Both the position numbers and the translations under genes were made by a program. Under the pieces are notes generated by a model. The model was not told where the DNA came from, did not search any database, and saw only the letters and a list, made by a program, of their open reading frames with translations. From the NCBI GenBank assembly GCA_041738235.1, contig JBGSQF010000004.1, positions 6,215 through 70,214 on the forward strand: a stretch of 64,000 nt of DNA. Direction: 5' to 3'. This document shows positions 1 through 64,000 of this stretch, piece after piece. Source of the DNA: Minisyncoccia bacterium (GTDB lineage: Bacteria; Patescibacteriota; Minisyncoccia; Moranbacterales; GCA-2747515). The first letter of the stretch is position 1, and every line of letters begins with the position of its first letter.

Positions 1-1359
1 TGGAAAGATATCAAATGCCTTAGAACGAATGTCCCCTGTTTCTGTCTGAAGGTCGAGAAAATCATAAATATCGTGGTGCCAAATATCAAGCGTGACAGAG
101 ATCGCCCCCAATCGTGCACCCAACTGATTCACTGCTGTTGCGGTATTGTTGATAACCTTCACCCACGGATTGATCCCGCCAGAAGCCCCTTCCACCCCAC
201 GGATCGATGCACCCCGAGCACGAATATTTCCAAGATAGACTCCGATCCCACCACCAAACTTCGAGATCTGCGCCATATTCTCAAAACCATGATAGATAGC
301 TCGAAGATCATCGTCAATGTTGATCTTGAAACAACTCGAAAGCTGATGGTAATTCGTTCGGGCGTTAATGAGCGTTGGGGTCGGTAGAGAGATACGCTGA
401 TTGGAACAGTGCTCATAGATCTCAAGAGCAAACTTCAAACGACTTTCTTTCTTCTCCGGGATCGCCAAAAATAATGCCACAGACATATACATTTCCTGCG
501 GAAGCTCCTTGACCACCCCATTAGGATTGAGCAGGTATCGTTTTGCCAAAGAAAGATTAGTGGTATACTCGTACGCTTCATCAAGCTCTTTGTTGAGGTG
601 TTTCCCCGCTTCCAGGATGTCTTTTTCAGAATAGTAGTCGTAGAATTTTTTGTAGTACAAACCCTTCTCAACATATTCATCAAACAAGGCTTTATATGTC
701 TCTGGGGTATAGATCTCATCCATCATAATTCCGCGGTTCTTGACCGCCTTCTTATAGAGATTGCCCAAAAATATGCGGGCTGCCACATACTGCCATGTAA
801 TGTTTTCAACGCTCACGAGGTCGATACACGTTTTGACCAACAGTTTGTTAATGTCAGAGGTCTTAATGTCCTCCACAATATTGTTTTTGAAAGCCTCCAC
901 CATATCCTCAAAACGACAAGATTCCTCATATCCCTGTACACAACGATCGAATACTGCCTTGATCTTGGTAAGATCGAACACCTCCTTCGATCCGTCATTT
1001 TTGATCACCTTCAAAGACTTTTGTTCAAACTGTTCTATAAGCTGTTCTTTCCTTTCCGCGCGCTCTTTACGATGTTCCTCACGATACAAAATATACGCTT
1101 TCGCCACATCAAAGCGTTCTACACGCATAAGTTCCAACTCCACAGCATCTTGGATCTTTTCTACAGATGGAATAGGAGAGTGGATCTCGTGCTCACAGTG
1201 TCGTTCGAGTTCTAGAACGATCTCGTCAACCAAGGAAGGAATGAATCCTTGGTCCTTCTCCCCCACTGAATCACATGCTTGTGCGATCGCCTTTTCTATC
1301 CTTGCGCGATCAAAAGGAAATATCTCACCATTTCGCTTTTGGATTTGAGTAATGGTCAT
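1..1359 (-). CDS. ribonucleotide reductase catalytic (alpha) subunit with N-terminal ATP-cone; 3' end runs off the left window edge
   Basis: The minus-strand frame is open from ATG at 1359..1357 to the window edge. It is absent from the ORF track because no stop lies inside the window. My own translation gives MTITQIQKRNGEIFPFDRARIEKAI (ATP-cone), then ...SKFGGGIGVYLGNIRARGASIRGVEGASGGINPWVKVINNTATAVNQLGARLGAISVTLDIWHHDIYDFLDL. That is the conserved RNR active-site region. Class Ia versus B12-dependent class II cannot be resolved by eye. The plus-strand ORFs 73..387, 598..1215 and 761..1348 are antisense artefacts. Confidence 0.8.
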   Translation of the reverse strand, partial: MTITQIQKRNGEIFPFDRARIEKAIAQACDSVGEKDQGFIPSLVDEIVLELERHCEHEIHSPIPSVEKIQDAVELELMRVERFDVAKAYILYREEHRKERAERKEQLIEQFEQKSLKVIKNDGSKEVFDLTKIKAVFDRCVQGYEESCRFEDMVEAFKNNIVEDIKTSDINKLLVKTCIDLVSVENITWQYVAARIFLGNLYKKAVKNRGIMMDEIYTPETYKALFDEYVEKGLYYKKFYDYYSEKDILEAGKHLNKELDEAYEYTTNLSLAKRYLLNPNGVVKELPQEMYMSVALFLAIPEKKESRLKFALEIYEHCSNQRISLPTPTLINARTNYHQLSSCFKINIDDDLRAIYHGFENMAQISKFGGGIGVYLGNIRARGASIRGVEGASGGINPWVKVINNTATAVNQLGARLGAISVTLDIWHHDIYDFLDLQTETGDIRSKAFDIFP

Positions 1360-1527
1360 GACTTTAATATTTACTATTTAGTATCAAATTATATTCTTTT
1401 ATCTTTTAGCTACTATTTTAAAAAAACATCCTCAGAAACAAAACTAATTGACAAACACCGTATTTCCCTCAATACTCTCATTGTCCATACAAGTGGGCTT
1501 TTCTCCCTTTGTAAAAAAGAGGGTACC

Positions 1528-1809
1528 ATGTTGCTCCGAGAGATTCTTGAACATGTCGACACGGGGAAGCTCAAGAGGACACTACTCATCCAATGGATGG
1601 GAGTTGTCCCAGGCCATCTGATGGTGCTCGGGGAAGCATTGATCCACGTCCTCCCCCCCACCACAGAGATCTCTTTGAAAAACAAGACATTTCATGCCCG
1701 CCTACCAAACCGGATAGTCGTAGTCTCCCCGGACCTGGAGAAGGCTCAATTCATGGATGAACACGGTTACAGATGGGCAGACTTCGAGGTCACAAGAGAA
1801 TTCGACTGA
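1528..1809 (+). CDS. hypothetical small protein divergent from the RNR gene
   Basis: This is the 3' part of ORF 1279..1809, trimmed to the first ATG (1528) that does not overlap the RNR start. A TTGACA-17-AATACT promoter-like element lies at about 1447-1475. There is no recognisable domain. Confidence 0.25.
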   Translation: MLLREILEHVDTGKLKRTLLIQWMGVVPGHLMVLGEALIHVLPPTTEISLKNKTFHARLPNRIVVVSPDLEKAQFMDEHGYRWADFEVTREFD

Positions 1810-1957
1810 ACCTCCCTATCCCCGCCGTACTCCGCTTATCCCCTGAGGGTACATCGCTATGTACCCTCCTTTTCTTTACCCCTTTTAATGAACTGAATGT
1901 TGTTGGGGGTGAAAAAGCACCGTCTTTTCAGACAGTGCCCTACACTTTGCATGTATT

Positions 1958-2533
1958 TTATTGTAAACGCTTCTCCACAACACTCCAGTCGATACCCTTC
2001 ATAAACGCTTCAATATACTCTATCTTCTTGAGCCCATAATCCAATACGAATGCATGTTCAAACACATCCATAACAAGAAGTGGTGTTGCCCCAGCCAAAT
2101 GTCCGCCATCATGTTCATTGATCCAAACATTGAAGAGTCGTCCCGAAACCGCATCATAATATAACACCACCCAGCCGATCCCACGCATCGATCCCATTGA
2201 TCGAAAATCTTTCTCCCACATATCAAGACTCCCCCACTCCTTCTCTAGACTCTCTTTGAGTGATCCGCTCCCAAGGGCTACTCCTGTTTTTGTAAGATTC
2301 CCAAAATACAATTCGTGAAGTCTCATGCCGTTAAATTCCCATCCAAAACGTCGATTCATCTCAGCAAATTCCGGCGTGGCAAATTTATCGCTTTTTTCTA
2401 ACTCTACAAGAGCGTCATTGAGCTTATTGGTATTTGCAACATACCCCTCATACAAAGCAAAGTGATTGGTCAGCAATGCGTCACTAAGCCCCGGAAAGCC
2501 GAGAAGGTACTTAAAGTCTTTTGCAACGTACAT
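1958..2533 (-). CDS. sodA: Fe/Mn superoxide dismutase
   Basis: 191 aa. SOD family signatures are present: GLSDALLTNHFALYEGYV..N, WEFNGMRLHELYFGNL, IGWVVLYYD, and the C-terminal DVFEHAFVLDYGLKKIEYIEAFMKGIDW (the metal-binding D..H motif). Confidence 0.85.
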   Translation of the reverse strand: MYVAKDFKYLLGFPGLSDALLTNHFALYEGYVANTNKLNDALVELEKSDKFATPEFAEMNRRFGWEFNGMRLHELYFGNLTKTGVALGSGSLKESLEKEWGSLDMWEKDFRSMGSMRGIGWVVLYYDAVSGRLFNVWINEHDGGHLAGATPLLVMDVFEHAFVLDYGLKKIEYIEAFMKGIDWSVVEKRLQ

Positions 2534-2584
2534 ATTTTTGATTTTAGAGTTTACCTGTCACGTTTTACTTATTACACGTCACTT

Positions 2585-3184
2585 TTAGATCTTTCCCACC
2601 AAGTTCACACCAGGCTTTAAAGTCTTTGCTCCGGGCCTCCACGATGCAGGACAGACTTCATTTTTGTGTTTTGCCACATGCTGCGCTGCCTCGATCTTTC
2701 GAAGAAGCTCCTCAGCATTTCGCCCAATAGAATTATCATTTACTTCGTACGCCTTGAGTATCATCTTTGGATCGATAACGAACGTTCCACGAAGCGCCAA
2801 TCCTTCCTCGGGGATGTATACACCGCAGTATTTCGTCAATCGTCCTGTTGGATCAGCAGCCATTGGATATTTCACCTTTCCGATCGCAGGGGAATTATCA
2901 TGCCATGCCTTATGCACAAACGCAGTGTCAGTACTCACGCTCACGATCTCTACGCCCAATTTCTGAAACTTTCCATAATTCTCAGCAAGTTCCTCCAACT
3001 CCGTCGGACACACGAACGTAAAATCGGCTGGGTAGAAAAACAACACCACCCACTTATCTTTGAGATCGGAAAGTTTCATTTTCTTTATACGGTTTTGATG
3101 AAAAACTTCCACCTCAAAGTCCTGAAATTTCTTACCGATCACCGCCCGCTCGAACATATCATCGTCGAAATATACTTCTTCCAT
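2585..3184 (-). CDS. ahpC: 2-Cys peroxiredoxin (AhpC/Prx1 family)
   Basis: 199 aa. It has the peroxidatic Cys motif FYPADFTFVCPTE and a resolving Cys near the C-terminus (EVCPASW). Confidence 0.85.
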   Translation of the reverse strand: MEEVYFDDDMFERAVIGKKFQDFEVEVFHQNRIKKMKLSDLKDKWVVLFFYPADFTFVCPTELEELAENYGKFQKLGVEIVSVSTDTAFVHKAWHDNSPAIGKVKYPMAADPTGRLTKYCGVYIPEEGLALRGTFVIDPKMILKAYEVNDNSIGRNAEELLRKIEAAQHVAKHKNEVCPASWRPGAKTLKPGVNLVGKI

Positions 3185-3423
3185 ACTCTTTGTTGCCGAT
3201 TCCCGCCAAGATGATGTTTCTTGTTCGAGTCACGGATATTATTGTTATATATTTAACTACATTTAAAGTTGAAATTTCTTTCTAAGACTACGACACTTTT
3301 TAGAAGTTCTCCTCCTCTCGAACGTTGGGTCATTATATCGCAAGCACACCACCCATGTCAAATATAAAACAAACAAAGGCACAATATATTGTGCCTTTTG
3401 CCTATAATAAAACACAAATGCGA

Positions 3424-4344
3424 TCATTCACCCAATCCCGCTATTGCCTGTTTTAACGCTTCGGCTGATCGCTGAAGAAGCTCCAATTCAGAGTCAGAGA
3501 ACACTACGCACATATGTCCCGCAATACCCTCTTTTCCCACCACCGCAGGGACACTCAAACAGACATCCGATATACCAAACTCACCCTCCATCAGATGCGA
3601 TACTGGCAAGATCACACGCTTATCATTGATGATGGCACTGCACAAATGTGCCACTCCGGCACCGATAGCATAATACGTCGCTTGCTTTCCCTTGATGATA
3701 GCGTATGCAGCATTCTTTGCCTGATCAAAGATCTCATCTTTTTCTGGCTGACTGAGTATCCGACACTCATTAATGCTCATCGATCCTGTCATAGCCGTCG
3801 ACCAGAAAGGCAATTCGCTGTCTCCATGTTCCCCCACAATATAAGCGTGAATACTTCGAGGGTTGATACGCAACTTTTCTCCAAGAAGATGGCGAAAACG
3901 AGCACTATCCAACATTGTTCCCGTTCCCAAGATCTGACGCTTTTTTTCAGGAAACATTTTGATCGCCAAATAGGTCAACGCATCCACCGGATTGGTTACC
4001 ATAATAAGGATCGCATCGGGATTACGAGAAAATATCTCCGGAACGATCGCTTGAACGATCTTGGAATTATTTTTAATAAGATCGAGTCGCGTTTGTCCCT
4101 CCTTCTGCGCCGATCCAGCACAAAATACTACCACGCGACTATCTCGAAAATCTTCATAGGTTCCTACCTTAACCTGGGTAGAACCAAAAAAAGGCACACT
4201 ATGCTGCAAGTCCATTACCTGAGCCTTTGCGAGGTCCTCATTTACATCAATGATCGCCACCTCCTGCACAATATCCTTGGCAACGATACTATAGGCACTT
4301 GTTGCCCCCACCATTCCAGCACCAACTACTGTGATCTTATCCAT
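3424..4344 (-). CDS. ldh: L-lactate dehydrogenase
   Basis: 306 aa. It has the Rossmann N-terminus ITVVGAGMVG and the substrate loop SAQKEGQTRLDL, where Gln at the specificity position indicates LDH rather than MDH. The catalytic IVGEHGDS motif is present. Confidence 0.8.
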   Translation of the reverse strand: MDKITVVGAGMVGATSAYSIVAKDIVQEVAIIDVNEDLAKAQVMDLQHSVPFFGSTQVKVGTYEDFRDSRVVVFCAGSAQKEGQTRLDLIKNNSKIVQAIVPEIFSRNPDAILIMVTNPVDALTYLAIKMFPEKKRQILGTGTMLDSARFRHLLGEKLRINPRSIHAYIVGEHGDSELPFWSTAMTGSMSINECRILSQPEKDEIFDQAKNAAYAIIKGKQATYYAIGAGVAHLCSAIINDKRVILPVSHLMEGEFGISDVCLSVPAVVGKEGIAGHMCVVFSDSELELLQRSAEALKQAIAGLGE

Positions 4345-4403
4345 AGAGAAAGCATTTACACTTTAAGGATTACCCATTACAGTAGAATTATACCATATTC
4401 TTT

Positions 4404-5351
4404 ATGAATACTCCCAACACCTTCACCGTCACTTCTCAAGAGGCAGGTGCGCGCCTCGATGTTTTTTTGCACATACACTTTCCGCAACACTCACGGTCCA
4501 CACTCGCAAAACACGTCATGCAAGGCAATGTCCTTTTAAACAAGAAACAAAAAAAGCCTAGCTCTATCCTAAAAGATGGTGACCAAGTAGAAGTGTTTTT
4601 ACCAGAAGAACAGGTTGATGCTCTCCTACCAAACAACACTTTACAAATTCCCGCTCTCTACGAAGATAACAATATTTTGGTTATCAATAAACCGGCGGGG
4701 ATCCAGACACACCCCTCCGCCACAGAAGAACAAAAGACCGTGGTCAATTGGCTCATCGCCAAATATCCAAAGATTGCTTCTATTGGTGAAGATCCGACCC
4801 GACCCGGCATCGTTCACCGCCTTGATAAGGATACTTCAGGCGTGCTTGTTATTGCCAAAACCCAAGAAAGTTTTAAAAAGCTCAAAGAACTTTTTGGCTC
4901 ACGTGAGATCGAAAAAGCATACGTCGCGCTTGTTCATGGCATACCATCACCATCAATAGGAACTATCGATAAACCCATCGCTCGATCCGCATCCTTTCGA
5001 AAACAAGTCATTCCCGAAGGTCGAACAAAATTCAAAGGAACGCCACGAGAGGCTATCACAAAATATGAAGTGACAAAGACCTTTCCAGCTTCTGCTCCTC
5101 GCTATTCATTACTTTCTGTTAAACCACAAACAGGGAGAATGCATCAGATCCGCATTCATCTCTCCTCCATAGAACACCCCATTGTAGGAGATGCTCTTTA
5201 TAGACGAAAAGAATTTCAAACACCTTCTATTGTCAAAAGACACCTCCTGCATGCACACCAGATCTCGTTCAATCTTTTCGGCAAGGCACACACTTTTAAC
5301 GCGCCTTTACCAGACGATTTTGAAAGATTCCTAAAAACAGTAGAATGTTGA
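4404..5351 (+). CDS. rluD: RluA-family 23S rRNA pseudouridine synthase (RluD-like) with N-terminal S4 domain
   Basis: 315 aa. The catalytic motif HRLDKDTSGVLVIAKT is present, and the S4-like N-terminus reads ARLDVFL. Confidence 0.8.
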   Translation: MNTPNTFTVTSQEAGARLDVFLHIHFPQHSRSTLAKHVMQGNVLLNKKQKKPSSILKDGDQVEVFLPEEQVDALLPNNTLQIPALYEDNNILVINKPAGIQTHPSATEEQKTVVNWLIAKYPKIASIGEDPTRPGIVHRLDKDTSGVLVIAKTQESFKKLKELFGSREIEKAYVALVHGIPSPSIGTIDKPIARSASFRKQVIPEGRTKFKGTPREAITKYEVTKTFPASAPRYSLLSVKPQTGRMHQIRIHLSSIEHPIVGDALYRRKEFQTPSIVKRHLLHAHQISFNLFGKAHTFNAPLPDDFERFLKTVEC

Positions 5352-5423
5352 CAATAACGATACTTTCGTTTACCATAGGAGAACTGGGTGATTCCACCCT
5401 TTTTTGTAATGAAAGACATATAT

Positions 5424-5933
5424 ATGCATAAAACAGTTATTGAGTTCAACCAGACCCAAAGAAACAAGGCCATTCCAGACATTCGTACAGGAGATACTGT
5501 GCGCATATTCCGAAAGATCGTAGAAGAAGGCAAGGAACGCATTCAGATCTTTGAAGGTCTTATTATAGCCAAAAAAGGTGGACAAAGCTCTTCTCCCACG
5601 ATCACCGTACGAAAAACCTCTTTTGGCGTAGGCGTAGAGCTGGTTCTCCCCGTCTACTCCCCCACGATCGAAAAGATCGAATTGGTAAAACGCTCCAAAA
5701 CACGACGATCAAAACTTTACTTCGTGCGCGACAAGGCTGATCGTGAACTTAAACGAAAACTCCGAGATATCCCCCTCTCTGAAGAAGAAAAACTTCCCAA
5801 AGAGCCAAAAAAAGAAATTGCTCCTGCCACTGCTGAGATGTCAGAAAAGTCAGAACCGGTAGAAACTGAAGAAGCTCCGGAAAAAACAGAAGTAGTTGCC
5901 GGCAAGGAAGAAGATAAGAAAGAAGTAAAATAG
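5424..5933 (+). CDS. rplS: 50S ribosomal protein L19 with acidic/Lys-rich C-terminal extension
   Basis: The L19 core is GDTVRIFRKIVEEGKERIQIFEGLIIAKKGG...TVRKTSFGVGVELVLPVYSPTIEKIELVKRSKTRRSKLYFVR. The ORF track starts at 5388, but ATG 5424 (MHKTVIEF) fits the L19 N-terminus better. Confidence 0.85.
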   Translation: MHKTVIEFNQTQRNKAIPDIRTGDTVRIFRKIVEEGKERIQIFEGLIIAKKGGQSSSPTITVRKTSFGVGVELVLPVYSPTIEKIELVKRSKTRRSKLYFVRDKADRELKRKLRDIPLSEEEKLPKEPKKEIAPATAEMSEKSEPVETEEAPEKTEVVAGKEEDKKEVK

Positions 5934-5960
5934 CCTTTTATATAAAGCTTTATCATAACA

Positions 5961-5985
5961 TTCCCGCTCATGCGGGAATTTATGT
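5961..5985 (+). terminator. rho-independent terminator after rplS
   Basis: The hairpin TTCCCGC-tcat-GCGGGAA is followed by TTTATGTAT. Confidence 0.6.
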
Positions 5986-6031
5986 ATCGGCTCTGTACAA
6001 AAAGAAAAATATTTCCTATACTAAAAAACAT

Positions 6032-6116
6032 GCCCAGGTGGCGGAATCCGGTATACGCGCTAGCTTGAGGTGCTAGTTCTCGCAAGGGATTGGAGGTTCA
6101 AATCCTCTCCTGGGCA
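6032..6116 (+). tRNA. tRNA-Leu (anticodon GAG), long variable arm, no encoded CCA
   Basis: The acceptor stem is GCCCAGG/CCTGGGC. The anticodon stem-loop is CTAGC-TTGAGGT-GCTAG. The T-loop is GTTCAAATC and the discriminator is A. Confidence 0.85.
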
Positions 6117-6119
6117 CAA
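6099..6119. repeat. 21-bp direct repeat copy 1 (3' end of tRNA-Leu: CAAATCCTCTCCTGGGCACAA)
   Basis: It is identical to 6271..6291. Confidence 0.9.
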
Positions 6120-6270
6120 GAACGGAGTGAGTGTGACAAGGAAGTAAGTCGACTGCTCGACTTACTCGAGGATTTGAAAGTCGGAGCGATGCGCAAGTTT
6201 GAGCAAAGCGAGAAGCGCGCGCCGCGAGACGGGGTCGAGAAATATTTTCGTCAGAAAATATATTCGTGAC

Positions 6271-6291
6271 CAAATCCTCTCCTGGGCACAA
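6271..6291. repeat. 21-bp direct repeat copy 2 (duplicated tRNA-Leu 3' end) closing a 151-bp insert
   Basis: It is a perfect copy of 6099..6119. The intervening 6120..6270 contains two hairpins (GTAAGTCGA-ctgc-TCGACTTAC and GAAATATTTTC-gtca-GAAAATATATTC). Confidence 0.9.
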
Positions 6292-6315
6292 AAATGATCA
6301 AGAACAAAGACGAAT

Positions 6316-6389
6316 GCGCGATTAGCTCAGTTGGTTAGAGCATCTCGTTTACACCGAGAGGGTCGTAGGTTCGAGTCCTACATCGCGCA
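6316..6389 (+). tRNA. tRNA-Val (anticodon TAC)
   Basis: GCGCGATTAGCTCAGTTGGTTAGAGC...TCTCG-TTTACAC-CGAGA...GGTTCGAGTCC...ATCGCGCA. Confidence 0.85.
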
Positions 6390-6401
6390 CAAAAAATATC
6401 C

Positions 6402-6473
6402 GCCGAGGTAGCTCAGTGGTAGAGCAGAGGACTGAAAATCCTCGTGTCGGCAGTCCGATTCTGCCCCTCGGCA
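6402..6473 (+). tRNA. tRNA-Phe (anticodon GAA)
   Basis: The acceptor stem is GCCGAGG/CCTCGGC. The anticodon loop is GAGGA-CTGAAAA-TCCTC. The T-arm is GGCAG-TCCGATT-CTGCC. Confidence 0.85.
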
Positions 6474-6509
6474 CAAAATAGAAAGAGAGTAAGTGTATAC
6501 CTGAGCCAT

Positions 6510-6581
6510 GGGGCTGTAGCTCAGTGGTAGAGCGCGCGGCTCATAACCGCTTGGTCATAGGTTCGATCCCTATCAGCACCA
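6510..6581 (+). tRNA. tRNA-Met (anticodon CAT; elongator vs Ile2/lysidine type not resolved)
   Basis: The sequence runs GGGGCTGTAGCTCAGTGGTAGAGC...loop CTCATAA...ATAGG-TTCGATC-CCTAT-CAGCACC-A. There is one G.A mismatch in the acceptor stem. Confidence 0.7.
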
Positions 6582-6594
6582 CACAAAAGTAATA

Positions 6595-6666
6595 GCGGGT
6601 ATCGTATAGTGGCTATTATACGTCCTTGCCAAGGACGAGAGACGGGTTCGATTCCCGTTACCCGCT
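6595..6666 (+). tRNA. tRNA-Gly (anticodon GCC)
   Basis: The anticodon stem-loop is CGTCC-TTGCCAA-GGACG, identical in pattern to E. coli tRNA-Gly(GCC). The T-arm is ACGGG-TTCGATT-CCCGT, and the discriminator is U as expected for Gly. Confidence 0.85.
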
Positions 6667-6803
6667 CAGATTATAAAGAACGGCTTGAATAAGCTGTTTT
6701 TTGTATTACAACAAGTAGCGATATATCGATAATATATATCACAATATTGACTTTATGATATATTATGATAAGATGTATTTATCAATAGTAGTTAAATAAA
6801 TAT

Positions 6804-7892
6804 ATGGGAAAAATTAAATTTAATCATCCAAAACATTTACCAATAAAACTTGATTATGGTAAATTTGCTTTGGAATTAGCAGCGGCTCAATATGAATTAG
6901 GTGTTCTTCAGGGTTCGCATAAGAATTTGCGTAATCCACTTTTGCTCATTGCTCCTCTTACAGCGAAGGAAGCTTCGGTTAGCTCAAAAATTGAAGGAAC
7001 ACAAAGTTCTCCAAGAGATGTTTTTGTGTATGAGGCTGGAGGGAAATCAGCATATGAGGATACTCCTGAAGTTGCAAATTATAGAAGAGCTATGTACTTT
7101 GCCTTGGACGAACTTAAAAAAGGAAGAAAAATTAGTTCACATTTAATAAAATCACTCCAGGAAATTTTATTGAAAAATAGTCGTCATGATGGCAAGCTTG
7201 GAGCCTACAGGGAAAAAACGGTATATATTGCAGAAAAAAGAAGTGACCCAATTGAGAAAGCGTTGTATGTACCACCAGAACACTTTCTTGTTCCTGAATA
7301 TGTGGATAACCTGATAGAATTTTTAAAAAGCGAAGAGGATCTGCTGATTAAAGCGGGCATAATTCATTATCAATTTGAGGCTATTCATCCATTTGAAGAC
7401 GGCAATGGAAGAATAGGCAGACTGTTGATACCATTGTTTCTTTTCCAAGAGAAGAAGGTGTCATTGCCAATAATTTACGTAAGTGGTTATCTGGAAAGTA
7501 ATCGATCGGAATATAGAAATGCGTTACATAAGGTAGATGAAACTGGAAATTACGAGCCATGGCTTAAAGTGTTTTTTAAGGCAATAGCTATGCAGGCAAA
7601 GGAAACAAGTGATACTGTGGGCAAAATTAATGATTTATATGATTCAACCAGAGATCTAGTTAAGAAAGTTAAGTCTCCATATATAATCCCTACAATTGAT
7701 TTTATCTTTGAACAGCCAATATTTTCAACAACCCAGCTTATGAATAAGTTAAATACTTCTGCATGGCTGACAGGCTCAAGGCAAGTGGAAATATTAAAAA
7801 AGAACAAGTTAATTGAAGAGTTGCCTGCCGATTTTAGTGATGACAAAAGAGAAAAGCTTTACATCTTTCATAAGCTACTTTCCTTGTTGTAA
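6804..7892 (+). CDS. Fic/DOC family protein (class II, with N-terminal inhibitory SxxxEG helix)
   Basis: 362 aa. It has the canonical Fic active-site motif HPFEDGNGRIGR and the N-terminal inhibitory motif SSKIEG (S-x-x-x-E-G). The gene and its flanks are clearly more AT-rich than neighbouring DNA. Confidence 0.85.
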   Translation: MGKIKFNHPKHLPIKLDYGKFALELAAAQYELGVLQGSHKNLRNPLLLIAPLTAKEASVSSKIEGTQSSPRDVFVYEAGGKSAYEDTPEVANYRRAMYFALDELKKGRKISSHLIKSLQEILLKNSRHDGKLGAYREKTVYIAEKRSDPIEKALYVPPEHFLVPEYVDNLIEFLKSEEDLLIKAGIIHYQFEAIHPFEDGNGRIGRLLIPLFLFQEKKVSLPIIYVSGYLESNRSEYRNALHKVDETGNYEPWLKVFFKAIAMQAKETSDTVGKINDLYDSTRDLVKKVKSPYIIPTIDFIFEQPIFSTTQLMNKLNTSAWLTGSRQVEILKKNKLIEELPADFSDDKREKLYIFHKLLSLL

Positions 7893-7952
7893 GAAAGATG
7901 CATTTGCGAACCCAGTCCGAACTGCCTGCACTTCCCCGCTCCGCAAATAAAA

Positions 7953-7986
7953 GAAAATTCCCACAAATGGGAATTTTCTTTTATTA
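7953..7986 (+). terminator. rho-independent terminator after the fic gene
   Basis: The hairpin GAAAATTCCCA-caaa-TGGGAATTTTC is followed by TTTTATT. Confidence 0.7.
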
Positions 7987-8046
7987 TAGGAAAACTTCAA
8001 CAAAGGGGGGGTTTTATTTCTCTCAATCTTCGCTATACTAAATACC

Positions 8047-9045
8047 ATGCAAAGAATACTTAACCTTTTCCTCATTGGACTTGTTGCCACCGCAGCGATC
8101 TTCGGAAGTGTTTTTGCTTTCCTGCACAGGGAAGAACTCGTTTCTCCCTGCCTGCCCCCACTTCACTATTCGATCGGCACTGTTGATCCACAATTTCAAA
8201 TATCACGCGAAAAATTCACCTCGATCGTCTTTCAGGCTGAACAAATGTGGGAGACCGCTCTTGAAAAAGATGTCTTTCAGTACGACCCGAGCGCACCTTT
8301 TACAGTAAACCTTCTCTATGATGAACGTCAATCCAAAACAAACAAAAGCATTCAACTTGAAAAAGAGATCGATTCAAAAAAAGAAACGTATGATCAGCTG
8401 ACGGAAAAACTTGATGCGGACACAAAAACCTACGAGGCGCTCATGACTGAATATAATATACTCTCGAAAAAGTACGAGGCAGACGCCACTGCATACAATA
8501 CAACTGTTGCCTCCTGGAACAAAAAAGGCGGTGCGCCCCCAAAAGAATACAAACAACTCCAAGAAGACCTCAAGACCATCGAGGAAGAACAATCCAAACT
8601 CAACACACTCATAAGCCAGATCAATGCGCTTGCAAAATCCTCCGAATATCTCGTATCTACCATAAATAACACCGCTGACAACATCAACTCGACAGTAGAT
8701 ATACACAACAACCTTTTTGAGCAAGGCGAGGAATTCAATAAGGGAATATTCAATAGAGACCGAATTGACATCTACCAGTTTATAAGTCCAGAAGATCTCC
8801 TTCTTACCCTCACTCACGAGATGGGACACTCCCTTTATATTACCGAACACACGCAAGATCCCAAATCGATCATGTATTATCTTATGCAAGAGCAACCCAC
8901 GGATCCCGTTGCACTCACCCAACAAGACATCGATGCCGCCGTTCATACGTGCCGTTTCGATATCCGTACCACAAAAGACTACCTCGATGCTCTGTATAAC
9001 TATTTTGCCCACCTCAATCTTCAATCACTCTACTGGCAGAAGTAA
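8047..9045 (+). CDS. membrane-anchored coiled-coil protein with C-terminal HExxH zinc-metalloprotease-like motif
   Basis: 332 aa. It has an N-terminal TM (ILNLFLIGLVATAAIFGSVFAFL), then a long K/E/Q-rich predicted coiled coil, then LTHEMGHSLYITEH (HExxH plus a downstream E/H). The family is not recognised. Confidence 0.55.
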   Translation: MQRILNLFLIGLVATAAIFGSVFAFLHREELVSPCLPPLHYSIGTVDPQFQISREKFTSIVFQAEQMWETALEKDVFQYDPSAPFTVNLLYDERQSKTNKSIQLEKEIDSKKETYDQLTEKLDADTKTYEALMTEYNILSKKYEADATAYNTTVASWNKKGGAPPKEYKQLQEDLKTIEEEQSKLNTLISQINALAKSSEYLVSTINNTADNINSTVDIHNNLFEQGEEFNKGIFNRDRIDIYQFISPEDLLLTLTHEMGHSLYITEHTQDPKSIMYYLMQEQPTDPVALTQQDIDAAVHTCRFDIRTTKDYLDALYNYFAHLNLQSLYWQK

Positions 9046-9093
9046 TCTGTTCTTCAACAAGATTGACAAACATCCAGTTTCGTGCTTCACTAG

Positions 9094-9125
9094 AGAGTTC
9101 TTACTTATAAGAACTCTTTTGTTTT
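9094..9125 (+). terminator. rho-independent terminator
   Basis: There is a perfect 10-bp inverted repeat AGAGTTCTTA-ctta-TAAGAACTCT, followed by TTTTGTTTTG. Confidence 0.7.
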
Positions 9126-9254
9126 GTAACCGCTCCTTGTCATCTCCTCTTGGATCAAAATGACTTGCTCGAAAAAATCTTTCGGGCCAGTCAAATGGCC
9201 CGAGATATTGATTTTTTCTCGGGGTTCCCCCAACCAAGTTAGGAGAAACTTCCC

Positions 9255-10049
9255 ATGAGCAGACTGCTCGCTATGCTCCTCGTCCTGTCTTCATTTGTCT
9301 CCGGCGCCCATGCCGGATTCGACTGGGGCTCGACGTCGATGCCAAGCTTCCGCGTCCCGACTACCAGTCCCATCCTTTACGGAGCTACAGCGATCCATGA
9401 GGGATCGCCCACCGCAACACTAAAGAGGTATCACCTCAACGGGACAGTCCTCGTGACCACAACCCTTGCGGTTGGCACCTACTCGGGAGGCTCAACCCCT
9501 CCCAGTGGAACCCTCGTAGATGGGGGATCTCGCCTCGGAGGGGTCTATGGCTCCCCCGTCGTTGGGTCCGCTTGGATAACCTCTGCCGTTGGCATTCCCA
9601 ACGGAGGGGTCTACTTTGCCGGCTGGGACTGCACCTCCGCATGGGTGTGCCAGTACGGCATCTATCGCATCCAATGCAGAGATATCGCCTGCACGGGGTA
9701 CACGAGCGTCAAACGAGTCAAGGGGTTCGCCAACCCCGTATCGACACGCACGGCGTGGATTGACCTCCTGGCGCCCTCGTCCAACGGGAATGTCCTTGCC
9801 TTCCGACGGGTGGAACAAGACACGGACGGTGCCAACACCGTGGCCGAGATATGGACGCTAGCAACCAATACCTTGGTCGCCACAAAAACAGCGACAAACC
9901 TCGCCGCAGGAATTCCAATTATCGGTGACCTTCAGATCCTCCCAGGAATGGGGGCGCAGATCACCTTGGTGAAGCCCGCGACCACGGCGCTCCCCCTAGG
10001 ATCGGGAGCACTGTACAAGCCAGGGGTGGGGTGGAAACTAATCCGGTAG
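9255..10049 (+). CDS. secreted hypothetical protein encoded in a GC-rich (~60%+) island
   Basis: 264 aa. It has a signal peptide MSRLLAMLLVLSSFVSGAHA and a G/T/S/V-rich mature part with several Cys. Its codon composition contrasts strongly with the rest of the window. The many short overlapping ORFs on both strands (9436..9918) are by-products of the high GC. Confidence 0.55.
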   Translation: MSRLLAMLLVLSSFVSGAHAGFDWGSTSMPSFRVPTTSPILYGATAIHEGSPTATLKRYHLNGTVLVTTTLAVGTYSGGSTPPSGTLVDGGSRLGGVYGSPVVGSAWITSAVGIPNGGVYFAGWDCTSAWVCQYGIYRIQCRDIACTGYTSVKRVKGFANPVSTRTAWIDLLAPSSNGNVLAFRRVEQDTDGANTVAEIWTLATNTLVATKTATNLAAGIPIIGDLQILPGMGAQITLVKPATTALPLGSGALYKPGVGWKLIR

Positions 10050-10213
10050 CCCCCTTGCCCGCCACAGGAACCTTGCAAAGAGAACTTGCAAGGCTCCTGT
10101 GGACACTTAGAACCTGCCCAAAATATTTCAACTGACAAATGCAAATATTTTTACTTTGAGATATTCTGAACCAGTTTTAAACTATTTGATTTTTCTCCCG
10201 AAGATGTTACCAT

Positions 10214-10822
10214 TTGGATATTCAATCTGCTTTATTTTTCTTTGTGAAACCATTTAACCTTTTTATTCTTTCCGGTCCTTCCGGAGCTGGAGAAGATTCT
10301 ATCATTGAAGGACTTAAAAAACACCTCCCCATAGAACGCGTCGTCACTTCCACCACACGAGAACCTCGCACCGGTGAATCGCAAGGAAATCCCTACTATT
10401 TTCTTTCCCGCGAAAACTTTCAACAAAAGATAGATGCGGGAGAAATGGTGGAGTATGCTCAAGAATATAACAACAACTACTACGGGGTGACGAAAACGGA
10501 AATAGAACGTGTTCTGGCCTCTGGAAGGGTCGGCATCTGGAAGATCGAATGGAAAGGCGTGATTACTGCCAAAAAACTGTATCCAAACATCTGTGCCATA
10601 TTTCTTATGACAGAAAGCCTTGAGGTACTCGAACAGCGCATACGACGACGCGATTCGAATATTTCCGAAGAATACATACAAGAACGCATGAACTACACGA
10701 AAGAATGGCTCAAACACGAAGATATTTATGACTACACCGTTATCAACAAAGAAAACCATCTTGAAGAGGCGATCAACGAAGTTAAGGACATCATCCAAAA
10801 AACCTTCGACCGCGCCACTTAA
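10214..10822 (+). CDS. gmk: guanylate kinase homolog with degenerate P-loop (GPSGAGEDS instead of GPSGxGK[ST])
   Basis: 202 aa. GMPK signatures are present: TTREPRTGESQGNPYYFLSRENF, EYAQEYNNNYYGVTK. The Walker A reads LSGPSGAGEDS (codons gga gaa gat tct at 10289..10300), so the catalytic Lys and Ser/Thr are replaced. Confidence 0.7.
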   Translation: MDIQSALFFFVKPFNLFILSGPSGAGEDSIIEGLKKHLPIERVVTSTTREPRTGESQGNPYYFLSRENFQQKIDAGEMVEYAQEYNNNYYGVTKTEIERVLASGRVGIWKIEWKGVITAKKLYPNICAIFLMTESLEVLEQRIRRRDSNISEEYIQERMNYTKEWLKHEDIYDYTVINKENHLEEAINEVKDIIQKTFDRAT

Positions 10823-11762
10823 ACGTGTTCAGAATTGGGCCCATACGCACAATCTTTGGGTACAAAACGATACAATCCTTGTGGGTATATCCGGAGGACC
10901 TGACAGTGTTTGTCTTCTGCATATCCTTTCCCGTATCGCGAAACGATCAGATCTAACTTTATACGCAACACACGTCAACTATCGTCTGCGCGGAGATGAG
11001 TCGGATGGCGATGAACGATTTGTTCGCGAACTTTGCACAAAACTAGCAATTCCGCTTTTTGTGTATGCTCCAAGGATCCCGAAAAAAAGATCAGAAGATG
11101 TACTACGGGTCTTGCGCTATAAACGATTTGAGATACTTCGTAGGCGACTCGGGTGTTCCGTGGTTGCGGTGGGACATAACAAGAACGACCAAGCAGAGAC
11201 ACTCCTGCTCCATCTTTTTCGAGGATGTGGCGTCAACGGAATGAAAGGTATGAGCCCAAAAAGAAACAGCATTATTCGACCACTCCTTACTCTCACCAGA
11301 AAGGATGTCTTATCCTATCTCAAAGAAAACTCTCTTACTTATAGAAAAGACTCAACAAACAAAACCCTTCTCTACACCAGAAATATCGTCCGACACAAAG
11401 TAATTCCGTTGATCCAAAAAAGTATCCAGCCAAATATTATCAATCTGCTGGCACAAAGCGCTCTACTTTTTTCCGATGAAGCAGAAATTTTAGAATCCCT
11501 AGATCCCCTCCCTTACCAGATCGAAAACGGTATCTATACATTCAGTCAGAAAGGATTTATTCGTCTTTCTCCTTCTCTTCAAAATCGGTTTTTGAGAATG
11601 CTACTCTCCAAATTACAAGATTCCAGCGAAAACATCTCATTTAGGAACATTTACGAAATAAGAAAAGCCCTTAGAAGTAAGAAGAGCAAAGGTCAGCATG
11701 TAACATTCCTCGGCTTGATATACGAAAGAAAGAATGATACAGTGTCTATACGAAAAATCTGA
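10728..11762 (+). CDS. tilS: tRNA(Ile)-lysidine synthetase
   Basis: 344 aa. It has the PP-loop ILVGISGGPDS and the TilS motif HVNYRLRGDESDGDERFVRE. ATG 10728 gives a 95-bp overlap with gmk. No in-frame alternative start lies downstream before the PP-loop, so the overlap or a non-canonical start must be real. Confidence 0.8.
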   Translation: MTTPLSTKKTILKRRSTKLRTSSKKPSTAPLKRVQNWAHTHNLWVQNDTILVGISGGPDSVCLLHILSRIAKRSDLTLYATHVNYRLRGDESDGDERFVRELCTKLAIPLFVYAPRIPKKRSEDVLRVLRYKRFEILRRRLGCSVVAVGHNKNDQAETLLLHLFRGCGVNGMKGMSPKRNSIIRPLLTLTRKDVLSYLKENSLTYRKDSTNKTLLYTRNIVRHKVIPLIQKSIQPNIINLLAQSALLFSDEAEILESLDPLPYQIENGIYTFSQKGFIRLSPSLQNRFLRMLLSKLQDSSENISFRNIYEIRKALRSKKSKGQHVTFLGLIYERKNDTVSIRKI

Positions 11763-11823
11763 AATATAAGAATTTTATCAGCAAGACCCCCCTCTAAATA
11801 AATTACCTCTCTTAAAAACCACT

Positions 11824-13671
11824 ATGGAAAAATTACTTAAGAACCTCTTTTCAATTCTGTCTGTTTTTCTTCTTATTGCAGCAATTCTCATACTCCTACA
11901 ACCAAAGGCGAAGAACCCAGAGAACATTTCACTCAACACACTCGTCAATAATATTAACGACGAGAAAGTTCAAAAAATAACCGTTGATGGAGAAAATCTC
12001 TCCGTGGAGCTCAAAGACAAGACTGAACAAAAGGCCGTAAAGGAAACAGAAAGTTCTCTCACAGAAACACTGGCAAATCTCGGAGCAGATCCAAACAAGC
12101 TACAATCTGTTGAGATCGAAATAAAAGGAATCTCAAGTTTTGCCTTTTGTGCAGGAACCGTTCTCCCATTTCTGCTTCCTGTGATCCTGATCGCTCTTTT
12201 TATCTGGTTTATGTTTCGTCAAGCACAACGAGGAAACTCTCAAGCACTTTCCTTTGGCCTGAGTCGCGCACGCATCATTGACCCCAAGGACAAGCGCAAG
12301 CGAATCACTTTTAAAGATGTTGCTGGAGAAACAGAGGCCAAAGAAGAGCTCATGGAAGTAGTTGAATTCTTAAAAGATCCAAAAAAGTTCCTTATTATGG
12401 GAGCAAAAATCCCAAAGGGAGTCCTTCTCATGGGCCCTCCAGGAACAGGAAAAACACTTCTCGCAAAGGCCGTTGCAGGAGAGGCGGGTGTTCCTTTCTT
12501 TAACATCAGCGGATCAGAATTCGTTGAAATGTTTGTGGGAGTAGGCGCAAGTCGCGTGAGGGACCTTTTTAAGCAGGCAAAGAAACAAGCCCCCGCAATC
12601 GTATTTATTGATGAGATCGATGCCGTGGGTCGTCATCGAGGAGCAGGATTGGGAGGTGGTCATGATGAACGTGAACAAACCCTCAATCAGATACTAGTAG
12701 AAATGGATGGATTCGAAACGGAGACGAACGTTATCGTCTTAGCCTCTACTAACCGTCCAGATGTTTTGGATCCAGCGCTTCTTCGACCAGGACGATTTGA
12801 TCGTCGTGTAACACTTGACCTACCTGATATTGCAGAAAGAGGTCAGATACTAGCTATTCACGCACAAAACAAACCTATCTCCAAAAAAGCAGATATGAAT
12901 GTGATCGCGCAACGAACGCCAGGGTTTTCAGGAGCTGACCTTGCCAATCTTCTGAACGAAGCCTCTATCCTGGCGGCACGAAGAGAAAAAAAGGTGGTTC
13001 GCATGGAGGAGCTCACCGAAGCTATTGAAAAAGTTATTCTTGGGCCCGCAAGAAAAAGTCGAATTATTAATGTCGAAGAAAAAAAGATCGTAGCCTACCA
13101 TGAGGCAGGACATGCGCTCGTTGGAGCATCCCTCCCTAACGCAGATCCGGTACAAAAAGTATCCATTATATCCAGAGGTCATGCAGGCGGATATACCCTT
13201 TCTGTGCCCACTGAAGATCGTCATCTACGGTCCCGCGCATACTATGTTGATGAGTTGGCGGTACTTCTTGGTGGCTACACAAGTGAAAAACTTACATTCG
13301 GTGATATAACGACTGGTGCATCAAATGACCTCGAAAAGGCCACCCATATTGCAAGAAGCATGGTGACCCGTTATGGAATGAGCGATCTTGGACCACGTAC
13401 ATTTGGCAAAAAAGAAGAGCTTGTATTCTTGGGGAGAGAGATTTCCGAAGAACGCGACTACTCCAATGAAACAGCCCAAGCTATTGACAAAGAAGTTTCC
13501 GATCTCATACATGGCGCATTTGAAACCGCCCAAAAGGTCCTCACTGAAAAGAAAGATGTCCTTGCAAAGATCGCGCAGACACTTCTTGAGAAAGAAACTC
13601 TTGAGAAAGACGCTTTTGATGCTATCGTACAGGGAATCGCTGAAAAATCCCCCTCGACCCAAACAGTCTGA
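11824..13671 (+). CDS. ftsH: ATP-dependent zinc metalloprotease FtsH
   Basis: 615 aa. It has an N-terminal TM, the Walker [19 protein letters not shown], Walker [10 protein letters not shown], the [24 protein letters not shown], and the Zn site HEAGHAL. Confidence 0.95.
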
Positions 13672-13682
13672 AGACTGTCACT

Positions 13683-14636
13683 ATGACCAAGACAATCCTA
13701 TCCATTACACAAAAATCACTCTTCTTTCTCCTAAAAAACCCTAGATATCTTTTCTTAGGAATGGTTTTTACTATTGGTAACTGGTTTCCCATCCCCATCC
13801 AATGGGAAAACCAAGACCCAATGAATCCATCCATCGCAGAGATCCCTTTCATCAAGGGACTTTTTTCCCACTTTACATCTCTATCAGATACTTTACTCTT
13901 TATCTTTCTCACCGTTTTTTTCTTCTGGATAGGCAAAATAATACTCCTCTCACTTCTCTACCTTAGTGTCTACTCAAAACAAAAGAAGGGAGGAGAAATG
14001 CCAATCCTAAAAATAGTAGGGGTGGCTTTGGTCACGCTGCCTGCTATCATAGTATTACACATACTACTAAGCCTATCATTGCTTGTCTTATTTTTCTTTC
14101 TTGGGCTTCCGGTTGCATCTCTTCTCAGTGCAGGATCTCTTTACACTGGTGGGTTTCTTGGCGCTCTTGCAATCGTTATTTTCATCTCCGTATCCATCAC
14201 CGCCTTCGGCATATTTTTATTCTCACATTTCTTCATCCTCTTTAGCCGACTTTCCCTCAAAAACTCCCTTGACACAAGCGCTCGCCTCTACCAAAGAAAG
14301 GGAAAGGTATCGGTATTCTTTCTCCTCTTCTTTCTTATAATATTTCTCCTTCTACAAACCCTTATAGCACTACTTCCCGGATTCTACTTCTCTGAAGATT
14401 CACTGGTGCCTTTGTATGCACAATTACCAGTGCTTGTTAATATCATCGGTTTTATTATTTCCTTTTTTCTCCTCGCTCTTTACTTTACACTCCTCCCAAC
14501 CGCATCAGTGCTCTTCTTTTTGCATATTGCCAAACAGCCCCCCCAAAAAAAATCAGCCGCTAACGTAGTGGATCCCGCGCTTGCCCCACTCTTTAGAAAA
14601 GGATCAGAAACACTCCGAGGCGTAGAAGAAGATTGA
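13683..14636 (+). CDS. polytopic integral membrane protein, unknown function
   Basis: 317 aa. It has about 7-8 predicted TM helices rich in F/L/I and follows ftsH by 12 bp. There is no recognisable motif. Confidence 0.5.
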   Translation: MTKTILSITQKSLFFLLKNPRYLFLGMVFTIGNWFPIPIQWENQDPMNPSIAEIPFIKGLFSHFTSLSDTLLFIFLTVFFFWIGKIILLSLLYLSVYSKQKKGGEMPILKIVGVALVTLPAIIVLHILLSLSLLVLFFFLGLPVASLLSAGSLYTGGFLGALAIVIFISVSITAFGIFLFSHFFILFSRLSLKNSLDTSARLYQRKGKVSVFFLLFFLIIFLLLQTLIALLPGFYFSEDSLVPLYAQLPVLVNIIGFIISFFLLALYFTLLPTASVLFFLHIAKQPPQKKSAANVVDPALAPLFRKGSETLRGVEED

Positions 14637-14689
14637 TATTGCTTGCGCCGCCTGCTACATTCATGTTAGGATACCCCTGAACGAATCAC

Positions 14690-14766
14690 GGGTGTATAGC
14701 TCAGTTGGTTAGAGCGCCACATTGACATTGTGGAGGTCTCTGGTTCGAGTCCAGATATACCCACCA
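14690..14766 (+). tRNA. tRNA-Val (anticodon GAC) with encoded CCA
   Basis: GGGTGTATAGCTCAGTTGGTTAGAGC...CCACA-TTGACAT-TGTGG...GGTTCGAGTCC...TATACCC-A-CCA. Confidence 0.85.
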
Positions 14767-14803
14767 AAAAACTACCCTGTAAGGAGGTAGTTTTATTTTT
14801 TTA
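14767..14803. terminator. bidirectional rho-independent terminator
   Basis: AAAACTACC-ctgtaagga-GGTAGTTTT has an A-tract upstream and a T-tract (TTTTATTTTTTT) downstream. It serves the tRNA on the plus strand and the convergent minus-strand gene ending at 14822. Confidence 0.7.
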
Positions 14804-14821
14804 CCCTTGGTTAAAGTATTT

Positions 14822-15838
14822 TTAATTTGTACCCAACGTCCATTTGTAAACCGTATTACTTGCCGCATTGGTAAGATCACTACTAATGCGTTGTACCGGA
14901 ATAAATTCAGCAGCAGGCCCCAACTGACTCGTAACAGAACTAATTCCTTCATTGATCTTACTCTTAACCTCAGACTGTACCCGAGCCATCCCCTGTTGGA
15001 GCGCTTGTTGTAGCAAGCTATTTACAAAGGTTGAGGCTGTCATAGTTGCTATCTCAGCGGGATTTTTTGCTGACAAGGGAAGTCCTAATAAGTGACTGTT
15101 CATAGCAGCCTGAATTTGTCCAACTGTTGATCCTGGCGTAAGTGTATTCCCCGACTTATCCGTCACACCCTTATACCCCTGGTATGCAACTGCCTGAGTT
15201 TTAGCTATCTCTTGCTGTTTTTGTAACTCTGCCGCGTACACCCTTTGTGTCTCCAGAGCATATCCGTAAGGATTGTTCATGGGATTCTTGAAATACTCTC
15301 GAAAACAACGAGCGTCTGATGTTGAAAACATTGTTGATGGATCCGAGCAATACTTATCCAACGAATACGTCTTAGTTTCATCAGAGATGGTATTTTCTGC
15401 CTTCTTTTTCAAATACCCGGTCCAGCTTGTTGTAGAGGATGTGGACGTTGAACCAGTTGCCGACACATAGGTCGAACTGCTTGCCATACCCCTGAGACTG
15501 GTTGTGTAAAAGTCGTTGATAGTTATTTTTACTTTATTTTTGACATCCGCGTACAGAAATGATTCCCAATTCGTTATAAACTGGGTAGCAGCACTACTAG
15601 ACAGACCGTTTCCCGATATGATCGAGCTAATCTGACTCGATATCGTCTGATAGGCAGCTATTTTTAACGATCCAAGAAGAGTTCCTTGAATATAATCATA
15701 GGCATTTTCAAGTTGTTGTTTTACAAAACCGGCTATAAGCGATGCTCCCCAGTAATCAGCGTTTGCCGCTTTTATTGGAGTAAAAAGTAGCATTACCACG
15801 AAAATAACTCCCACTATTGTTTTTTTTCTGTTTTGCAT
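14822..15838 (-). CDS. secreted Ser/Thr-rich hypothetical protein
   Basis: The ORF track gives 14822..15877, but ATG at 15838 (MQNRKKTIVGVIFVVMLLFTPIKAANA, a signal peptide) removes the overlap with the upstream gene. There is no known domain. Confidence 0.5.
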   Translation of the reverse strand: MQNRKKTIVGVIFVVMLLFTPIKAANADYWGASLIAGFVKQQLENAYDYIQGTLLGSLKIAAYQTISSQISSIISGNGLSSSAATQFITNWESFLYADVKNKVKITINDFYTTSLRGMASSSTYVSATGSTSTSSTTSWTGYLKKKAENTISDETKTYSLDKYCSDPSTMFSTSDARCFREYFKNPMNNPYGYALETQRVYAAELQKQQEIAKTQAVAYQGYKGVTDKSGNTLTPGSTVGQIQAAMNSHLLGLPLSAKNPAEIATMTASTFVNSLLQQALQQGMARVQSEVKSKINEGISSVTSQLGPAAEFIPVQRISSDLTNAASNTVYKWTLGTN

Positions 15839-15845
15839 AAACACC

Positions 15846-16820
15846 TCAATTCGAAAAGTAAATAGAAGCATCATCAAGCCCGATCTCGTTGAGCCGGCTC
15901 TCTATGTCAGTAAAAAACTCTTGAGCAGAAACGATAAGCCCTTGTGCTAAAGCCAAGTTTGAGATACTCTCCAACGGGTCTCCCGACTCGGTCTTTATGT
16001 TGTTTTTTATTCCCTGGGCATAATTGGCAAATTGTATACCACGAATGTGCACATCCACAAACGTTTCAGGAACCTCTATATCATACAATTGTTCAACAGC
16101 CTTCTTCCCTGACTCAGATATCTTATCAATATCACCGAAATTTCCGGAAGAAAACGAGGTTATCATATTTGACACTAAACCTTCTGCAGCGATCTTTGGG
16201 TCGTCTTTATTACCGTCCGTTATTTGAGGAAATTGAACTGCAAAAACATATAGAACAGCTGATATATACTCTCGAGCGTCTTGTTTTATTTTCTCCTTTC
16301 GCTCATCATCAGATAACTTTTTATATGCTTGGTCTTTGATCTTTATCTTGCTCGTGTCAATATCCGGAAGTGCTGGAGCTTGGATGCTTTTTTCAACGGA
16401 ATCCTGAACAATACGATCAACATCGGCAAGCGTAACACTCTCTCCCTCGCCCATGTTCGCAGCCATGATCCCAGCTAACTGTGTGGCCGCTCCCTCCGTA
16501 AGGTCAGTATTTTCCTTCGCGGTCTGAGTTGTAACATTACCAGATTTTTGCACAAGCTTGTCTCCTGGAGCCGGTTTTAGAGGGTCATATCCACCGCTTA
16601 TCTCGGTATAATCAGAATATCCATCCCCATCAGTATCTGCCTTGTATGGATCTGTCCCATAGGCCATCTCTTCATCATTACTAAGTCCATCTTGATCAAA
16701 ATCCAAGAAAAGGTTTTTCCCACTGTTAGAAGATTCTTGAGCGCGCCCCACAAACACAAAAGCAAATAGAACAAAAATTCCAAGAAGAGCTGCGACTTTG
16801 TGGAAAAAAGAAAGTTTCAT
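15846..16820 (-). CDS. secreted protein with Asp-rich calcium-binding-like repeats
   Basis: Start trimmed to MKLSFFHKVAALLGIFVLFAFVFVG (signal/anchor). It carries repeats DFDQDGLSNDEE and TDPYKADTDGDGYSDYTE, which are thrombospondin-type-3 / EF-hand-like D-x-D-x-D-G motifs. Confidence 0.5.
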   Translation of the reverse strand: MKLSFFHKVAALLGIFVLFAFVFVGRAQESSNSGKNLFLDFDQDGLSNDEEMAYGTDPYKADTDGDGYSDYTEISGGYDPLKPAPGDKLVQKSGNVTTQTAKENTDLTEGAATQLAGIMAANMGEGESVTLADVDRIVQDSVEKSIQAPALPDIDTSKIKIKDQAYKKLSDDERKEKIKQDAREYISAVLYVFAVQFPQITDGNKDDPKIAAEGLVSNMITSFSSGNFGDIDKISESGKKAVEQLYDIEVPETFVDVHIRGIQFANYAQGIKNNIKTESGDPLESISNLALAQGLIVSAQEFFTDIESRLNEIGLDDASIYFSN

Positions 16821-16934
16821 ATGAAGTGAGTATACCACATTTTTAAAATCAAGAAAACACTCTTATTCACAGAATGTTTCCTTTGCTCCGTCAACATTCT
16901 CTAGTTACAAATCTATATGATATACTAGCCCTAT

Positions 16935-17849
16935 ATGAACATAGAACCTCTTTTCAAAGAATTCCTTGATTTTCTTGAACTTGAGAAAGGAAGAAGTCAA
17001 CTCACCCTTCGCAACTACTCTCATTCACTGCACGACTTTTTTCTTTCTACAAAAATACGAAGGGTATCAGACATCACCGTTTCTTCTATTACCCAATATC
17101 GAAAGGACCTCCACCGAAGGAAAAATCGCGATGGCGAACCCCTTGCCCTTTCTACACAAAGCTACGCCATTATCGCGATCCGAAGCTTCCTTAAATTTCT
17201 TGCATTCCGGGACATACCAGCCCTTTCTGTCGAGAAGCTCTCTGTCCCAAAGGTCCCCGAGCATGACGTAGAATTCCTCACCACCCCTGAAATGGAGCGC
17301 CTTCTCGATCAGCCCAACAAAAACACCCTGAAATCCCATAGAGACAAGGCTATCCTAGAACTCCTCTTCTCGGCGGGCCTCCGCGTTTCAGAGATCACCT
17401 CTCTCAACCGTGATCAGATCAATACAAAAACACAGGAATTGCGTGTTCGCGGAAAAGGCGGGAAAGTGCGAATCGTATTTGTTTCTGATACTGCCCGAAA
17501 AGCCATACACGAATACCTTGAAAAACGCACTGACATAGACGAAGCCTTATTTGTCCGACTCCCCTCAAAGGCAAATATCAAAAAGGACGGATCGCTCCGC
17601 CTTACCCCACGCTCCATCCAACGCCTGGTCAAAGACTACGCTGTTTCAGCCGGTATTGTAAAGGATGTCCATCCACACACACTTAGACACAGCTTTGCCA
17701 CCGATCTCCTTAAAAACGGCGCTGACATACGGAGTGTCCAAACACTTCTCGGCCATTCCTCTATAACCACCACACAGATCTATACTCACATAACTAACGA
17801 ACGCCTCCGGGAAGTGCATAAAAAGTTTCACCGAAAAAATCCTCAATAA
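16935..17849 (+). CDS. tyrosine recombinase XerC/XerD family
   Basis: 304 aa. It has the C-terminal catalytic box HTLRHSFATDLLKNGADIRSVQTLLGHSSITTTQIYTHI (R..H..R..Y) and AGLRVSE. An extended -10 element TGATATACT lies 9 bp upstream of the ATG. Confidence 0.85.
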   Translation: MNIEPLFKEFLDFLELEKGRSQLTLRNYSHSLHDFFLSTKIRRVSDITVSSITQYRKDLHRRKNRDGEPLALSTQSYAIIAIRSFLKFLAFRDIPALSVEKLSVPKVPEHDVEFLTTPEMERLLDQPNKNTLKSHRDKAILELLFSAGLRVSEITSLNRDQINTKTQELRVRGKGGKVRIVFVSDTARKAIHEYLEKRTDIDEALFVRLPSKANIKKDGSLRLTPRSIQRLVKDYAVSAGIVKDVHPHTLRHSFATDLLKNGADIRSVQTLLGHSSITTTQIYTHITNERLREVHKKFHRKNPQ

Positions 17850-17882
17850 TGAGGATTTTTTACTACCGATCCACAACTCCTT

Positions 17883-20147
17883 CTACTCATTTTTCATAAA
17901 CTTTTGAAGTACGCCTAACCCCCGTGCGATCTTTTTAATTCCCGCCTTCTGGAAAACGACCGTATAGAGTTCCGGGTTTTGACTCACAATAATCCCCCGC
18001 CCAAACACCTCATGCATCACCTTCTCCCCATCCGAAAAACTTTCATCCTTGCCTGACTTTCGGTCTTTGGTCTTCGGCTTTTGACTTGTGAGGTTATACC
18101 GTTTTACCATACGCCCTCCGTACGTTTCCGTTGAGTATTCCCGAAACTCGCCGTCGCTCTTTCTTTCAGCAAGCTGTTCCGGGATCTCATCCAAAAACCT
18201 CGATGGCGGATTGGCCTGAGTCGAACCAAACAAAAGTCGACGATTTGCGTGCACAAGATATAAAACCTTCTTTGCTCGCGTTACTCCCACATACATGAGT
18301 CTCCTCTCTTCTTCCAGCTCTGCGTAATTCATCACACTCCGTGAGTGAGGCAGTATTCCCTCCTCCAATCCTACAATAAAAACATAGGGGAACTCGAGTC
18401 CCTTAGCGCTATGCAATGTCATACAGTGCACAGCTTGCGCATCTTCCTCTATTTCATCGGTATCAGCAATAAGTGAAACATCTTCCAAAAACACCGGTAT
18501 AGCTTCTTCCAGCGGAAGATCATCGTATCGTTTTGCCACAGAAAAAAGCTCAGCAATGTTTTCCCGACGCGCCTTTGATTCAGAATCATCTTCTTTCTCA
18601 AGCATTCTCGCATATCCCGTCTTCCAATACACACGTTCAAGGAACGCGGAAAGTTTTTCATCCTCTTCTGTTGATCCAAGATCTTCCATTATCCGGCAAA
18701 ATTCACCGATCGCACGAACTTTAGAGCTTAGAATATGCGCCTCCCCTATACCCTCAGCGAGACCAGCAGACATACTATCCAGATCATTTTGAGATGCATA
18801 CGATCGCCACTTGGAAAGCGTCTGTTTTCCAATACCGCGCTTCGGTTCATTGACCACACGCCCCAGCGCCAACCAATCCCTCGGGTTATTACGAAGCCGA
18901 ACATACCCAATGATATCTTTTATCTCTTTACGATCGTAGAACCGTATACCTCCAACGATCCGATACGGAATATTTTCTCGCAAAAACCGCTCTTCCAAGG
19001 CGCGCGACTGTGCGTTGGTACGATAAAGTATGGCCATATCTGAGTAAGAAGCTTTTTCTTTTTTATGAAGTCGCTCGATCTCTCGTCCCACAAATCGGGC
19101 TTCACTAAGCTCATCAGATGCTTCATAAATGATAACTTTATTTCCCATTCCCTGGTCTGTCCAAAGTTTTTTCTCTTTACGATTTACATTATTAGCAATA
19201 ATGTGATCCGCTGCGTCAAGGATAGTTTGAGTAGAACGATAATTCTGTTCCAAATACACCACATGTGCATCCGGATAGTCCTTCTCAAACTCCAAAATAT
19301 TTCGAATATCCGCTCCGCGAAAGCGGTAGATCGACTGCGCGTCATCCCCCACCACACAAATATTTCGGTGTCCATTAGAAAGTTGCCGGATCAGTTGATA
19401 CTGCGCCTTGTTCGTATCTTGGTACTCGTCAACCATTATATACCGAAATGTTTTTTGGTACTCTTCCGCAATCGGAGGAATATCAGAAAAAAGCTTGACC
19501 GTATAGCGCAAAATATCATCAAAATCCAAAGCATTGTTTTCTACAAGTTTCTGTTGATACCTCTCATATGCCTTAGCCACCATCTCTTCAAAATACCCCT
19601 GTGCGGAATTCGTAAATGAGGCTTCATCAATAAGCTCGTTCTTTGCTCCCGATATCGCCGCCAAAAAACTTACCGGCTTAAACTGTTGCGGATCAAGATC
19701 AAGCTCTTTGATCACCTCCGTCATAATGGTTCTCTGCTCTGAAGTGTCAAATATCTGAAATCCCGCATCTCGCCCCAATTTATCGATATCTTTTCTAAGA
19801 ATTCGCACACACATGCTATGAAACGTTCCAACAAAAGGCAGATTACCAAATGACACTCCTCGATTTCCGTACCTCTGCCCTATTGATCCTCCTAGAAGCT
19901 GACCGATACGCTCCTTCATCTCTCCCGCTGCCTTATTGGTGAATGTCACCGCCAACACCTGCCCTGGCGACACTCCCTTCTCCCGGATCAAATAGGCTAC
20001 ACGATGGGTCAATGTTTTCGTCTTTCCCGATCCAGCCCCGGCCAGTATTAAAAGTGGCCCGTCGGTCCTTTCCACAGCCTCTCTTTGTTTATCATTAAGT
20101 GATGCCAAAATACCGGACATTGTTCTAGAGATATAAGATAAAATCAA
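17883..20147 (-). CDS. pcrA: ATP-dependent DNA helicase PcrA/UvrD
   Basis: 754 aa. It has Walker A LAGAGSGKTKTLTHRVAYLI, helicase motifs TFTNKAA, VDEYQDTN, TLHSAKGLEFP, VGVTRAK, and a C-terminal extension. Confidence 0.9.
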   Translation of the reverse strand: MILSYISRTMSGILASLNDKQREAVERTDGPLLILAGAGSGKTKTLTHRVAYLIREKGVSPGQVLAVTFTNKAAGEMKERIGQLLGGSIGQRYGNRGVSFGNLPFVGTFHSMCVRILRKDIDKLGRDAGFQIFDTSEQRTIMTEVIKELDLDPQQFKPVSFLAAISGAKNELIDEASFTNSAQGYFEEMVAKAYERYQQKLVENNALDFDDILRYTVKLFSDIPPIAEEYQKTFRYIMVDEYQDTNKAQYQLIRQLSNGHRNICVVGDDAQSIYRFRGADIRNILEFEKDYPDAHVVYLEQNYRSTQTILDAADHIIANNVNRKEKKLWTDQGMGNKVIIYEASDELSEARFVGREIERLHKKEKASYSDMAILYRTNAQSRALEERFLRENIPYRIVGGIRFYDRKEIKDIIGYVRLRNNPRDWLALGRVVNEPKRGIGKQTLSKWRSYASQNDLDSMSAGLAEGIGEAHILSSKVRAIGEFCRIMEDLGSTEEDEKLSAFLERVYWKTGYARMLEKEDDSESKARRENIAELFSVAKRYDDLPLEEAIPVFLEDVSLIADTDEIEEDAQAVHCMTLHSAKGLEFPYVFIVGLEEGILPHSRSVMNYAELEEERRLMYVGVTRAKKVLYLVHANRRLLFGSTQANPPSRFLDEIPEQLAERKSDGEFREYSTETYGGRMVKRYNLTSQKPKTKDRKSGKDESFSDGEKVMHEVFGRGIIVSQNPELYTVVFQKAGIKKIARGLGVLQKFMKNE

Positions 20148-20360
20148 CTATTTCCTAAGTCCCGTCATTATAACATACCCGGCATAAAAGACCTTAAACC
20201 TTTCCTCAACTCCATGTGTTGTGTAGGTCGTATTCACACAACACCTGATCATTTGTCCTTGCGTGAAGCGCACCAAGAAAACCCGGCACATATACTACTT
20301 ACTGTCAATATCGACGATTCCCTCCATTTAGGAGATAATGAAGCAACATCCTTTCAATAC

Positions 20361-22019
20361 ATGTATATGAAGCTACTAAACGTGCTGGTCTCCAAATTCA
20401 TCCACACCCTTGAATCCTCTCCAACTGCCTTTCCGCTCTGGATAGGGACCTTTCTGACACTCATATTTACACGCCTCCTCATTGAGAGCTGGCTCGGAAA
20501 CTTTAGCAACCATTCTCCCTCTTTCCTCTTTGCGGAATTCACTCACACATTTCTTTTTTTTCTTCTTTCCTACATTCTCTTTCTTTGGCTTCTTTCCGCA
20601 GCAATAAAAACCAGCCTTCCAAAGATCACCAATGTCCTCCTTGTAGGATTTTTGATCATTCTCACACCACCCCTGATCGACCACGTCATTTCCCATGGAG
20701 CCGGATTTTGGAGTTTCTATAAATTCGATGGTCTCCATGGCCTTTGGACCCGATTTATCACCTTCTTTGGGGATGCTCCAAATATTGGTATTACCTATGG
20801 CGTTCGCGTAGAAGTGGCCCTTTCTCTCATTTTTTTCTTTTCCTATATATTAGTTAAAACCAAAAAACTCTTCAGATCCCTTCTTTGGACACTTCTTGCC
20901 TATATCTTCTTTTTTATTCTTGGAACATTTCCTTCTTGGGTCACGCTTATCGTACGAGGATTTTCAGAGGGATTTCTCTCAATATCAGCAACCAATGTCG
21001 CACAGTTATTTCTCACTCCTGAAAAGATTCTTTCCCAAACACCAGGAGATCTTGTGAGCATTCTGAACGTAAAGATGAGTCTCATTTACGCTCTCGTCAT
21101 CTCCGTTGGGGTGCCCGTCCTTAGCATCTACCTGTACCCCAAAAAAGCATTTGCCCTCATAAAAAATATGCGCCTCCCCCAATCGATCTACCACGGAGGA
21201 CTCATCCTTGTTGGCGCAGGCCTGAGCATCCTTTTCGCAGAAAAACCCATCAATTTCTCCTTCTTTGATATTATTGCATTTTTTCTTCTGATCATTGCAG
21301 TTCAATACGCTTGGTTTGCCTCTGTTATTATTAATGATCTTTTTGACAGAAAAATAGATGCGATTACCAACACCGAAAGACCGCTTATTCGAAACATTTT
21401 CTCCGAATATGAATACAAGATCCTCGGGTGGATCTTCTTCTTCGCATCCCTCCTTCTCAGTGGAGTTGCTCTTCTCATCGCCCCAGTCTTTCTTCTCTGC
21501 TACCAGGCACTTGCATGGATCTACAGCGCGTGGCCACTGCGCCTGAAACGCGTTCCGATCATAGCCACCTTCATAAGCGCCGTAGCCTCGATCCTCCTTT
21601 TCTTCCTCGGATATATCACTCTATCTCCTACAGGGACACTTGCACACCTCCCTGGAAATATCATCACTCTTCTTCTTGTCTCCTACACACTCTCTCTCCC
21701 CATAAAGGACTTTAAAGATATCGCGGGGGATAAAAAAGATGGCATTTACACACTTCCTGTCCTATTCGGAGAAACAAAAGGACGACTCATCGTCGCCTCG
21801 GGGATATTTTTTTCCTTTATTCTAAGCATCTGGGCGCTCAACGACGCCTCGCTTACCTTCTGGGCCATTCTCTTTGGAGGACTCTCCTTTTGGACCGTCG
21901 CCACCTCCCACCAATGGAAACGTTTTAAACTCTCTCCTCGCCACCTCCCGCTTGTACTCCTCTTCTTTGTGACCCTCTACGGACTCGTTATCGCTTCAAA
22001 ACTACTGACTTCTCTCTAG
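20361..22019 (+). CDS. UbiA-family prenyltransferase fused to a large N-terminal polytopic membrane domain
   Basis: The C-terminal half carries both UbiA Asp-rich motifs: NDLFDRKID and KDFKDIAGDKKDGIYTLPVLFG. The N-terminal ~300 aa are additional TM helices of unknown function. The start was chosen at ATG 20361 (MYMKLLN); the track starts at 20214. Confidence 0.6.
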   Translation: MYMKLLNVLVSKFIHTLESSPTAFPLWIGTFLTLIFTRLLIESWLGNFSNHSPSFLFAEFTHTFLFFLLSYILFLWLLSAAIKTSLPKITNVLLVGFLIILTPPLIDHVISHGAGFWSFYKFDGLHGLWTRFITFFGDAPNIGITYGVRVEVALSLIFFFSYILVKTKKLFRSLLWTLLAYIFFFILGTFPSWVTLIVRGFSEGFLSISATNVAQLFLTPEKILSQTPGDLVSILNVKMSLIYALVISVGVPVLSIYLYPKKAFALIKNMRLPQSIYHGGLILVGAGLSILFAEKPINFSFFDIIAFFLLIIAVQYAWFASVIINDLFDRKIDAITNTERPLIRNIFSEYEYKILGWIFFFASLLLSGVALLIAPVFLLCYQALAWIYSAWPLRLKRVPIIATFISAVASILLFFLGYITLSPTGTLAHLPGNIITLLLVSYTLSLPIKDFKDIAGDKKDGIYTLPVLFGETKGRLIVASGIFFSFILSIWALNDASLTFWAILFGGLSFWTVATSHQWKRFKLSPRHLPLVLLFFVTLYGLVIASKLLTSL

Positions 22020-22811
22020 ACACATTACCAGCTTCTTCCACCCCTCGATGCTCAGATCCTGAGCTCGCGCTTTGGTCGATACACCCGCATCCTCCAACAG
22101 CTCTGATACAAGAATTTTTTCCAAATGCAATCCATTTGCCAAGTTATTTTCGAGCGTTTTTCTTCTTGCCGAAAATCCGATCTTGACCATCCTAAAGAAC
22201 TTTCTCGTTTCTTCTCCGTCCCCTGTGAACTGTCCTTTATTATTGGTCACTATCCTTATAAAAGCGCTTTCTACTTTCGGTATCGGATCAAACGATTCTT
22301 TTGGGACAACAAATAACATCTCGGGATCTGCATAATACTGTACCGCGACCGACAAAACACTCATCTTCCCCACCCCGGCGCAGATCCTTTCTCCCACCTC
22401 CTTTTGCACCATAAAAAACATCTCACTCGGTGCACACTCACTTTCCAAAAACTTCCGCACGATCGCCGACGTAATATAGTATGGTAAATTCCCTACGATC
22501 CGATAGCTCGAACCTTGCAACTCGCAACTTTTGAATACTTCTTTCATATTTACCTGAAGCACATCTTGATGCACAATACTCACATTCGGATAGTGCCGAA
22601 ACCTCTCCTCTAAAACAGGGATAAGCCGATCATCCAGTTCGATCGCCACCACCCGCGCACCCCTTTCGGCCAACCGCTCCGTCAGCACGCCTTCCCCTGG
22701 GCCCACCTCCACGATCACCTCGCCTTCCCGCGCTGAAATATCGGAAATAATCTTTTCCACCACGCCTTCATCCCGCAAAAAGTTCTGTCCCAACGATTTC
22801 TTCGGTTGCAT
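22002..22811 (-). CDS. rsmA: 16S rRNA (adenine1518/1519-N6)-dimethyltransferase
   Basis: It has the KsgA N-terminal motif KKSLGQNFL, the SAM motif VVEVGPGEGVLT, and NLPYYI. The start was trimmed to MQPKK (22811). Confidence 0.85.
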   Translation of the reverse strand: MQPKKSLGQNFLRDEGVVEKIISDISAREGEVIVEVGPGEGVLTERLAERGARVVAIELDDRLIPVLEERFRHYPNVSIVHQDVLQVNMKEVFKSCELQGSSYRIVGNLPYYITSAIVRKFLESECAPSEMFFMVQKEVGERICAGVGKMSVLSVAVQYYADPEMLFVVPKESFDPIPKVESAFIRIVTNNKGQFTGDGEETRKFFRMVKIGFSARRKTLENNLANGLHLEKILVSELLEDAGVSTKARAQDLSIEGWKKLVMCLERSQ

Positions 22812-22914
22812 AAAATTTTTTTCAGAAAAAAAATTAAACATATCCGTCATATAGACCGTATGCACTTCCAAGAGCAAACACGGGGATGGGGAAACCCCCC
22901 ACAAAAAAGCGTTC

Positions 22915-23385
22915 TCACTTCTCCCTCGGTGGCCTCACCCTCTTCCCCAACTTCCCGATTCTCAACCGATCAATCTCTTGTAAAACTTTTTCCCCAAACA
23001 TTTCAATCCTTGCGCGATTCTCTCCGGACATCCCAGAAAATATTTCCGCCATCGTTTTGCCAAAGTCATTTTTAGTTCTCTGGTTGATCTCCTTCCAAGC
23101 AATGCCTTTGAGCGATTGTGCCACCAGCTCATCATACAGTAATACACCACTTACCATGAGAAAAGCAATTGCGGGATACCCAAGATATCCCACCCAGTAC
23201 GATCCGTTATCATTCGCCATAATGGCATTCACGTCACGATTATACGACACGTCGTACCATTTTGATCCATCTGAGGACATAACACGCGCACTCCTTTTAT
23301 TCGTCATATTCACTCGTCCATCAGCCACGGCCCCGAGAGCTTCATAGACCTTAATGCTAGGTGGGGTCTTCCAATACTCCATCAT
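22915..23385 (-). CDS. hypothetical protein
   Basis: 156 aa with no recognisable motif. It is tightly packed against rsmA. Confidence 0.4.
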   Translation of the reverse strand: MMEYWKTPPSIKVYEALGAVADGRVNMTNKRSARVMSSDGSKWYDVSYNRDVNAIMANDNGSYWVGYLGYPAIAFLMVSGVLLYDELVAQSLKGIAWKEINQRTKNDFGKTMAEIFSGMSGENRARIEMFGEKVLQEIDRLRIGKLGKRVRPPREK

Positions 23386-23529
23386 ACCTCCTTATTTAAT
23401 GAAAATATTTCGAAAATACCGTAAAAAATGGCCATACCTCTTACCCACAGCATATCAAAATTTGTACAATACACAAATTTTTGTTACCCTATTGACAGAT
23501 TAACTACGCTAATCCTAATCTAAAAATAT

Positions 23530-23910
23530 ATGTGGTCACCAGAGATGAACACAAGCAGCGCTCAAAAAAGAAATACACCCCTAAACAAAGAAGCACAAAA
23601 AGAACACATACTCAGGCAAATGAGAAGTGAGTTAAGTGACATTCTCATCGGTAGCCACATCATTGGCGGAATACGTGAAGATGTTTATGATGAACCCAGC
23701 AATTTAGAAGAGACACTGTCCCAGGTTCAAGATCTGATCGACACTTCGGAAACGTTGCCGAGAAAGGAGTTTGCCAAAAAGCTAGCACAAATAAACGTAG
23801 TCTTTGATACTTACCAAGACTTACAAGACTTTAGACCACTTCACGAAGAGCAAGAGCCTCTTTACACGTTCGTCGACACAGAAAAAATAGAAAGTTTGAT
23901 GTACGAATAG
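23530..23910 (+). CDS. hypothetical acidic protein
   Basis: 126 aa, E/D-rich, with no motif. It is an isolated plus-strand ORF with upstream intergenic space. Confidence 0.3.
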   Translation: MWSPEMNTSSAQKRNTPLNKEAQKEHILRQMRSELSDILIGSHIIGGIREDVYDEPSNLEETLSQVQDLIDTSETLPRKEFAKKLAQINVVFDTYQDLQDFRPLHEEQEPLYTFVDTEKIESLMYE

Positions 23911-23931
23911 AAGAGAATTCCTTCTTCGTGC

Positions 23932-24552
23932 TTACTTTCTCATGATCATCTCCACCAATTCTAGAAACTCTTCCGCCTGGAAGTGTCCCTCAACATTTTC
24001 GATAACGTTGAACTGGGCGTTGGGGAGTTTCCGCATATACTTATAGCAGTGTTCGATCGGCACCACATCATCGTGAGGTGAAAAAAAGAAGTTTACATCA
24101 CCACAGTTCTTCTCGACCATTGAGAGATCTCCTCGCAATGCAAATCCATTCACCAAATCCTCGTCCGGCAAAGAATTATCAAAAGGCGCCGCCACGAGAT
24201 ATACTGACCGGATCCGCACCGGAAATTTTTTCTTTGCCAAATACTTCACCAAAAATACCCCTCCTAGTGACTTACCCATTAACACCACTCCATCACACAA
24301 AAATGGCAGATAGCGCTCGAAATGAATTTCCCACTCTTTATACTGCGCATTGTCCGCCAAAGGCATTCTCGGACGAATGATTTCGAATCGCTTCCCTAAC
24401 TGCTCGTCCAAGTATCCCTCACTCCACTTTACTCTTCGTTCTAAAGAAATCTCTCGAATTTTGAGCCATTTCATATACTCCCCCTTCGACCGAAACGTCA
24501 TCCCCCCGTGAATACTCACCAACTGTGGTCTCATAAAAAAGCGATTTAGCAT
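23932..24552 (-). CDS. alpha/beta-hydrolase, YdeN/RBBP9-like serine hydrolase
   Basis: It has the nucleophile elbow GKSLGG, RPQLVSIHGG, and a C-terminal His (EGHF). Start trimmed to MLNRFF. Confidence 0.6.
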   Translation of the reverse strand: MLNRFFMRPQLVSIHGGMTFRSKGEYMKWLKIREISLERRVKWSEGYLDEQLGKRFEIIRPRMPLADNAQYKEWEIHFERYLPFLCDGVVLMGKSLGGVFLVKYLAKKKFPVRIRSVYLVAAPFDNSLPDEDLVNGFALRGDLSMVEKNCGDVNFFFSPHDDVVPIEHCYKYMRKLPNAQFNVIENVEGHFQAEEFLELVEMIMRK

Positions 24553-24669
24553 CTTAATAACTCCTCTACCCTCAAATTTCTCTTTGTTATTCCTCGCCAC
24601 AATACAAGCAGAAGTCCAGACTTTTCTTAAGTGTGCCCCACCCCACCTTCACGAAGATGGCCCCACTGA

Positions 24670-25629
24670 TCAATTTAACACCGGCTCCACAACAACATCA
24701 ATCACTCCTGCACCGATCGATGCGATCTTCGTGAACGCCACTTTATCCAGATCAATAATACGGTTCTTCCCAAAAGGTCCGCGATCGTTGATTTTGACAA
24801 TCACCGACTTGCCATTTCCTACATTCGTTACCTTGGCATAGCTTCCCATTGGAAGCCACGGACTTGCCGCCGCGAGTGTTCCTGTATAGGCGTACCACGT
24901 CCCCTGTCCGGTGTTCTTCTTTCCCAACTTCACATAGGTTCCTTGGATCACCTCCTCCGTTACAGGATCCTTTGTTATCTCGTTTGAGATCAGTATTTTT
25001 TTGACCATCTCCCCGTTGTGTGACACCACCTTGTATCGCTTCTCTCGCATCCCATTCTCCCCTTTCTGTGTTACCTTCTTTTCCCGCCAACCCATCTTGC
25101 CATCTTCCGTTACTTTTGTGGCAAAAGCAACAACCTCCTCTTCTGTGGTTTCCGTCACTACCACACGCACTACTGAAACCTCCAAGTTATCCTCAAGTAG
25201 AGTCTCAGCTGACGGCAAGATAAAATCATCCGCAGCCAATTCAACCCCTTGATCAATAACCGCATCCAGTGCAAATCCACGGGTGGTCTCGATCTCCCGC
25301 GCCTTTTCTTCGCCAACCGAAAGAAGAATCTTTTTAGTGCGCGCAATAGCAACCGTTTCACCCCCAAACAATTTTTGATCCATTGGAACGCTTATGTCAT
25401 CTGTACGCTCTCGAAGAAGTTGTTTTTCCTTCAAAAATTCACCTACCGTTTTTTTGCCGGAGAAAGTATGCCGCACAAGTAATCCATCGTCATCTACCCA
25501 CACAGAACGAAGGACCTCCTGATCATATCCCAACTCCCGCTTTTCTCCCCGAATCAAAAACATTCCCCCAAAGAATACTATAAGGAGAAGTGCAAAAAAG
25601 ACGATACTTTTTCTCCCCTTATTTCTCAT
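24670..25629 (-). CDS. membrane-anchored G5-domain protein with C-terminal RlpA-like double-psi beta-barrel (cell-wall binding/hydrolase)
   Basis: It has an N-terminal TM. G5-like segment: VTQKGENGMREKRYKVV. DPBB/RlpA-like segment: GTWYAYTGTLAAASPWLPMGSYAKVTNVGNGKSVIVKINDRGPF. Confidence 0.65.
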   Translation of the reverse strand: MRNKGRKSIVFFALLLIVFFGGMFLIRGEKRELGYDQEVLRSVWVDDDGLLVRHTFSGKKTVGEFLKEKQLLRERTDDISVPMDQKLFGGETVAIARTKKILLSVGEEKAREIETTRGFALDAVIDQGVELAADDFILPSAETLLEDNLEVSVVRVVVTETTEEEVVAFATKVTEDGKMGWREKKVTQKGENGMREKRYKVVSHNGEMVKKILISNEITKDPVTEEVIQGTYVKLGKKNTGQGTWYAYTGTLAAASPWLPMGSYAKVTNVGNGKSVIVKINDRGPFGKNRIIDLDKVAFTKIASIGAGVIDVVVEPVLN

Positions 25630-26731
25630 ATCGTGTACGAATCGAATCCTTCTGCTTTTTACGCTGGACAGCCTCTCGCAATAACAAATCGACTAGTCGA
25701 GACCCCGTTATACCCTCCTGTGCCCAGAGCTTTGGATACATACTGATATCAGTAAATCCTGGAATAGTATTTATCTCATTGACATATATACGACCACGCA
25801 TCGTAACAAAAAGATCTACCCGAGCCATCCCTTCACATTCTAAAGCCCGATAGGTTGCTAAGGCGATCTCCCGAACACGCTTTTTGACCGACGGCGCCAA
25901 TTTTGCCGGCATGACGATCTCTGCACCCAACTCATCTAAATACTTCGCCTCATAAGAATAAAATGTATGTCCATTTCCCACCAAAACCTCGCCAGGAACC
26001 GATACCTGGGCTTCATGTACGCCCCCCATCACAGCACACTCGATCTCACGCCCAACCACCATCTCCTCAATAAGAATTTTGTCGTCATACAAAAATGCCG
26101 TTCGGATAGCGAAAAAGAACTCCCGCTCTGTACATATCTTTCGAACTCCCACTGAAGAGCCACATCGAGCAGGTTTTACAAAAAATGGGAGACCAAAACG
26201 CTTTTTATATTCTCGAAACACGTTTTTTTGAGAATCTCCTCGACACATCACTCCGTAAGGGGACGTCTCTATATGCGCCTCCTTGAGCACTCGCTTGGCC
26301 ATCTCTTTATCCATACCTAGAGCACTCGCCAGTACTCCCGGTCCTACGTATGCCACATCCATCATCTCAAGAAGTCCTTGGATCGATCCATCCTCACCAT
26401 ATTTCCCATGAAGAACAGGGAAGACCACGTCAGCTCGAGCCAACACCCTTCCCGTTGTTATATCTATTACACGCATGCCCTTGCCCTCGTTGGGAGCACA
26501 CATAACCTCGGTAAACTTGTTTTTACCCTTACTGAGCTCCCCTCCCTCTACCACATCATCAAATTCTTTCTTAGAAAGCAAAAACCATCCACCACACGCA
26601 TCGATCACCACGATCACCACTTTATACTTTTTTTCCGAAATTGCCCCAACAACATTCCTCGCCGAAAGCAAAGAAACGCTATGTTCCGTCGATCTTCCCC
26701 CACACACCACCAGAATTGTTTTTGTATTCAT
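25619..26731 (-). CDS. ddl: D-alanine--D-alanine ligase
   Basis: 370 aa. Motifs: VVFPVLHGKYGEDGSIQGLLE and FVKPARCGSSVGV, within an ATP-grasp fold. Confidence 0.9.
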   Translation of the reverse strand: MNTKTILVVCGGRSTEHSVSLLSARNVVGAISEKKYKVVIVVIDACGGWFLLSKKEFDDVVEGGELSKGKNKFTEVMCAPNEGKGMRVIDITTGRVLARADVVFPVLHGKYGEDGSIQGLLEMMDVAYVGPGVLASALGMDKEMAKRVLKEAHIETSPYGVMCRGDSQKNVFREYKKRFGLPFFVKPARCGSSVGVRKICTEREFFFAIRTAFLYDDKILIEEMVVGREIECAVMGGVHEAQVSVPGEVLVGNGHTFYSYEAKYLDELGAEIVMPAKLAPSVKKRVREIALATYRALECEGMARVDLFVTMRGRIYVNEINTIPGFTDISMYPKLWAQEGITGSRLVDLLLREAVQRKKQKDSIRTRYEK

Positions 26732-26818
26732 ATAAAAGTGTTATCTTTTTCAAAATAACCTTACCATATTTAAAAGAAAATACCAACCACTCCAAGACAA
26801 CCCCTCTTTAGCTTATCT

Positions 26819-27568
26819 TTACTTCAGTTTTGAATCTTTCCAAGCCACTTGATACACTGGTTTATCCTTATAATCAAGAAAAATAGGCCTAACTCTCCCC
26901 TCATCATCCTTGACTATTACAAATTCATAATACCCAGGAAGAAATAGCATATCTCTTTCCTGTCCTTCATGTGGTACAGAAAGTAATGTCTGATACATTA
27001 CCCTTCTCAGACCCTCATCCTCGAAAGAATAGCGAAATGATCCCGTATGTTCATCTTGTCCTATGAAAAATTCTGGGGTTGTTGATCCATTCGCGATCTC
27101 ACTTGGTGATCCGGTCTTAAACTCTACATAGATTTGATTCTTTTCTGAGCCAATAATAATATTTCCACCAAAAAGATTTTCAAAATACTCTTGTATTATA
27201 AGATTATACTGATGAAATTTTTCAGCATCAATGTTTTTCTTTACAAAATCAACTACTTCTTCCCTTCCTATGCCCCACCTACTAAGCCTCCTCTCGTCTT
27301 TTTGTATTGGAATAAGTGTTATAAAATATTTTTTTCTCTCCAAATCCTTAAAATATTGCTCCTTGTTCACAAAGAAATCGGCGAGATTTACTTCTTGTCG
27401 AACATATCGGGGCAATCCCAACCTTTCAACCTCGCGAAATCCTTGTGCCCTATTTTCATCAAGAAACTCAGCTGAATCGGGCTGAACTCTATTCATTTCC
27501 CTGGCCCAATCATCAATATGTTCTCCCACCCCCTCTTGTCTAGGTCCTTTATTCATAGAAATAATCAC
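26819..27568 (-). CDS. hypothetical protein (AT-rich gene)
   Basis: 249 aa with no recognisable domain. It is noticeably AT-rich relative to the flanking ddl and comM. Confidence 0.45.
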   Translation of the reverse strand: MIISMNKGPRQEGVGEHIDDWAREMNRVQPDSAEFLDENRAQGFREVERLGLPRYVRQEVNLADFFVNKEQYFKDLERKKYFITLIPIQKDERRLSRWGIGREEVVDFVKKNIDAEKFHQYNLIIQEYFENLFGGNIIIGSEKNQIYVEFKTGSPSEIANGSTTPEFFIGQDEHTGSFRYSFEDEGLRRVMYQTLLSVPHEGQERDMLFLPGYYEFVIVKDDEGRVRPIFLDYKDKPVYQVAWKDSKLK

Positions 27569-27660
27569 TCAGTCAAGTAATTAATCTGATATTTCATTAT
27601 AGCCACTCATCAGTCATACGTAAAACTAAAGATACGTCCCTCCTGATAAAAAAACACACA

Positions 27661-29184
27661 CTACTCTTTCCGAAATCGATATTGTGCCGCTTCGGCGATA
27701 TGGCTCTCGGCGATAATTTCAGACCCTTCCAAATCGGCAATGGTACGCGCCACTTTGATCAATCGAAAATAGCCACGGGCACTAAGAGAAAGTGAGGAGA
27801 TAAGCCTTCGAAGAAGCGTTTGACACTCCTCGCTCAAAGTACAATATTGCTCAATATGTTTTCGACCCATCTCACTATTGGTAAGGATTGAATCTCCAGC
27901 AAAGCGACGGTACTGTCGCTCCCGAGCACTTTCCACGCGTTTTCGAATATTGGCACTTTTCTCTCCTTTCCGAACGTTTTGGAGATGCTCAACCTTCACT
28001 CTCGGGACTTCCACCTGCAGATCAATGCGATCCAGTAGCGGACCCGATATTTTTTTCTGGTAGTTAAGGATTTGATTGGGCGAGCACGAACACATGACTT
28101 CACTATCCCCATGATTCCCACAGGGACATGGATTCATCGCCGCAACTAACATACAGTTGGCCGGGAAGGTAAATGACCCTTTGGCACGAGACACCACGAT
28201 CGTGCCTTCTTCTAAGGGTTGTCGCAATGTTTCGAGTACCGACCGTGAAAACTCCGCAAACTCATCGAGAAAAAGAACCCCCCGATGTGCCAAAGAGATC
28301 TCCCCCGGCTTGGGAACCGATCCCCCTCCCACAAGCGATACCGCACTGGCGCTATGATGAGGACTTCGGAAAGGTCGCGTATGAAGGAGTGCTGTATCTT
28401 TAGGAAGAAGCCCCGAGGCGGAAAATATTTTGGTGATCTCCAGCGACTCTTCCAAAGTAAGCCGTGGCAGTATTCCCGCACTTGCCCGCGCCAACATCGT
28501 TTTCCCACTACCGGGACTGCCAGCAAGAAGGATGTTGTGCCCGCCAGCCGCCGCTATCTCCAAAGCGCGTTTTGCCTGTTCTTGTCCGGCAACCTCTGCC
28601 ATATCTTCTCCCTGAAAGTCTTCCTCGTACTCTCCATGCCCAGAAAATACGGCCGAATCGATCAGGTTCTTTTTTTCTAGGTGAAGAACGAGTTGTCTCA
28701 GAGAATCCACCGGAAACACCGAGATGCCCTTCACAACACTGCACTCCCGCACATTTTCTCGCGGAACATAAAGCTCCTCAAACCCTTTCTCTTTAGCCAA
28801 AAGCGCTAGCATCAACCCTCCGTGAATTGGTCGAACCGTACCGTCCAGCGACAACTCCCCGGCAAATAGTTTCCCACGATAATCAAAAGAAACCTGATCC
28901 GTGATCAACAAAAATCCCATCGCCATCGGCAAATCATAGACCGGACCTACCTTTGGCACATCGGCAGGAGCCAGGTTGACCGTTACCCGCCCCGAAAGAT
29001 ATGGGGGATTGAACCCGCTATTCTTTAGTGCTGCTTCTACACGATTTTTTGCCTCCTTTACTGCGGCATCGGGAAGCCCCGCCAATATCAGGTTTGGCAT
29101 TCCACCACCCAAAACATCCGTCTCAACCTCGACCAACATCCCCTCAAGCCCCACCACAGCACCCGAATATACTTTAGATGGCAT
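27661..29184 (-). CDS. comM: Mg-chelatase-like AAA+ ATPase ComM/YifB
   Basis: It has Walker A ILLAGSPGSGKTMLA, Walker B VLFLDEFAEF, and an N-terminal Lon-like domain. Start trimmed to MPSKVYSGAVVGLEG. Confidence 0.85.
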   Translation of the reverse strand: MPSKVYSGAVVGLEGMLVEVETDVLGGGMPNLILAGLPDAAVKEAKNRVEAALKNSGFNPPYLSGRVTVNLAPADVPKVGPVYDLPMAMGFLLITDQVSFDYRGKLFAGELSLDGTVRPIHGGLMLALLAKEKGFEELYVPRENVRECSVVKGISVFPVDSLRQLVLHLEKKNLIDSAVFSGHGEYEEDFQGEDMAEVAGQEQAKRALEIAAAGGHNILLAGSPGSGKTMLARASAGILPRLTLEESLEITKIFSASGLLPKDTALLHTRPFRSPHHSASAVSLVGGGSVPKPGEISLAHRGVLFLDEFAEFSRSVLETLRQPLEEGTIVVSRAKGSFTFPANCMLVAAMNPCPCGNHGDSEVMCSCSPNQILNYQKKISGPLLDRIDLQVEVPRVKVEHLQNVRKGEKSANIRKRVESARERQYRRFAGDSILTNSEMGRKHIEQYCTLSEECQTLLRRLISSLSLSARGYFRLIKVARTIADLEGSEIIAESHIAEAAQYRFRKE

Positions 29185-29243
29185 ATTTCTGAGATAAAAA
29201 GGATAACACCCCACTCTACCAGACCCAGTCTGATCTTTCAAAT

Positions 29244-29666
29244 TTACTTCATCTGCTTGTCCTTCCAAACAACTATCGACCACGCCATGCACAGCGCCCC
29301 CAAAAAAAGAAGCCCGTCAGAAATATTAAAGACAAACCATCCAAAAAAGTCAAATATATCCCTTACACAACCGTAATACATTCTATCCAAAATATTTGAG
29401 ACCGCTCCGGCAAGAAACATCCCCAAACCCAGTAAAAAATATTGCCCTCCCCAGACTTCTCTCAAAAGAAAAGTGAAGTAGAAGAAGAGCAACAAACCAA
29501 CTACCGTCAAAAATAACCCCCATCCAGCAAAAAAACCGAAGGAAATACCCCCGTTGCAAATCCCGGAAAAACCAAAAAAAGCGCTTTTTGCCAATCGGTC
29601 GACAAAAAACAAACAAGTCGACGCAAAAAAAGCAAAAACCGCTTTCTTTAACATACCGCCGATCAA
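29244..29666 (-). CDS. lspA: lipoprotein signal peptidase II
   Basis: 140 aa with 4 TM. Motifs: NGGISFG (N.G.AFG-like) and VFNISDGLLFLGA (FNxAD box). Confidence 0.75.
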   Translation of the reverse strand: MIGGMLKKAVFAFFASTCLFFVDRLAKSAFFGFSGICNGGISFGFFAGWGLFLTVVGLLLFFYFTFLLREVWGGQYFLLGLGMFLAGAVSNILDRMYYGCVRDIFDFFGWFVFNISDGLLFLGALCMAWSIVVWKDKQMK

Positions 29667-29669
29667 AGA

Positions 29670-30020
29670 TTAAACATCAGCGCAAGTCCGAGCCATTGGA
29701 AGAGCTTCTAATCGTTCTCTTGGGATCTCTCTTCCCGTTTTTTCGCAGATACCATAAGTTCCAGCGTCTATTTTTGCCAGTGCATCCAACGCATCCCTCA
29801 GATTAGCCTCCAAGGATCTCTCCAAAGATCGATTATTGTCATTGATCTCTGTTTCTGTCGCACTATCATCCATATCACTTCCCAGATTCTCCTCGATCGT
29901 CCTATATTCCCCTTCCTCTCCGAATGGTTTTGCAAAACGAGAAAGATCATTTTCAAGTGATTTCTTTTCTTCCAACAACCTTTCCCTCATATTTTCCAAA
30001 AATTCTTTATCGTATGCCAT
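29670..30020 (-). CDS. DksA/TraR-family C4-type zinc-finger-like protein (Cys set incomplete)
   Basis: It has a coiled-coil N-terminus. The C-terminus, DALAKIDAGTYGICEKTGREIPRERLEALPMARTC, resembles the DksA/TraR finger but has only two Cys. Confidence 0.55.
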   Translation of the reverse strand: MAYDKEFLENMRERLLEEKKSLENDLSRFAKPFGEEGEYRTIEENLGSDMDDSATETEINDNNRSLERSLEANLRDALDALAKIDAGTYGICEKTGREIPRERLEALPMARTCADV

Positions 30021-30093
30021 ACACTTTTCTTAAAGATTATTGGACCCATTTCTAAACTACGCCTATTAGTATACAGAATATTCTCCCCTATGT

Positions 30094-30498
30094 CTACAAA
30101 AAAATATTCTTCAGATGTTTGATGTCTACGCTCCTCCCTTTTTCATAAGTAATACCAATAACATCAAAGCGATATTTCTCTCCCATTTTTTTATTTTCAG
30201 TTAAATAGCGAAATGAGCTTTGTTGTAAATGGGCGATCTTGTGCACATCTACAAACATCTCAGGCGGAAGATCATACTTTCCAAGGCGTTTTCTTGTCTT
30301 GACCTCCACAAAAACGATCTCTTGCTCATCCTGCGCTATAATATCGATCTCACCAACACGATACCCCCTCTTATTAACATAGTTTCTTTCCAAGATCCTA
30401 TAGCCCAACTTCTTAAGAAACTGCTCTGCAATATCTTCCCCCTTTTGCCCCCATTTGTGAGAATTGCCCAATTTTTTTGGAAAAAATAGTTTAAACAT
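30094..30498 (-). CDS. yraN: YraN-family (UPF0102) endonuclease
   Basis: Motifs are GEDIAEQFLKKLGYRILERNY..GEIDIIAQDEQEIVFVEVKTR. The track start 30504 is a TTG; ATG 30498 was preferred. Confidence 0.8.
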   Translation of the reverse strand: MFKLFFPKKLGNSHKWGQKGEDIAEQFLKKLGYRILERNYVNKRGYRVGEIDIIAQDEQEIVFVEVKTRKRLGKYDLPPEMFVDVHKIAHLQQSSFRYLTENKKMGEKYRFDVIGITYEKGRSVDIKHLKNIFL

Positions 30499-30524
30499 GA
30501 TCAAAAATCCATATTATTATCTTG

Positions 30525-30544
30525 CTGGTATACTAGTATACCAG
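30525..30544. promoter_or_regulatory. perfect 20-bp palindrome CTGGTATACTAGTATACCAG carrying divergent extended -10 elements (TGgTATACT on both strands)
   Basis: It is self-complementary over 20 bp and lies 27 bp upstream of the yraN ATG on the minus strand. On the plus strand it faces a 667-bp non-coding region. The same TATACTAGTAT core recurs at 60648 and TATACTAG at 16921 and 54277. Confidence 0.6.
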
Positions 30545-30761
30545 ATATTAAAAAACAAAAAAACGGCCTTTCGCCGAATCTCTTCTTCTCAATATGCTCA
30601 AAAAGTGTTTTGACACCGGGCGCTGAGGCCCAAAATATATAATATATGGCTAGCGCCCGATGCTGTTGTCGCGACAACATTTCGTTTCGGATGCCCGGGT
30701 GAGAGCATCTCTTTAAACTCAATGTTTTTTGTTCACGACTGGTTTAGTTCCCCATCCCCCG

Positions 30762-30786
30762 GTGATCCTATCACCTTTTTTAAAGA
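30762..30786 (+). terminator. weak rho-independent terminator-like hairpin
   Basis: CCCCC-GGTGAT-cct-ATCACC is followed by TTTTTTAAAG. It would end a ~230-nt plus-strand transcript initiated at the 30525 palindrome. Confidence 0.35.
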
Positions 30787-31171
30787 GCTAACTGTGCGCT
30801 TTTTTGTTTGTTTTTGTTTTGCGCTTTTTGGGAACTCCCACGCGCGAGAGTTTTTCTTTTCATTCGAGAAAATTTCCCGGGCGTGGAAGTCCACCGTATT
30901 TTGTTTTTGTTTTTTTTGTTTGTGTCGATGCATTGATCGACTTTTTTTGAGGGGTCAGCAGAACCGACTTGATCACATGAACTATATGATCAAATCGGTT
31001 CTGCCGAAAGGAAAACTATTTTTAAAGTACTCCACTGATATGCATAGTATAGCACACTTTTTACCCCGAGTCAAAACTTACTCCCTTTTTCTTTCATTTA
31101 AGACAACTCTCTACTAAAATTTGTGTACAAACCTTCTACTATTAACTCACCAAAAAAAGTAAGTTACTTTT

Positions 31172-32503
31172 TTACGGCATTGCTATTTTTCCGTCCAACG
31201 TATCCAAAACGGCACGCAATGAACCTTTGCTGGAGGAAATAAGCAATGTATCTCTTCGAAATGTATAATCAAGGGAAAGGTCGTTACCCAGATCTATATT
31301 ATGGTAGCGAACAGCATACTCTCTATAGACTTGATCATTAAAAACCGCTTTTTCGGGATTACTTATAACCTTACCCATATAAATAGGCAAAAGGTCACTC
31401 ACCATCTCTGGCTCAATAGCAAGAAGTCCTGCCAAAGCAGAATCGCGAGAAGTTGTTTCTAATGCAACTGCCACACGCACTTCCGCTCCTTTTTTATCCA
31501 AGTAAACCCTTCCCTCGCCAGTTTCTTTTAAGAGAGCCTTGATAGATTCCGGAAGAGTTATCCCCAATTTATCCACCAACGCTTTACTTGAAACCGTTGT
31601 TAAATTATTGAGATTGTCCACAAAGTAAAATTCCAAAACGCCTTCACCCTTATACAGAGAAAAGTCATTTATCGCTTTTTCAATCTCAGAAAGAGCGCTC
31701 TTTCCACCTTGGTCATCGATAATAATAGTATTGGCAATCTTCCAATCATATTTAAAGGGTACCTCATTGCTTGGAGGAGTGACGGGATTGTTATCCACAA
31801 TAATAGGTAGCTGCTCTGGCGTAACCGGGGGCACCGCTCGACTCTTCCAATAGTAATAGCCTCCCCAAGCAATCAGCCCTATCAGCACGAACACCAGTAC
31901 TACAAAAAATACTTGAAATCCCCTCCCGGGAGATCCTCCTCGAACCGCCTTTTTTGGCATCACATCCAACTCATTCCTCCCAGAGTAATTTTCAACTGGC
32001 AAAGATTTTGGTAGATCATCCCCCAAAGTCGTCATTCCCATGCCATCAATAGACCGCGTAGCTCCATTTTGTACATTTCCCTCAACCTCTTTAATCGATT
32101 CTTTAATGGGGGACCCCACTTGATCGATACTTTCTTTCTGTTCTACAAACACAGGAGTCTCTTTTGAGAAAGCCCCGGTATCAATACCAGCAACATCTTT
32201 TGTGACATTCACAGACTCCTCTGGAGAAACAGCCTGAACATCCCCCTTCAAACCAAAAAAAGGCGAATTCTCAGGAATTTCAACCGCTTCTGGTATAGGA
32301 AGGTCTTGGCCCTGGGAGAGATCGTGTTGAGCAAAGTCTTTTTGAAAAACCCGATTCCCTTCCTTTTTAGAACTGGTGTTTGGAACGATCCCATCATATT
32401 TGGGAGAAGACGGTATGAAAGTTCGGATATTTTTTGGATCAATAACAACGTCGTCCAAATCATTCACGTTCGCATCTTGTATTTTGTTTTGTTTTGCAAA
32501 CAT
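31172..32503 (-). CDS. single-pass membrane protein, unknown function
   Basis: 443 aa. It has a disordered acidic N-terminal half, a TM (GFQVFFVVLVFVLIGLIAWGGYYYW), and a C-terminal ~200-aa ordered extracytoplasmic domain. Confidence 0.5.
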   Translation of the reverse strand: MFAKQNKIQDANVNDLDDVVIDPKNIRTFIPSSPKYDGIVPNTSSKKEGNRVFQKDFAQHDLSQGQDLPIPEAVEIPENSPFFGLKGDVQAVSPEESVNVTKDVAGIDTGAFSKETPVFVEQKESIDQVGSPIKESIKEVEGNVQNGATRSIDGMGMTTLGDDLPKSLPVENYSGRNELDVMPKKAVRGGSPGRGFQVFFVVLVFVLIGLIAWGGYYYWKSRAVPPVTPEQLPIIVDNNPVTPPSNEVPFKYDWKIANTIIIDDQGGKSALSEIEKAINDFSLYKGEGVLEFYFVDNLNNLTTVSSKALVDKLGITLPESIKALLKETGEGRVYLDKKGAEVRVAVALETTSRDSALAGLLAIEPEMVSDLLPIYMGKVISNPEKAVFNDQVYREYAVRYHNIDLGNDLSLDYTFRRDTLLISSSKGSLRAVLDTLDGKIAMP

Positions 32504-32567
32504 AGAAAATTTTTCAATTGATTGTATTGTACACCAATATCAAATGACTCGCAACACAACCCTATTT

Positions 32568-34703
32568 CTATGCAACCTTAGGCACATCTTTCATGGTCAA
32601 ATTTATTCTTCCCTGCTTATCAATTTCCTTTACCTTGACAGAAACCATATCTCCTACATTCACAACATCCTCTACACGTTCCACCCGCCTATCGGAAAGT
32701 TCGGATATGTGAACCAACCCCTCTTGTCCCGGTAAAATCTCCACAAAAGCACCAAAGTTCATAATACGCTTTACTTGTCCCTGAAATACCTCGCCGGCTC
32801 GAACCTCACGGGTAATATTACGTACCCACTCCTCGGCTTTCTTAGCACTTATCTCGTCAGTTGACGTAATAAAAACCAATCCGTCATCTTCAATATCGAT
32901 CTCAACTCCAGTCTCATCAATGATCTGATTTATCACCTTTCCTCCAGGGCCGATGACATCACGTATCTTTTCTGGGTTGATATGGATCGTAATGATCCTC
33001 GGTGCATATGGGGACATCTCCTTTCTCGGTCCAGAAAGCAAAGCCTCGATCATGTCCAAGATCTCCAGGCGGTTTACATGCGATTGTTTTAAGACAGCAG
33101 CTAACATCTCCGTATTTACTCCATCAACCTTTACATCCATCTGCAAAGCCGTCACACCTTCTCGAGTCCCAGCCACCTTGAAGTCCATATCCCCAAAGTG
33201 ATCCTCCAAACCTTGAATATCTGTCAACACCTTAAACGCGGGAGCATTGCTCTCTTTATTCTGTGTGTCAATTATGATTCCCATAGCAATACCGCTCGCA
33301 GGAGCCTTAATAGGAACACCGGCGTCCATAAGAGCCAATGTAGACCCACATACCGACGCCATTGAAGAAGATCCGTTCGATTCCAATACCTCACTCACCA
33401 CTCGAATTGCATAGGGAAAATTCTCCTTTGAAGGAATAAGTGGCTCAATAGCACGCTCTGCGAGCGCTCCATGACCGATCTCTCTTCTGCCTGGTCCACG
33501 CATTGGACGCACTTCACCAACCGAGAAAGCGGGAAAGTTATAATGGTGCATGTACCGCTTCTTGACATCTGTTTCTTCCATCGTATCGATCAACTGCTCC
33601 ATGCCTGGTGCGCCTAGTGTGGCAACGCTTAACACTTGCGTCTCCCCTCGTGTGAACAACCCTGTTCCATGAGTTCTAGGTAGGACTCCTGCCTGACAGT
33701 TAATAGGTCGGAGCTGTGTTAATGTTCTGTGATCTGGACGCAATTCTTGTTCAAGAACGTTTTTGTGAACCAATTCGTCGGCCACTGTATCGATAATGAT
33801 CTCTGCTGCCTCCTTCATCTTACCTCGATTCTCTTCTGGAACACTCTCTTTTACAAAGGTAAAAACGGCATCTCGTATCATTGACAATCTCTCGTATTTT
33901 TTAGCCTTTTCTTCTTGACTATACAAAGCATCTTCATATTCCTTTTCTTCCAATATAGACCGTATGCTCTTCTCAAAATCCTCCTCCCAAGAAACCATGA
34001 TCGGTGTTGCCTTCTCTTTTCCAGCTTCCAAACGAATACCTTCGACAAAATCCACGATCTTCTCGATCGCTTGTTGTCCAAACGCAAATGCCTCTACCAC
34101 TTTTTCCTCAGAAACTTCCTTTGCCCCCGCTTCCACCATGTTTATCTTATTCTTCGTTCCAGATATTGCTAGATCCAAAATACTTTCCTCTCGCTCGCTT
34201 TGTATGGGATTAAGAATAAATCCTTCACCATTCATCCCCACTCGAACAGCTGCAACTGGTCCACTCCACGGAATATCAGAGAGATGAAGCGCCGTAGAGG
34301 CGGCAACGATAGCAACAATATCTGGATCATTTTCTTGGTCAATGGACAGCACGGTCACAACAACCTGCACATCATTTCGCATGCGCATATCAAAGAGCGG
34401 TCGAATTGTTCGATCTACCAAGCGCCCCGTCAATACTGCTTCATCCGTTGGGCGCCCTTCTCGTTTTACAAAACGACTCCCTTTGATCTTGCCAGATGCA
34501 TAAAAACGCTCCTCATAATCCACCATAAGTGGAAAATATCCCGAAACAAAGGAAGCGCCCCTGCTCATCGTTGCAGTTGCCAACACCACTGTATCACCAT
34601 AGCTCACTCTCACCGAACCATTTGCCTGCTTAGCAAGCATTCCCGTTTCAATAACCAGGTCTCTTCCTCCAATTTGGAGCGTCCATTTTTTTACCTCTTG
34701 CAT
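32568..34703 (-). CDS. pnp: polyribonucleotide nucleotidyltransferase (PNPase)
   Basis: It has two RNase PH domains plus KH and S1 (C-terminal EVFQGQVKRIMNFGAFVEILPGQEGLVHISEL). Start trimmed to MQEVKKWTLQIGGRDLVIETG (34703). Confidence 0.95.
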   Translation of the reverse strand: MQEVKKWTLQIGGRDLVIETGMLAKQANGSVRVSYGDTVVLATATMSRGASFVSGYFPLMVDYEERFYASGKIKGSRFVKREGRPTDEAVLTGRLVDRTIRPLFDMRMRNDVQVVVTVLSIDQENDPDIVAIVAASTALHLSDIPWSGPVAAVRVGMNGEGFILNPIQSEREESILDLAISGTKNKINMVEAGAKEVSEEKVVEAFAFGQQAIEKIVDFVEGIRLEAGKEKATPIMVSWEEDFEKSIRSILEEKEYEDALYSQEEKAKKYERLSMIRDAVFTFVKESVPEENRGKMKEAAEIIIDTVADELVHKNVLEQELRPDHRTLTQLRPINCQAGVLPRTHGTGLFTRGETQVLSVATLGAPGMEQLIDTMEETDVKKRYMHHYNFPAFSVGEVRPMRGPGRREIGHGALAERAIEPLIPSKENFPYAIRVVSEVLESNGSSSMASVCGSTLALMDAGVPIKAPASGIAMGIIIDTQNKESNAPAFKVLTDIQGLEDHFGDMDFKVAGTREGVTALQMDVKVDGVNTEMLAAVLKQSHVNRLEILDMIEALLSGPRKEMSPYAPRIITIHINPEKIRDVIGPGGKVINQIIDETGVEIDIEDDGLVFITSTDEISAKKAEEWVRNITREVRAGEVFQGQVKRIMNFGAFVEILPGQEGLVHISELSDRRVERVEDVVNVGDMVSVKVKEIDKQGRINLTMKDVPKVA

Positions 34704-34814
34704 AAAACGCCTTGGTCCTGAGAATACCGTAATATACACGTCTCAGAGCGCAAACAACGATCTGGGATGTGCCTACAACGACACTTCTCAGGGATACTTA
34801 ACAAATAAAAAAAC

Positions 34815-35339
34815 TCACTTCTTCTTGTGAAACTTTCTCTCAGCCACAAGATACTTCGACTTGTCCGCGGAAAGGTCGATAAAATCATCCACCGCCTCAC
34901 GCAACTTTGCACTTGTGGACTCCCCGAAGGCAATTGCCTCCACACGACAACCGGCCGTATTCTGCAAATATTCCACCAAAGGAACATAGTCTCCGTCGCC
35001 CGAGACCAGGACTATAACATCAAGACTTTTTGAGAGTTTAACAGCATCCACTGTAATACCTACGTCCCAATCACCTTTTTTTGCCCCACCGGGGAATATC
35101 TGAAGATCCTTGGTCTTCATCTCGTAACCACTCTTTTCCATAGCCTCAAAGAAGGGTTCTTCAGACCCCTCTTCTGTTTTGATGCCATACGCAATAGCGC
35201 GAATCAACTTTCTCTCGCTTACGGCATCTTCCAATACCTGCTTAAAATTCACTTTTTTCCCATACAAAACACGGGCGCTATAATACAAGTTCTGTATATC
35301 CACCAATACGCCAACGCGTTGTTCTATAAATTTTGCCAT
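34815..35339 (-). CDS. NYN-domain (LabA-like) predicted RNase
   Basis: 174 aa. Motifs: GVLVDIQNLYYS and VLVSGDGDYVPLV (conserved Asp triad of NYN/PIN-like nucleases). Confidence 0.75.
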   Translation of the reverse strand: MAKFIEQRVGVLVDIQNLYYSARVLYGKKVNFKQVLEDAVSERKLIRAIAYGIKTEEGSEEPFFEAMEKSGYEMKTKDLQIFPGGAKKGDWDVGITVDAVKLSKSLDVIVLVSGDGDYVPLVEYLQNTAGCRVEAIAFGESTSAKLREAVDDFIDLSADKSKYLVAERKFHKKK

Positions 35340-35381
35340 ACTTTGTTTTCAAAAACAGAAAAACCTTTCAACAAGATAGCT

Positions 35382-35651
35382 CTATTTCTTCAAACCAAGC
35401 TTCTTGATCACCTTCTTATACGTCTTTTCATCTGTCTTTTCAAGATAGGTAAGCATTCTTCGTCTCTTTGAGACCATCCCCAATAAACCCCGTCTTGAGT
35501 GATTATCATTCTTGTTCTTTTTGAGATGAAGTGTCAACCTTCGAATCTCCTCAGTAAAAAGACCGATCTGATATTCCGGGGATCCAGTATCAGAATCGTG
35601 TCTCTGAAATGTCTTTGTAACCTTCTTCTTTTGCGCAGTTGAGAGTGCCAT
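35382..35651 (-). CDS. rpsO: 30S ribosomal protein S15
   Basis: 89 aa. Motifs: GSPEYQIGLFTEEIRRLTLHLKKNKNDNHSRRGLLGMVSKRRRMLTYL. Confidence 0.9.
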   Translation of the reverse strand: MALSTAQKKKVTKTFQRHDSDTGSPEYQIGLFTEEIRRLTLHLKKNKNDNHSRRGLLGMVSKRRRMLTYLEKTDEKTYKKVIKKLGLKK

Positions 35652-35764
35652 AAGTGGTACTTCAGCAAAGTATGCGTTCTGCCAATCAGCAAACCCACAC
35701 CCGCTATACTCTAAAAATTAATACCCTCACAATAACAGACTATTCCTTATATTGCAAGCAGACT

Positions 35765-38224
35765 CTACAATATCGTTGCAGCAGAAAGCTGATCCTTTGT
35801 TTTTGGTCGCATAATACGCACACCTTGAGTAGCCCGCCCCAACAAAGGCACGCTTTTAAGAGGAATACGAATAACCTGTCCCCTCTCAGTAATGACGATC
35901 ATGTCTTCTTGCTGCGTTTCATCAGTGCTTACCAGCTTCGCCCAGACGAGATCCCCAGTTTTCGGCGTTACTTTGGCCGTCTTTATCCCTGAGCCTCCAC
36001 GATTTTGCACTTTATAGAACTTAAGTGCCGATCGCTTACCATATCCATTTTGGGCGAGAGCTAAAAGCTCAATTCCCTTCTGTCCTTTGGCAACAACGTC
36101 CATACCCACCAAAATATCATCTTTTTTCATCCGTATTCCCCATACTCCAGCGGCCGTTCTTCCCATAGATCGAACATTGGACTCTTTAAATCGTATAGAT
36201 TGACCTTTTTTGGTCACTAAAACTATCTCATCGCTTCCTACCGTCGGCTTTACCCAACCTAAAGAGTCTTTTTCATCCAACTTTATAGCAAATAAACCAC
36301 TCCTTCGTACTTTGAGAAACTCCTCGATCTTTGTCTTTTTGACCACGCCCTGGGTTGTCGCCATACAGAGAAATTTGTAATCGTCGTCCTTATTAAAAGC
36401 AATGATCTCCGTTATCTTCTCTTCGGGGGCGAGCTGTAGAAAATTCACCGCGCTATTCCCCTTTGATGTTCGAGTTGACTCTGGTATCTCATAAGCCTTC
36501 AACTGAAAAACCTTCCCAAAATTAGTAAAGAAGAGAAGATCATCGTGCGTCATAACGGCACGAAACAACATGACCACATCATCTTCACGAGTGCTTGCAC
36601 CAATAACACCCTTCCCCCCTCGTTTTTGTACCCGATACGCTGAAGGATTCATCCTCTTTATATAACCCCCTCGCGTGAGAGATATCACCGCCTCTTCGTT
36701 GGGAATCACATCTTCCTGTCGAAACGTGCCCACCTCAGACAAAACGACTGCTGTTTTTCTTCCATTTCCATACTTCTTCTTCATCTCCTGCAACTCTGAC
36801 TTAATAAGCGCCAGCATCTTATCCTTGTGCCGAAGAAGATCTTGCAAAAATGCAATGATCTTCTTTTTCTCCGCCAATTCATCCTCAATTTTTCTTCGCT
36901 CAAGCCCGGCAAGTGTCTGAAGGCGCATTTCCAAAATAGCAGTCGCTTGTATGTCCGAGAATTTGAACTTATCACGCAAATTCTTGTGAGCTGTTTCCTT
37001 TGTTTGTGATCGCTTAATGGTCTCGATCACCTCATTGATGTGATCCAATGCTTTCGAAAGACCTTCAAGTATATGAGCGCGTTCTTTCGCTTTTCGAAGA
37101 TCGTACTCGGCTCGTCGTCTTACAACCTCGACACGATGTGCCACATAATACTCCAACATAGCCTTAAGATTGAGCACTTGGGGCTCGATCCCATCGACCA
37201 ATGCCAACATATTTACATTGAAGTTCTTTTGTAGGTCCGTAGTGGCATATAACTTGTTGAGCACCTTCTGTGGATAAGCATCTTTTTTGAGTTCTATTAC
37301 GACACGCACACCATCTTTATCCGATTCATCACGAAGATCTCGTATACCTTGTACCTTTCCATCACGAACCAAACATGCGATCTTTTCCAACATATCCGCC
37401 TTATTGGTGGCATACGTCATTTCTGTCACAATAATATGAAATACTCCCTCTTTTACCTCAATAATATCCGCCTTTGCCCGTGTCACGATCTTTCCGCGCC
37501 CAGTAGCATACGCCTCACGAATATCCTTCTTATTAAAAATGATCCCACCTGTAGGAAAATCAGGTCCCTTCACATATTTTAAAAGATCATCGACCGTAGC
37601 ATCAGGATGATCGATAAGGTACGATATCCCCTCCACCAACTCTTCCAGGTTGTGTGGTGGTATGTTCGTCGCCATTCCAACCGCAATTCCCACCGTTCCA
37701 TTCAGGAGTAACTGAGGGAGTTTTGATGGGAGCACCGTTGGCTCCTTGTGAACACCATCAAAATTCGGCACAAAATCTACCGTTTCCTTGTCGATATCAA
37801 GAAGCATTTCTTCCGCTATAGGACGCAATTTTGCCTCAGTATAACGATATGCCGCAGCGCTATCGCCATCCATAGAACCAAAGTTTCCCTGCCCCCAAAC
37901 AAGTGGATATCGCAAAGAAAAATCCTGTGCCATTCTCACCATGGAATCATACACAGCAACATCACCATGTGGGTGATACTTTCCCAATACTTCTCCGACT
38001 ACCGTAGCCGACTTTCGAAATTTTGCCGTTGATCGAAGTCCACTCCCCCACATTGCGTACAATATCCTACGGTGTACCGGCTTAAGACCGTCACGAACGT
38101 CCGGCAAAGCGCGAGACACGATCACGCTCATCGCATAGTCAAGATACGACTGTTGAATTTCCTCTGTAATAGCGCGATCACGAATAATTCCACCCATTTC
38201 TTGTTTCTGCTCCATATTGATCAA
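35765..38224 (-). CDS. gyrA: DNA gyrase subunit A
   Basis: 819 aa. Motifs: [14 protein letters not shown], the active-site region [11 protein letters not shown], the QRDR YHPHGD, and the GyrA-box QKRGGKG in the C-terminal beta-pinwheel (this argues for GyrA over ParC). Confidence 0.9.
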
Positions 38225-38241
38225 CTGTCAAACAATTATTT

Positions 38242-38514
38242 TTATACTCCCGGAACCGATTGCGACTGAGAACCATTATTCATGAGAGAATCTTTTTGAT
38301 CTTTTAATTCTTTTACCGCATTATCGAATGAATTGTTATTTGTAGCGTTCTGCATAAGCGGACTCTCCTTAATGTGCTCAAAATTCTGCTTTAAGGAAAC
38401 AAACCAAACCACAAAAACAAAGATCATGGAAATGACCACACAGCCAATAACATAACGCATGCGAATGTGTTCCGGCTGTTTTTTAATCTCTTCCAATTTT
38501 TCTTGAATGCTCAT
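38242..38514 (-). CDS. small membrane protein, unknown function
   Basis: 90 aa with one TM (YVIGCVVISMIFVFVVWFV). It is tightly packed between gyrA and the MBL-fold gene. Confidence 0.4.
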   Translation of the reverse strand: MSIQEKLEEIKKQPEHIRMRYVIGCVVISMIFVFVVWFVSLKQNFEHIKESPLMQNATNNNSFDNAVKELKDQKDSLMNNGSQSQSVPGV

Positions 38515-38523
38515 AATGCCTAT

Positions 38524-39162
38524 TTATCTCTGCGAAGTAAGCAAGACCACTTCCATCCCCTTTTCCGAAATATCCTTCTTTTTACACACAAGCTTATCGG
38601 TTGGTTTTAATGAATCAGCACCCATTTCACTCAAAAACTTTTTTACATCCTCTAGTTCGTAAGGAATTCCTGGGATCTTATACATCATCGGGATCACAAT
38701 CTTTGGCTCTACCTTTCGAACGATCTCAGCTGCAGTTTTTGCATCCATAAACTTATTTCCTCCCACGGGAACAAATAAGATATCTATCTCTTCAAAAAGC
38801 TCCAACTGTTTTTCTCCCAATGCTTTGTGAGCCCTCCCGAGATGCCCCACTCGAATATCCTCGCTCTCAAATATAAAGGGAATATTCACACCCTCCCCAT
38901 TCGATGCATGAACACCAAAAACATTGATACCTTGAACCGCATATTCCCCAGGGAGATCAAAGATCTTCGTGTCTCCCTTAAACATTTCTGTGGAACAGTT
39001 ATTTTCACCCTGCGAACAAAGTATTATATCCCCCTTTCCATATACTGATCGAACTCCTTTCTCATTTAAGGGATCTATGTACAAAACAACATCTTCCGTC
39101 GCTCGTCCACCAGGCTTTGTCAAAAACCGAAAACAGCTCAATCCATAATACGATATTTGCAT
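38524..39162 (-). CDS. MBL-fold metallo-hydrolase
   Basis: 212 aa. It has a metallo-beta-lactamase-like His/Asp pattern (GHLGRAH, DILFVPVGG). The substrate is unknown. Confidence 0.65.
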   Translation of the reverse strand: MQISYYGLSCFRFLTKPGGRATEDVVLYIDPLNEKGVRSVYGKGDIILCSQGENNCSTEMFKGDTKIFDLPGEYAVQGINVFGVHASNGEGVNIPFIFESEDIRVGHLGRAHKALGEKQLELFEEIDILFVPVGGNKFMDAKTAAEIVRKVEPKIVIPMMYKIPGIPYELEDVKKFLSEMGADSLKPTDKLVCKKKDISEKGMEVVLLTSQR

Positions 39163-39351
39163 ACAGAAAGTAGTAAATTTTATTTACTCAATACTATCAT
39201 AGACGATCCTTTTTTTCAAGACTCCCAGCATTCTTTTCTCAAACACCCCCCTACCCAAACGATGCCCTTTTTACCTAGTAACAAAGGTTGCCAAAAAACA
39301 AATAGCACGATATAATACATTTGTCAATATTACAGAGTTTGTATCCCCTCT

Positions 39352-39367
39352 TGTTCCACGTGGAACA
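39352..39367. promoter_or_regulatory. parS: parS site 1
   Basis: TGTTCCACGTGGAACA, perfect palindrome. Confidence 0.85.
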
Positions 39368-39433
39368 TAAGAAAAATGATCTAAACATCACCCCTAGAAA
39401 TATTTCTTGTACCTATAAACAAAGATCTCCTAA

Positions 39434-39449
39434 ATGTTCCACGTGAAAC
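39434..39449. promoter_or_regulatory. parS: parS site 2 (B. subtilis-type variant)
   Basis: TGTTCCACGTGAAACA. Confidence 0.85.
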
Positions 39450-39547
39450 ATTTATACACCCCACAAAAAAAGTACTCTCTAGCAAGATCATCATTAGTTG
39501 AAAAACAAAAAAATCTCCAGAAGCTTAGGAGGAAAAACTTTCTTTTA

Positions 39548-39563
39548 TGTTCCACGTGGAACA
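39548..39563. promoter_or_regulatory. parS: parS site 3
   Basis: TTTTATGTTCCACGTGGAACATAAAA is a 26-bp palindrome. Confidence 0.85.
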
Positions 39564-39716
39564 TAAAAGAAAGAGATTCTATAAAAAACACTCACAAACA
39601 GCTATTAAAAAAAGTAACCTTGCAAACTCACACCAAAAGATAATATGCGACAAAAAATCCTTTTGGTTATATAAAAATGGTAAAAAATAGCTAGATCTTG
39701 TAAAAAGGGACCCAAC

Positions 39717-39732
39717 TGTTCCACGTGGAACA
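39717..39732. promoter_or_regulatory. parS: parS site 4
   Basis: TGTTCCACGTGGAACA. Confidence 0.85.
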
Positions 39733-39826
39733 TAAAAAATGACGAAAAAAAACTTAAAGGAAAGACTCTTTGTAAGAGAGCCCACTAAGAGTGTTTTAGC
39801 CCAACAACGTAAACCAGCGATAGCTA

Positions 39827-39842
39827 TGTTCCACGTGGAACA
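39827..39842. promoter_or_regulatory. parS: parS site 5
   Basis: ATGTTCCACGTGGAACAT. Confidence 0.85.
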
Positions 39843-39993
39843 TAAAAAACCTAAAAACCAGACTTTGATGATCCATTGCTCTTACTTAAGATTTTTACCC
39901 AATTACAACAAACACACATAACCCAATAATTAACACTTCGCAAATAGTACCATCCTAGAAATCTTATAAAGATACCTTAATAGAAAAGATACA

Positions 39994-40009
39994 TGTTCCA
40001 CGTGGAACA
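39994..40009. promoter_or_regulatory. parS: parS site 6
   Basis: It is embedded in the 28-bp perfect palindrome GATACATGTTCCACGTGGAACATGTATC. Confidence 0.85.
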
Positions 40010-40106
40010 TGTATCTGTATTATAGCGAAGGTACTAGCGACACACTACTTAAAAATCGATTCTCAATAAAGATTCACCCTAGATCAAAGATTGTTAACAG
40101 TCTATT

Positions 40107-40122
40107 TGTTCCACGTGGAACA
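40107..40122. promoter_or_regulatory. parS: parS site 7
   Basis: TGTTCCACGTGGAACA. Confidence 0.85.
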
Positions 40123-40163
40123 ACGAATACAAAGGGTTGACCAAAAAAATATAAAATTCAACA

Positions 40164-40179
40164 TGTTCCACGTGGAACA
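40164..40179. promoter_or_regulatory. parS: parS site 8
   Basis: ATGTTCCACGTGGAACA. Confidence 0.85.
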
Positions 40180-40298
40180 CTATAGCAATGAGAGACAAGA
40201 AGCACATCTATTACACAACATTATTTTAACAATTTGTCAATACTTCTTGACTCTTTATCTTCTATTCGGTATTATTTGCTGGCGTTCCCTTGTGTAAT

Positions 40299-40371
40299 GG
40301 GCCGTTAGCTCATCTGGTAGAGCGCATCCATGGCATGGATGAGGTGAGCGGTTCGAGTCCGCTACGGTCCA
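40299..40371 (+). tRNA. tRNA-Ala (anticodon GGC)
   Basis: GGGCCGTTAGCTCATCTGGTAGAGC; the anticodon stem-loop is CATCC-ATGGCAT-GGATG. The G3.U70 wobble pair in the acceptor stem is the Ala identity element, the discriminator is A73, and the T-loop is TTCGAGT. Confidence 0.8.
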
Positions 40372-40474
40372 CTCAATAAAAAATAGTCAGACGACCCCAA
40401 AAGAGAGCACGGGTATTTCAGTTAACTTTCCCTTTAATAAAAAGTTTTTTCGGTTTTTCCACACATTATACACC

Positions 40475-40546
40475 GCCCCGATAGTTCAATGGATAGAACG
40501 GCTCACTCCTAACGAGCAAATTCAGGTTCGACTCCTGGTCGGGGCA
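40475..40546 (+). tRNA. tRNA-Arg (anticodon CCT)
   Basis: The acceptor stem is GCCCCGA/TCGGGGC. The anticodon loop CTCCTAA matches E. coli tRNA-Arg(CCU). The T-arm is TCAGG-TTCGACT-CCTGG. Confidence 0.75.
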
Positions 40547-40559
40547 CTAAGTCCATCCT

Positions 40560-40898
40560 ATGCCAAAACGAATTGATAAAATAAATCCACTCATACAGGA
40601 TATTTTATCCAAGCTTATAGCAAAAGAAATTTCCTTAAAGCCAGCCGTGTTCATAACAGTTGCAAAAGTTGACACATCAAGAGATCTCCGGTATGCTCGA
40701 GTGTTTGTGAGCGTCTTTCCAGACACTGAAAGGGATTATGCGTTTCAAACCATACTACATGAGCGATCTAAACTGCAAAAATTACTCCATCAAGAATTAT
40801 CTACCAAAATACTCCCAAAAATCTCCTTTATTTTAGATGAAACAGAGTCTCGAGCAGATGAGATCGAACGCCTCTTTCAGGAAATAAAGGAAGAATAA
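40560..40898 (+). CDS. rbfA: ribosome-binding factor A
   Basis: 112 aa; RbfA KH-like signature. Confidence 0.85.
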   Translation: MPKRIDKINPLIQDILSKLIAKEISLKPAVFITVAKVDTSRDLRYARVFVSVFPDTERDYAFQTILHERSKLQKLLHQELSTKILPKISFILDETESRADEIERLFQEIKEE

Positions 40899-40913
40899 TA
40901 GGGGACCACTCCT

Positions 40914-41876
40914 ATGAAAAAGTTTATACAAGAATTTTCTTCACTCAACTACGTTCTCAAAAATTCTGACTCCACACTTCTTATTGCACACAACAATCCT
41001 GATGCTGATAGCGTTGGTGCAACGATTGCTCTTCAAGAAATCCTTTTATTGCAAGGAAAGAAGGTGGACATTGTATGCAATGATCCTTTTCCAATAACAT
41101 TGAGCTCCGTTGTTACGACAAATTTCATATCTCCAAAAGAACTCCTTCTAGAGAAATACGATGCTGTTATTGCTTGTGATAGCGTAGACAGGGGACCCTT
41201 CCGAGAAATTCAAAAGAACCTCTCTGAAAAACAGGTAACGGTTCTTATAGATCACCATCCAGATATTGCCGTAACTGCGGATATCGTTCTTATTGACGCA
41301 AAACGATCCTCAACCTGCGAGCTACTCTACGAGTTTTTTTTCAAACAAAAGATCTCGATCAATACAAGAATGGCCACTGCACTTCTTCTGGGTCTTTTGT
41401 TCGACACTGGAAACTTTCAACATCCCTGTACATCTACCCGCGTTCTTGAAATAGCCTCGGATCTTCTTAAAAGAGGAGCCCCTCTGCAAAAGATAATTCA
41501 AGTCGTTTCTTCAAATAAAAAAATATCTACTCTACACCTTTGGGGAAAAGCCTTTGATAAGATGAAGGTTGTGAAAGAGACTGGGATGGCAGTCACCGGA
41601 CTCACAAAAGACGATCTGGATGAATGTGGCTCAGAACAACAGGAAACCTCACAAATAGCCCAGATACTTTCTACCATACCAGGTATTCGTTACGGACTTG
41701 TGCTTTATCAAAAGGATAAAGATACGGTCCGAGGAAGTTTTCGAGCCCAAGAATCTGCCGATGTTGATGTCTGCGCGCTAGCAAAAAAACTTGGGGGTGG
41801 GGGACACGTACTTGCCAGCGGCTTTGAAATACCCGGTCTTCTTCAAGAAAAGGGGGGTAATTGGGTTATTGAATAA
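40914..41876 (+). CDS. nrnA: DHH/DHHA1 phosphoesterase, NrnA-like nanoRNase/pAp phosphatase
   Basis: 320 aa. Motifs: HNNPDADSVGA (DHH motif I/II), DHH at LIDHHPD, and the DHHA1 GGGH at KKLGGGGHVLASG. Confidence 0.8.
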   Translation: MKKFIQEFSSLNYVLKNSDSTLLIAHNNPDADSVGATIALQEILLLQGKKVDIVCNDPFPITLSSVVTTNFISPKELLLEKYDAVIACDSVDRGPFREIQKNLSEKQVTVLIDHHPDIAVTADIVLIDAKRSSTCELLYEFFFKQKISINTRMATALLLGLLFDTGNFQHPCTSTRVLEIASDLLKRGAPLQKIIQVVSSNKKISTLHLWGKAFDKMKVVKETGMAVTGLTKDDLDECGSEQQETSQIAQILSTIPGIRYGLVLYQKDKDTVRGSFRAQESADVDVCALAKKLGGGGHVLASGFEIPGLLQEKGGNWVIE

Positions 41877-41917
41877 AGAAAAATAAAGAGTTTTCCACTT
41901 GTTATCCACACAAAAAT

Positions 41918-42508
41918 ATGCAAAATACAACAAATATCTCATTCAAAACCCTTTCCCAAAAAATTTCTACTTGCAAAAAGTGTATACTGAGATCATCGTG
42001 CTCGCAGGTTGTAGTCGGTTCAGGGTCAGAAAGATCAGAAATACTCTTCATAGGAGAAGCACCTGGAAAAAAAGAGGACGAAATTGGAATGCCCTTTGTG
42101 GGAGCCTCTGGAAAACTCCTCCAGGAAATGCTTGCTTCAATTGGAATGAACCGAGAATCTGTCTACATCACTAATATCGTAAAATGTCGCCCCCCTAACA
42201 ATCGAGATCCTCTTCCAGAGGAGATCGCTCTCTGCACACCGTGGCTTACTGCACAAATTGAACGAATGGATCCAAAGCTCATTATAACCCTAGGACGTCA
42301 CTCAATGAACTTCTTTCTTCCAGAATTGAAGATCTCAACCTCTCACGGACACATCTATCGGGCACAACCCACATCCTTTACAAAACCTTTTGTTTTTTTC
42401 ACATTGTATCATCCTGCAGCAGCCCTCTATAATGGAGGACTAAGAGACTCGCTTTTCAAAGATTTTTCTAAAATCCCAAAAATACTCAAAGAAATAAAAA
42501 AGAATTGA
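41918..42508 (+). CDS. uracil-DNA glycosylase, family 4
   Basis: 196 aa. Motifs: the Cys cluster CKKCILRSSC, GEAPGKKEDEIGMPFVGASGKLL, and HPAAALYN. Confidence 0.8.
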   Translation: MQNTTNISFKTLSQKISTCKKCILRSSCSQVVVGSGSERSEILFIGEAPGKKEDEIGMPFVGASGKLLQEMLASIGMNRESVYITNIVKCRPPNNRDPLPEEIALCTPWLTAQIERMDPKLIITLGRHSMNFFLPELKISTSHGHIYRAQPTSFTKPFVFFTLYHPAAALYNGGLRDSLFKDFSKIPKILKEIKKN

Positions 42509-42547
42509 CGCTACGACCCCGCTCCTGTACACTAACGATATGTTTTT

Positions 42548-42618
42548 GGTCCGGTGGCCGAGCGGTTAGGCAGGGGTCTGCAAAACCCCGTACAGCAGTT
42601 CAAATCTGCTCCGGACCT
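42548..42618 (+). tRNA. tRNA-Cys (anticodon GCA)
   Basis: The acceptor stem is GGTCCGG/CCGGACC. The anticodon loop is GGGGT-CTGCAAA-ACCCC. It has a short variable loop, T-arm AGCAG-TTCAAAT-CTGCT, and discriminator U as expected for Cys. Confidence 0.7.
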
Positions 42619-42630
42619 CCCTTATTAACA

Positions 42631-42715
42631 GCCGCGGTGGCGGAATTGGTAGACGCAAGGGACTTAAAATCCCTCGAATTAAACACTCGTGCGAGTTCGA
42701 GTCTCGCCCGCGGCA
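42631..42715 (+). tRNA. tRNA-Leu (anticodon TAA), long variable arm
   Basis: GCCGCGGTGGCGGAATTGGTAGACGC; the anticodon loop is AGGGA-CTTAAAA-TCCCT. It has a long extra arm, T-arm GCGAG-TTCGAGT-CTCGC, and 3' end CCGCGGC-A. Confidence 0.85.
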
Positions 42716-42748
42716 CAAAAAAGCCCCGATTCTCATCGGGGCTTTTCT
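42716..42748. terminator. bidirectional rho-independent terminator
   Basis: AAAAAA-GCCCCGAT-tctc-ATCGGGGC-TTTTCTT lies between the tRNA-Leu and the convergent 3D-domain gene. Confidence 0.75.
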
Positions 42749-43260
42749 TACTCTAACACAACCTTTGCTAATAAATTCTTTCTTCCGAAAGCAAAGGCAT
42801 CCGATTTGGTTTGCATATAGATATCGAAGTGATTGCCCTTGATCGCACCTCCACGATCTTCACAGGTATATACGCCCATTCCCTCGATCTCGATCTTAGC
42901 CCCAAAAGGATATTGCGCGGGACAAGCAAGTGTTCTCTTTTCTGTAACCTTCACTCCCGACGCTGTGACACCATCCGATTTCCCACATTCATCGGCCGCT
43001 GCAGTATAAGCGGAAGCATTAATGATAAAGGAATCGGACTTAAGGTTATTCCACAATCCACTTTGCTTTACTTTCCATTGATCCATGATCCTCTGATAGC
43101 GAAAAGCGTATACAGCCTCTTCGGAATAAACGACAGGAAACCCTTCACTTGAGAGATTGACTATTTTTATTTGGATATTGGGGTCTTCGCTGATCTGCGC
43201 ACATCCTATATTAGGCAGTATAAGCGCAAATATGAGAGCAAAAGCACCAAGTTTCCACAT
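42748..43260 (-). CDS. secreted 3D-domain (MltA-like) cell-wall-binding/lytic protein
   Basis: 170 aa. It has a signal peptide MWKLGAFALIFALILPNIGCAQ. The 3D domain reads GVTASGVKV...ACPAQYPFGAKIEIEGMGVYTCEDRGGAIKGNHFDIYM. Confidence 0.7.
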   Translation of the reverse strand: MWKLGAFALIFALILPNIGCAQISEDPNIQIKIVNLSSEGFPVVYSEEAVYAFRYQRIMDQWKVKQSGLWNNLKSDSFIINASAYTAAADECGKSDGVTASGVKVTEKRTLACPAQYPFGAKIEIEGMGVYTCEDRGGAIKGNHFDIYMQTKSDAFAFGRKNLLAKVVLE

Positions 43261-43396
43261 AAGGTATCGCTAATAATTAGCTACCTTTGTTTTAAAAAAC
43301 TTTTATTTTAACCGTCAATTATAGCATTTTTAAACAATTTTGTCAATATCTAGGCCAGCCTATTTATCTCTACATTTGTAGACCCTTCTCTCCATC

Positions 43397-43426
43397 AATA
43401 AAACCCCTTCTAAAAGGGGTTTTATT
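43397..43426 (-). terminator. rho-independent terminator downstream of rpsA
   Basis: AATAAAACCCCTT-ctaa-AAGGGGTTTTATT is flanked by A/T tracts. Confidence 0.7.
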
Positions 43427-43464
43427 GATTATCCACAGTTTTTCCACACTACTCCACAACAACC

Positions 43465-44604
43465 CTATTTCTTCAAGAGAGTCAGTCCCATTCTGTGACT
43501 TCTCGCCTCTATAGAGAGGATCTTCCAACGGTAGGACTCCCCAGGAACAAGCATTTCTTCCATTGTTTTCCCTGGGTGAGCGTTCTTAAACTCGCTAATA
43601 TGTGCCAATCCATGAATATCCTTATCCAGATAGACGAATGCGCCAAAGGGGTTGATCTTATCAACCTTTCCCTGTACTTCCTGCCCCACCTGGTATCGTT
43701 CATGCACCTCGGTCCACGGATCCTTCTGAAGCGATTTCATAGAAAGGGAAATACGTGTTTCATCGATACCAATGATCTTTGCTTGAACCGTATCCCCAAC
43801 CTTTACGATCTCTCGTGGATCATCGATAAGCTGCCATGCCAGCTCTGAAATATGGACCAATCCCTCCAACTTCTCTTCAGCGGCACCGACATCCTTGCGA
43901 GAAGGGGGAAAGAACTTCACGAAAGCACCGAAATCCACTACACCACTCACATCTCCTTCAACAATATCCCCAACCTTCAATTCTGATATAGCGGTCATTT
44001 CTTTCTCGCTTTGAGCCGCTTTTTCGCTGACGATCAACTTTTCTGTTTCTTTATCACAATCCAAGATCCGAACACGCAGATCTTGCCCCACTAACTTCTT
44101 CAAAAGTTCCAATATTCTATTTTTATCCCCGTTCTCCACCCGAGGATAGTTTGCATTGGATAACTGTGAAACAGGCAAAAATCCAGTGATCCCGTTGAGC
44201 TCTACGAGCAATCCCCCCTTGTTGGCATCCAATATGCGCGTTGGCATAGATTCCTTCTTCTCCTTCTTTTCTTCAAGGTCTTCCCACGCACGATTGTATG
44301 ATGCCTGACGAACAGAAAGCTCAAGGTAACCCTCTTCATTCTCGATATCTGTCAAAGTAGCTTTAACCTTATCACCGACGGAAAGAGCACTTGTTATCCC
44401 CATTCCATCTTTTAACTCCGCCCCATAAACGATCCCTGTCCCAATCGGACCAAGATCCAAAAGCATGCTATTTGAGGTCTTTTCTAACACGGTTCCCTCC
44501 AAAATATCGCCCACAACAGGGATATGAAGATCTACTGAGGACAGAAGACCTTCCATAGGAGAAACCTCTGCCTGTTCCTCTTCTTGCTGAATAACCTTAT
44601 TCAT
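43465..44604 (-). CDS. rpsA: 30S ribosomal protein S1 (four S1 domains)
   Basis: 379 aa. It has repeated S1-domain signatures: GDILEGTV, GFLPVSQL, VGDIVEGDVSGVVDFGAFVKF, VGQEVQGKVDKINPFGAFVYL, and GLAHISEF. Confidence 0.85.
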   Translation of the reverse strand: MNKVIQQEEEQAEVSPMEGLLSSVDLHIPVVGDILEGTVLEKTSNSMLLDLGPIGTGIVYGAELKDGMGITSALSVGDKVKATLTDIENEEGYLELSVRQASYNRAWEDLEEKKEKKESMPTRILDANKGGLLVELNGITGFLPVSQLSNANYPRVENGDKNRILELLKKLVGQDLRVRILDCDKETEKLIVSEKAAQSEKEMTAISELKVGDIVEGDVSGVVDFGAFVKFFPPSRKDVGAAEEKLEGLVHISELAWQLIDDPREIVKVGDTVQAKIIGIDETRISLSMKSLQKDPWTEVHERYQVGQEVQGKVDKINPFGAFVYLDKDIHGLAHISEFKNAHPGKTMEEMLVPGESYRWKILSIEARSHRMGLTLLKK

Positions 44605-44799
44605 ATATATACATTGCGAAAAACGAGGGCAACGCTCTTCTTAGTTAATTTTTAAATACCCTTCCCCACTAGAAATAACAAAAAACGGCACCATACCGCA
44701 TAATCGCACAGACCTAGGAGATTACAACATCTCCCTCTTCAATTGTTTATGGATTATCGGTATGAAAGAGTATAGAATAAGTAGGAAAAAAAATCAAGG

Positions 44800-44828
44800 T
44801 TGACAAAAAAATATACCCCTCCTATAAT
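44800..44828 (+). promoter_or_regulatory. near-consensus sigma-70 promoter (TTGACA-17-TATAAT) heading the secretion-like locus
   Basis: TTGACA is at 44800..44805, followed by a 17-nt spacer, then TATAAT at 44823..44828. ORF 44800..45093 begins inside the -35 and is rejected. Confidence 0.65.
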
Positions 44829-44977
44829 GGGAACACTAATTTCTAAGGTTTTTGAAGGGATGGGCTATTGGTCGGTTCTTGTTTGGCCACTGCTCTTACC
44901 TCAAAGCCATCGAAAGGGAACAGCGTATCCGCACAGAAACGCCAGTTCAAAAAAAATCTTCCTCGTTCCTCACAGCA

Positions 44978-46078
44978 ATGTACTTCATTTCGAACATCCG
45001 GACTTTCGGATCCGTTCGAGGCATTCACTCATTCCGGAAATATTCAGCACTCGCAGTCGTTCTTGCGAGCGCTCTTTTTGTTTCCATTCATAACATTGAA
45101 TTGCGCAATCCAGGCAAAAGCACTCTCCCTCTCAACAGCCAGGACGATCAAACGAAACCAAATGCCTTTAAATTCGCATCTGAGCGCTATACGGAAGTAG
45201 CCTCACTTCCTTATGTAAAATCAGCTAATTTGGAAAACGTGACCAAAGAAGAGGAACTGGCTGAGATCATGCCTATCCAAAGAGATAACCCAGGCACGCA
45301 TCTCCAAGTACAATCACTGATCGCTACTGCCAACGCAATGGAAAAAGACCCTGAAGATGGTGGTGTGAAGCTCTACACCGTAAAAGAAGGGGACACACTA
45401 AGCTCTATTGCCAAGCAAAACAATATAACCGTCAATACTATCCTCTGGGCAAATACCATTGATGATGAGGATTCAATTGCTCCCGGAGATGAAATATTCA
45501 TCTTGCCCGTTGCGGGACTCAAACACATTATAAAAAATGGTGAGACACTTGATGCTATCGCAAAAGACTACAAGGCCGACAAGGATCAGATCATCGCCTT
45601 CAATAATATGCCTGCCAACGGCTCTGTAGAAGTGGGAGCGGAGATCATCATCCCCGGAGGGGAAAAAGAGCTTCCCAAGAAAGAAACAACCACACCCCTC
45701 CTTGGAAAACGAACATATGTTGCAAGTGAACCGGGTGGAGGGACACAAACAGTTTCCAAGCGACATGATAAACCAAATACCTTTCCTTATGGGTACTGTA
45801 CTTGGTATGTGGCTCAGGTAAAATACATTCCTTGGCGGGGAAATGCTGGGGCATGGCTGTATAACGCAAAAGCAATGGGTTACAAGACGGGAAAGACCGC
45901 GCGAGTTGGAGCGATCATTGTAACGACAGACAACACCTACTATGGACACGTAGCTATTGTAGAAAAAGTTTCAGGCGACACCATCACCGTAAGTGAAATG
46001 AACTACAAAGCCTGGGGAAAGAGTAATACTCGTGTGATATCAATAAATGACAGAAAGATCCGCGGATACATCTATTAA
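44978..46078 (+). CDS. LysM(x2)-CHAP domain peptidoglycan hydrolase, membrane-anchored
   Basis: The start was trimmed from the track's TTG at 44852 to ATG 44978 (MYFISNIRTFGSVRGIHSFRKYSALAVVLASALFVS, a signal/anchor). LysM segments: YTVKEGDTLSSIAKQNNITVNTILWAN and HIIKNGETLDAIAKDYKADKDQIIAFNN. CHAP segments: YGYCTWYVAQ (catalytic Cys) ... GHVAIVE (His). Confidence 0.8.
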   Translation: MYFISNIRTFGSVRGIHSFRKYSALAVVLASALFVSIHNIELRNPGKSTLPLNSQDDQTKPNAFKFASERYTEVASLPYVKSANLENVTKEEELAEIMPIQRDNPGTHLQVQSLIATANAMEKDPEDGGVKLYTVKEGDTLSSIAKQNNITVNTILWANTIDDEDSIAPGDEIFILPVAGLKHIIKNGETLDAIAKDYKADKDQIIAFNNMPANGSVEVGAEIIIPGGEKELPKKETTTPLLGKRTYVASEPGGGTQTVSKRHDKPNTFPYGYCTWYVAQVKYIPWRGNAGAWLYNAKAMGYKTGKTARVGAIIVTTDNTYYGHVAIVEKVSGDTITVSEMNYKAWGKSNTRVISINDRKIRGYIY

Positions 46079-46252
46079 AGATCACAACCTACCTCTTTAA
46101 GAGAAAGCCTCTCCAACCACGAGAGGCTTTCTTGTACAAAGAACAAAAATTTTTCAGTAGTAAAGACTCCTCACACAGACAAAATATTATCCACAAACAT
46201 TCTTGGATAAAAGTAGCGTGTTTTACTTTTTTAGTGTATCCTATAAGAAGAT

Positions 46253-48592
46253 ATGTTTACACCTTTTATGTTTGCAAAAAAAAATAAAAAGATCGTTCTT
46301 TTGTTTTGCCTTTTTTCTGTTGCATTCTTTCTTCTCCCGATATCTTTTCCGGGAGATTTGTCTTTTTCTCATGGGGACGTTTTACTTACCGCATCCGCTG
46401 ATAACACCGGAAGCACGGGCACGAACGAGTACAAAGCGGAGTGGACTAGTCCAACGACCTGGATGATTAATTTCCTTTTGATGATCCAAGGATTCTTAGC
46501 CTACTTTCTCGATGGAGCCGTTTCACTCCTGACCAAATTCATAGACGCCACCCAAGTAAGATCATTTCTCAATAACTCCATACTCACCGATGTTTGGAAA
46601 GCTGTTCGTGATGTGTGCAACCTCGCGTTTATTCTCACGCTTCTTTTTTCCGCGTTCGCCACGATATTTCATGTAGAGAAATACCACATCAAGACCATTA
46701 TCGTGAAGTTGGTATTGATGGCCCTTCTTATTAACTTCAGCCTCCCCATCACGCGATTTATCACCGATACCGGGAATGTCCCCATGTACTATATGGCACA
46801 GGTCCTCTTTGGAAGCTCCTCCACCACTAATGTCGGGCAACAAATAGAACAACAATCCAACATTGTTTGTGCCATCGTGCCCTATTACGATGACTGCTAT
46901 CAAAGAACACAAATATCGGAGGCACAATATGGGACATCCCAACAAGATGACTCTTCCGTACTTTTCGCTTCGATCGCACTCTTATTCCTCTTCACTATCA
47001 CCATGTTCGTCCTGGCGATGCTTTTTTGCATACGAACAGTAGCGCTCGGAATTCTCATTATCTTTTCTCCACTAGGATTTATAGGAGTGGCTGTCCCGGC
47101 ACTCAATAAATATTCCAGTGAGTTCTGGGAGTCCCTTATCAAATATACGTTCTTCGGTCCAGTGATGCTCTTCGTACTGGCAGTGTCAGTAAAGCTCATG
47201 TCCGCTATGACCGCCCAAGCTCTGGATAACAAACTTTCTACCACCGGATTTACCGGTATCGTCAGCGCTATCGAAGCTGTCGCTACCCCGATCGTTATCC
47301 TCTGGATGGGTATGATGATAGCCCAAAAGGCCAATGTTGCCGGTGCCGGTGCCATCATCGGTATGGCCCAAAAAGTGGCGAAGATGCCGGTAAACTTTGC
47401 AGGGAAGATGGCAAAGGGCATTCCTATGAGCGTGGGGAGATTTGCAGACAGAAGACTTGCCAAAACGGGGCAACGCTGGTCTGAGAGTGGTAACAGACTC
47501 GTAAGAGGTCTAGGTATCGGTATGCGAACACTCAGCCCAACAGCGACCAAAAATGCCTTCAAGGCAATGGGGGAGAAAAGAGATAGAGAAGCCTTTGGTC
47601 GCGCATCCGCAGGAGCTGAAGATCTCTTTACTAGCATTCGAGATCATACCATAAGCGCTATTAATCCTTATGCTTACTGGAAAGGTGTCCAGGGCGCTAA
47701 AGGTGCTGGCGCAGGTGAAAAATGGAAAGGATTCAAAAAAGGTCTCTTCTACAATGTAGACAGAAATGATAGCCTCTACGAAGCAACGGAAAAAGAAGCG
47801 AGTGATGAATCAAAAAGCCTGCCTATGCAAAAATTTGATTATGTCTACAACGAATTTCAAAACGCGATGGATCGTGGGCAAGTACCGCGTGTTCACGGTA
47901 TGTTACGCGCAATGACAGAAAATAATGACCTGGTCAATGAATTTGTATTAAAACATGGAGCAGAGTTTGATGGTGGAAACAACGAAGTCAGCCCTGAAAA
48001 CGTCCGTCATGTACTTGACGAAGCGTATAAAAAAGCTGGTGTTCACGACGCCGAACAAAGAGCTAAATACATAATGACGCTAGGCGAGATCGGAACATCT
48101 AAAGGAAACTTTGCGCTCACCGGAATGACCGATGTAGACAAAGATGGCAAGTTCTTTACATACGGTCAAGATCAAAGAAGCAAGGAAAATCAGGCAAAAG
48201 CTGCAGCCGGAAAACTTATAAACATGGAGTCACAAGCACGAGCACGAACCATGCACCCCGATATTTTCTTCAATTATACCATGGTGCCAGACCCAAGTGA
48301 TCCAACAAAAGAAATGAAAAAATTCTCAGGAATATCTGAGGTCGGAAAAGAGATCTTAAAAAATCTCAAGGGAGATGACCTTCAGCAAATGGATAGAACC
48401 CGTGGAGACCTTAAAAAGATCATGGAGCAGTATGTGACACAAATATCTACATCTTCTAATCAAGCGGATAGGGACGATTTCAATGCCCTACCCAAGCTTC
48501 AGAGAGAGTACATCGTCGCAATGAGCCACATGTCACAAGGTAAACAAAAGGGTGACGCTATGACAGCTGCAACAAGCAGTTCTACCTTATAA
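46253..48592 (+). CDS. polytopic membrane protein with large C-terminal soluble domain; candidate VirB6/TrbL-like secretion-channel component
   Basis: 779 aa. It has 6-8 TM helices in the N-terminal 380 aa and a hydrophilic K/E-rich C-terminal half. The VirB6 assignment is from topology, size and context only. Confidence 0.45.
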   Translation: MFTPFMFAKKNKKIVLLFCLFSVAFFLLPISFPGDLSFSHGDVLLTASADNTGSTGTNEYKAEWTSPTTWMINFLLMIQGFLAYFLDGAVSLLTKFIDATQVRSFLNNSILTDVWKAVRDVCNLAFILTLLFSAFATIFHVEKYHIKTIIVKLVLMALLINFSLPITRFITDTGNVPMYYMAQVLFGSSSTTNVGQQIEQQSNIVCAIVPYYDDCYQRTQISEAQYGTSQQDDSSVLFASIALLFLFTITMFVLAMLFCIRTVALGILIIFSPLGFIGVAVPALNKYSSEFWESLIKYTFFGPVMLFVLAVSVKLMSAMTAQALDNKLSTTGFTGIVSAIEAVATPIVILWMGMMIAQKANVAGAGAIIGMAQKVAKMPVNFAGKMAKGIPMSVGRFADRRLAKTGQRWSESGNRLVRGLGIGMRTLSPTATKNAFKAMGEKRDREAFGRASAGAEDLFTSIRDHTISAINPYAYWKGVQGAKGAGAGEKWKGFKKGLFYNVDRNDSLYEATEKEASDESKSLPMQKFDYVYNEFQNAMDRGQVPRVHGMLRAMTENNDLVNEFVLKHGAEFDGGNNEVSPENVRHVLDEAYKKAGVHDAEQRAKYIMTLGEIGTSKGNFALTGMTDVDKDGKFFTYGQDQRSKENQAKAAAGKLINMESQARARTMHPDIFFNYTMVPDPSDPTKEMKKFSGISEVGKEILKNLKGDDLQQMDRTRGDLKKIMEQYVTQISTSSNQADRDDFNALPKLQREYIVAMSHMSQGKQKGDAMTAATSSSTL

Positions 48593-48615
48593 AAAACTAG
48601 AGACGTACAAATTCT

Positions 48616-50436
48616 ATGTTAGCCACTCCTCAAAATATTTCTTTTGCTTTGGAATTTGCTGATTCTGACTTGGCAATGAAAATCCTCAAAGAAACTCACT
48701 TTGGGGAATCTCTCCCAGTTGTTAACGGAATCGTAAATCACCGGTCTAAACTCCTTGCCACAGCATTTCCCGAACTGCCCGACAATCTCGCCACAGAAGT
48801 CATGCAAAGACACCTTCTTGAGTTCTATCGACTCGGAATATCCTTTCGCGATCACCTCACCAATCGATATCTTTTTCAAGGACGAGTAGTAAAGAATGAG
48901 CAACAGGCAATACTCCTCAAATCTATCCGACAAAATAGTGAGGTACTCGCAGGAAAAACGATAGGGGAGTGGGTTCACCTTTTTGATCAAATTTATCCCC
49001 CAGAAGAACGCACTCAGGAAGAGATCCTTCCATTTTGTACAAAGATACTCAAAGACTCGTCTCAGTCAGAGCAACAGATCGCTGTTCTCAAAGATATTTT
49101 GGGTGTTTATGAAACACTTTTAACCACTCAACTCATAGACATCATCGATACAACCCTTGCACTAAAAAACATACGAAGGGAAAAAGGTACCCCAGAACAA
49201 GATCTCCCCAACGTTCTTAGAAGGACCCCCTCAACACAAACTAAAAACTTAAATAACGATCTACCCCAATCTAGAGCGGAGACCCAGCAAAAAAATATGG
49301 TTCGACTCTCTCTCAAAAAAGCGGTTGAAAAGTATCCGAGGATCATGAACGAACGGGTTACGGATAGCGATATCGTTTTTCGAGGATCCGACGGACCCGT
49401 TATTCCGAGCGTAAAGAACTGGATCACGGCGTACCACCAAGAAATGGGGTCGGGGACACACGAACCCTATGAACGTAGTGAATTTTTGTTTCACAATAAA
49501 AGCGCAATGTCCCTTTCTCAGCGAGAACGCACTGTTTTGTCCGAAGTCCTTCGCTCCCTCGATGAAGAAAGCGAGCTTCCCATCAATCCAGAAACTCAGT
49601 CAATTGACCTTCTCCAACTAGAACAGCTTACTGTATCATCAACAAATACCTCCTCCCGACAGCTCTCAAAGCAAGAAGTTATTCTCCCTTCTGCTTCTAG
49701 CCAAAACATCCCAGCAGCGGAAAGATCGGCTGCTTCCCTCTATACGAGAGAGCCCATCGATGACCGAAAAGACGCCTGGCACACAGCTGACACACAAAAC
49801 GCAACACCTCGATCTTCGAAGTACCTACAAAACACCTCCTTTTCGCAAAACCTTACTGGTGGAATCGACCCACGGTCTCGCCAGAACCCAAGTCAGACAC
49901 TGCAACGACCATCTGCCGAAAATACCGCTCAAAATTGGCAGGATGCCAATGTAAAAAAACCTACAATAACCAACCCCAACCTGAAAAGCATTCAGATGGA
50001 AGAGAAACAGAAAGAGTGGGAAGCTCCCAGATCATTCCCCGCTCAGCCCCAAGTACCCCCCTTACAGGCAAGCCACCAACACGGACCGATCAACCCCACT
50101 GCCAGGATGCAGCAAACACCTCGCTCAGCCACACCCCTCCCTCAAACAGATCATTTGGACTACACCGACTATTATCCTATTCCCAAAGAACCGAAGCGCC
50201 CCACACAAAGCATCCCCTCAAATCTTTCCTTTTCGTCGCCACATACTTTCCCCGTAGAAAAAATAGAGAAACAGTCCCTTGCAGCAAGTGCGGTTTCTCG
50301 CGCAAGCCAACAGAACATCCCGAACAACCGTCCGCAACAACCCCAAAGACAGCCACTCTCCACAGCAAAAAATTCACAAAATCCCACACAAAACCTATCT
50401 CAGAAACAACAGCCGAAGCGAATGATCATTGGATAG
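48616..50436 (+). CDS. hypothetical protein with Q/P/S/T-rich low-complexity C-terminal half
   Basis: 606 aa. It has a structured N-terminal ~330 aa, then a disordered region rich in Q, P, S, T and N. Confidence 0.5.
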   Translation: MLATPQNISFALEFADSDLAMKILKETHFGESLPVVNGIVNHRSKLLATAFPELPDNLATEVMQRHLLEFYRLGISFRDHLTNRYLFQGRVVKNEQQAILLKSIRQNSEVLAGKTIGEWVHLFDQIYPPEERTQEEILPFCTKILKDSSQSEQQIAVLKDILGVYETLLTTQLIDIIDTTLALKNIRREKGTPEQDLPNVLRRTPSTQTKNLNNDLPQSRAETQQKNMVRLSLKKAVEKYPRIMNERVTDSDIVFRGSDGPVIPSVKNWITAYHQEMGSGTHEPYERSEFLFHNKSAMSLSQRERTVLSEVLRSLDEESELPINPETQSIDLLQLEQLTVSSTNTSSRQLSKQEVILPSASSQNIPAAERSAASLYTREPIDDRKDAWHTADTQNATPRSSKYLQNTSFSQNLTGGIDPRSRQNPSQTLQRPSAENTAQNWQDANVKKPTITNPNLKSIQMEEKQKEWEAPRSFPAQPQVPPLQASHQHGPINPTARMQQTPRSATPLPQTDHLDYTDYYPIPKEPKRPTQSIPSNLSFSSPHTFPVEKIEKQSLAASAVSRASQQNIPNNRPQQPQRQPLSTAKNSQNPTQNLSQKQQPKRMIIG

Positions 50437-50528
50437 CGATGCGAAACTTCTGTTTTGAACGTGAAACAAAATAATACGCAACTTTTTATGTTTTCGTTCG
50501 AGTTTCTTCTGCTATAAATCGTAATTCT

Positions 50529-50930
50529 TTGCGTATGCACGCTGATGTCCCACAATTTATCGATGTAGAAGATAAGATCGCCGGCCCACTTACCTGGAAA
50601 CAACTCCTCTGGATGATCGGACTACTCGTTCTTCTTATCATTCTCTACAACATCTTTACAGCTGGAGCCTTTATCATGATCGCTATCCCCGTATCTCTTA
50701 TTTTTGTGGCCTTTGCATTCATTAAGCCTTATGGACAACCCATGACAACATTTGTCTATTACGGGGTTATGCATCTCTTCGGACCAAAAATATATGTCTG
50801 GAAAAGAGAAGTTCGAACGATCGCAAAACCGGTACAAAAGCCCACCAACACAACAAAAAAAGGAAATGCAGTTTCAGCTCTCACCCTCGAAGACATAGAA
50901 TCCCTCGCACAAAGACTTGATAGAAAATAA
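50529..50930 (+). CDS. small two-TM membrane protein, PrgI/VirB3-like
   Basis: 133 aa. It has two adjacent TM helices (LLWMIGLLVLLIILYNIF / AFIMIAIPVSLIFVAFAFI) and lies immediately upstream of the VirB4 ORFs, as PrgI/VirB3 does. Confidence 0.45.
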   Translation: MRMHADVPQFIDVEDKIAGPLTWKQLLWMIGLLVLLIILYNIFTAGAFIMIAIPVSLIFVAFAFIKPYGQPMTTFVYYGVMHLFGPKIYVWKREVRTIAKPVQKPTNTTKKGNAVSALTLEDIESLAQRLDRK

Positions 50931-50964
50931 CAACCCTGACAAAATATTTTAGAAATGCTATACT
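50926..50964 (+). promoter_or_regulatory. promoter-like element (CTGACA-17-TGcTATACT extended -10)
   Basis: The -35-like hexamer is at 50926..50931 and the extended -10 TGCTATACT at 50956..50964, about 95 nt upstream of the VirB4 N-terminal ORF. Confidence 0.4.
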
Positions 50965-51061
50965 GTGTGCACATTCGGTAAGCCTATGTGAATTTGTTTT
51001 GTTACGTGATATACAAATATATTTTACGCCATCTCCACACAATAATTAAGTTTCTTATTCC

Positions 51062-51754
51062 ATGGAATCACTTCATTCATCAAAACTCGTAGAGGGAGGT
51101 AGTAAGCAACCAAGCACACTGCGATTCGTTGACGTCTCTGAGATCAGAGATGGTGTTGTTATGCTTCGCAATGGCTCTCTTCGAGCCATTCTGGGAGTTT
51201 CCTCTATTAACTTCGACCTCAAATCGACCGACGAACAGGAAGGTATTATCCTTCAATTCCAGGGATTTCTTAACTCTCTCGATTTCCCAGCACAATTTCT
51301 CATCACATCAAGACGTCTCAATATACAGCCATACCTAGAAACGCTCACCAAGCACGAATCAGGACAAACGAACGAACTTCTACGCATCCAGATCGCTGAA
51401 TATAAAGATTTTATAGAGAACCTCACGAAAGTCAGTAACATCATGTCCAAACGATTTTACGTTGTTGTTCCCTTTTTCCCCATTGAAGCCAGTAAGAAAA
51501 GCTTTTTTGACACTTTGTCCGCCGTTGTCAACCCGCAAAAGACGATCATCTATAAACAGGAGCTCTTCGAAACATATAAAAATCAGCTCTTCCAACGAGT
51601 GGAGCATATCTCTTCAGGACTTTCAGGAACCGGGCTCCGAATGATACTCCTAAAAACAGAAGAGGTTATCGAACTCCTTCACAACTCCTACAACCCAAAC
51701 CTTTTTGCCACCGATATATTAAAAGGTCTCGAAAATGTAGATGTAAAGATGTAA
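51062..51754 (+). CDS. VirB4/TrbE-family N-terminal domain as a separate ORF
   Basis: 230 aa. VirB4 N-domain-like: RFVDVSEIRDGVVMLRNGSLRAILGVSSINFDLKSTDEQEGIILQFQGFLNSLDFPAQFLITSRRLNI. It ends 64 bp before, and in a different frame from, the ATPase ORF. Confidence 0.7.
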   Translation: MESLHSSKLVEGGSKQPSTLRFVDVSEIRDGVVMLRNGSLRAILGVSSINFDLKSTDEQEGIILQFQGFLNSLDFPAQFLITSRRLNIQPYLETLTKHESGQTNELLRIQIAEYKDFIENLTKVSNIMSKRFYVVVPFFPIEASKKSFFDTLSAVVNPQKTIIYKQELFETYKNQLFQRVEHISSGLSGTGLRMILLKTEEVIELLHNSYNPNLFATDILKGLENVDVKM

Positions 51755-51818
51755 AAAACAAAAGATCCTCGAGTGAGGAAGTCCTAAAAGATACTTTTTC
51801 ATTGTCAAAAACAATCCT

Positions 51819-53630
51819 ATGTTTTTTAAGAAAAAAACCAACGATCAAAAAATACCCAAAGATCCTATTATGGCGAGCCACGCAGACTATGAAGCCGGTA
51901 TGGAAACGGTACGAAGCTTCATTGCCCCCTCAGCTATAGAATTTTCTCCAAACTACGTGCAAATAGGGGAGGTGTTTTCCAGAACACTCTTTGTGACCGC
52001 TTATCCAAAATACCTCAGCACAGGCTGGTTCTCTCCGATCATCAATATCGACTTTTCTATGGACATTGCGATGTTCGCAAGTCCTATGGAAACGACCGAG
52101 GTTCTCAAAAAACTTCGAGACTCAGCGGCACAGCTTAACTCACAGATACGAATCGAGCAAGAATCGGGACAAGTACGAGACCCCGTCAAAGAGTCAGCCC
52201 TCGAAAACGTTGAGCGTCTCCGCGATGGACTTCAGGAAGGAACAGAGCGCTTCTTTCGTTTTGGTCTCTATATCACTCTCTATGGAAAGACCAAAGAAGA
52301 ACTTGATGAGATCACAAGGAAACTTGACGCCATATTGGAAGCCCAGATGGTCTACGTAAAACCGACCGTCCTTCGCATGAACCAGGGATTTTCGTCAACG
52401 CTGCCTCTCGGAAACGATGAACTCAACCTCTGCAATAACCTTAATACCACACCGCTTTCCACCACATTTCCCTTTATTTCCTCAGAACTTTCTTCCAATG
52501 AAGGAATTTTGTACGGCATAAACCGACACAATAATAGTTTGGTCCTTTTTGACCGTTTCAACCTGGAAAATGCGAATATGACCATATTCGCCAAATCTGG
52601 AGCGGGAAAAAGCTATGCCGTCAAACTAGAACTTCTCCGATCTATGATGCTCGGCACGAATATCTGCATCATCGACCCGGAAAACGAATATAAACACCTT
52701 TGCGAGGCCGTAGGAGGAAGTTTTATCTCCATCTCCCTTAACTCCAGAAGTCATATCAATCCATTCGATCTCCCTAAAATAAGCGACGAGACCGACCCTG
52801 CCGACATGTTTCGAAGCCATATCGCTACACTCATTGGCCTCCTTCACCTTATGTTAGGCCGTGTGACGCCTGAGGAAGATTCGATCCTTGACCGAGCTAT
52901 ACGTGAAACATACGCCATACGAGACATAACCCCAGAATCCAACCTCAAAGCCATTGGTACCGAACAAGTCCCAACCATAACCGACCTATACAATGTTTTA
53001 CAAAACATCGAAGGAGCAGAGTCCCTCTCAGCAAGACTTGAGAAGTTTACCGAAGGGGTTTTTTCTGGGTTTCTCAATCACCCCACAAACGTAAGTTTTG
53101 AAAATCAAATGATCGTTTTTAATATCCGCGACCTTGAAGAGGAGTTAAGACCGATCGCTATGTATGCCGTTTTGCAGATCATCTGGAATGCGATGCGATC
53201 AGAGCTCAAAAAACGCCTTTTGGTCGTAGACGAAGCATGGGTCATGATGCAAAATGAGGACGCTGCCTCATTTCTCTATGGGATAGCCAAACGCTGTCGA
53301 AAATATTACACAGGCCTCACCACTATCACCCAGGATATTTCCGACTTTATGAACTCTCGCTATGGAAAGCCGATCGTCAACAACTCTTCCCTCCAGATAC
53401 TTCTCAAACAATCCCCCTCATCGGTAAATGTCATTGCGGATACCTTTTATCTCACAGATCAAGAAAAATTTTTGCTCTTGGAGTGCAATGTGGGAGAGGG
53501 AATATTCTTTGCTGGAGCCAAACATGTGGCCATAAAAGTCATTGCTTCTTATTCCGAAGATCAGATCATCACCTCAGATCCAAGACAGCTTCTCGAGATC
53601 GAAGAGGCCAAAAAAGAGCTTGAGGGATAG
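51819..53630 (+). CDS. VirB4/TrbE/CagE-family secretion ATPase (C-terminal ATPase part)
   Basis: 603 aa. It has Walker A IFAKSGAGKSYAVK and Walker B LLVVDEAWVMM. The total with the preceding ORF (833 aa) matches the length of full-length VirB4. Confidence 0.85.
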   Translation: MFFKKKTNDQKIPKDPIMASHADYEAGMETVRSFIAPSAIEFSPNYVQIGEVFSRTLFVTAYPKYLSTGWFSPIINIDFSMDIAMFASPMETTEVLKKLRDSAAQLNSQIRIEQESGQVRDPVKESALENVERLRDGLQEGTERFFRFGLYITLYGKTKEELDEITRKLDAILEAQMVYVKPTVLRMNQGFSSTLPLGNDELNLCNNLNTTPLSTTFPFISSELSSNEGILYGINRHNNSLVLFDRFNLENANMTIFAKSGAGKSYAVKLELLRSMMLGTNICIIDPENEYKHLCEAVGGSFISISLNSRSHINPFDLPKISDETDPADMFRSHIATLIGLLHLMLGRVTPEEDSILDRAIRETYAIRDITPESNLKAIGTEQVPTITDLYNVLQNIEGAESLSARLEKFTEGVFSGFLNHPTNVSFENQMIVFNIRDLEEELRPIAMYAVLQIIWNAMRSELKKRLLVVDEAWVMMQNEDAASFLYGIAKRCRKYYTGLTTITQDISDFMNSRYGKPIVNNSSLQILLKQSPSSVNVIADTFYLTDQEKFLLLECNVGEGIFFAGAKHVAIKVIASYSEDQIITSDPRQLLEIEEAKKELEG

Positions 53631-53677
53631 ATGATCCATCTTCATGCTGAACAAGATTTTCACCAAAATGTGTTTTT

Positions 53678-54202
53678 ATGCGCGATGCCGCTCAACAAAT
53701 GGTCGCGAGTCGGCTCCAGCAGGCAAGATCCGACTCGCTTAATGCCTCACAAGAAAGCGCCTCCCAAACAGGGGCGGTTCAAGCCGCCGAAGAAACTGCC
53801 ACAGAAGTAGTAAAAGCAGGTAGAAAAGGTCCTATCGCGATAGCAAAAGCTGCCGCCACACTTGCTTTTCGGCATAGAAAAAAAATTCGAGATGGTGAGC
53901 TTGGGGTGTTTATCGTACCTCTTACTTTTGCGATCTCAAAAGATGGCGTTCTCGATCTTATTCCCATCTTTGGAAAAGTGTTCGGGCTTTTTATAACATT
54001 TTACCTTTTCGTTTTTCTCTGGGGACGCGGAACATGGAAATGGAAGGTGCTTCGCACAATACTTCTTCTCTTCGATGCCTTTGTCCCCTTTTTGAGCATT
54101 CTTCCCTTCACAACTTTCTGCGTCGCCATAACCTACGGACACGCGAAAGCAGATGCAGAAAAAGCAAAAAATGAGCTCAAACGCCTTGGAGTGACCACTT
54201 AA
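53678..54202 (+). CDS. small membrane protein, unknown function
   Basis: 174 aa. It has an A/Q-rich N-terminus and 3 TM in the C-terminal half. Confidence 0.45.
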   Translation: MRDAAQQMVASRLQQARSDSLNASQESASQTGAVQAAEETATEVVKAGRKGPIAIAKAAATLAFRHRKKIRDGELGVFIVPLTFAISKDGVLDLIPIFGKVFGLFITFYLFVFLWGRGTWKWKVLRTILLLFDAFVPFLSILPFTTFCVAITYGHAKADAEKAKNELKRLGVTT

Positions 54203-54285
54203 AACACTCGATGAGAAGGAATCCTTTCTGCACACGCTTCTTTTGTTTTTCCTCTTCTCGAATACACAAAAATGCTCTATACTAG

Positions 54286-54927
54286 ATGTATATGTTACAA
54301 CAAAAAACAAAAAACATTTTTCTTGGGTCGATAGCGCTTATAAGTATTGCCGGGGCATTCCTTTTTCCTGCACACGATCTCTTTCAAACATTCCTTGCGG
54401 GAATTGCTTTCCTGATCATCTTCCCTTATTTAACAATAAAGTTCGTTCTCAAAGAATCTGTTAAGCAATACGGCCTCACATTTCCCCAATTTAACAAAAA
54501 ACTCTTTCTCCAATTTGGTTCACTCTTTCTCATATCTCTGGGTCTTTTCTTTATACTCTTCTCTTATACACCACTTGGAAAGCACTATTTTCCACCAACG
54601 TTCCTCACACAAAGATTTTTTTTCTTCTTTCTGTACAGCATTCTCGTTGGGGGAACCTTTTCTCTTATTTTTAGCGCTTTTTTTCAGGGATTTCTTCTCT
54701 TTTACTTTGAACGACTATGCAAAGAATGGGCCATCCTTCTTCAATGGTTTTGCTTTATGCTCTTTCTTTTTATAGCAGGTGATTGGGGATGGAACATGAC
54801 CCTCTACATATACATCTCCTTATTTTCTGGAGCGCTGGCCTACATCTCACGATCATTTCTCACGAGTTTTATCTTTACCTGGATCTTTGTTATACTAGCA
54901 GATATGTTTCTTTTAAAATTCTTCTAA
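54286..54927 (+). CDS. polytopic membrane protein, unknown function
   Basis: 213 aa with 6 predicted TM. There is no conserved CAAX-protease motif. TATACTAG sits immediately upstream at 54277. Confidence 0.5.
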   Translation: MYMLQQKTKNIFLGSIALISIAGAFLFPAHDLFQTFLAGIAFLIIFPYLTIKFVLKESVKQYGLTFPQFNKKLFLQFGSLFLISLGLFFILFSYTPLGKHYFPPTFLTQRFFFFFLYSILVGGTFSLIFSAFFQGFLLFYFERLCKEWAILLQWFCFMLFLFIAGDWGWNMTLYIYISLFSGALAYISRSFLTSFIFTWIFVILADMFLLKFF

Positions 54928-54932
54928 CCTCT

Positions 54933-57719
54933 ATGTTTTTCAAAAAGAAAACGCTTCTTGCAGGAATTCTCATTTTACAACTCTTTTTTACCAATACCGC
55001 TTCTGCTGACTGGTTCAATATTGGTAACTGGCCAAGTGTTGATGAGGTCGCCAGTCAGATCGAACAGCGCTACCATGTTAATACTGGATCCGTTCAAAAT
55101 CTAGGTGAGACGATGAACGTGTCCTCACAAAAAGAAACCGCACCCGAAGTAATGCTCTTTTTCTCTCCCAGTAATCCTGTCCCCGGAAAAGAAATTACTG
55201 CACAAGCAAATCCTGTTTACTTCAGTAATAGCACAGAACAGCTCTACTATACCTGGTACATCAAGCACAAGGACTGCGATAAAGACTCAAGTGTCAGTAA
55301 CGGAGATAGCAATAAATACTGTGATGTTGATGATGATGGAGATGTTGATGAAAAGGACTGGAAGATCGAAGCGATGCGAACGATCGCCAATAGCGGATTT
55401 GACACCAACCGAGCCGATTACAGCCAAAACACCGACAACGACGGTTATAAAGCTCGCTGGGGAGGCGATGAAAATACCAATATACCTGAACACTGTTACA
55501 TCCAAGACTTTAGTTCAGGAACCCTCTATGAATTTGCCAGTGGGTCTGAAAGCACCAGTTACGGTTGCGGGGCGGGACAAGTGGCACGCTGTGTCAAAAA
55601 TACCAACATTACCTGTACTGAGGATGCTCCCAATCCTTTCGACCCGCCAATAGAAAATACGTACGGAGTATGTCAGAACACCGGACAGGCCCCTCTTTGT
55701 TTTAATACCAGTGTTGTTTGCGAAGGGTCTTCCCTCGATCCAACCCTAACTCCAATGTGCGTTCCCTCGGGGTATGCCACACCCACCTGCACAGACTCCA
55801 ATCTCGATTCCTCACTCTGTGCACAAGTGGGAACACCAATTACCTCCTGCTCGCTCAATACCTCAAATGTAAGTAATGGTTGTAATCACCTCTTCCCTAA
55901 TGCCCCGGGAGATACTACTGGAGATGGAACTTTTGGTCTCAGTGAGGAAAAATTTTGGCAAACAAACCCTCAAGATCCCGACACGGCAGATACCGGGCAC
56001 GGGGACGAGGCCAATGTTGCCGGTCTTGGACAAGACACTTTTACCTGGAACTACGAAGTGGGAGACAAGGTGGGAGTAGTTGTTGAAGGAACCTCCATTA
56101 TCACCACGAAACATGACGATCGCTCTTATGCGATAATGTGGGCGCTTCCCAAAAATGATTGCCCCATCCAAAATGCTTCTTCTTATCGCCAAACTATACG
56201 AGGGTATGATGTGACTTTTTACACCACGACCACCAACATTAACGACTGTCTCGAAAAAAACCTCGTCGACCCGAGAGAGGGGGGCCAAACAGGAAAACTC
56301 GGGATCTCTCTTGATTACACCCCAAACACACCCTTCAACGATGCCTCCGGAGATGATTTTGGAACCACCCTTAATGTATTTAGCTCTCTCCAAAACCCAG
56401 AAAGCTCCAAAGACACGATCCGCTACGAATGGACCGTTGCCATAAGCAGAGATGGCACATTCAACCCCCGCGGGTACAGTGCCGATGAAGCAAGAGATAC
56501 AACAGGGGGACAGGGCTGGCGCGATATTACGAGTTTCCTTCGTGACAATAAACTCATTGATTTTACTCAAGGAAATGGGGTGGATAATATAAACATCAAG
56601 CTCAACCTCACCAATGAGCGCCTTGCCGATCTATCCACCAATATCGCAACTCTTTTTCCTGGAGAAACGGGGTATCTCAAAGTAACCGCGAGAGCTATAG
56701 AGTATGTTAGTCTTGATGAAGCTGCCCGAGAAGACACTGCGTCCGTCGTTATTCCCGTCACCTCTACCGATCGATACATATCCGCAAAAGGTGTTTCAGT
56801 TTCCGATGGCAAGCTCTCTCTTGGAGATGCGATCTGCGAGGAAAGGGTCGACGAGCAAACCAACCCCCTAGGAATTGGAAGAAACCTTTGTTTAGTAGCA
56901 AAAAATGAGATCATTGGACTAACCGTCAATAACACCAGTAATCTTACAGATTTTCAGTGGACCTCAAACGGACAACCTCTTAATTGCACCAATGATATGT
57001 CCTCTAATTGTTCCAATACATCCGCCACCAGCACAAACTTTCTCCCTATCATCGACGATTCCGGAAAAACCTACGAGGTGTCCCTTACGGCCATTAACGC
57101 CGAAACAGGAAAGAAAATCACCGTTTCCCGGACCTTCCTCATCGTTGATCCCACTGTAAAAATACGCTCTAACAATAGAGAACTTGCATGGCCAAAATAC
57201 CTTGGTTATTACAAAGGGACCGACGGTTACGCCTATGCCGACTATAGCGACGATGAGTTTCAGGGGTATCCTGGGGTAGCCCCCACTTTCTCCGTAGAAT
57301 TTATACCAAGTTGGATACAAAACCGAGCAAAATGGGAATGGTTTTTTAATGGAAATTCCATCGCAAAAGATATTCTCGAGGTAGGATTTCCCCTCGACGG
57401 TTCCCCTGGTGATGTGGTAAGCCTCTCAGTCAATGGTTTTTCTCTCGAAGATGACGCTATCCGCACTGCCCTTAAAACATTCTGGGACTATTCTGTGTTC
57501 GAAAGCACAGAACACACACTATCCCATAAGATCGATGTCCAGACTGTCCAAGGAGAAGCAGAAGAAACAGCTATGAGCTCACCAAAAGCCTTCTTCGCCG
57601 CTATCGCAAAAAATGTCTCTGGGCAGATCCTCTTCGTGGTTCAACTTTTCCTCTGGGTAGGAACTCTCATCGTTCTCTTGGGAGGTATATTCGCTCTAAG
57701 TGGATGGAATCGACGATAG
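54933..57719 (+). CDS. large Cys-rich secreted surface protein with C-terminal TM anchor
   Basis: The start was trimmed to ATG 54933 (MFFKKKTLLAGILILQLFFTNTASA, a signal peptide); the track starts at 54783. It is about 929 aa with many Cys and D/N/T-rich segments (DVDDDGDVDEKD). The C-terminal TM is ILFVVQLFLWVGTLIVLLGGIFAL. Confidence 0.6.
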   Translation: MFFKKKTLLAGILILQLFFTNTASADWFNIGNWPSVDEVASQIEQRYHVNTGSVQNLGETMNVSSQKETAPEVMLFFSPSNPVPGKEITAQANPVYFSNSTEQLYYTWYIKHKDCDKDSSVSNGDSNKYCDVDDDGDVDEKDWKIEAMRTIANSGFDTNRADYSQNTDNDGYKARWGGDENTNIPEHCYIQDFSSGTLYEFASGSESTSYGCGAGQVARCVKNTNITCTEDAPNPFDPPIENTYGVCQNTGQAPLCFNTSVVCEGSSLDPTLTPMCVPSGYATPTCTDSNLDSSLCAQVGTPITSCSLNTSNVSNGCNHLFPNAPGDTTGDGTFGLSEEKFWQTNPQDPDTADTGHGDEANVAGLGQDTFTWNYEVGDKVGVVVEGTSIITTKHDDRSYAIMWALPKNDCPIQNASSYRQTIRGYDVTFYTTTTNINDCLEKNLVDPREGGQTGKLGISLDYTPNTPFNDASGDDFGTTLNVFSSLQNPESSKDTIRYEWTVAISRDGTFNPRGYSADEARDTTGGQGWRDITSFLRDNKLIDFTQGNGVDNINIKLNLTNERLADLSTNIATLFPGETGYLKVTARAIEYVSLDEAAREDTASVVIPVTSTDRYISAKGVSVSDGKLSLGDAICEERVDEQTNPLGIGRNLCLVAKNEIIGLTVNNTSNLTDFQWTSNGQPLNCTNDMSSNCSNTSATSTNFLPIIDDSGKTYEVSLTAINAETGKKITVSRTFLIVDPTVKIRSNNRELAWPKYLGYYKGTDGYAYADYSDDEFQGYPGVAPTFSVEFIPSWIQNRAKWEWFFNGNSIAKDILEVGFPLDGSPGDVVSLSVNGFSLEDDAIRTALKTFWDYSVFESTEHTLSHKIDVQTVQGEAEETAMSSPKAFFAAIAKNVSGQILFVVQLFLWVGTLIVLLGGIFALSGWNRR

Positions 57720-57760
57720 ATCCCTGCACAAAAATTTTAAACTCTGATATTGTCTGTCTC

Positions 57761-58897
57761 ATGGCAAAAAAGTTTTTTATTGGCTCCTCCGTATTTCTCC
57801 TTGTCCTCCTTTCCCTGTGGGGTATTTATAATTTGTTTTTTGCCCAAAAAGAGACCTCGAAAGCATCTCCGGATGTCCCCACAACTGAAACACCAAAAAC
57901 CGAGATAAAAAAATCCACCGCGATCCAGATAGCCATCGACACACCCATACTTTCTCCATCAATATCTTCCGACGGAGATGGATCAATCCTCTACATCGAC
58001 AAAAACACCGGTTCATTGCAAAAACTTGATCTGGCTTCCGGGAAAAAAGAGGTCTTGTCCGATATAACGCTCACCTCTCCAATAAGCGCTATTTGGAAAA
58101 CAAATGGCACAGCAGCGATCGCGAAGGAATTCCGATCGAATGAACCCTCTTTTCGCCTCATATCTTTTGTAAACTCTGTCCCTCCAGCCTTACTCAAATG
58201 GGGTATTCGCTACCTCATCTGGGACGAACTTGAAAACAACATCATCTATACTTATCAAGATGCTGCTGGAAAAATGACCCTAAATCGCGCTCTCCCGGAC
58301 GGATCTGAGTGGAAAGAGCTTGAAAAACTGCCCTCAACGCCAGTGTTCATACAATCGATCCCCAAATCCCCCCTCATTGCTCTCTGGGAAAGACCGGCGA
58401 ACAACCGCGTAGGGGAACTCAAGACCATCAACATCACCAATGGGGAGACAAAAACGCTCTTTCCCGGAAAATATGGGGCCAACTATCTCTGGTCACCCAA
58501 TGGGGAGAACATTCTTCTCAGCTGGGCACCCGAAAAAAACAAATCGAGAATAACCTTAGCTATGATCAATAAGAATGGGGGTGAATATACCGACCTCAAC
58601 TTTCCTACCCTTGTAGAAAAGTGTGTTTGGCTTAACGACAACAAGACAGTGTACTGTGCCCTCCCCGGATCGCTCTCACAGACAGCCGTCATGCCCGATG
58701 ATTTTTATGGACAATCCTTCTCGAGTAGTGACACTTTCTGGAAGATCGACACAGAAACAGGAAAATCAGAGAGGATCGTGGCCTTGGAAGATATGTCTGA
58801 ATCATTTGATGCCGTTACTCTTTTGGTCTCTCCGGACGAATCCAAGTTGTTTTTTGTAAATCGAAAAGATAACAAGCTCTACTCGATTCAGTTATAG
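57761..58897 (+). CDS. membrane-anchored beta-propeller-like (TolB/DPP-IV N-terminal-like) protein
   Basis: The start was trimmed to MAKKFFIGSSVFLLVLLSLWGIY (TM). Repeated beta-strand-rich segments occur with W/D spacing (YLIWDELENN, LWSPNGEN, VWLNDNKTVY, LLVSPDESKLFFVN). Confidence 0.5.
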   Translation: MAKKFFIGSSVFLLVLLSLWGIYNLFFAQKETSKASPDVPTTETPKTEIKKSTAIQIAIDTPILSPSISSDGDGSILYIDKNTGSLQKLDLASGKKEVLSDITLTSPISAIWKTNGTAAIAKEFRSNEPSFRLISFVNSVPPALLKWGIRYLIWDELENNIIYTYQDAAGKMTLNRALPDGSEWKELEKLPSTPVFIQSIPKSPLIALWERPANNRVGELKTINITNGETKTLFPGKYGANYLWSPNGENILLSWAPEKNKSRITLAMINKNGGEYTDLNFPTLVEKCVWLNDNKTVYCALPGSLSQTAVMPDDFYGQSFSSSDTFWKIDTETGKSERIVALEDMSESFDAVTLLVSPDESKLFFVNRKDNKLYSIQL

Positions 58898-58906
58898 CTG
58901 TGTACT

Positions 58907-60031
58907 ATGAAAAAATCTTTCCTATTTTTTTCCATACTATTGGCTGTGTTTTTTGTTCCCTCATCCACCTTCGGTTTAGGAAATACAACAACCTGTCAAA
59001 CTACCCTCAGCTACTATAGAGCGTGTGTCTATGGTGGCACAGCCTGTTCAACTGGTTGGACAGAATCCTCTCTCGCCTGTTCAAACAATACCGCTGGAGA
59101 AACTGGAAAATGTTGTGAAAAAAGCACACAAACAACTTCCACCGGAAACCCAAGCTCTACAACCACATCTACCTCCGCTTCCTTCACTTACACTCCCCTT
59201 GAAGAGATCCCGGGACAAGGAACTACAAGTGACCTTTCTTCCTACATAAAGGGACTCTATTCTTTTAGTATCTTCTCTGTGGGAATAGCAGCCCTTCTTA
59301 TGGTGATCATAGGTGGGTTTATCTACGTAACGGCAGCAGGGAACACCTCGAATGTAGACAAAGGGAAGGAATATATAAAAGATGCCTTTTTTGGAATACT
59401 TATAGCCTTCGGATCGTATCTTATATTGTACGTCATCAATCCAGATCTAGTGAATGTCGATCTGAGCAGCTTAAGCAAGTTAGCAATGGTAGGGGGAAGT
59501 GGATCATCCTACACTGAACAAAGTACCCCCGTTAAGGGATCCGGAAATGGTACATGCGACCCGGTGCCAAGCGGATCTTGCTCTGTAGAGTCACTTAAAA
59601 GCACCTGTCTCGCATCAAATGCAGAGGCGTTTTCTCGCCTATGTAACAAGGAAAGTGCGGGCGCAGTAAACTCCTCAAGTGGAGTTGATATCTGCTCCAA
59701 TTATGGAAATGCGAGTTTTTCTGGAGGACTCTTCCAAATCAATGTTTTTTCAAATGGAAGCATGCTTGGGGACTCCCGCTGTAATAATTTGGGAAGCAAA
59801 GGCACCTGCGCCAACAGAAGAGCAAGTGACGGAGTATGTCTTGGTTGGAACTGCCAATTAACTGCTGGAAATGCTAATGACCTCAATTATTGTATGGGTC
59901 TCACAAAAACAGCAGATAAAAATATTTCTGTAGCCTGTCAACTCTCCGGAAACGGCGTCAACACAACCCCCTGGGCGTGCAGCGCCAACAAATGCGGACT
60001 CGGCGGCACATCAAGCTCTTTCTGTAAGTAA
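58907..60031 (+). CDS. secreted Cys-rich protein containing a VirB2/TrbC-pilin-like two-helix hairpin (paralog 1)
   Basis: 374 aa. It has a signal peptide, a Cys-rich N-domain and a T/S linker. The hairpin follows: LYSFSIFSVGIAALLMVIIGGFIYV (TM1) - TAAGNTSNVDKGKEYIKDA (short loop) - FFGILIAFGSYLILYVI (TM2). A Cys-rich C-terminal domain of about 190 aa follows. Confidence 0.6.
   Translation: MKKSFLFFSILLAVFFVPSSTFGLGNTTTCQTTLSYYRACVYGGTACSTGWTESSLACSNNTAGETGKCCEKSTQTTSTGNPSSTTTSTSASFTYTPLEEIPGQGTTSDLSSYIKGLYSFSIFSVGIAALLMVIIGGFIYVTAAGNTSNVDKGKEYIKDAFFGILIAFGSYLILYVINPDLVNVDLSSLSKLAMVGGSGSSYTEQSTPVKGSGNGTCDPVPSGSCSVESLKSTCLASNAEAFSRLCNKESAGAVNSSSGVDICSNYGNASFSGGLFQINVFSNGSMLGDSRCNNLGSKGTCANRRASDGVCLGWNCQLTAGNANDLNYCMGLTKTADKNISVACQLSGNGVNTTPWACSANKCGLGGTSSSFCK
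59163..59480. repeat. ~320-bp near-identical direct repeat, copy A (pilin-like hairpin-coding segment)
   Basis: It matches 61111..61430 at about 85-90% identity, including a 58-nt identical run CCACATCTACCTCCGCTTCCTTCACTTACACTCCCCTTGAAGAGATCCCGGGACAAGG. Confidence 0.85.
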
Positions 60032-60049
60032 ATTTTCATTTACAAGTTT

Positions 60050-60532
60050 ATGTCTTTTTTCAAAAAAACCCTTCTTTTTACAGCACTTTTTCTTATTATC
60101 TTTGGAGTTATTGCATACCTCTTTCTCAAAAAGACCTCCCCATCAAACACAACCCCAAAACAAACAGAGGAAACAATACAACTTAATAAACAAATAGAGT
60201 CTACCGTCCTTCCAGAAGCCCAACTGATTGACAAAGGCACTTACCTCATACAGGAAGGGAAACAAGAAGCCAATTCTCCAAATCCAGATTATTCGATATA
60301 CTATTTTCAAGAAACAGGACAATATAGTATCGTTCTTCTCAAAACCCCCCTCGAAGAAACTAGAAAAGAAGCGGAAGAAGCTTTCCTAAAACAGGTCGCG
60401 GCATCCGGCGTTACAAAACAAGATGCATGCAAACTCTTTGTCACCGTTCAAACCATAGCAAGTGTCGACGAGATAAACTCTGGAAGAAATTTTGGACTCA
60501 GTTTTTGCCCAAATGCCAAAAACTTCGATTAG
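60050..60532 (+). CDS. small N-terminally anchored secreted protein, unknown function
   Basis: 160 aa with an N-terminal TM (LLFTALFLIIFGVIAYLFL) and no motif. Confidence 0.45.
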   Translation: MSFFKKTLLFTALFLIIFGVIAYLFLKKTSPSNTTPKQTEETIQLNKQIESTVLPEAQLIDKGTYLIQEGKQEANSPNPDYSIYYFQETGQYSIVLLKTPLEETRKEAEEAFLKQVAASGVTKQDACKLFVTVQTIASVDEINSGRNFGLSFCPNAKNFD

Positions 60533-60644
60533 TAAAGGGCCTTTTAAAAAATTCTTCTCTGCTCTATTCGTCAAAATCCTTTGTTTTGTTACAATATTAA
60601 CCAGCTATAGCCAACTAAAAGATCCTTCTTTAAATACCCTTTTG

Positions 60645-60659
60645 TGCTATACTAGTATC
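60645..60659 (+). promoter_or_regulatory. extended -10 / palindromic TATACTAGTAT element upstream of pilin-like paralog 2
   Basis: TGcTATACT is at 60645..60653, and the palindromic core ATACTAGTAT is shared with the 30525 palindrome. Confidence 0.45.
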
Positions 60660-60689
60660 ATTAATAAAATATATTTTATTTATCCTTCC

Positions 60690-61961
60690 ATGACCAAGAG
60701 CCTACTTCCAAGAAAGATGTTCCTCCTCTTTTTTATTTTCTCCTGTTTCGTTTTTCTGCCAAGTCTGTGTCATGGGGTCGTGGAAACGCCAGTTCCCTCA
60801 GTGGACTGTGAGAATCCTTCAATTTGGGGAGGAAGTTGCGGAGGAGTATGCGGACAAGGACGAAAATCAGTAGGAGTATGTACTGGAAATTTAACCGGTG
60901 GCTGGTGCTGCGTCACAAGCGAGCAATACGATAAACTTGCAGAACAAGGAAAGGTACCCAAAGAAACGCCAACATCAACAGGAACCGATGAGTGCCAAAA
61001 GAACGGGGGAACTTGTAGCCAAAGCTGTTCCGGTATAGGGGCCGCTTACGGAAATTGCGAAAACGGACCGCCGGTTGTGTATTGTTGCCAAAAAAATAGC
61101 ACGTCTACATCCACATCTACCTCCGCTTCCTTCACTTACACTCCCCTTGAAGAGATCCCGGGACAAGGCATAACAACCGACCTTTCCTCGTATATAAAAG
61201 GGCTCTACTCCTTTGCAATATTCTCTGTAGGGATAGCAGCCCTTCTCATGGTGATCATAGGTGGGTTTATCTACGTAACGGCGGCAGGGAATACCTCAAA
61301 TGTAGATAAAGGGAAAGGATATATTCGCGATGCTCTTATTGGGATACTTATCGCCTTTGGATCCTACCTCATCCTCTACGTGATCAACCCGGACCTGGTA
61401 AATATTGATCTGAGCAACTTAAATAAGCTCTCTCTTTCCGGAGGAGTGGGCTCCACTGGATCGACCGGATCAGGAACGGGCGGTTCAGGAAGTGCAACCT
61501 CAAACCCAGGAACCTGCGGGGGTATAAAGGTCCAATCAGGAACGGCAGGATGTTCACTAGCCTCAGGTGATCTTGGTGGAATGCTCTCCTGCATGGTGGG
61601 GAAGGGAATAAATAACTACTCCGGATACGTCTACTCCGTCACTTCCAATGCCACCGGAGATAACAAAGAGGCTTCTGCTGCTTGCTGCGGAAACGGACAC
61701 TCTGCAAAATGCCCTCATAGTAATACAAGTTGTCATCACGGATGTACAATGTCAGACAAGGGAAGCTCTTACTCGGTTGACTATTTGACCACCAGCCTTT
61801 CAGACACACAGATCTGCGAAGTAGTAGATATTGCCATAGCTTGCGGCGCAACTACCAGTGGAAATATCTGGGGACCCAAAACCATGTGTAACGGAAAGGT
61901 CCATTACGCAAGTGGCCATGGCAACCACCTCCACATCCCTACGAGTAGCTGTGGTCACTAA
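60690..61961 (+). CDS. secreted Cys-rich protein containing a VirB2/TrbC-pilin-like two-helix hairpin (paralog 2)
   Basis: The start was trimmed to ATG 60690 (MTKSLLPRKMFLLFFIFSCFVFLPSLCHG, a signal peptide); the track starts at 60492. It has the same SASFTYTPLEEIPGQG...LYSFAIFSVGIAALLMVIIGGFIYVTAAGNTSNVDKGKGYIRDALIGILIAFGSYLILYVINPDLVN block as paralog 1. The Cys-rich N- and C-domains differ. Confidence 0.6.
   Translation: MTKSLLPRKMFLLFFIFSCFVFLPSLCHGVVETPVPSVDCENPSIWGGSCGGVCGQGRKSVGVCTGNLTGGWCCVTSEQYDKLAEQGKVPKETPTSTGTDECQKNGGTCSQSCSGIGAAYGNCENGPPVVYCCQKNSTSTSTSTSASFTYTPLEEIPGQGITTDLSSYIKGLYSFAIFSVGIAALLMVIIGGFIYVTAAGNTSNVDKGKGYIRDALIGILIAFGSYLILYVINPDLVNIDLSNLNKLSLSGGVGSTGSTGSGTGGSGSATSNPGTCGGIKVQSGTAGCSLASGDLGGMLSCMVGKGINNYSGYVYSVTSNATGDNKEASAACCGNGHSAKCPHSNTSCHHGCTMSDKGSSYSVDYLTTSLSDTQICEVVDIAIACGATTSGNIWGPKTMCNGKVHYASGHGNHLHIPTSSCGH
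61111..61430. repeat. ~320-bp near-identical direct repeat, copy B
   Basis: See copy A (59163..59480). The two copies are 1948 bp apart in direct orientation. Confidence 0.85.
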
Positions 61962-63108
61962 AGACAAACAACCAAAAAACGACACTGAGCATATTTCCCC
62001 AAAAGACCGTATCCACCGATCCATGCAGAAATAATGCAAAAAGCACACAAAAGACCCCAATTGTAAAAATATTGGTGGTTTTTTTATTCTTGTAAAACGC
62101 AAAAACCACATTCCCCACCACTATAAGAAATCCGATCACACCCAACACTCCCGCATACAGCCAGAAAGCAAGAAGCGTATTGTGTGGATGCGGAACTGCC
62201 CATTCAAGATAGGGGGGATAGAATTTCTGGTATTCCAAGTATATATCTTGAAAATTCCCCGGACCAATACCAAAAAGGGTATTATCAGCTCCAATTTGGA
62301 CCGCGCTTCTCCAGATCATCATCCGAGAAGCAAGAGATGACCGTTCCAAGAAGAGCTCCTTTTGAAGAAAAAACAAGAAAAAACCACCCAACAACAACAC
62401 TGACCCAGCCATAAAAAATGCCTTATACTTTTTCAAAAACCCCCAATGTAAAGCCGCCTCACCCAAAAATATCCCCACCAGAGACGAAATGATTGACCCA
62501 GACGATCCGGTGGCCACCATTGCAAGACAAAGGATCACAATGACCGGAAGTACTATCCTACGGGTACCCTTTATCCCCTCTCGATACAAAAACCACGCCA
62601 TAATGAAAGCTGGAACAATATACATTGCTAGTTGATTGGGGGATTCATACCAGCCACGTAGGCGGTGGTCATAGGTTATCGAAAAAGATTCGGGAAGAAA
62701 AAAAGAAAGAAGCGCAACAAAGAACGCCGACCCCATATAGAAAAAAATTCCCTTACGCAAGGAAAATCCACAAAGATACGACAAAAAAACGAATAAAAAG
62801 GGGAGAACGACCCAACTCTTGATGATCCCCAGCTCACGAAACTGGATCCCATGAGAGAGGAAAGAAGCAAAAACCGTTCCCAGAACGATACAAAAGAATC
62901 CCCCCATTACCCATCTCTTCTCCTGTATTCTTTGCCACATTTTTTCTTTTTCTGTAGGAAAAAACAACAGCCCAAAAGAAAGTAGTATCGTCATGCCCTC
63001 AAGTATGTCCAATGCATTAAGCAAAGAAAAAACGCCTCCAAGATAAATAGGATAGACGGGAAGGAAAAAGAGGGTACTTAGAAAAAATATTTCAGCTATT
63101 TTTCTCAT
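61939..63108 (-). CDS. O-antigen ligase / Wzy_C-family polytopic membrane protein
   Basis: 389 aa with about 11 TM. The Wzy_C signature is RSSLASRMMIWRSAVQIGADNTLFGIGPGNFQ (the R..W......P.FG.G.G.F box). Confidence 0.7.
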   Translation of the reverse strand: MRKIAEIFFLSTLFFLPVYPIYLGGVFSLLNALDILEGMTILLSFGLLFFPTEKEKMWQRIQEKRWVMGGFFCIVLGTVFASFLSHGIQFRELGIIKSWVVLPFLFVFLSYLCGFSLRKGIFFYMGSAFFVALLSFFLPESFSITYDHRLRGWYESPNQLAMYIVPAFIMAWFLYREGIKGTRRIVLPVIVILCLAMVATGSSGSIISSLVGIFLGEAALHWGFLKKYKAFFMAGSVLLLGGFFLFFLQKELFLERSSLASRMMIWRSAVQIGADNTLFGIGPGNFQDIYLEYQKFYPPYLEWAVPHPHNTLLAFWLYAGVLGVIGFLIVVGNVVFAFYKNKKTTNIFTIGVFCVLFALFLHGSVDTVFWGNMLSVVFWLFVFSDHSYS

Positions 63109-64000
63109 CTTGTGTCTTGTTTATTGGAGTGACATCGCTCCACAGAATGGCCCCCACGACGCACAGAATGCCCGCCACGTGCACAGAATAGATCGGGGTA
63201 TCAAAGATAGCATGAACAGAAAAAGTTATCAAAGAAACGGCTCCTGCGAAAAATACCACGTCCTTTTTTGCAAGAAGCAAAGACCGTCTCATGGCCCATA
63301 CCATCCCAATGACCCATAAGGCAAGACCTGCAAACCCCATTTCTGTGGCAATATCCAAATACAGATCGTGCGCATAGATCGGGTCACGATACGTGGCGCT
63401 TGGCTGAACCGTTTCCGGGTATCCGCCAAGTCCAACTCCGAGAAAAGGATTCTCAGTCACAACATCCCAAGCCTGTCCCCACAAAAAAAGTCGCTCCTCT
63501 CCCGAAGCGTCCACGGAAAAAAGTGTTGATTCAAGTCGATCTCGAACAAAATTGTTCGTTCCCAGCGTCACACCAACCATACACACCAAGCAAGTAAGAG
63601 CAAAAAGACCCTCACGAAAACGCAATAAACGATCGCGAACAAATATTGCTCCGATCACCAAAAATCCAACAAAAAGGCCGATGTATGCCCCCCGAGAGAA
63701 CGACAAAAAAATCGCCAAGACCATAAAAAGAGCAGCGACCAAATATATTTTCTTTTTTTCCTTTAAAAAGAGAAAAAGTGCCCAGGGAAAACACACTTCC
63801 AGGAAGAAAGCGAACACATGCGGATCTGGAAACACTGCAATGGCACGAAATATGGTGATCCCTCCAACATTGACCAACCAACTCGAATATTCCAAGACCG
63901 TTTCAGAAAACACCCCTCCAAGGAAAAATGGGGCTATGTACTCCCTCCAAATAAAGAGCGTTGTCTCAAGACCAAATACAAATTGCCCCAGCCACTGAAA
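63092..64000 (-). CDS. second O-antigen ligase / Wzy_C-family membrane protein; 5' end runs off the right window edge
   Basis: The track gives 63092..63913 from a GTG, but the frame stays open to the window edge (QWLGQFVFGLETTLFIWREYIAPFFLGG upstream of VFSETV). Wzy_C motifs: SRGAYIGLF, ERLFLWGQAWDVVTENPFLGVGLGGYPE, AHDLYLDIATEMGFAGL. Confidence 0.7.
   Translation of the reverse strand, partial: FQWLGQFVFGLETTLFIWREYIAPFFLGGVFSETVLEYSSWLVNVGGITIFRAIAVFPDPHVFAFFLEVCFPWALFLFLKEKKKIYLVAALFMVLAIFLSFSRGAYIGLFVGFLVIGAIFVRDRLLRFREGLFALTCLVCMVGVTLGTNNFVRDRLESTLFSVDASGEERLFLWGQAWDVVTENPFLGVGLGGYPETVQPSATYRDPIYAHDLYLDIATEMGFAGLALWVIGMVWAMRRSLLLAKKDVVFFAGAVSLITFSVHAIFDTPIYSVHVAGILCVVGAILWSDVTPINKTQDEKNS

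Follow-up and report, generated by a model that had tools for sequence, protein, structure and literature searches.

The stretch of DNA analyzed here (64,000 nt, hereafter the window) carries, between the gene for an M10-like metalloprotease (stop codon at 9045) and gmk, a plus-strand gene of 795 bp (9255..10049) that codes for a 264 aa protein, predicted to be secreted, of an unannotated family. A Shine-Dalgarno-like AGGAGA can be read directly from the sequence at 9241..9246 (plus strand), 8 nt before the ATG at 9255. By inspection, the first codons (9255..9314, plus strand) specify a predicted Sec signal peptide, MSRLLAMLLVLSSFVSGAHA, with an A-x-A motif before G21, in agreement with the signal peptide described in a first-pass annotation of this DNA. 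The layout of the N-terminus is MSR-LLAMLLVLSSFV-SGAHA followed by G, i.e., a positive n-region, a hydrophobic h-region and A-x-A, without a lipobox cysteine, and the same n-h-c arrangement is seen in all seven full-length family members, where it ends in AHA, ANA or ATA. The product would be exported via the Sec pathway and cleaved after AHA, leaving about 244 aa. This mature protein is probably rich in beta structure, judging from AlphaFold2 models of low confidence (pLDDT 36.1 for the single sequence and 36.7 for a 3-sequence alignment).

A block of four cysteines (C126, C132, C141 and C146; 9630..9692, plus strand) is invariant in an alignment of nine family sequences (A3), following the pattern C-T-x-x-W-x-C-x8-C-x-D-x-x-C, and several Trp and Gly residues are likewise invariant. 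The four cysteines may form two disulfides that stabilize the mature protein. Segments of the alignment were compared with each other using hhalign, and no internal repeats were found. Protein-level conservation extends to P0003, P0004 and P0125-P0130 and, since these homologues are encoded at very different GC, comparison at the sequence level establishes the gene as real and protein-coding.

The gene stands out in base composition. Its GC content is 60.1%, against 43.7% for the 64-kb window (the first-pass annotation had given values of about 60% or more and about 45%), which corresponds to a z of 4.7 in a sliding scan with windows of 795 bp (mean 43.7%, sd 3.5%). The maximum of this sliding scan for the entire window lies at 9271-10065, and the runner-up stretch reaches 52.8%. 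The GC content steps up at the start codon (9255) and down just past 10102. At the first, second and third codon positions, GC is 0.555/0.562/0.687, compared to 0.508/0.361/0.434 for the 53 other long ORFs (z = 0.9/3.8/4.6; GC3 of the other ORFs, 0.434±0.055), the high GC2 having compositional reasons. When the same protein is re-encoded with the codon preferences of the window, the GC content becomes 51.7% and GC3 0.45, so that roughly half of the GC excess is synonymous, while about half is due to a protein rich in Gly, Ala, Pro and Thr. Under the codon usage of the window, the gene has a synonymous log-likelihood of -1.295 per codon, versus -1.096±0.048 for the other genes (z = -4.1), a value below that of all 53 other ORFs, the lowest of which is -1.193. 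The GC3 and codon analyses suggested in the first-pass annotation thus both set the gene apart, and in synonymous codon use it is foreign to the window. The burst of overlapping stop-free ORFs that had also been reported is a simple consequence of the high GC: eight additional ORFs, each 50 aa or longer, lie across the gene, with both strands represented, and the six frames contain 34 stop codons, compared to 61±11 in other 795-bp windows (z about -2.5, with the window minimum elsewhere).

When 1.84 billion representatives were searched exhaustively with phmmer, only three proteins of the family were retrieved, and a profile search added six more, giving nine clusters in total, two of them in Parcubacteria-type genomes and the rest on metagenome contigs. 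The closest homologue (P0003; QQS61048.1, hypothetical protein IPN70_04150) is encoded by a Candidatus Moraniibacteriota MAG (CP065011.1) and shows 43–44% aa identity over the full length. It is 263 aa long and has the signal peptide and the four cysteines in common with the window protein, along with the subgroup motifs FDW.STS.P.FRV and ANPVSTR.AWIDLL, and it too is specified by a single gene followed by a hairpin. It differs from the window gene in its low-GC host codons (GC 42%, GC3 0.29, in a genome of 35% GC), its GC3 of 0.288 being close to the 0.227 of its host, and in having a neighborhood of its own (PDDEXK, MarR and RND efflux). Other members with readable contigs are found at contig GC values of 53–60%. 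One such locus (L010) carries genes for aconitase, complex I and SHMT, and the aconitase is up to 77% identical to those of Desulfobacterales MAGs. The family proteins are GARP-rich everywhere, and in other hosts as well their genes tend to be GC-richer than the surroundings (42% vs 35% at L004 and 65% vs 53% at L014), indicating that part of the GC signal is intrinsic to the protein. None of the nine members matched Pfam or NCBIfam, the PDB gave no profile match, and three family members that were compared with PHROGs and PADLOC had no match there. Collections of genome, metagenome and viral contigs contained no further family member or donor, nor did plasmids and phages (tblastn), and a literature search on the accession numbers gave no match.

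Several hairpins lie near the gene. The first follows the protease gene (9089..9122, plus strand) and is terminator-like, with a 12-bp AT-rich stem and then TTGTTTTGT (fold -15.5 kcal/mol, z -3.5); it is not mentioned in the first-pass annotation. The second is the upstream GC hairpin at 9171..9218, an A-tract/stem/T-tract structure with the flanks GAAAAAATC and GATTTTTTC that fits the terminator consensus on both strands. Its core (CGGGCCA-gtcaaa-TGGCCCG, 9183-9202) lies in 14-nt arms (9176-9189 and 9196-9209), the stem at 9180-9205 has 10 pairs, six of which are G-C, and the fold energy is -26.9 kcal/mol (z -4.3 vs shuffles). The sequence occurs once in the window, and other gene ends there carry hairpins of the same style. 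With its A-tract, G+C-rich stem and T-tract, it resembles known intrinsic (Rho-independent) terminators, including bidirectional ones, and is a putative intrinsic terminator of native style. The hairpins at 9089-9122 and 9180-9205 would both be resident terminators of the protease gene. Between these upstream hairpins and the ATG at 9255, no sigma-70-like promoter was detected, and Rfam gave only one sub-threshold chance match over 8900-10300.

The downstream hairpin (10062..10102, plus strand) begins 12 nt past the stop codon and is still inside the GC-rich segment. It has 17-nt arms (10062-10078 and 10086-10102) that are complementary at 16 of 17 positions, with one A/C mismatch, and a 7-nt loop. 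Its fold energy (-27.2 kcal/mol, z -5.8 vs shuffles) makes it the most stable of all plus-strand 50-nt windows in the 64 kb, among which this and the upstream hairpin rank first and fourth. No second copy of the palindrome is present in the window. It fits a classical intrinsic terminator in part only, as it has no T-run, and the terminator scan did not list it. Terminators of a tail-less, 'I-shaped' type exist, and the 17-bp hairpin resembles these. It is probably the gene's own terminator, with which the gene would have arrived. Both palindromes reported in the first-pass annotation are present, the second slightly displaced (given there as about 10057-10100), but there is no support for its view of them as a unit enclosing the islet, as the two are unrelated in sequence and the upstream hairpin has the style of the terminators native to this genome.

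Judged from its protein similarities, the host is a CPR bacterium of the Parcubacteria type and Moranbacteria-like. The homologues of a neighboring protein are named Parcubacteria, Paceibacterota or Patescibacteria, and the Ldh of the window shares 75% identity with its counterpart in a Candidatus Moraniibacteriota genome. The gene order protease-gmk-tilS-ftsH-(311-317 aa) is conserved in three groups of relatives (L005 and the more distant L006/L007 and L008/L009). Their protease-gmk spacer lacks the gene both in L005, where it is 362 bp long, and in L006/L007, where it is 70 bp long, and in L008/L009 it holds an unrelated ORF of 136 aa. Using blastn, 8008-9044 of the window aligns with 1569-2604 of L005 (79%), the nearest sampled relative, and 10175-16268 aligns with 2901-8983 (81%), with nothing between. 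The 1130 bp that do not align (9045..10174) contain the islet, and L005 has an unrelated 296-bp spacer in its place. No significant local similarity was detected between the spacers of the window and L005, and tblastn found no gene remnant or pseudogene in L005-L009. A resemblance seen by eye between the 3' hairpin region and part of the L005 spacer was dropped, as the alignment was not significant when compared with shuffles. On the right, 10156..10215 (plus strand) holds a site resembling a gmk promoter (TTGAGA-16-TAAACT) together with the conserved leader of this gene, and 10184-10215 of the window matches 2909-2940 of L005 (91% over 32 nt). The similarity to L005 resumes at this leader, which marks it as the native right border. 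The presence of the gene in related genomes was another check that had been suggested, and the gene is missing from the syntenic site in three of three sampled relative groups, the nearest sampled relatives included.

An abrupt change of GC at the borders of a gene could also arise if a GC-rich segment were mis-assembled or contaminant DNA were joined to a CPR contig, and the first-pass annotation had raised the concern of a chimera. The junctions were compared with Logan per-run assemblies, which were made independently of the MAG. Two of these span both junctions, with identities of 100% (L001, SRR28170473) and 99.97% (L002, SRR28170474), and a third spans the left junction with 99.26% identity (L003, SRR35430752). 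The last belongs to another series of runs and represents a strain variant that departs from the window mainly in the flanks. With the same junctions recovered in three independent assemblies, one of them from a 99.3%-identical strain variant, the sequence is not a chimera, and the chance that an assembly artifact or contamination accounts for the islet is negligible.

No signature of mobility was found at the borders of the islet. ORFs in 598-29292 were scanned against Pfam, and no mobility gene was found adjoining the islet and no Y1 transposase among them. There is no tRNA gene at its borders, the nearest tRNA cluster ending at 6667, 2.4 kb from 9045. A direct repeat of 13–15 nt flanks the islet (TATTGATTTTTTCTC at 9206-9220 and TATTTGATTTTTCTC at 10183-10197), but was rejected as evidence of a target-site duplication because local alignment scores as high as its own were obtained with 14% of dinucleotide shuffles and with 31% of the control pairs, which were AT-rich. 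An ORF without a detected promoter and with a long imperfect palindrome after it is what might be expected of a mobile cassette whose hairpins serve as recombination sites, either an integron cassette with attC or an IS200/IS605-type element with a passenger gene, and Y1-transposase genes do occur near one family member (L014) and in one relative (L008). The ends of IS200/IS605 elements carry similar hairpins left and right, which are recognized by one Y1 transposase, whereas the left and right hairpins here share no sequence. By inspection, the RYYYAAC / GTTRRRY core sites of integrons are absent around the 3' palindrome. No integron integrase is nearby, the only tyrosine recombinase in the annotated part being that at 16935-17849; this has a counterpart at the same position in the relative L006, and so is probably a housekeeping enzyme of the Xer type. 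Each palindrome occurs just once in the window, and the hairpins that follow the homologous genes elsewhere, one after each, are unrelated in sequence. Taken with these features, a mobile cassette is extremely unlikely.

The combination of outlying codon use, an assembly that is not chimeric and absence from the relatives makes acquisition from a higher-GC source the best reading, and the islet is probably a single gene that was gained by horizontal transfer into the protease-gmk spacer of a conserved CPR backbone. To this extent the recent gain from a high-GC donor proposed in the first-pass annotation stands, but neither a donor nor a close GC-rich homologue was found in the collections searched (1.84 billion representatives, an indexed set of 5.8 billion, and contig collections). 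The gene would have entered after the split from the L005 lineage, with too little time since then to drift toward host composition. Its GC3 of 0.69 suggests a donor with a genomic GC of about 55–60%, below that of typical Actinobacteria; as a calibration, the L010 locus has 58% GC and a GC3 of 0.73, and the L014 locus 53% GC and a GC3 of 0.61. The donor could well be another, GC-richer CPR bacterium, given that a CPR genome carries the closest homologue.

Alternatively, the gene may be ancestral to the Parcubacteria lineage and have been lost in the sampled relatives, its GC content reflecting the intrinsic Gly/Ala/Pro-rich composition of the protein. In keeping with this, the closest homologue belongs to a related Candidatus Moraniibacteriota genome that has the Ldh-RluD pair in the same arrangement as the window (75% identity for Ldh and 54% for RluD), and in both genomes the gene is 4–6 kb from this pair; the GARP-rich composition across the family and the compositional basis of GC2 also agree. 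The shared proximity to Ldh-RluD is, however, not clearly beyond chance (about 0.1, a rough estimate), and composition accounts for no more than roughly half of the GC excess, native codons giving a GC3 of 0.45 and not the actual 0.69. The first-pass annotation had held that a foreign origin would be refuted if the best homologues came from related genomes of low GC and had a similar local GC; the best homologue is indeed in such a genome, but shows no GC3 anomaly, and with a GC3 of 0.29 the Moranbacteria copy has the look of a resident one. Ancestry would further require losses in all three sampled relative groups without a remnant, and we consider it unlikely.

A more specific proposal in the first-pass annotation was direct transfer from the high-GC actinobacterial host of an epibiont. 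Episymbiotic CPR bacteria exchange genes with their hosts, and this general precedent, together with the high GC of the gene, is what favors such a source. Neither the 1.84 billion representatives nor the indexed set (5.8 billion) yielded a close homologue that was actinobacterial or otherwise GC-rich, however, and the one placeable member outside the CPR is Desulfobacterales-like (L010). A recent arrival from a genome of 65–72% GC would also be expected to have a GC3 above 0.69. The closest homologue (43–44% identity) is instead in a low-GC CPR genome with native codons (GC3 0.29), and an actinobacterial host is a highly unlikely donor.

Acquisition by horizontal transfer, then, fits what is described for this group. 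According to Gios et al. (2025, mSystems, PMC12455944), horizontal transfer is frequent in Patescibacteria and takes place mostly between Patescibacteria. Compared with the acquired genes and islands of Patescibacteria/CPR covered there, the islet is alike in being a gene of foreign composition in a streamlined genome, with a patchy distribution, and in having its closest relative in another Patescibacteria genome, which agrees with the predominance of transfers within the group. It differs in its cargo, an unannotated, predicted secreted protein and not a metabolic or information-processing gene, in consisting of one gene (about 0.85–1.1 kb), and in having no integrase, prophage or tRNA gene at its borders. 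Given that CPR genomes are already known to gain genes often by this route, the islet is an ordinary example of a common type of event and leaves current understanding unchanged. Its value lies in how cleanly it is delimited as the recent gain of one gene by a streamlined CPR bacterium, with an empty site in relatives and junctions present in independent assemblies.

As a working guess, the product may be an extracellular or cell-surface binding protein, perhaps for contact with other cells; secreted, cysteine-stabilized proteins of small families could plausibly take part in the interaction of episymbionts with other cells. Among the members that could be placed, the family is found in Parcubacteria-type CPR and Desulfobacterales-type bacteria alone, and so could represent a secreted interaction factor exchanged between episymbiont and host lineages, the islet being a recent host-derived or host-directed gain. 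If true, sulfate-reducing Desulfobacterota would be the partners of this CPR lineage, but we regard this as improbable.

The protease-gmk spacer appears to be a variable slot, and so does the spacer on the other side of the protease gene, toward the tRNA cluster, where the window carries a SoFic-like defence gene. Such slots could help to compare gene flux among Parcubacteria.

The islet gene (ORF 9255..10049, + strand, 264 aa) has a GC content of 60.1%, compared with 43.7% for the window (z = 4.7 against sliding 795-bp windows). The GC maximum of the entire window lies at 9271-10065, with the runner-up 795-bp stretch reaching only 52.8%, and the GC profile rises at the islet start codon and drops sharply directly after 10102. 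Values for GC1/2/3 are 0.555/0.562/0.687, versus 0.508/0.361/0.434 in the 53 other long ORFs (z = 0.9, 3.8 and 4.6). Re-encoding the protein with the synonymous preferences of the window gives 51.7% GC and a GC3 of 0.45 (observed, 60.2% and 0.69), so about half of the 16-point GC excess stems from a protein rich in Gly, Ala, Pro and Thr (GARP/FYMINK ratio 1.76, versus 0.73 for host proteins), and the other half reflects which synonymous codons are used. Scored under window usage, the gene has a per-codon synonymous log-likelihood of -1.295 (z -4.1), lower than in any of the 53 other ORFs (mean -1.096, sd 0.048, minimum -1.193), and its codon usage fits the GC-richer loci of two other family members (L010 and L014, 53–58% GC) slightly better than it fits the window. 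The first-pass annotation had described a GC-rich islet and proposed GC3 and codon usage as checks, and both single out this gene. The burst of stop-free ORFs it reported is also present: the gene is overlapped on both strands by eight further ORFs, each 50 aa or longer. The low number of six-frame stop codons (34, versus 61±11 elsewhere) is an arithmetic consequence of the high GC. It is undercut at 63151-63945, which has the fewest stops of any 795-bp stretch (28); there GC is ordinary (~44–46%) and long ORFs overlap on both strands (63092..63913, -; 63552..63998, +).

The exact 264-aa product and its neighbours were recovered on per-run Logan assemblies, L001 (SRR28170473; window 7946-11829, 100% identity), L002 (SRR28170474; 6861-10186, one mismatch) and L003 (SRR35430752; 7935-9689, 99.26% identity). 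The last is a strain variant, with 12 of its 13 differences upstream of the islet gene and the remaining one at a third codon position within it. Both junctions are thus independently reproduced, which rules out an assembly artefact.

Upstream of the islet gene is a gene for a matrixin-like protein (Pfam Peptidase_M10; 8047..9045), homologues of which are named Parcubacteria group, Candidatus Paceibacterota, Patescibacteria group and Candidatus Doudnabacteria. The Ldh and RluD proteins of the window are 75% and 54% identical to their counterparts in CP065011.1, annotated as Candidatus Moraniibacteriota (within the Parcubacteria group), and their divergent arrangement is alike; together with the protease homologue names, this supports the earlier assignment to a CPR-type organism. 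The order protease-gmk-tilS-ftsH, followed by a gene for a 311–317 aa product, is kept in three sets of related contigs. In L005 (protease 81% and FtsH 96% identical to the window) the protease-gmk spacer is 362 bp and without a gene, as is the 70 bp spacer of L006/L007 (protease 55%, FtsH 86%). The spacer of L008/L009 (protease 51%) carries an unrelated ORF for a 136-aa, Pro-rich protein with a hydrophobic segment (L008 11081-11491, L009 2492-2902; 53% GC versus 47%), preceded by a GC hairpin with a T-run and followed by a long hairpin, and the protease-gmk spacer seems to take up small foreign genes repeatedly. L005 DNA aligns to window positions 8008-9044 and 10175-16268 at 79–81% identity with no alignment between, the spacers of L005 and the window share no significant similarity, and tblastn found no remnant of the islet gene in any relative; DNA specific to the window thus spans 9045-10174. 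The alignments are most economically read as a gain of the islet in the lineage of the window, once it had separated from that of L005. We consider it quite probable that the islet arose by horizontal acquisition and insertion of a single gene. This would be another instance of a familiar phenomenon, ordinary for Patescibacteria; the residual interest of the islet lies in an unannotated and rare protein family.

Both palindromes of the first-pass annotation exist and form very stable folds. The upstream hairpin (9171-9218; arms 9176-9189/9196-9209, core CGGGCCA-N6-TGGCCCG at 9183-9202) has a fold energy of -26.9 kcal/mol (z -4.3), and the downstream hairpin (arms 10062-10078/10086-10102, 17 nt, 16/17 complementary) one of -27.2 kcal/mol (z -5.8); in stability they come fourth and first of all the 50-nt windows across the 64 kb on the + strand. 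Their proposed role as borders of the islet did not hold up, as they are unrelated in sequence and the upstream one is in the genome's own terminator style. Hairpins with a long stem between an A-tract and a T-tract mark other gene ends in the window (for example 7941-7990, 42706-42755, 43381-43430 and 46101-46150). The upstream hairpin, GAAAAAATC-stem-GATTTTTTC, follows exactly this pattern, matches the terminator consensus on both strands, and is situated in low-GC DNA beyond the protease gene, where it is preceded by a terminator-like hairpin at 9089-9122. We read these two hairpins as putative resident terminators of the protease gene, outside the islet. The downstream hairpin begins 12 nt past the islet stop codon, within the GC-rich segment, lacks a T-run and occurs only once in the window; behind each homologous gene elsewhere there is a hairpin of unrelated sequence. 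We read it as the islet gene's own putative, tail-less terminator, which would have arrived with the gene. Paired recombination sites, such as IS200/IS605 ends, are argued against by the lack of common sequence between the two hairpins. No attC core sites are present, a 13–15-nt direct repeat flanking the islet is not significant, and no sigma-70-like promoter was detected on the + strand of 9046-9254.

The islet protein has no match in Pfam, NCBIfam, PHROGs, PADLOC or PDB, and tblastn searches of plasmids, phages and IMG/VR found no match to it. Searched exhaustively with phmmer, 1.84 billion cluster representatives yielded only the protein itself, P0003 (QQS61048.1; 44% identity) and P0004 (37%), and a profile search added six further members of the family. 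Invariant residues of the nine-member alignment include four cysteines (C126, C132, C141, C146), several tryptophans (W24, W130, W200, W260) and several Gly and Pro positions. As in the first-pass annotation, the islet protein is predicted to be secreted: its signal peptide, MSRLLAMLLVLSSFVSGAHA followed directly by G, has the n-h-c layout with an A-x-A end found at the N-terminus of all full-length members. An AGGAGA motif lies 8 nt before the ATG at 9255, a spacing that speaks for this start over the one used by NCBI at M7 (258 aa). Both AlphaFold models are beta-rich, at very low confidence (pLDDT 36–37), and no internal repeats were detected in the family. Mechanistically, the best-supported description is an extracellular protein, predicted to be exported by Sec and probably beta-rich and stabilised by disulfides; a role in binding or adhesion would be a guess, and our confidence in the proposed function is low.

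P0003 resides in the 1.19-Mb genome CP065011.1, where local GC is 35%; its gene (42% GC, GC3 0.29) fits the codon usage of that genome and looks resident. It forms one subgroup with the islet protein (43% identity), and the remaining seven members are 51–90% identical among themselves and 31–37% to these two. P0130 is found on 57–58% GC contigs beside SHMT, aconitase, DHFR and complex I genes, the aconitase being up to 77% identical to those of Desulfobacterales MAGs, while P0128 and P0127 are on 53–60% GC contigs with an adjoining cytochrome-b gene. In L014 (1897-4071; also in L015), the P0128 gene lies 460 bp downstream of a gene for a 322-aa Y1-transposase (PF01797) and exceeds its flanks in GC (64.8% versus 53%), which hints that the family is also mobile in the GC-richer bacteria carrying it. 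From these contexts the family is tiny and patchy, common to two Parcubacteria-type genomes and Desulfobacterales-type bacteria. Since loci of 58% and 53% GC have GC3 values of 0.73 and 0.61, we infer a donor genome of about 55–60% GC, below typical Actinobacteria; none of the known members is close enough to be the donor. Of the suggested acquisition from a high-GC actinobacterial host, the foreign origin is supported; nothing points to Actinobacteria, and it is a CPR genome that carries the closest relative. As one report (PMC12455944) also describes transfers among Patescibacteria as predominant, a host donor is no more plausible than a CPR donor of higher GC.

In both CP065011.1 (10001-18827) and the window (3424-10049), the family gene is found on the RluD side of the conserved divergent Ldh-RluD pair, 4–6 kb away, with opposite orientation and different intervening genes. 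By a rough estimate this proximity is not clearly more than coincidence; alternatively, the surroundings of the pair may vary in either genome. Between a tRNA cluster (6032-6667) and the protease gene, the window carries a gene (6804-7892, +) for a 362-aa Fic/DOC protein with a full-length match to the PADLOC anti-phage model SoFic (E 2e-96), a low-GC outlier (35.4% GC, GC3 0.28). Relatives carry other cargo in this interval (HTH and Gp49 toxin-antitoxin-like genes in L006, TrmB in L008), and it looks like a second variable slot. The mechanically called ORFs of gmk (TTG at 10214; 10214-10822) and tilS (ATG at 10728; 10728-11762) share 95 nt; with the later starts chosen in the gene calls for the Logan contigs (192 aa and 333 aa), the shared stretch shrinks to 62 nt. 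Two strong hairpins about 450 bp apart (39531-39580 and 39986-40035) both contain the palindromic core ATGTTCCACGTGGAACAT, and could be operator or repeat elements; they lie shortly before tRNA-Ala and tRNA-Arg genes, where the window is at its most AT-rich (32–36% GC).

Follow-up and report, generated by a model that had tools for sequence, protein, structure and literature searches.

Why should a bacterium with a small chromosome carry eight copies of one 16-bp palindrome in 830 bp of non-coding DNA, and what would read them? The question arises from a 64-kb stretch of DNA (the window, analysed over its whole length) whose host is a Moranbacteria-like Patescibacterium (CPR); by the MBL-fold hydrolase protein, the nearest genomes are Candidatus Moraniibacteriota / Patescibacteria MAGs at ~45-47% identity. 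A first-pass annotation had taken the palindromes for ParB/Spo0J parS sites, packed into one concentrated array that resembles a centromere. We propose, with a probability of about 0.8, that they are the chromosomal centromere of this bacterium and putative loading sites for a canonical ParB/Spo0J-type protein.

A search of all 64 kb for TGTTCCACGTGGAACA, allowing up to two mismatches, returns exactly eight matches, all within 39352-40179, and no further copy outside that interval. Seven are perfect and one carries a single mismatch. Dinucleotide-preserving shuffles of the window yield 0.02 matches on average, and none of 100 shuffles reaches eight. The 16-bp palindromes satisfy the ParB/Spo0J parS consensus tGTTNCACGTGAAACa; the pattern for scanning whole genomes is TGTTNCACGTGNAACA. 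The sites are as follows.

39352-39367: parS 1, perfect TGTTCCACGTGGAACA; also present in the independent assemblies L001 and L002
39435-39450: parS 2, TGTTCCACGTGAAACA, one mismatch; also present in L001 and L002
39548-39563: parS 3, perfect; centre of a 36-bp perfect palindrome at 39538-39573
39717-39732: parS 4, perfect
39827-39842: parS 5, perfect; within a 20-bp palindrome at 39825-39844
39994-40009: parS 6, perfect; centre of a 30-bp perfect palindrome at 39987-40016
40107-40122: parS 7, perfect; within an 18-bp palindrome at 40106-40123
40164-40179: parS 8, perfect; 120 bp upstream of tRNA-Ala

The first-pass annotation had recognized these eight palindromes, seven of them perfect, and our search recovers exactly the same set. 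Its coordinates stand for seven sites, the second beginning at 39435 rather than 39434. The irregular spacing of 57-169 bp that it described agrees with the measured start-to-start distances (83, 113, 169, 110, 167, 113, and 57 bp), which amount to one site per 104 bp. Its range of 18-28 bp for the longer palindromes holds roughly and fails for the two longest: at the seven perfect sites, a series that leaves out the one-mismatch site at 39435, the perfect palindromes measure 16, 36, 16, 20, 30, 18, and 16 bp in order. As a separate observation, it is parS 2 that had been equated with the published B. subtilis/Spo0J consensus. What the copies have in common is a core of 16-18 bp alone; the flanking 25 bp are 61-73% alike on an A-rich background, and across 157 perfect sites in the window and its CPR-like relatives AAW-core-WTT is the sole conserved context.

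Two independent short-read assemblies cover part of the array. L001 is 100% identical to the window over 31270-39567 and L002 over 33986-39567, and the left part of the array is independently confirmed because both match the window up to that point. Both end at 39567, just beyond parS 3 and inside its 36-bp palindrome. Evidently the array breaks short-read assemblies, and a practical consequence is that such arrays will interrupt assemblies of this type.

The array lies in a gap whose longest open reading frame is 69 aa and whose GC content is 0.37-0.38, against ~0.44 for the window. The gap and its neighbours are listed here.

38524-39162, minus strand: MBL-fold hydrolase gene (Pfam Lactamase_B_3), left flank of the array
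39163-40298: array-bearing non-coding gap, 1136 bp; in relatives a WaaL/Wzy_C-type gene with a parS array occupies this position
39288-39316, plus strand: promoter-like site TTGCCA-17-TATAAT, 11/12 matches, pointing into the array
40247-40275, plus strand: promoter-like site TTGACT-17-TATTAT before tRNA-Ala, a consensus match only
40299-40372, plus strand: tRNA-Ala(GGC), conserved neighbour of the parS array
40475-40547, plus strand: tRNA-Arg(CCT), second of the conserved tRNA pair
40560-40898: rbfA, downstream of tRNA-Arg(CCT)
40914-41876: DHH-family gene, after rbfA
41918-42508: UDG gene, after the DHH-family gene

These ORF and GC data bear out the earlier description of an AT-rich non-coding gap between an MBL hydrolase gene and tRNA-Ala, and a Pfam survey agrees that gyrA, rpsO, and pnp are nearby. 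The MBL hydrolase gene, a 90-aa ORF, and gyrA form a trio that is conserved in relatives. The same survey finds ribonucleotide reductase, SOD, peroxiredoxin, lactate/malate dehydrogenase, pseudouridine synthase, ribosomal protein L19, guanylate kinase, a TilS-like PP-loop protein, FtsH, a Xer-type recombinase, UvrD, UbiA, KsgA, and Ddl, together with ComM, PNPase, ribosomal protein S15, GyrA, and the MBL hydrolase, after which comes the array. To its right follow the two tRNAs, RbfA, the DHH-family protein, and UDG; a type IV secretion-like cluster and two Wzy_C genes are also present in the window. This gene content is that of a typical small CPR chromosome.

The identity of the motif carries much of the argument. 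TGTTCCACGTGGAACA is identical to the experimentally validated parS of P. aeruginosa and P. putida (PMC4368675; PMC7022226 Table 1). We sampled the taxonomic spread of dense arrays through metagenomes, scanning contigs for three perfect sites separated by gaps of 18-48 bp (within ~130 bp), and obtained at least 120 loci with three or more tight perfect sites. Genes for ParA, ParB, and DnaA were sought in these loci by tblastn with B. subtilis Spo0J, Soj, and DnaA, followed by profiles built from the matches. Among the 120 matches listed, about 62 have parA and/or parB on the stretch that was fetched, in many cases adjoining the cluster, and dnaA is present in 13; the GC content of the listed loci runs from 0.28 to 0.71. 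Because about 62 of the 120 listed clusters share a stretch with parA or parB, the exact motif is tied to ParABS across many uncultured bacteria. In viral contigs a close parS pair occurs in just 19 cases; these have 2-3 sites each, and large arrays are missing. The validated Pseudomonas 16-mer, the core-only conservation, and the clusters linked to parAB together uphold the earlier reading, and as judged from sequence the assignment of the palindromes to ParB/Spo0J-type parS sites in one concentrated centromere-like array is well supported.

Comparison with related genomes, which the first-pass annotation had proposed as a check, extends this picture beyond the single window. The window's neighbouring genes, with GyrA 60-70% identical, recur in two genome loci (L005 and L009) and in many loci from metagenomes, and the array is conserved in position, each relative having one dense array of 5-18 perfect sites. 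Across ~295 kb of DNA from 16 CPR-like loci, 13 loci carry parS, 150 sites in all, as one array of at most 1.6 kb per locus and with no dispersed site. Equally good copies scattered through unrelated contexts, the outcome that the annotation had named as contradicting its reading, are thus found neither in the 64-kb window nor in these ~295 kb. At least 15 loci have the array beside tRNA-Ala/tRNA-Arg. Wherever a CPR-like locus extends to that side, tRNA-Ala(GGC) lies directly downstream of the array or of the gene that hosts it, which faces away; the usual order beyond is tRNA-Arg(CCT) and then rbfA-DHH-UDG. Synteny with the window gap is seen in L047, L094, L132, L135, L136, L149, L152, and L154-L157.

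What the window alone could not reveal to the first-pass annotation is that this CPR-conserved centromere locus is typically embedded in a gene. In most relatives every site falls inside one ORF of 550-715 aa, in frame. The ORF belongs to the O-antigen-ligase (WaaL/Wzy_C-type) family: it matches Pfam Wzy_C (40.6 bits for L132, against a cut-off of 31.7), and the AlphaFold model of the protein (pTM 0.81) has as its best solved-structure match the WaaL O-antigen ligase 7tpg_B (E = 3.4e-5). Searching proteins with the L047 ORF as query returned 411 homologues at E <= 1e-5. Among the best 120 of these 411, all 120 carry 1-18 parS-encoded peptides (FHVE[HQ], VPRGT, or CSTWN), and the source names are Moranbacteria, Moraniibacteriota, Parcubacteria, Minisyncoccota, and Patescibacteria.

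Within the host gene, each of the three frames of parS is used, giving FHVEH, VPRGT, and CSTWN. In the structural model 15 of 17 parS peptides fall in four disordered loops (pLDDT <50) that separate confidently modelled transmembrane helices. When the homologues are aligned, the peptides stand out as loop insertions of variable form, decayed in those homologues that have few sites. Of 102 distances between neighbouring sites no more than 70 bp apart, 101 equal 1 or 2 mod 3, and the distances vary in threes; this is a reading-frame constraint, and the pattern is absent from both non-coding arrays, those of the window and of locus L113. Arrays that are embedded in a gene, unlinked to parAB, and placed beside tRNA-Ala appear to be undescribed in the searchable literature, where we also found nothing relevant joining ParB/parS with Patescibacteria, CPR, Parcubacteria, Saccharibacteria, or Moranbacteria, and no treatment of how CPR chromosomes segregate.

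Which protein would bind these sites is approached through the genes around them. Motif, tblastn, profile, and Pfam searches of the 64-kb window all came back empty for parA and parB, as the first-pass annotation had stated, and neither DnaA nor SMC is found in it. Profiles built from 50 ParB and 54 ParA sequences of the fetched loci match neither the window nor any of the CPR-like loci examined; the ParBc, ParA, and DnaA families are absent within 10 kb of the host gene in seven contexts from six different genomes; and none of the parAB-carrying metagenome loci among the 120 matches listed is CPR-like. A canonical reader protein is nevertheless likely, because the canonical site is exactly conserved.

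The strongest rival to our reading is that the sites serve a ParB-family paralogue or orphan ParB with a role outside segregation, either a Noc-like factor for nucleoid occlusion or a CTP-dependent clamp of KorB/VirB type that silences or regulates the adjacent tRNA and rbfA genes. That parAB is unlinked to the array in all CPR-like loci examined fits this proposal, as does the position of the array, which abuts the promoter-like site of tRNA-Ala in every relative, and orphan ParBs, encoded away from parAB operons, are reported to be frequent and to occur across many taxa (PMC12704722). However, the window motif is the exact canonical parS, whereas known paralogues use diverged sites. The Noc site, for example, is ATTTCCCGGGAAAT. 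In other bacteria the identical 16-mer forms clusters next to parAB, and a single array per locus is the arrangement of a centromere rather than of an operator. We therefore regard a paralogue with such a role as unlikely.

The window and L113 are the exceptions among the relatives, in that the array occupies the same position without an ORF. L113 has 16 perfect sites in 812 bp, inside a 1.19-kb non-coding gap that replaces the Wzy frame, and its flanks are unchanged, with TSP3-repeat genes on one side and tRNA-Ala, tRNA-Arg, rbfA, DHH, and UDG on the other. To the right of the array, the window matches its relatives. The block that usually follows the host gene (TSP3 genes, FtsH, TilS, and guanylate kinase) is found at 10-17 kb, and the MBL-gyrA segment abuts the array in its place. 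A local rearrangement has brought the MBL hydrolase gene next to the array. A decayed Wzy pseudogene was sought in the gap and rejected: six-frame translation of 39163-40298 searched with the family HMM gives weak matches to parS peptides, of similar size in every frame, and no frame-specific Wzy remnant. We infer that the change ran from coding to non-coding, since the coding state is much more widespread.

Could the window array then be a functionless fossil, the decaying rest of a parS-bearing WaaL/Wzy gene in a cell whose working centromere lies elsewhere? The host reading frame is clearly gone, and the eight sites compare with 9-18 in most relatives, as such a history would have it. Yet the DNA between the sites has diverged beyond recognition while seven of the eight sites are perfect and the eighth is one base off, and L113, which likewise lacks the ORF, retains 16 perfect sites. 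Neutral decay that spares the palindromes is hard to reconcile with these data, and we consider a fossil array quite improbable. With the coding sequence erased and seven of eight sites perfect, the selected unit would therefore be the DNA site and not the protein, which argues that the DNA sites are under selection independently of the surrounding sequence. The contrast of translated and gene-less arrays gives a clear natural demonstration that DNA sites are what selection acts on.

A further suggestion starts from the gene-embedded centromere, an arrangement that extends over a large part of the Patescibacteria and whose sequence basis is firm: the location of parS inside a WaaL/Wzy gene would be functional rather than incidental, through membrane tethering or through coupling of ParB loading and expression. 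In the tethering version, co-translational membrane insertion of the host protein would anchor the ParB-coated centromere in cells whose ParB is unlinked or orphan; in the coupling version, ParB loading would be linked to expression of the host gene. Both versions are speculative, and we regard a functional role of the embedding as unlikely. Were it true, the window would be a natural experiment in which a centromere has outlived its host gene. The embedded arrays in any case raise the question of how ParB loads alongside the transcription and translation of one gene.

Another proposal is that the palindromes are a dispersed repeat of MITE or REP type, or an array acting at the RNA level, whether CRISPR- or TIGR-like or as transcript hairpins and terminators. 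The palindromes are capable of forming hairpins: the 36-bp and 30-bp palindromes have strong predicted folding, the parS 3 hairpin reaches -15 kcal/mol as single-stranded DNA (z = -6.9), and three array palindromes are flagged as terminator-like on the minus strand. A promoter-like site is directed into the array, and TIGR arrays do occur in CPR (PMC12045711). Set against this, the motif is canonical parS, spacing is irregular, and no unit is conserved past the 16-18-bp core. Rfam detects nothing other than the tRNAs, and the Pfam survey finds no cas or tas genes in the window. A tandem repeat, a MITE-like unit, and a CRISPR/TIGR-like array are ruled out because only the core is shared and spacing is irregular; for the CRISPR and TIGR candidates, the lack of cas and tas families and of Rfam matches other than tRNAs, judged by the TIGR features described (PMC12045711), led to the same rejection, and for the MITE or REP candidate so did the lack of copies outside the array. 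Taken as a whole, a repeat or RNA-level origin of the array is very improbable.

The first-pass annotation had also suggested that the window is origin-proximal, which the sequence does not show. Bulk GC skew is negative throughout the window without a sign change at the array, and plus-strand third-codon-position GC skew lies between -0.21 and -0.50 to the left and to the right of the array alike, whichever strand the genes are on. Genes are almost all on the minus strand from 17.9 to 39.2 kb and almost all on the plus strand from 40.3 to 61.9 kb; this switch of orientation at the array is not an origin signature, because bulk and third-position skew keep their sign across it. Under the rule that leading strands are G-rich, the negative skew would place the origin off the window to the right, no closer than 24 kb. 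The array contains no DnaA box, perfect or with one mismatch, in agreement with the earlier account, and tblastn and profile searches find no dnaA in the window; oriC at the array was accordingly rejected. The idea that the array belongs to a replication origin or another replication element, which could draw on the orientation switch, the AT-rich gap, and relatives whose arrays lie 0.3-2.2 kb from dnaA, has next to no probability given the unbroken negative skew and the missing DnaA box and dnaA gene. The relatives in question are L033, L074, and L126, and their arrays make origin proximity possible lineage-wide, so that it may hold for the lineage as a whole.

We thus return to a chromosomal centromere as the preferred reading and outline how it would work, by analogy with characterized ParABS systems (PMC7022226, PMC7053999, PMC8367383). 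A ParB dimer would bind each 16-bp palindrome through its helix-turn-helix domain; on binding CTP the dimer would close as a clamp, leave parS, and slide onto flanking DNA. With eight loading sites in 830 bp, the rate of ParB loading would be multiplied and one compact ParB zone would form, which would tolerate mutation or loss of individual sites and would mark the chromosome for segregation and/or SMC loading. In this lineage the array is anchored upstream of tRNA-Ala(GGC)-tRNA-Arg(CCT), and the window has lost the host frame and retained the parS sites. This would mean that bacteria with reduced genomes keep one compact, many-site centromere of canonical parS at a conserved position, unlinked to parAB, and it raises the question of why small genomes should have so many concentrated loading sites.

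The array can be set beside several known systems. In B. subtilis, parS sites are single and scattered over a large ori domain, and some lie inside genes, for example within spo0J. That a parS inside an ORF still works is relevant to the translated sites of the relatives; unlike B. subtilis, the CPR relatives have 5-18 sites crowded into loops encoded by a single WaaL-like gene, which is gone from the window. Centromeres of the F-plasmid sopC type hold many ParB-family binding palindromes in less than 1 kb and nucleate one partition complex, and sopC itself is a regular 43-bp tandem repeat adjoining sopAB. The window array likewise packs many palindromes into less than 1 kb but differs in its irregular spacing, its unrelated flanks, and its chromosomal context (gyrA, pnp, rpsO, tRNAs, and ftsH); on the grounds of spacing, flanks, and this housekeeping context, a plasmid-type tandem-repeat centromere was rejected.

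The closest parallels are chromosomal. P. aeruginosa and P. putida share with the window the identical 16-bp palindrome and the grouping of several sites on the chromosome. P. aeruginosa has four parS close to oriC, with a 50-kb ParB peak around them in ChIP (PMC4368675; PMC7022226), whereas the window has eight sites in 0.83 kb and neither dnaA nor parAB within 24-39 kb on either side. M. xanthus carries 22 parS in a 3-kb cluster with the consensus TGTTCCACGTGGAACG, about one site per 140 bp, lying 4 kb upstream of parA and 35 kb from oriC and bound by ParB in vitro (PMC3899335). It resembles the window in being a dense chromosomal array of near-identical parS at comparable density; in contrast, the window array is unlinked to parAB, stands beside tRNA genes, and would descend from a gene-embedded array.

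Dense clusters also occur in metagenome loci: 27 sites in 1.9 kb in L056, 16 sites in 1.55 kb beside parAB in both L101 and L139, 23 sites at a 44-bp period flanking soj and 3 kb from dnaA in L082, and 13 sites at a 55-bp period beside parAB in L067. Eight sites in less than 1 kb, which the first-pass annotation had considered unusual for chromosomes, are therefore matched or exceeded elsewhere, by the 22 sites in 3 kb of M. xanthus (PMC3899335) and the 27 in 1.9 kb of L056. The window array is a dense chromosomal parS array of a known kind, now in a CPR bacterium. As a minor observation, strictly tandem parS arrays do exist among the other metagenome loci, in L082 and L067.

In CPR relatives of the Moranbacteria-like genome, a single WaaL/Wzy_C-type membrane-protein ORF holds the entire parS array in frame, with 8-18 perfect or one-mismatch sites at each locus listed below (L-numbers denote fetched genome or metagenome loci).

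parS arrays embedded in the WaaL/Wzy_C-type ORF of CPR relatives
L005:149-1359, embedded array
L009:278-1106, embedded array
L047:2508-3963, embedded array
L132:8035-9265, embedded array
L135:343-1821, embedded array
L136:2123-3699, embedded array
L149:10357-11548, embedded array
L152:10255-11485, embedded array
L154-L157, same arrangement, in frame within the ORF

The embedded sites use all three reading frames, yielding the peptides FHVE[HQ], VPRGT, and CSTWN. A protein search returned 411 homologues of the parS-bearing protein, and every one of the best 120 of these carries parS peptides, from 1 to 18 each. An AlphaFold model places 15 of 17 such peptides in four loops predicted to be disordered.

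Site spacing separates the embedded arrays from the non-coding ones. We compared 16 coding arrays (L005, L009, L047, and others) with the two non-coding arrays, at 39352-40179 in the window and at L113:8113-8924. Spacings in the coding arrays differ by multiples of three, and same-frame neighbours are nearly absent among embedded sites at most 70 bp apart (spacing modulo 3 equal to 1 in 66 cases, to 2 in 35, and to 0 in one), whereas neither non-coding array shows this mod-3 pattern. The scarcity of same-frame neighbours may reflect selection or common descent. L113 is a second CPR-like genome with a non-coding array (L113:7880-9066), with 16 perfect sites within 812 bp. The genes flanking it on either side are unaltered, and the host ORF looks to have been lost in place, without rearrangement.

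Across 157 sites from the window and CPR-like loci, the three positions upstream of parS are A (69%), A (84%), and A/T (98%), and the downstream context is their mirror image. The predicted effective parS element in CPR is ~22 bp, AAW-TGTTCCACGTGGAACA-WTT.

In-gene, in-frame clusters occur outside CPR too, as seen in non-CPR metagenome contigs where 3-6 perfect sites are clustered within, or immediately before, gidA/mnmG-like ORFs. One further cluster lies in an ORF that is possibly gyrB.

parS clusters in non-CPR metagenome contigs
L045:5085-5376, gidA/mnmG-like ORF
L134:2896-3006, gidA/mnmG-like ORF
L125:5461-5617, gidA/mnmG-like ORF
L071:1389-1488, gidA/mnmG-like ORF
L104:3634-3733, gidA/mnmG-like ORF
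L073:7145-7283, 851-aa ORF following recF (possibly gyrB), cluster at its 5' end

In some metagenome contigs parS is repeated in tandem with a strict period, an arrangement that resembles F sopC.

Tandem parS arrays in metagenome contigs
L082:12230-13979, 23 sites flanking soj, ~44-bp period, dnaA 3 kb away
L067:4603-5526, 55-bp period, adjoining parAB
L120:4-724, 63-bp period
L063:2834-3350, 61-bp period
L056:27-1886, 27 sites in 1.86 kb

Short-read contig ends recur within parS arrays (starts or ends of L005, L033, L049, and L094), and the independent assemblies L001 and L002 both terminate at window position 39567. These arrays are assembly breakpoints, and MAGs may therefore under-report them.

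Other features of the window
31558, 31569, and 31614, plus strand, DnaA-box-like 9-mers, one mismatch each
31791, plus strand, DnaA-box-like 9-mer, perfect
38242-38514, 90-aa ORF with gyrA on one side and the MBL hydrolase gene on the other
39288-39316, plus strand, near-consensus sigma-70-like promoter (TTGCCA-17-TATAAT, 11/12 matches), directed into the array
51819-53630, VirB4/TraG P-loop ATPase, type IV secretion-like cluster
58907-60031 and 60492-61961, T4SS-pilin-like proteins, same cluster
61939-63108 and 63092-63913, minus strand, neighbouring Wzy_C (O-antigen ligase) genes

Neither Wzy_C gene of the window contains parS, and both are related to the parS-bearing family only as distant paralogues. 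No ORF lies downstream of the promoter-like site at 39288-39316, from which a predicted transcript could run across all eight palindromes toward tRNA-Ala.

The DnaA-box-like 9-mers form a small plus-strand cluster (31558-31799) inside a 443-aa ORF (31172-32503) with no Pfam match. Six perfect TTATCCACA boxes occur across the whole window, and matches with at most one mismatch number 30, against 16 ± 3.8 expected. From 40300 to 61961, ~20 kb of genes, the type IV secretion-like cluster among them, lie nearly all on the plus strand, the lagging strand by GC skew; Pfam matches are missing from much of the stretch at 46-58 kb. The small ORF beside gyrA likewise matches no Pfam family and is kept at this position in every relative examined, at 90-123 aa.

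Follow-up and report, generated by a model that had tools for sequence, protein, structure and literature searches.

Much of bacterial diversity belongs to the Patescibacteria, which apparently live attached to host cells. Their T4SSs are encoded on the chromosome, are related to the MPF-FATA class, lack a relaxase and have VirB2-like pilins (PMC12102498). In Southlakia (Saccharibacteria), epibiotic growth requires the T4SS and pilin genes (PMC10633639); a T4SS was thereby for the first time shown to be essential to its own carrier bacterium. VirB8 is rarely found in Patescibacteria (PMC12102498), and it is a published puzzle that most genomes with VirB2-like pilins have no recognisable VirB1.

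Here, we compare with these systems, namely SEML1_0006-0019 of Southlakia epibionticum (PMC10633639) and those in the survey of Quinonero-Coronel et al. 2025 (PMC12102498), a locus of 13 genes, all in the same direction, which spans positions 44978-61961 on the + strand of a stretch of 64 kb (the window). The locus is very probably a chromosomal T4SS of Candidatus Moranbacteria that came from Gram-positive conjugation machinery and was repurposed for host-cell interaction. An earlier note on this DNA had already preferred a secretion or cell-contact T4SS of an epibiont to a conjugative element, and all the points tested here agree with it; the positions of its thirteen consecutive plus-strand genes hold as well. 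The features are as follows.

44800-44828, + strand: sigma-70-type promoter-like site TTGACA-17-TATAAT, predicted from a 12/12 consensus match
44978-46078, + strand: g01, membrane-anchored LysM-LysM-CHAP peptidoglycan hydrolase of 366 aa, VirB1 analogue (Pfam)
46253-48592, + strand: g02, extended VirB6/TrbL-like polytopic membrane protein (homologue matches, structural model)
48616-50436, + strand: g03, 606 aa, conserved central region and Q/P-rich C-terminal half (no family match)
50529-50930, + strand: g04, PrgI/VirB3-like two-TM protein (Pfam PrgI)
50936-50964, + strand: possible internal promoter upstream of g05, CTGACA-17-TATACT with TG extension (10/12, consensus match only)
51062-51754, + strand: g05, TrsD-like protein, the N-terminal part of VirB4 as its own gene (NCBIfam)
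51819-53630, + strand: g06, VirB4 ATPase of the Gram-positive conjugation (CD1110) type (NCBIfam, Pfam)
53678-54202, + strand: g07, small membrane protein with 2-3 TM segments (TM-like segments)
54286-54927, + strand: g08, polytopic CPBP/Rce1-like membrane protein with a degenerate catalytic motif (PF02517 in its family)
54933-57719, + strand: g09, secreted Cys-rich protein of 928 aa with a C-terminal TM anchor (sequence features)
57704-58897, + strand: g10, N-terminally anchored extracytoplasmic protein with five W-containing repeats (repeats)
58907-60031, + strand: g11, signal peptide, 6-Cys module, T4SS pilin hairpin and lysozyme/SLT_3-like domain
59156-59455 (pilin core of g11) and 61104-61403 (in g13), + strand: direct repeat of 300 nt, 84% identical
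60050-60532, + strand: g12, N-terminally anchored extracytoplasmic protein of 160 aa (TM at residues 1-31)
60690-61961, + strand: g13, signal peptide, two 6-Cys modules, pilin hairpin and Cys/His-rich C-terminal domain

In other T4SSs, VirB6, PrgI/VirB3 and VirB4 make up the channel in the membrane together with its motor, and counterparts of all of these are found here. g06 matches the NCBIfam model conju_CD1110 at 2.9e-112 (376 bits, with the cut-off at 325; model positions 176-734) and TraG P-loop, AAA_10 and CagE_TrbE_VirB in Pfam, while g05 matches TrsD (1.2e-7), VirB4_plasma (model positions 105-279) and CD1110 (positions 11-119) in NCBIfam, so that the two proteins together tile the VirB4 models. 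The VirB4 ATPase in two ORFs of the earlier note stands as far as the ATPase is concerned, with intact Walker A (KSGAGKS, residues 259-265, nt 52593-52613) and Walker B (LLVVDE, residues 467-472, nt 53217-53234), but the split is a conserved TrsD plus VirB4 pair. A frameshift or broken VirB4 gene is ruled out, since each of the 77 related loci compared has g05 (mean column identity 70%) as an ORF of its own. The adjoining small VirB3-type protein g04 matches PrgI at 8.9e-10 (39.4 bits, above the Pfam cut-off of 27), as had been noted for this two-TM protein, and TcpE at 5.6e-4. g02 has a TM core at about residues 66-390 followed by a hydrophilic tail of about 400 residues; TrbL/VirB6 is matched by 14 of 59 homologues, and the best PDB match of its structural model is TrwI/VirB6, both of which bear out its assignment as a VirB6-type polytopic channel protein. 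Extended forms of VirB6 are recognised as a class (PMC12857230). Pfam also finds the two LysM copies (7e-23) and the CHAP domain (8e-20) that had been noticed in g01. Its start is most likely the ATG at 44978, and two public contigs carry the same gene call of 366 aa. The sole Cys of g01 (C274) and a GHVA motif (323-326) lie within the CHAP match, and these are probably the catalytic pair. The core parts confirmed are the VirB1-like hydrolase, VirB6, PrgI/VirB3, TrsD plus VirB4 and, as described below, VirB2-like pilins.

In a collection with one genome per species, relatives of this VirB4 are found at 372 places, and the best 80 of these loci were kept. These best 80 of 372 are 65-71% identical and are titled Moranbacteria, Moraniibacteriota, Parcubacteria or Patescibacteria group, except that about 30 of them are titled 'uncultured Bdellovibrionales'; the VirB4 relatives thus point to a host in Candidatus Moranbacteria, that is, to a patescibacterium. 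Among the best 80 of 372 loci, g04 is directly upstream of g05 in 74, g03 homologues lie between VirB6 and PrgI in 48, and g01 adjoins the VirB6 gene in 44. There are two locus types among the relatives, and the other type has short pilin genes just upstream of PrgI.

With the MPF-FATA systems (pCF10 Prg, pIP501 Tra, pGO1 Trs, CTn2 CD1110) the locus shares a VirB4 that passes the CD1110 equivalog cut-off, a TrsD plus VirB4 gene pair like that of pGO1 together with PrgI, a CHAP-type wall hydrolase in the VirB1 role, as TraG and PrgK, and the absence of outer-membrane core parts. It differs from them in that it has VirB2-like pilins, is chromosomally fixed and lacks a nearby relaxase, T4CP or oriT; in addition, neither a PrgB-type adhesin nor a VirB8-like PrgL/TraM could be recognised in the locus. 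Could the locus, then, be a conjugative element, or what is left of an ICE, and move DNA with a relaxase and a coupling protein encoded elsewhere? Its VirB4 best matches Gram-positive ICE ATPases (conju_CD1110), a tyrosine recombinase is encoded at 16935-17849, and many Patescibacteria genomes encode VirD4 homologues well away from virB4 (PMC12102498); a T4CP may be encoded elsewhere in this genome. However, domain searches of the larger ORFs of the 64-kb window found no relaxase, VirD4/TcpA (T4CP) or VirB11, in line with the earlier note, and few Patescibacteria have a relaxase, 103 genomes according to PMC12102498. The recombinase lies 28 kb from the locus amid core genes, and we read it as XerC/D-like. 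A mobile-element context, that is, a border integrase, atypical composition or a variable insertion site, was not found: one flank of the locus contains S1, RbfA and tRNAs and the other Wzy-type genes, and GC is flat at about 0.44. From these housekeeping flanks, the flat GC and the lack of relaxase, VirD4 and VirB11 in the window, the locus is judged not to be a mobile element. Moreover, the core genes travel together beside housekeeping genes in related genomes, where ComM, KsgA and UvrD adjoin the same genes in many species, and this synteny indicates vertical inheritance. A conjugative role is therefore highly improbable.

The repurposed T4SS proposed here resembles instead the published Patescibacteria T4SSs. 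Like them, it is chromosomal, is without a relaxase, has an MPF-FATA-related VirB4 with an adjoining TrsD-like protein, PrgI/VirB3, VirB6 and wall hydrolases, and encodes near virB4 pilins of the VirB2-like kind (here PF18895; PF18895 or PF04956 in this clade, PMC12102498), which are normally missing from Gram-positive T4SSs; KsgA lies near virB4 in relatives of the window. Being relaxase-less, chromosomal and pilin-bearing, it is thus a system of a known kind. The make-up of its pilin components had been thought unlike any described system, and this is correct for the enzyme fusion, not for the system itself; we could find no description only of the pilin-enzyme domain fusion and of some accessory genes. 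Here the pilins are not short ones in an array but are fused to hydrolase-like domains and N-terminal 6-Cys modules, and the window adds the LysM-CHAP VirB1 analogue, the long VirB6 tail, g03, g08 and g09. None of these extra features is mentioned in PMC10633639 or PMC12102498.

A relaxase-less machine could also be a DNA or nucleotide importer, run in reverse like Helicobacter ComB or archaeal Ced, which would feed a nucleotide-auxotrophic organism. Such an importer fits the lack of relaxase and T4CP, ComM adjoins VirB4 in related genomes, g06 weakly matches CedB (2e-13) and CedD (1.7e-5), and the top Foldseek match of the pilin model, although non-significant, is the Aeropyrum conjugation-type pilus. 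On the other hand, the CedB and CedD matches are far weaker than that to conjugative VirB4, DNA uptake in Southlakia needs ComEC while the T4SS is essential independently (PMC12857230, summarising PMC10633639), and free-DNA uptake needs no wall-degrading heads on pilins. We thus consider an importer improbable, if less so than a conjugative element.

The pilin-like proteins of the proposed host-directed T4SS are g11 and g13, encoded 5-8 kb downstream of virB4. Of the two paralogous Cys-rich pilin-like proteins expected from the earlier note, both do carry the hairpin, but the paralogy is limited to a pilin core of 96 residues, which is 90% identical, and the other domains are unrelated. In g11, the 6-Cys module is at residues 30-70, the hairpin at about 97-192 and the lysozyme/SLT_3-like domain at about 211-370; in g13, the hairpin is at 152-247 and the Cys/His-rich domain at 274-423. 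The start codon of g13 is uncertain, as NCBI lists a protein, P0010, with 59 additional residues (482 aa), which would start near 60513. The N- and C-terminal domains of both proteins are predicted to be outside the cell. In the g11 C-terminal domain, conserved E-S ... G-L-F-Q motifs with an intact catalytic Glu correspond to the lysozyme-like pattern (catalytic Glu in E-S, and G-L-x-Q), and SLT_3 or SLT is matched by 26 of 38 homologues; a Foldseek search with g11 gave no lysozyme match. The g13 C-terminal domain, without a Pfam match, has a family of 31 representatives among 1.84 billion proteins, and in most of the full-length members the domain is immediately preceded by the pilin loop and INPDL motifs. 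H70, H76, D91, H137, H140 and H142 are invariant in it, and H76, D91, H140 and H142 fit the His...Asp / His-x-His pattern of the LAS type. Its sole PDB profile match, 1lbu, a Zn D-Ala-D-Ala carboxypeptidase (M15A), is not significant (E 3.6), and the zinc-peptidase-like (M15/VanY-like) motifs are suggestive only. C-terminal regions of other relatives on the same core show M15-like or SLT motifs when read by eye, among which Pfam confirms only the SLT case P0051.

Are g11 and g13 really filament subunits? They could be membrane-anchored enzymes instead, held by the two helices of the hairpin, which could remodel the cell's own wall, a VirB1-like activity joined to the hairpin, and stand beside the T4SS core for historical reasons. 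Pfam T4SS_pilin (PF18895) scores of g11 and g13 are 22.6 and 19.7 bits, under the cut-off of 26.6 (E-values 1.2e-4 and, for g13, 8.9e-4), but the model is matched by 32 of 38 homologues, several above the cut-off and the best at 5e-12. Structural matches of the hairpin are generic, and domains of 150-200 residues at both ends of a pilin may, as it seems to us, be hard to fit in a helical filament; yet a core 90% identical between otherwise unrelated proteins suggests selection for a shared assembly interface. In the best 80 of 372 loci, most of those with the gene order of the window have no pilin gene beside g09, while in about 22 loci short members of the pilin family lie directly upstream of PrgI-TrsD-VirB4. 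Finally, the separate LysM-CHAP enzyme, if its role is as presumed, could already open the cell's own wall. The anchored-enzyme reading is thus unlikely, though it deserves more weight than an importer.

How, then, would pilins of the proposed host-directed T4SS carry such domains? The g01 hydrolase would open the cell's own wall so that the machine can assemble. As is the case for other T4SSs, VirB4 would pull the pilin cores from the membrane and polymerise them on VirB6 into a short conduit or pilus, and the nearly identical core of g11 and g13 would allow the two to co-assemble. Each pilin would bring a different wall-degrading domain, lysozyme/lytic-transglycosylase-like for g11 and zinc-peptidase-like for g13, and these domains, on the filament surface or released by processing, would locally digest host peptidoglycan at the contact site. 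g09 and the CPBP-like g08 would be lineage-specific envelope parts of the same apparatus.

As a tentative generalisation, which we hold to be possible rather than probable, VirB2-type pilins of Patescibacteria may be 'armed pilins', interchangeable carriers of wall-degrading enzymes. They would consist of a constant co-assembling core, variable C-terminal heads and N-terminal defensin-like 6-Cys modules, the T4SS filament itself would cut host peptidoglycan at the contact site, and the head repertoire would track host range, by analogy with polymorphic toxins or evolved VgrG spikes. Structural subunits fused to wall hydrolases are known: evolved VgrG3 of the Vibrio T6SS, FlgJ, phage T4 gp5 and tape-measure lysins. 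In these, as in g11 and g13, a structural module that polymerises or forms a tip and a lysozyme-, transglycosylase- or peptidase-type domain are in one polypeptide, with wall-cutting placed where the apparatus crosses peptidoglycan (as is predicted for g11 and g13), but none of them is a VirB2-type pilin, since they belong to spikes, rod caps or tails, and we found no precedent for a T4SS pilin with wall-hydrolase domains. Agrobacterium VirB1 is an SLT-type lytic transglycosylase of a T4SS, whose processed C-terminal fragment VirB1* is exported and joins the T-pilus. It is a separate protein, whereas in g11 the lysozyme-like domain is covalently on the pilin core, and the second pilin, g13, bears a different domain with the zinc-peptidase-like motifs. 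Should the pilin itself be able to supply VirB1-type activity, this would explain why VirB1 is missing from most genomes with VirB2-like pilins. Pilins equipped with wall-cutting enzymes would also offer a concrete and testable way through the host wall.

The locus further provides a Moranbacteria-specific parts list, i.e., extended VirB6, split VirB4, the CPBP-like protein and the 928-residue orphan surface protein, which is usable for structural or genetic work. The promoter-like site ahead of the genes is, as had been claimed, a full consensus, and the sole 12/12 match in 44400-62400; overall, promoter-like sites are not enriched (20 observed, 27 expected). Intergenic gaps are -16 to 174 nt, and a + strand scan found no terminator-like sites between the locus genes.

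As for the accessory proteins, g03, the Q/P-rich protein that had been pointed out before, matches nothing in Pfam or NCBIfam; it has no TM-like segment or signal peptide and is therefore probably cytoplasmic. W269, Y273 and R287 are invariant in its family. The two small membrane proteins noticed behind VirB4 are g07 and g08. g07 gives only weak DUF matches in Pfam and NCBIfam, and a small TM protein also follows VirB4 in the other locus type. CPBP/Rce1-like proteases are defined by an EExxxR motif and also by His motifs. PF02517 (Rce1-like) is matched by 12 of 22 members of the g08 family (best 2.8e-7), but g08 has S at both near-invariant Glu positions (118 and 130) and FFQG for FFRG, and the family consensus contains no conserved His; g08 thus lacks the defining motifs of an intramembrane protease of this type. 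g09, the large Cys-rich anchored surface protein (given as 929 aa before), has a signal-like N-terminus, 20 Cys, a TM segment at 895-925 and a basic tail, with no match in Pfam or among PDB sequences. By tblastn, g07 is poorly conserved (5 of the best 80 of 372 loci); in the same 80, g08 is directly upstream of g09 in 39, g09 itself occurs in 52 with a mean column identity of 42%, and g10 in 7, always adjoining Wzy genes. g09 thus appears to be an orphan family conserved with the system. g10, first called a beta-propeller, has no Pfam or PDB match; we judge its repeats PD40-like and its membership in the system uncertain. No VirB8/PrgL-type family was matched among the 13 proteins in Pfam or NCBIfam. 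g12, likewise without a family match in Pfam or NCBIfam, could be an inhibitor or immunity partner of the lysozyme-type pilin, and a pilin-fusion gene followed by g12 is also present in three related loci (L068, L076 and L080). As a bitopic protein, g12 is also a candidate for a VirB8-type role.

The thirteen plus-strand genes described here encode a type IV secretion system (T4SS) of an already known kind in its Moranbacterial form, and what is new in it are pilins with enzyme-like domains and conserved orphan accessory proteins. The earlier note, made by a model from the sequence alone, had proposed an apparatus for secretion or cell contact rather than a complete conjugative element, and this proposal is supported by the core parts present, the lack of a relaxase or T4CP in the window, the housekeeping flanks and the flat GC. 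The locus consists of:

44800-44828, plus strand, promoter-like site
44978-46078, plus strand, LysM/CHAP protein (g01)
46253-48592, plus strand, VirB6 (g02)
48616-50436, plus strand, accessory protein (g03)
50529-50930, plus strand, PrgI/VirB3 (g04)
51062-51754, plus strand, TrsD-like protein (g05)
51819-53630, plus strand, VirB4 (g06)
53678-54202, plus strand, g07
54286-54927, plus strand, CPBP/Rce1-like protein (g08)
54933-57719, plus strand, Cys-containing anchored protein (g09)
57704-58897, plus strand, accessory protein (g10)
58907-60031, plus strand, pilin with lysozyme/SLT-like domain (g11)
60050-60532, plus strand, small anchored extracytoplasmic protein (g12)
60690-61961, plus strand, pilin with Cys/His-rich domain (g13)

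The ORFs across 44800-61961 are consecutive and co-directional behind a consensus promoter-like site, just as first read, with intergenic gaps of -16 to 174 nt and no terminator-like site found on the plus strand between the genes. The site, TTGACA-17-TATAAT, is a 12/12 match and the sole perfect one across 18 kb; promoter-like sites overall are not enriched (20 seen, 27 expected from shuffles), and a second, weaker one with a TG extension lies at 50936-50964, upstream of g05. g01 most likely starts with the ATG at 44978 (366 aa), the call made on two public contigs.

Most of the channel and motor parts named in the earlier note were recovered by profile searches. g01 has two LysM domains and one CHAP domain (Pfam), with its sole Cys and a GHVA motif both inside the CHAP match, and g04 exceeds the Pfam cut-off for PrgI/VirB3. 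For g02 itself, neither Pfam nor NCBIfam nor the PDB gave a direct match, even by profile search, while 14 of its 59 homologues match TrbL/VirB6. g06 matches the CD1110-type Gram-positive conjugal ATPase at 2.9e-112, past the NCBIfam equivalog cut-off, with intact Walker A (KSGAGKS) and Walker B (LLVVDE) motifs. It is to be noted that VirB4 occupies two ORFs. g05 has no match in Pfam. In NCBIfam it matches TrsD (1.2e-7) and positions 105-279 of a mycoplasma VirB4 model; of the CD1110 model it spans positions 11-119 and g06 positions 176-734, and both together tile a full-length VirB4. Every one of the 77 related loci that have both encodes them as separate ORFs, with varying frames and gaps, so that a frameshifted or pseudogenised VirB4 was rejected; the two ORFs are an ancestral pair of genes and not an artefact of sequencing or decay. 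In a 2025 survey, TrsD is the commonest VirB4-associated component in Patescibacteria (PMC12102498). In three of the related loci (L021, L028 and L073) and in others, the VirB4 ORF is N-terminally 170-270 residues longer than that of the window (for example, 9149-11773 in L028 and 3240-5885 in L073), which points to an insertion or an additional domain at that end. Direct PDB sequence searches with g02, g05, g09, g10, g11 and g13 gave nothing significant.

Is the locus part of a mobile element? The window has a flat GC of ~0.44 and elsewhere encodes core functions, namely GyrA, PNPase, ComM, Ddl, KsgA, UvrD, FtsH, TilS, ribosomal protein S1, RbfA, L19 and ten tRNAs; Rfam and tRNA scans of the window found nothing but the tRNA genes, none of them within the locus. 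Relaxase, VirD4/TcpA and VirB11 domains are absent from all of its larger ORFs, as had been noticed before. A single tyrosine recombinase (16935-17849), taken to be XerC/D-like, lies 28 kb from the locus amid core genes. These surroundings, the flat GC, the missing domains and the distance of the recombinase together indicate a chromosomal locus, not an island. An ICE or mobile island was rejected, composition, flanks and synteny all being against it, and conjugation is unlikely. Three other proteins amid the housekeeping genes of the window, a Fic/DOC protein (6804-7892), one bearing a matrixin-type (M10) metalloprotease motif (8047-9045) and a bacterial TSP3-repeat protein (15846-16838), have no relation to the locus and may be secreted or act in host interaction.

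The earlier note recognised no described system that matches the composition of the pilin-like components. As a kind, the system is not undescribed: a class of Patescibacteria T4SSs is known, which are chromosomal, related to Gram-positive MPF-FATA systems and usually without relaxase, and which, unusually, carry VirB2-like pilins, at times in arrays (PMC12102498). The window locus has every defining feature of this class that was tested, while it fails those tested for a conjugative element. Southlakia epibionticum cannot grow on its host without its T4SS genes and pilin array (PMC10633639; review, PMC12857230). In the literature, no description was found of pilins fused to wall hydrolases, of g09 or of the CPBP-like gene.

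The two pilin proteins, g11 and g13, are built alike: a signal peptide is followed by one or two C-C-C-C-CC modules and a Ser/Thr linker, then by a hydrophobic hairpin of two helices, and the C-terminal domain is rich in Cys. The earlier note had called them paralogues with a pilin-like hairpin. The hairpin stands: Pfam T4SS_pilin is weak in the window copies and is matched by 32/38 homologues (best 5e-12). The paralogy is confined to 96 hairpin residues, with 90% protein identity and 84% over 300 nt, outside which the two are unrelated. Among g11 homologues, SLT_3 is matched in 22/38 and SLT in 4/38, and the lytic-transglycosylase signature E-S ... G-L-F-Q is kept across the family; Foldseek gave no significant match for g11. 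An exhaustive HMMER search of 1.84 billion proteins found 31 representatives of the g13 C-domain family, most full-length members of which have the pilin loop and INPDL motifs directly upstream. His70, His76, Asp91, His137, His140 and His142 are invariant, together with several invariant or near-invariant Cys, and the sole PDB profile match is the zinc D-Ala-D-Ala carboxypeptidase of Streptomyces albus, aligned at the His/Asp motif (E 3.6, not significant). The domain is probably, if not provenly, a LAS-type peptidase. Further proteins related to this pilin core have C-terminal regions in which visual inspection suggested M15-like or SLT motifs, Pfam confirming only the SLT case (P0051), and the C-terminal heads look interchangeable. 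The main competing reading takes g11 and g13 for mere membrane-anchored autolysins. A VirB1-type domain within a pilin would be one explanation why most genomes with VirB2-like pilins lack a recognisable VirB1.

The N-terminal six-cysteine modules (C..C..C..C..CC; 58994-59116 in g11, 60768-60911 and 60993-61088 in g13) resemble, we think, beta-defensins, which could be convergence. Pfam Defensin_beta is matched by 2/38 homologues at 1e-3, one relative (P0047) has its best PDB alignment with human beta-defensin 3, at a non-significant E of 0.7, and a predicted model has three short strands in this region. A g11 homologue (P0032, 497 aa), with T4SS_pilin and an SLT domain, carries the label of a Candidatus Nanoarchaeia archaeon MAG; either the contig was binned wrongly or the gene may have passed between two groups of ultra-small epibionts.

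How might such a machine work? Parts and domain architectures are observed, and its working is inferred from them. The LysM-CHAP enzyme would open the cell's own wall, VirB6, PrgI, TrsD and VirB4 would build the membrane channel and motor, and VirB4 would extract and polymerise the pilin cores. The extracytoplasmic hydrolase heads, either on the filament surface or freed through processing, may then break down the peptidoglycan of the host where the two cells touch. A pilin trimmed at its C-terminus has a precedent in TrbC of RP4. For the system as a whole, the main competing reading is DNA import.

Among the accessory proteins, g09 (928 aa) has a signal peptide, 20 Cys and a C-terminal anchor, and is found in 52/80 loci at 42% mean column identity, with no match in Pfam or PDB; g03, which gave no Pfam or NCBIfam match, is conserved in 48/80 loci, and g10 is present in only 7/80. 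The CPBP/Rce1-like model is matched by 12/22 members of the g08 family, and in the window copy the two glutamates of the motif and its arginine are gone. Some CPBP-like proteins, S. aureus SpdC among them, are non-catalytic partners of wall hydrolases, which might have a bearing on g08. g12 is always 3' of the pilin-lysozyme gene in the 4/4 genomes having it (homologues at ~15689 in L068, ~16217 in L076 and ~18271 in L080), and may serve as its inhibitor or immunity protein, or else as a counterpart of VirB8.

A one-genome-per-species collection yielded VirB4 relatives at 372 places, and the 80 best of these are 65-71% identical; their titles are mostly Candidatus Moranbacteria, Moraniibacteriota, Parcubacteria or Patescibacteria group, with ~30 'uncultured Bdellovibrionales'. 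The synteny comparison that the earlier note had called for, made by tblastn of the window proteins against these 80 loci, gave two layouts. The window type runs LysM/CHAP, VirB6, g03, PrgI, TrsD, VirB4, (g07), g08 and g09, followed in some by g10 and Wzy genes. The other has short pilin genes immediately 5' of PrgI-TrsD-VirB4, and ComM, KsgA and UvrD between VirB4 and LysM/CHAP-VirB6; in L001, L009 and L013 (~11.8-20 kb in each), a 314-335-aa protein is also part of this stretch. In the window the same housekeeping genes are at 17883-29292 on the opposite strand, and thus the relative arrangement of this block and the T4SS genes has changed within Moranbacteria. Just three other loci have, 3' of g09, a pilin-lysozyme gene with a g12 homologue behind it, in a different order relative to g10, so that this end of the locus is variable. 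Convergent with it are two neighbouring O-antigen-ligase-like (Wzy_C) polytopic proteins (61939-63913, minus strand), a pair that is syntenic with g10 in 7 related loci.
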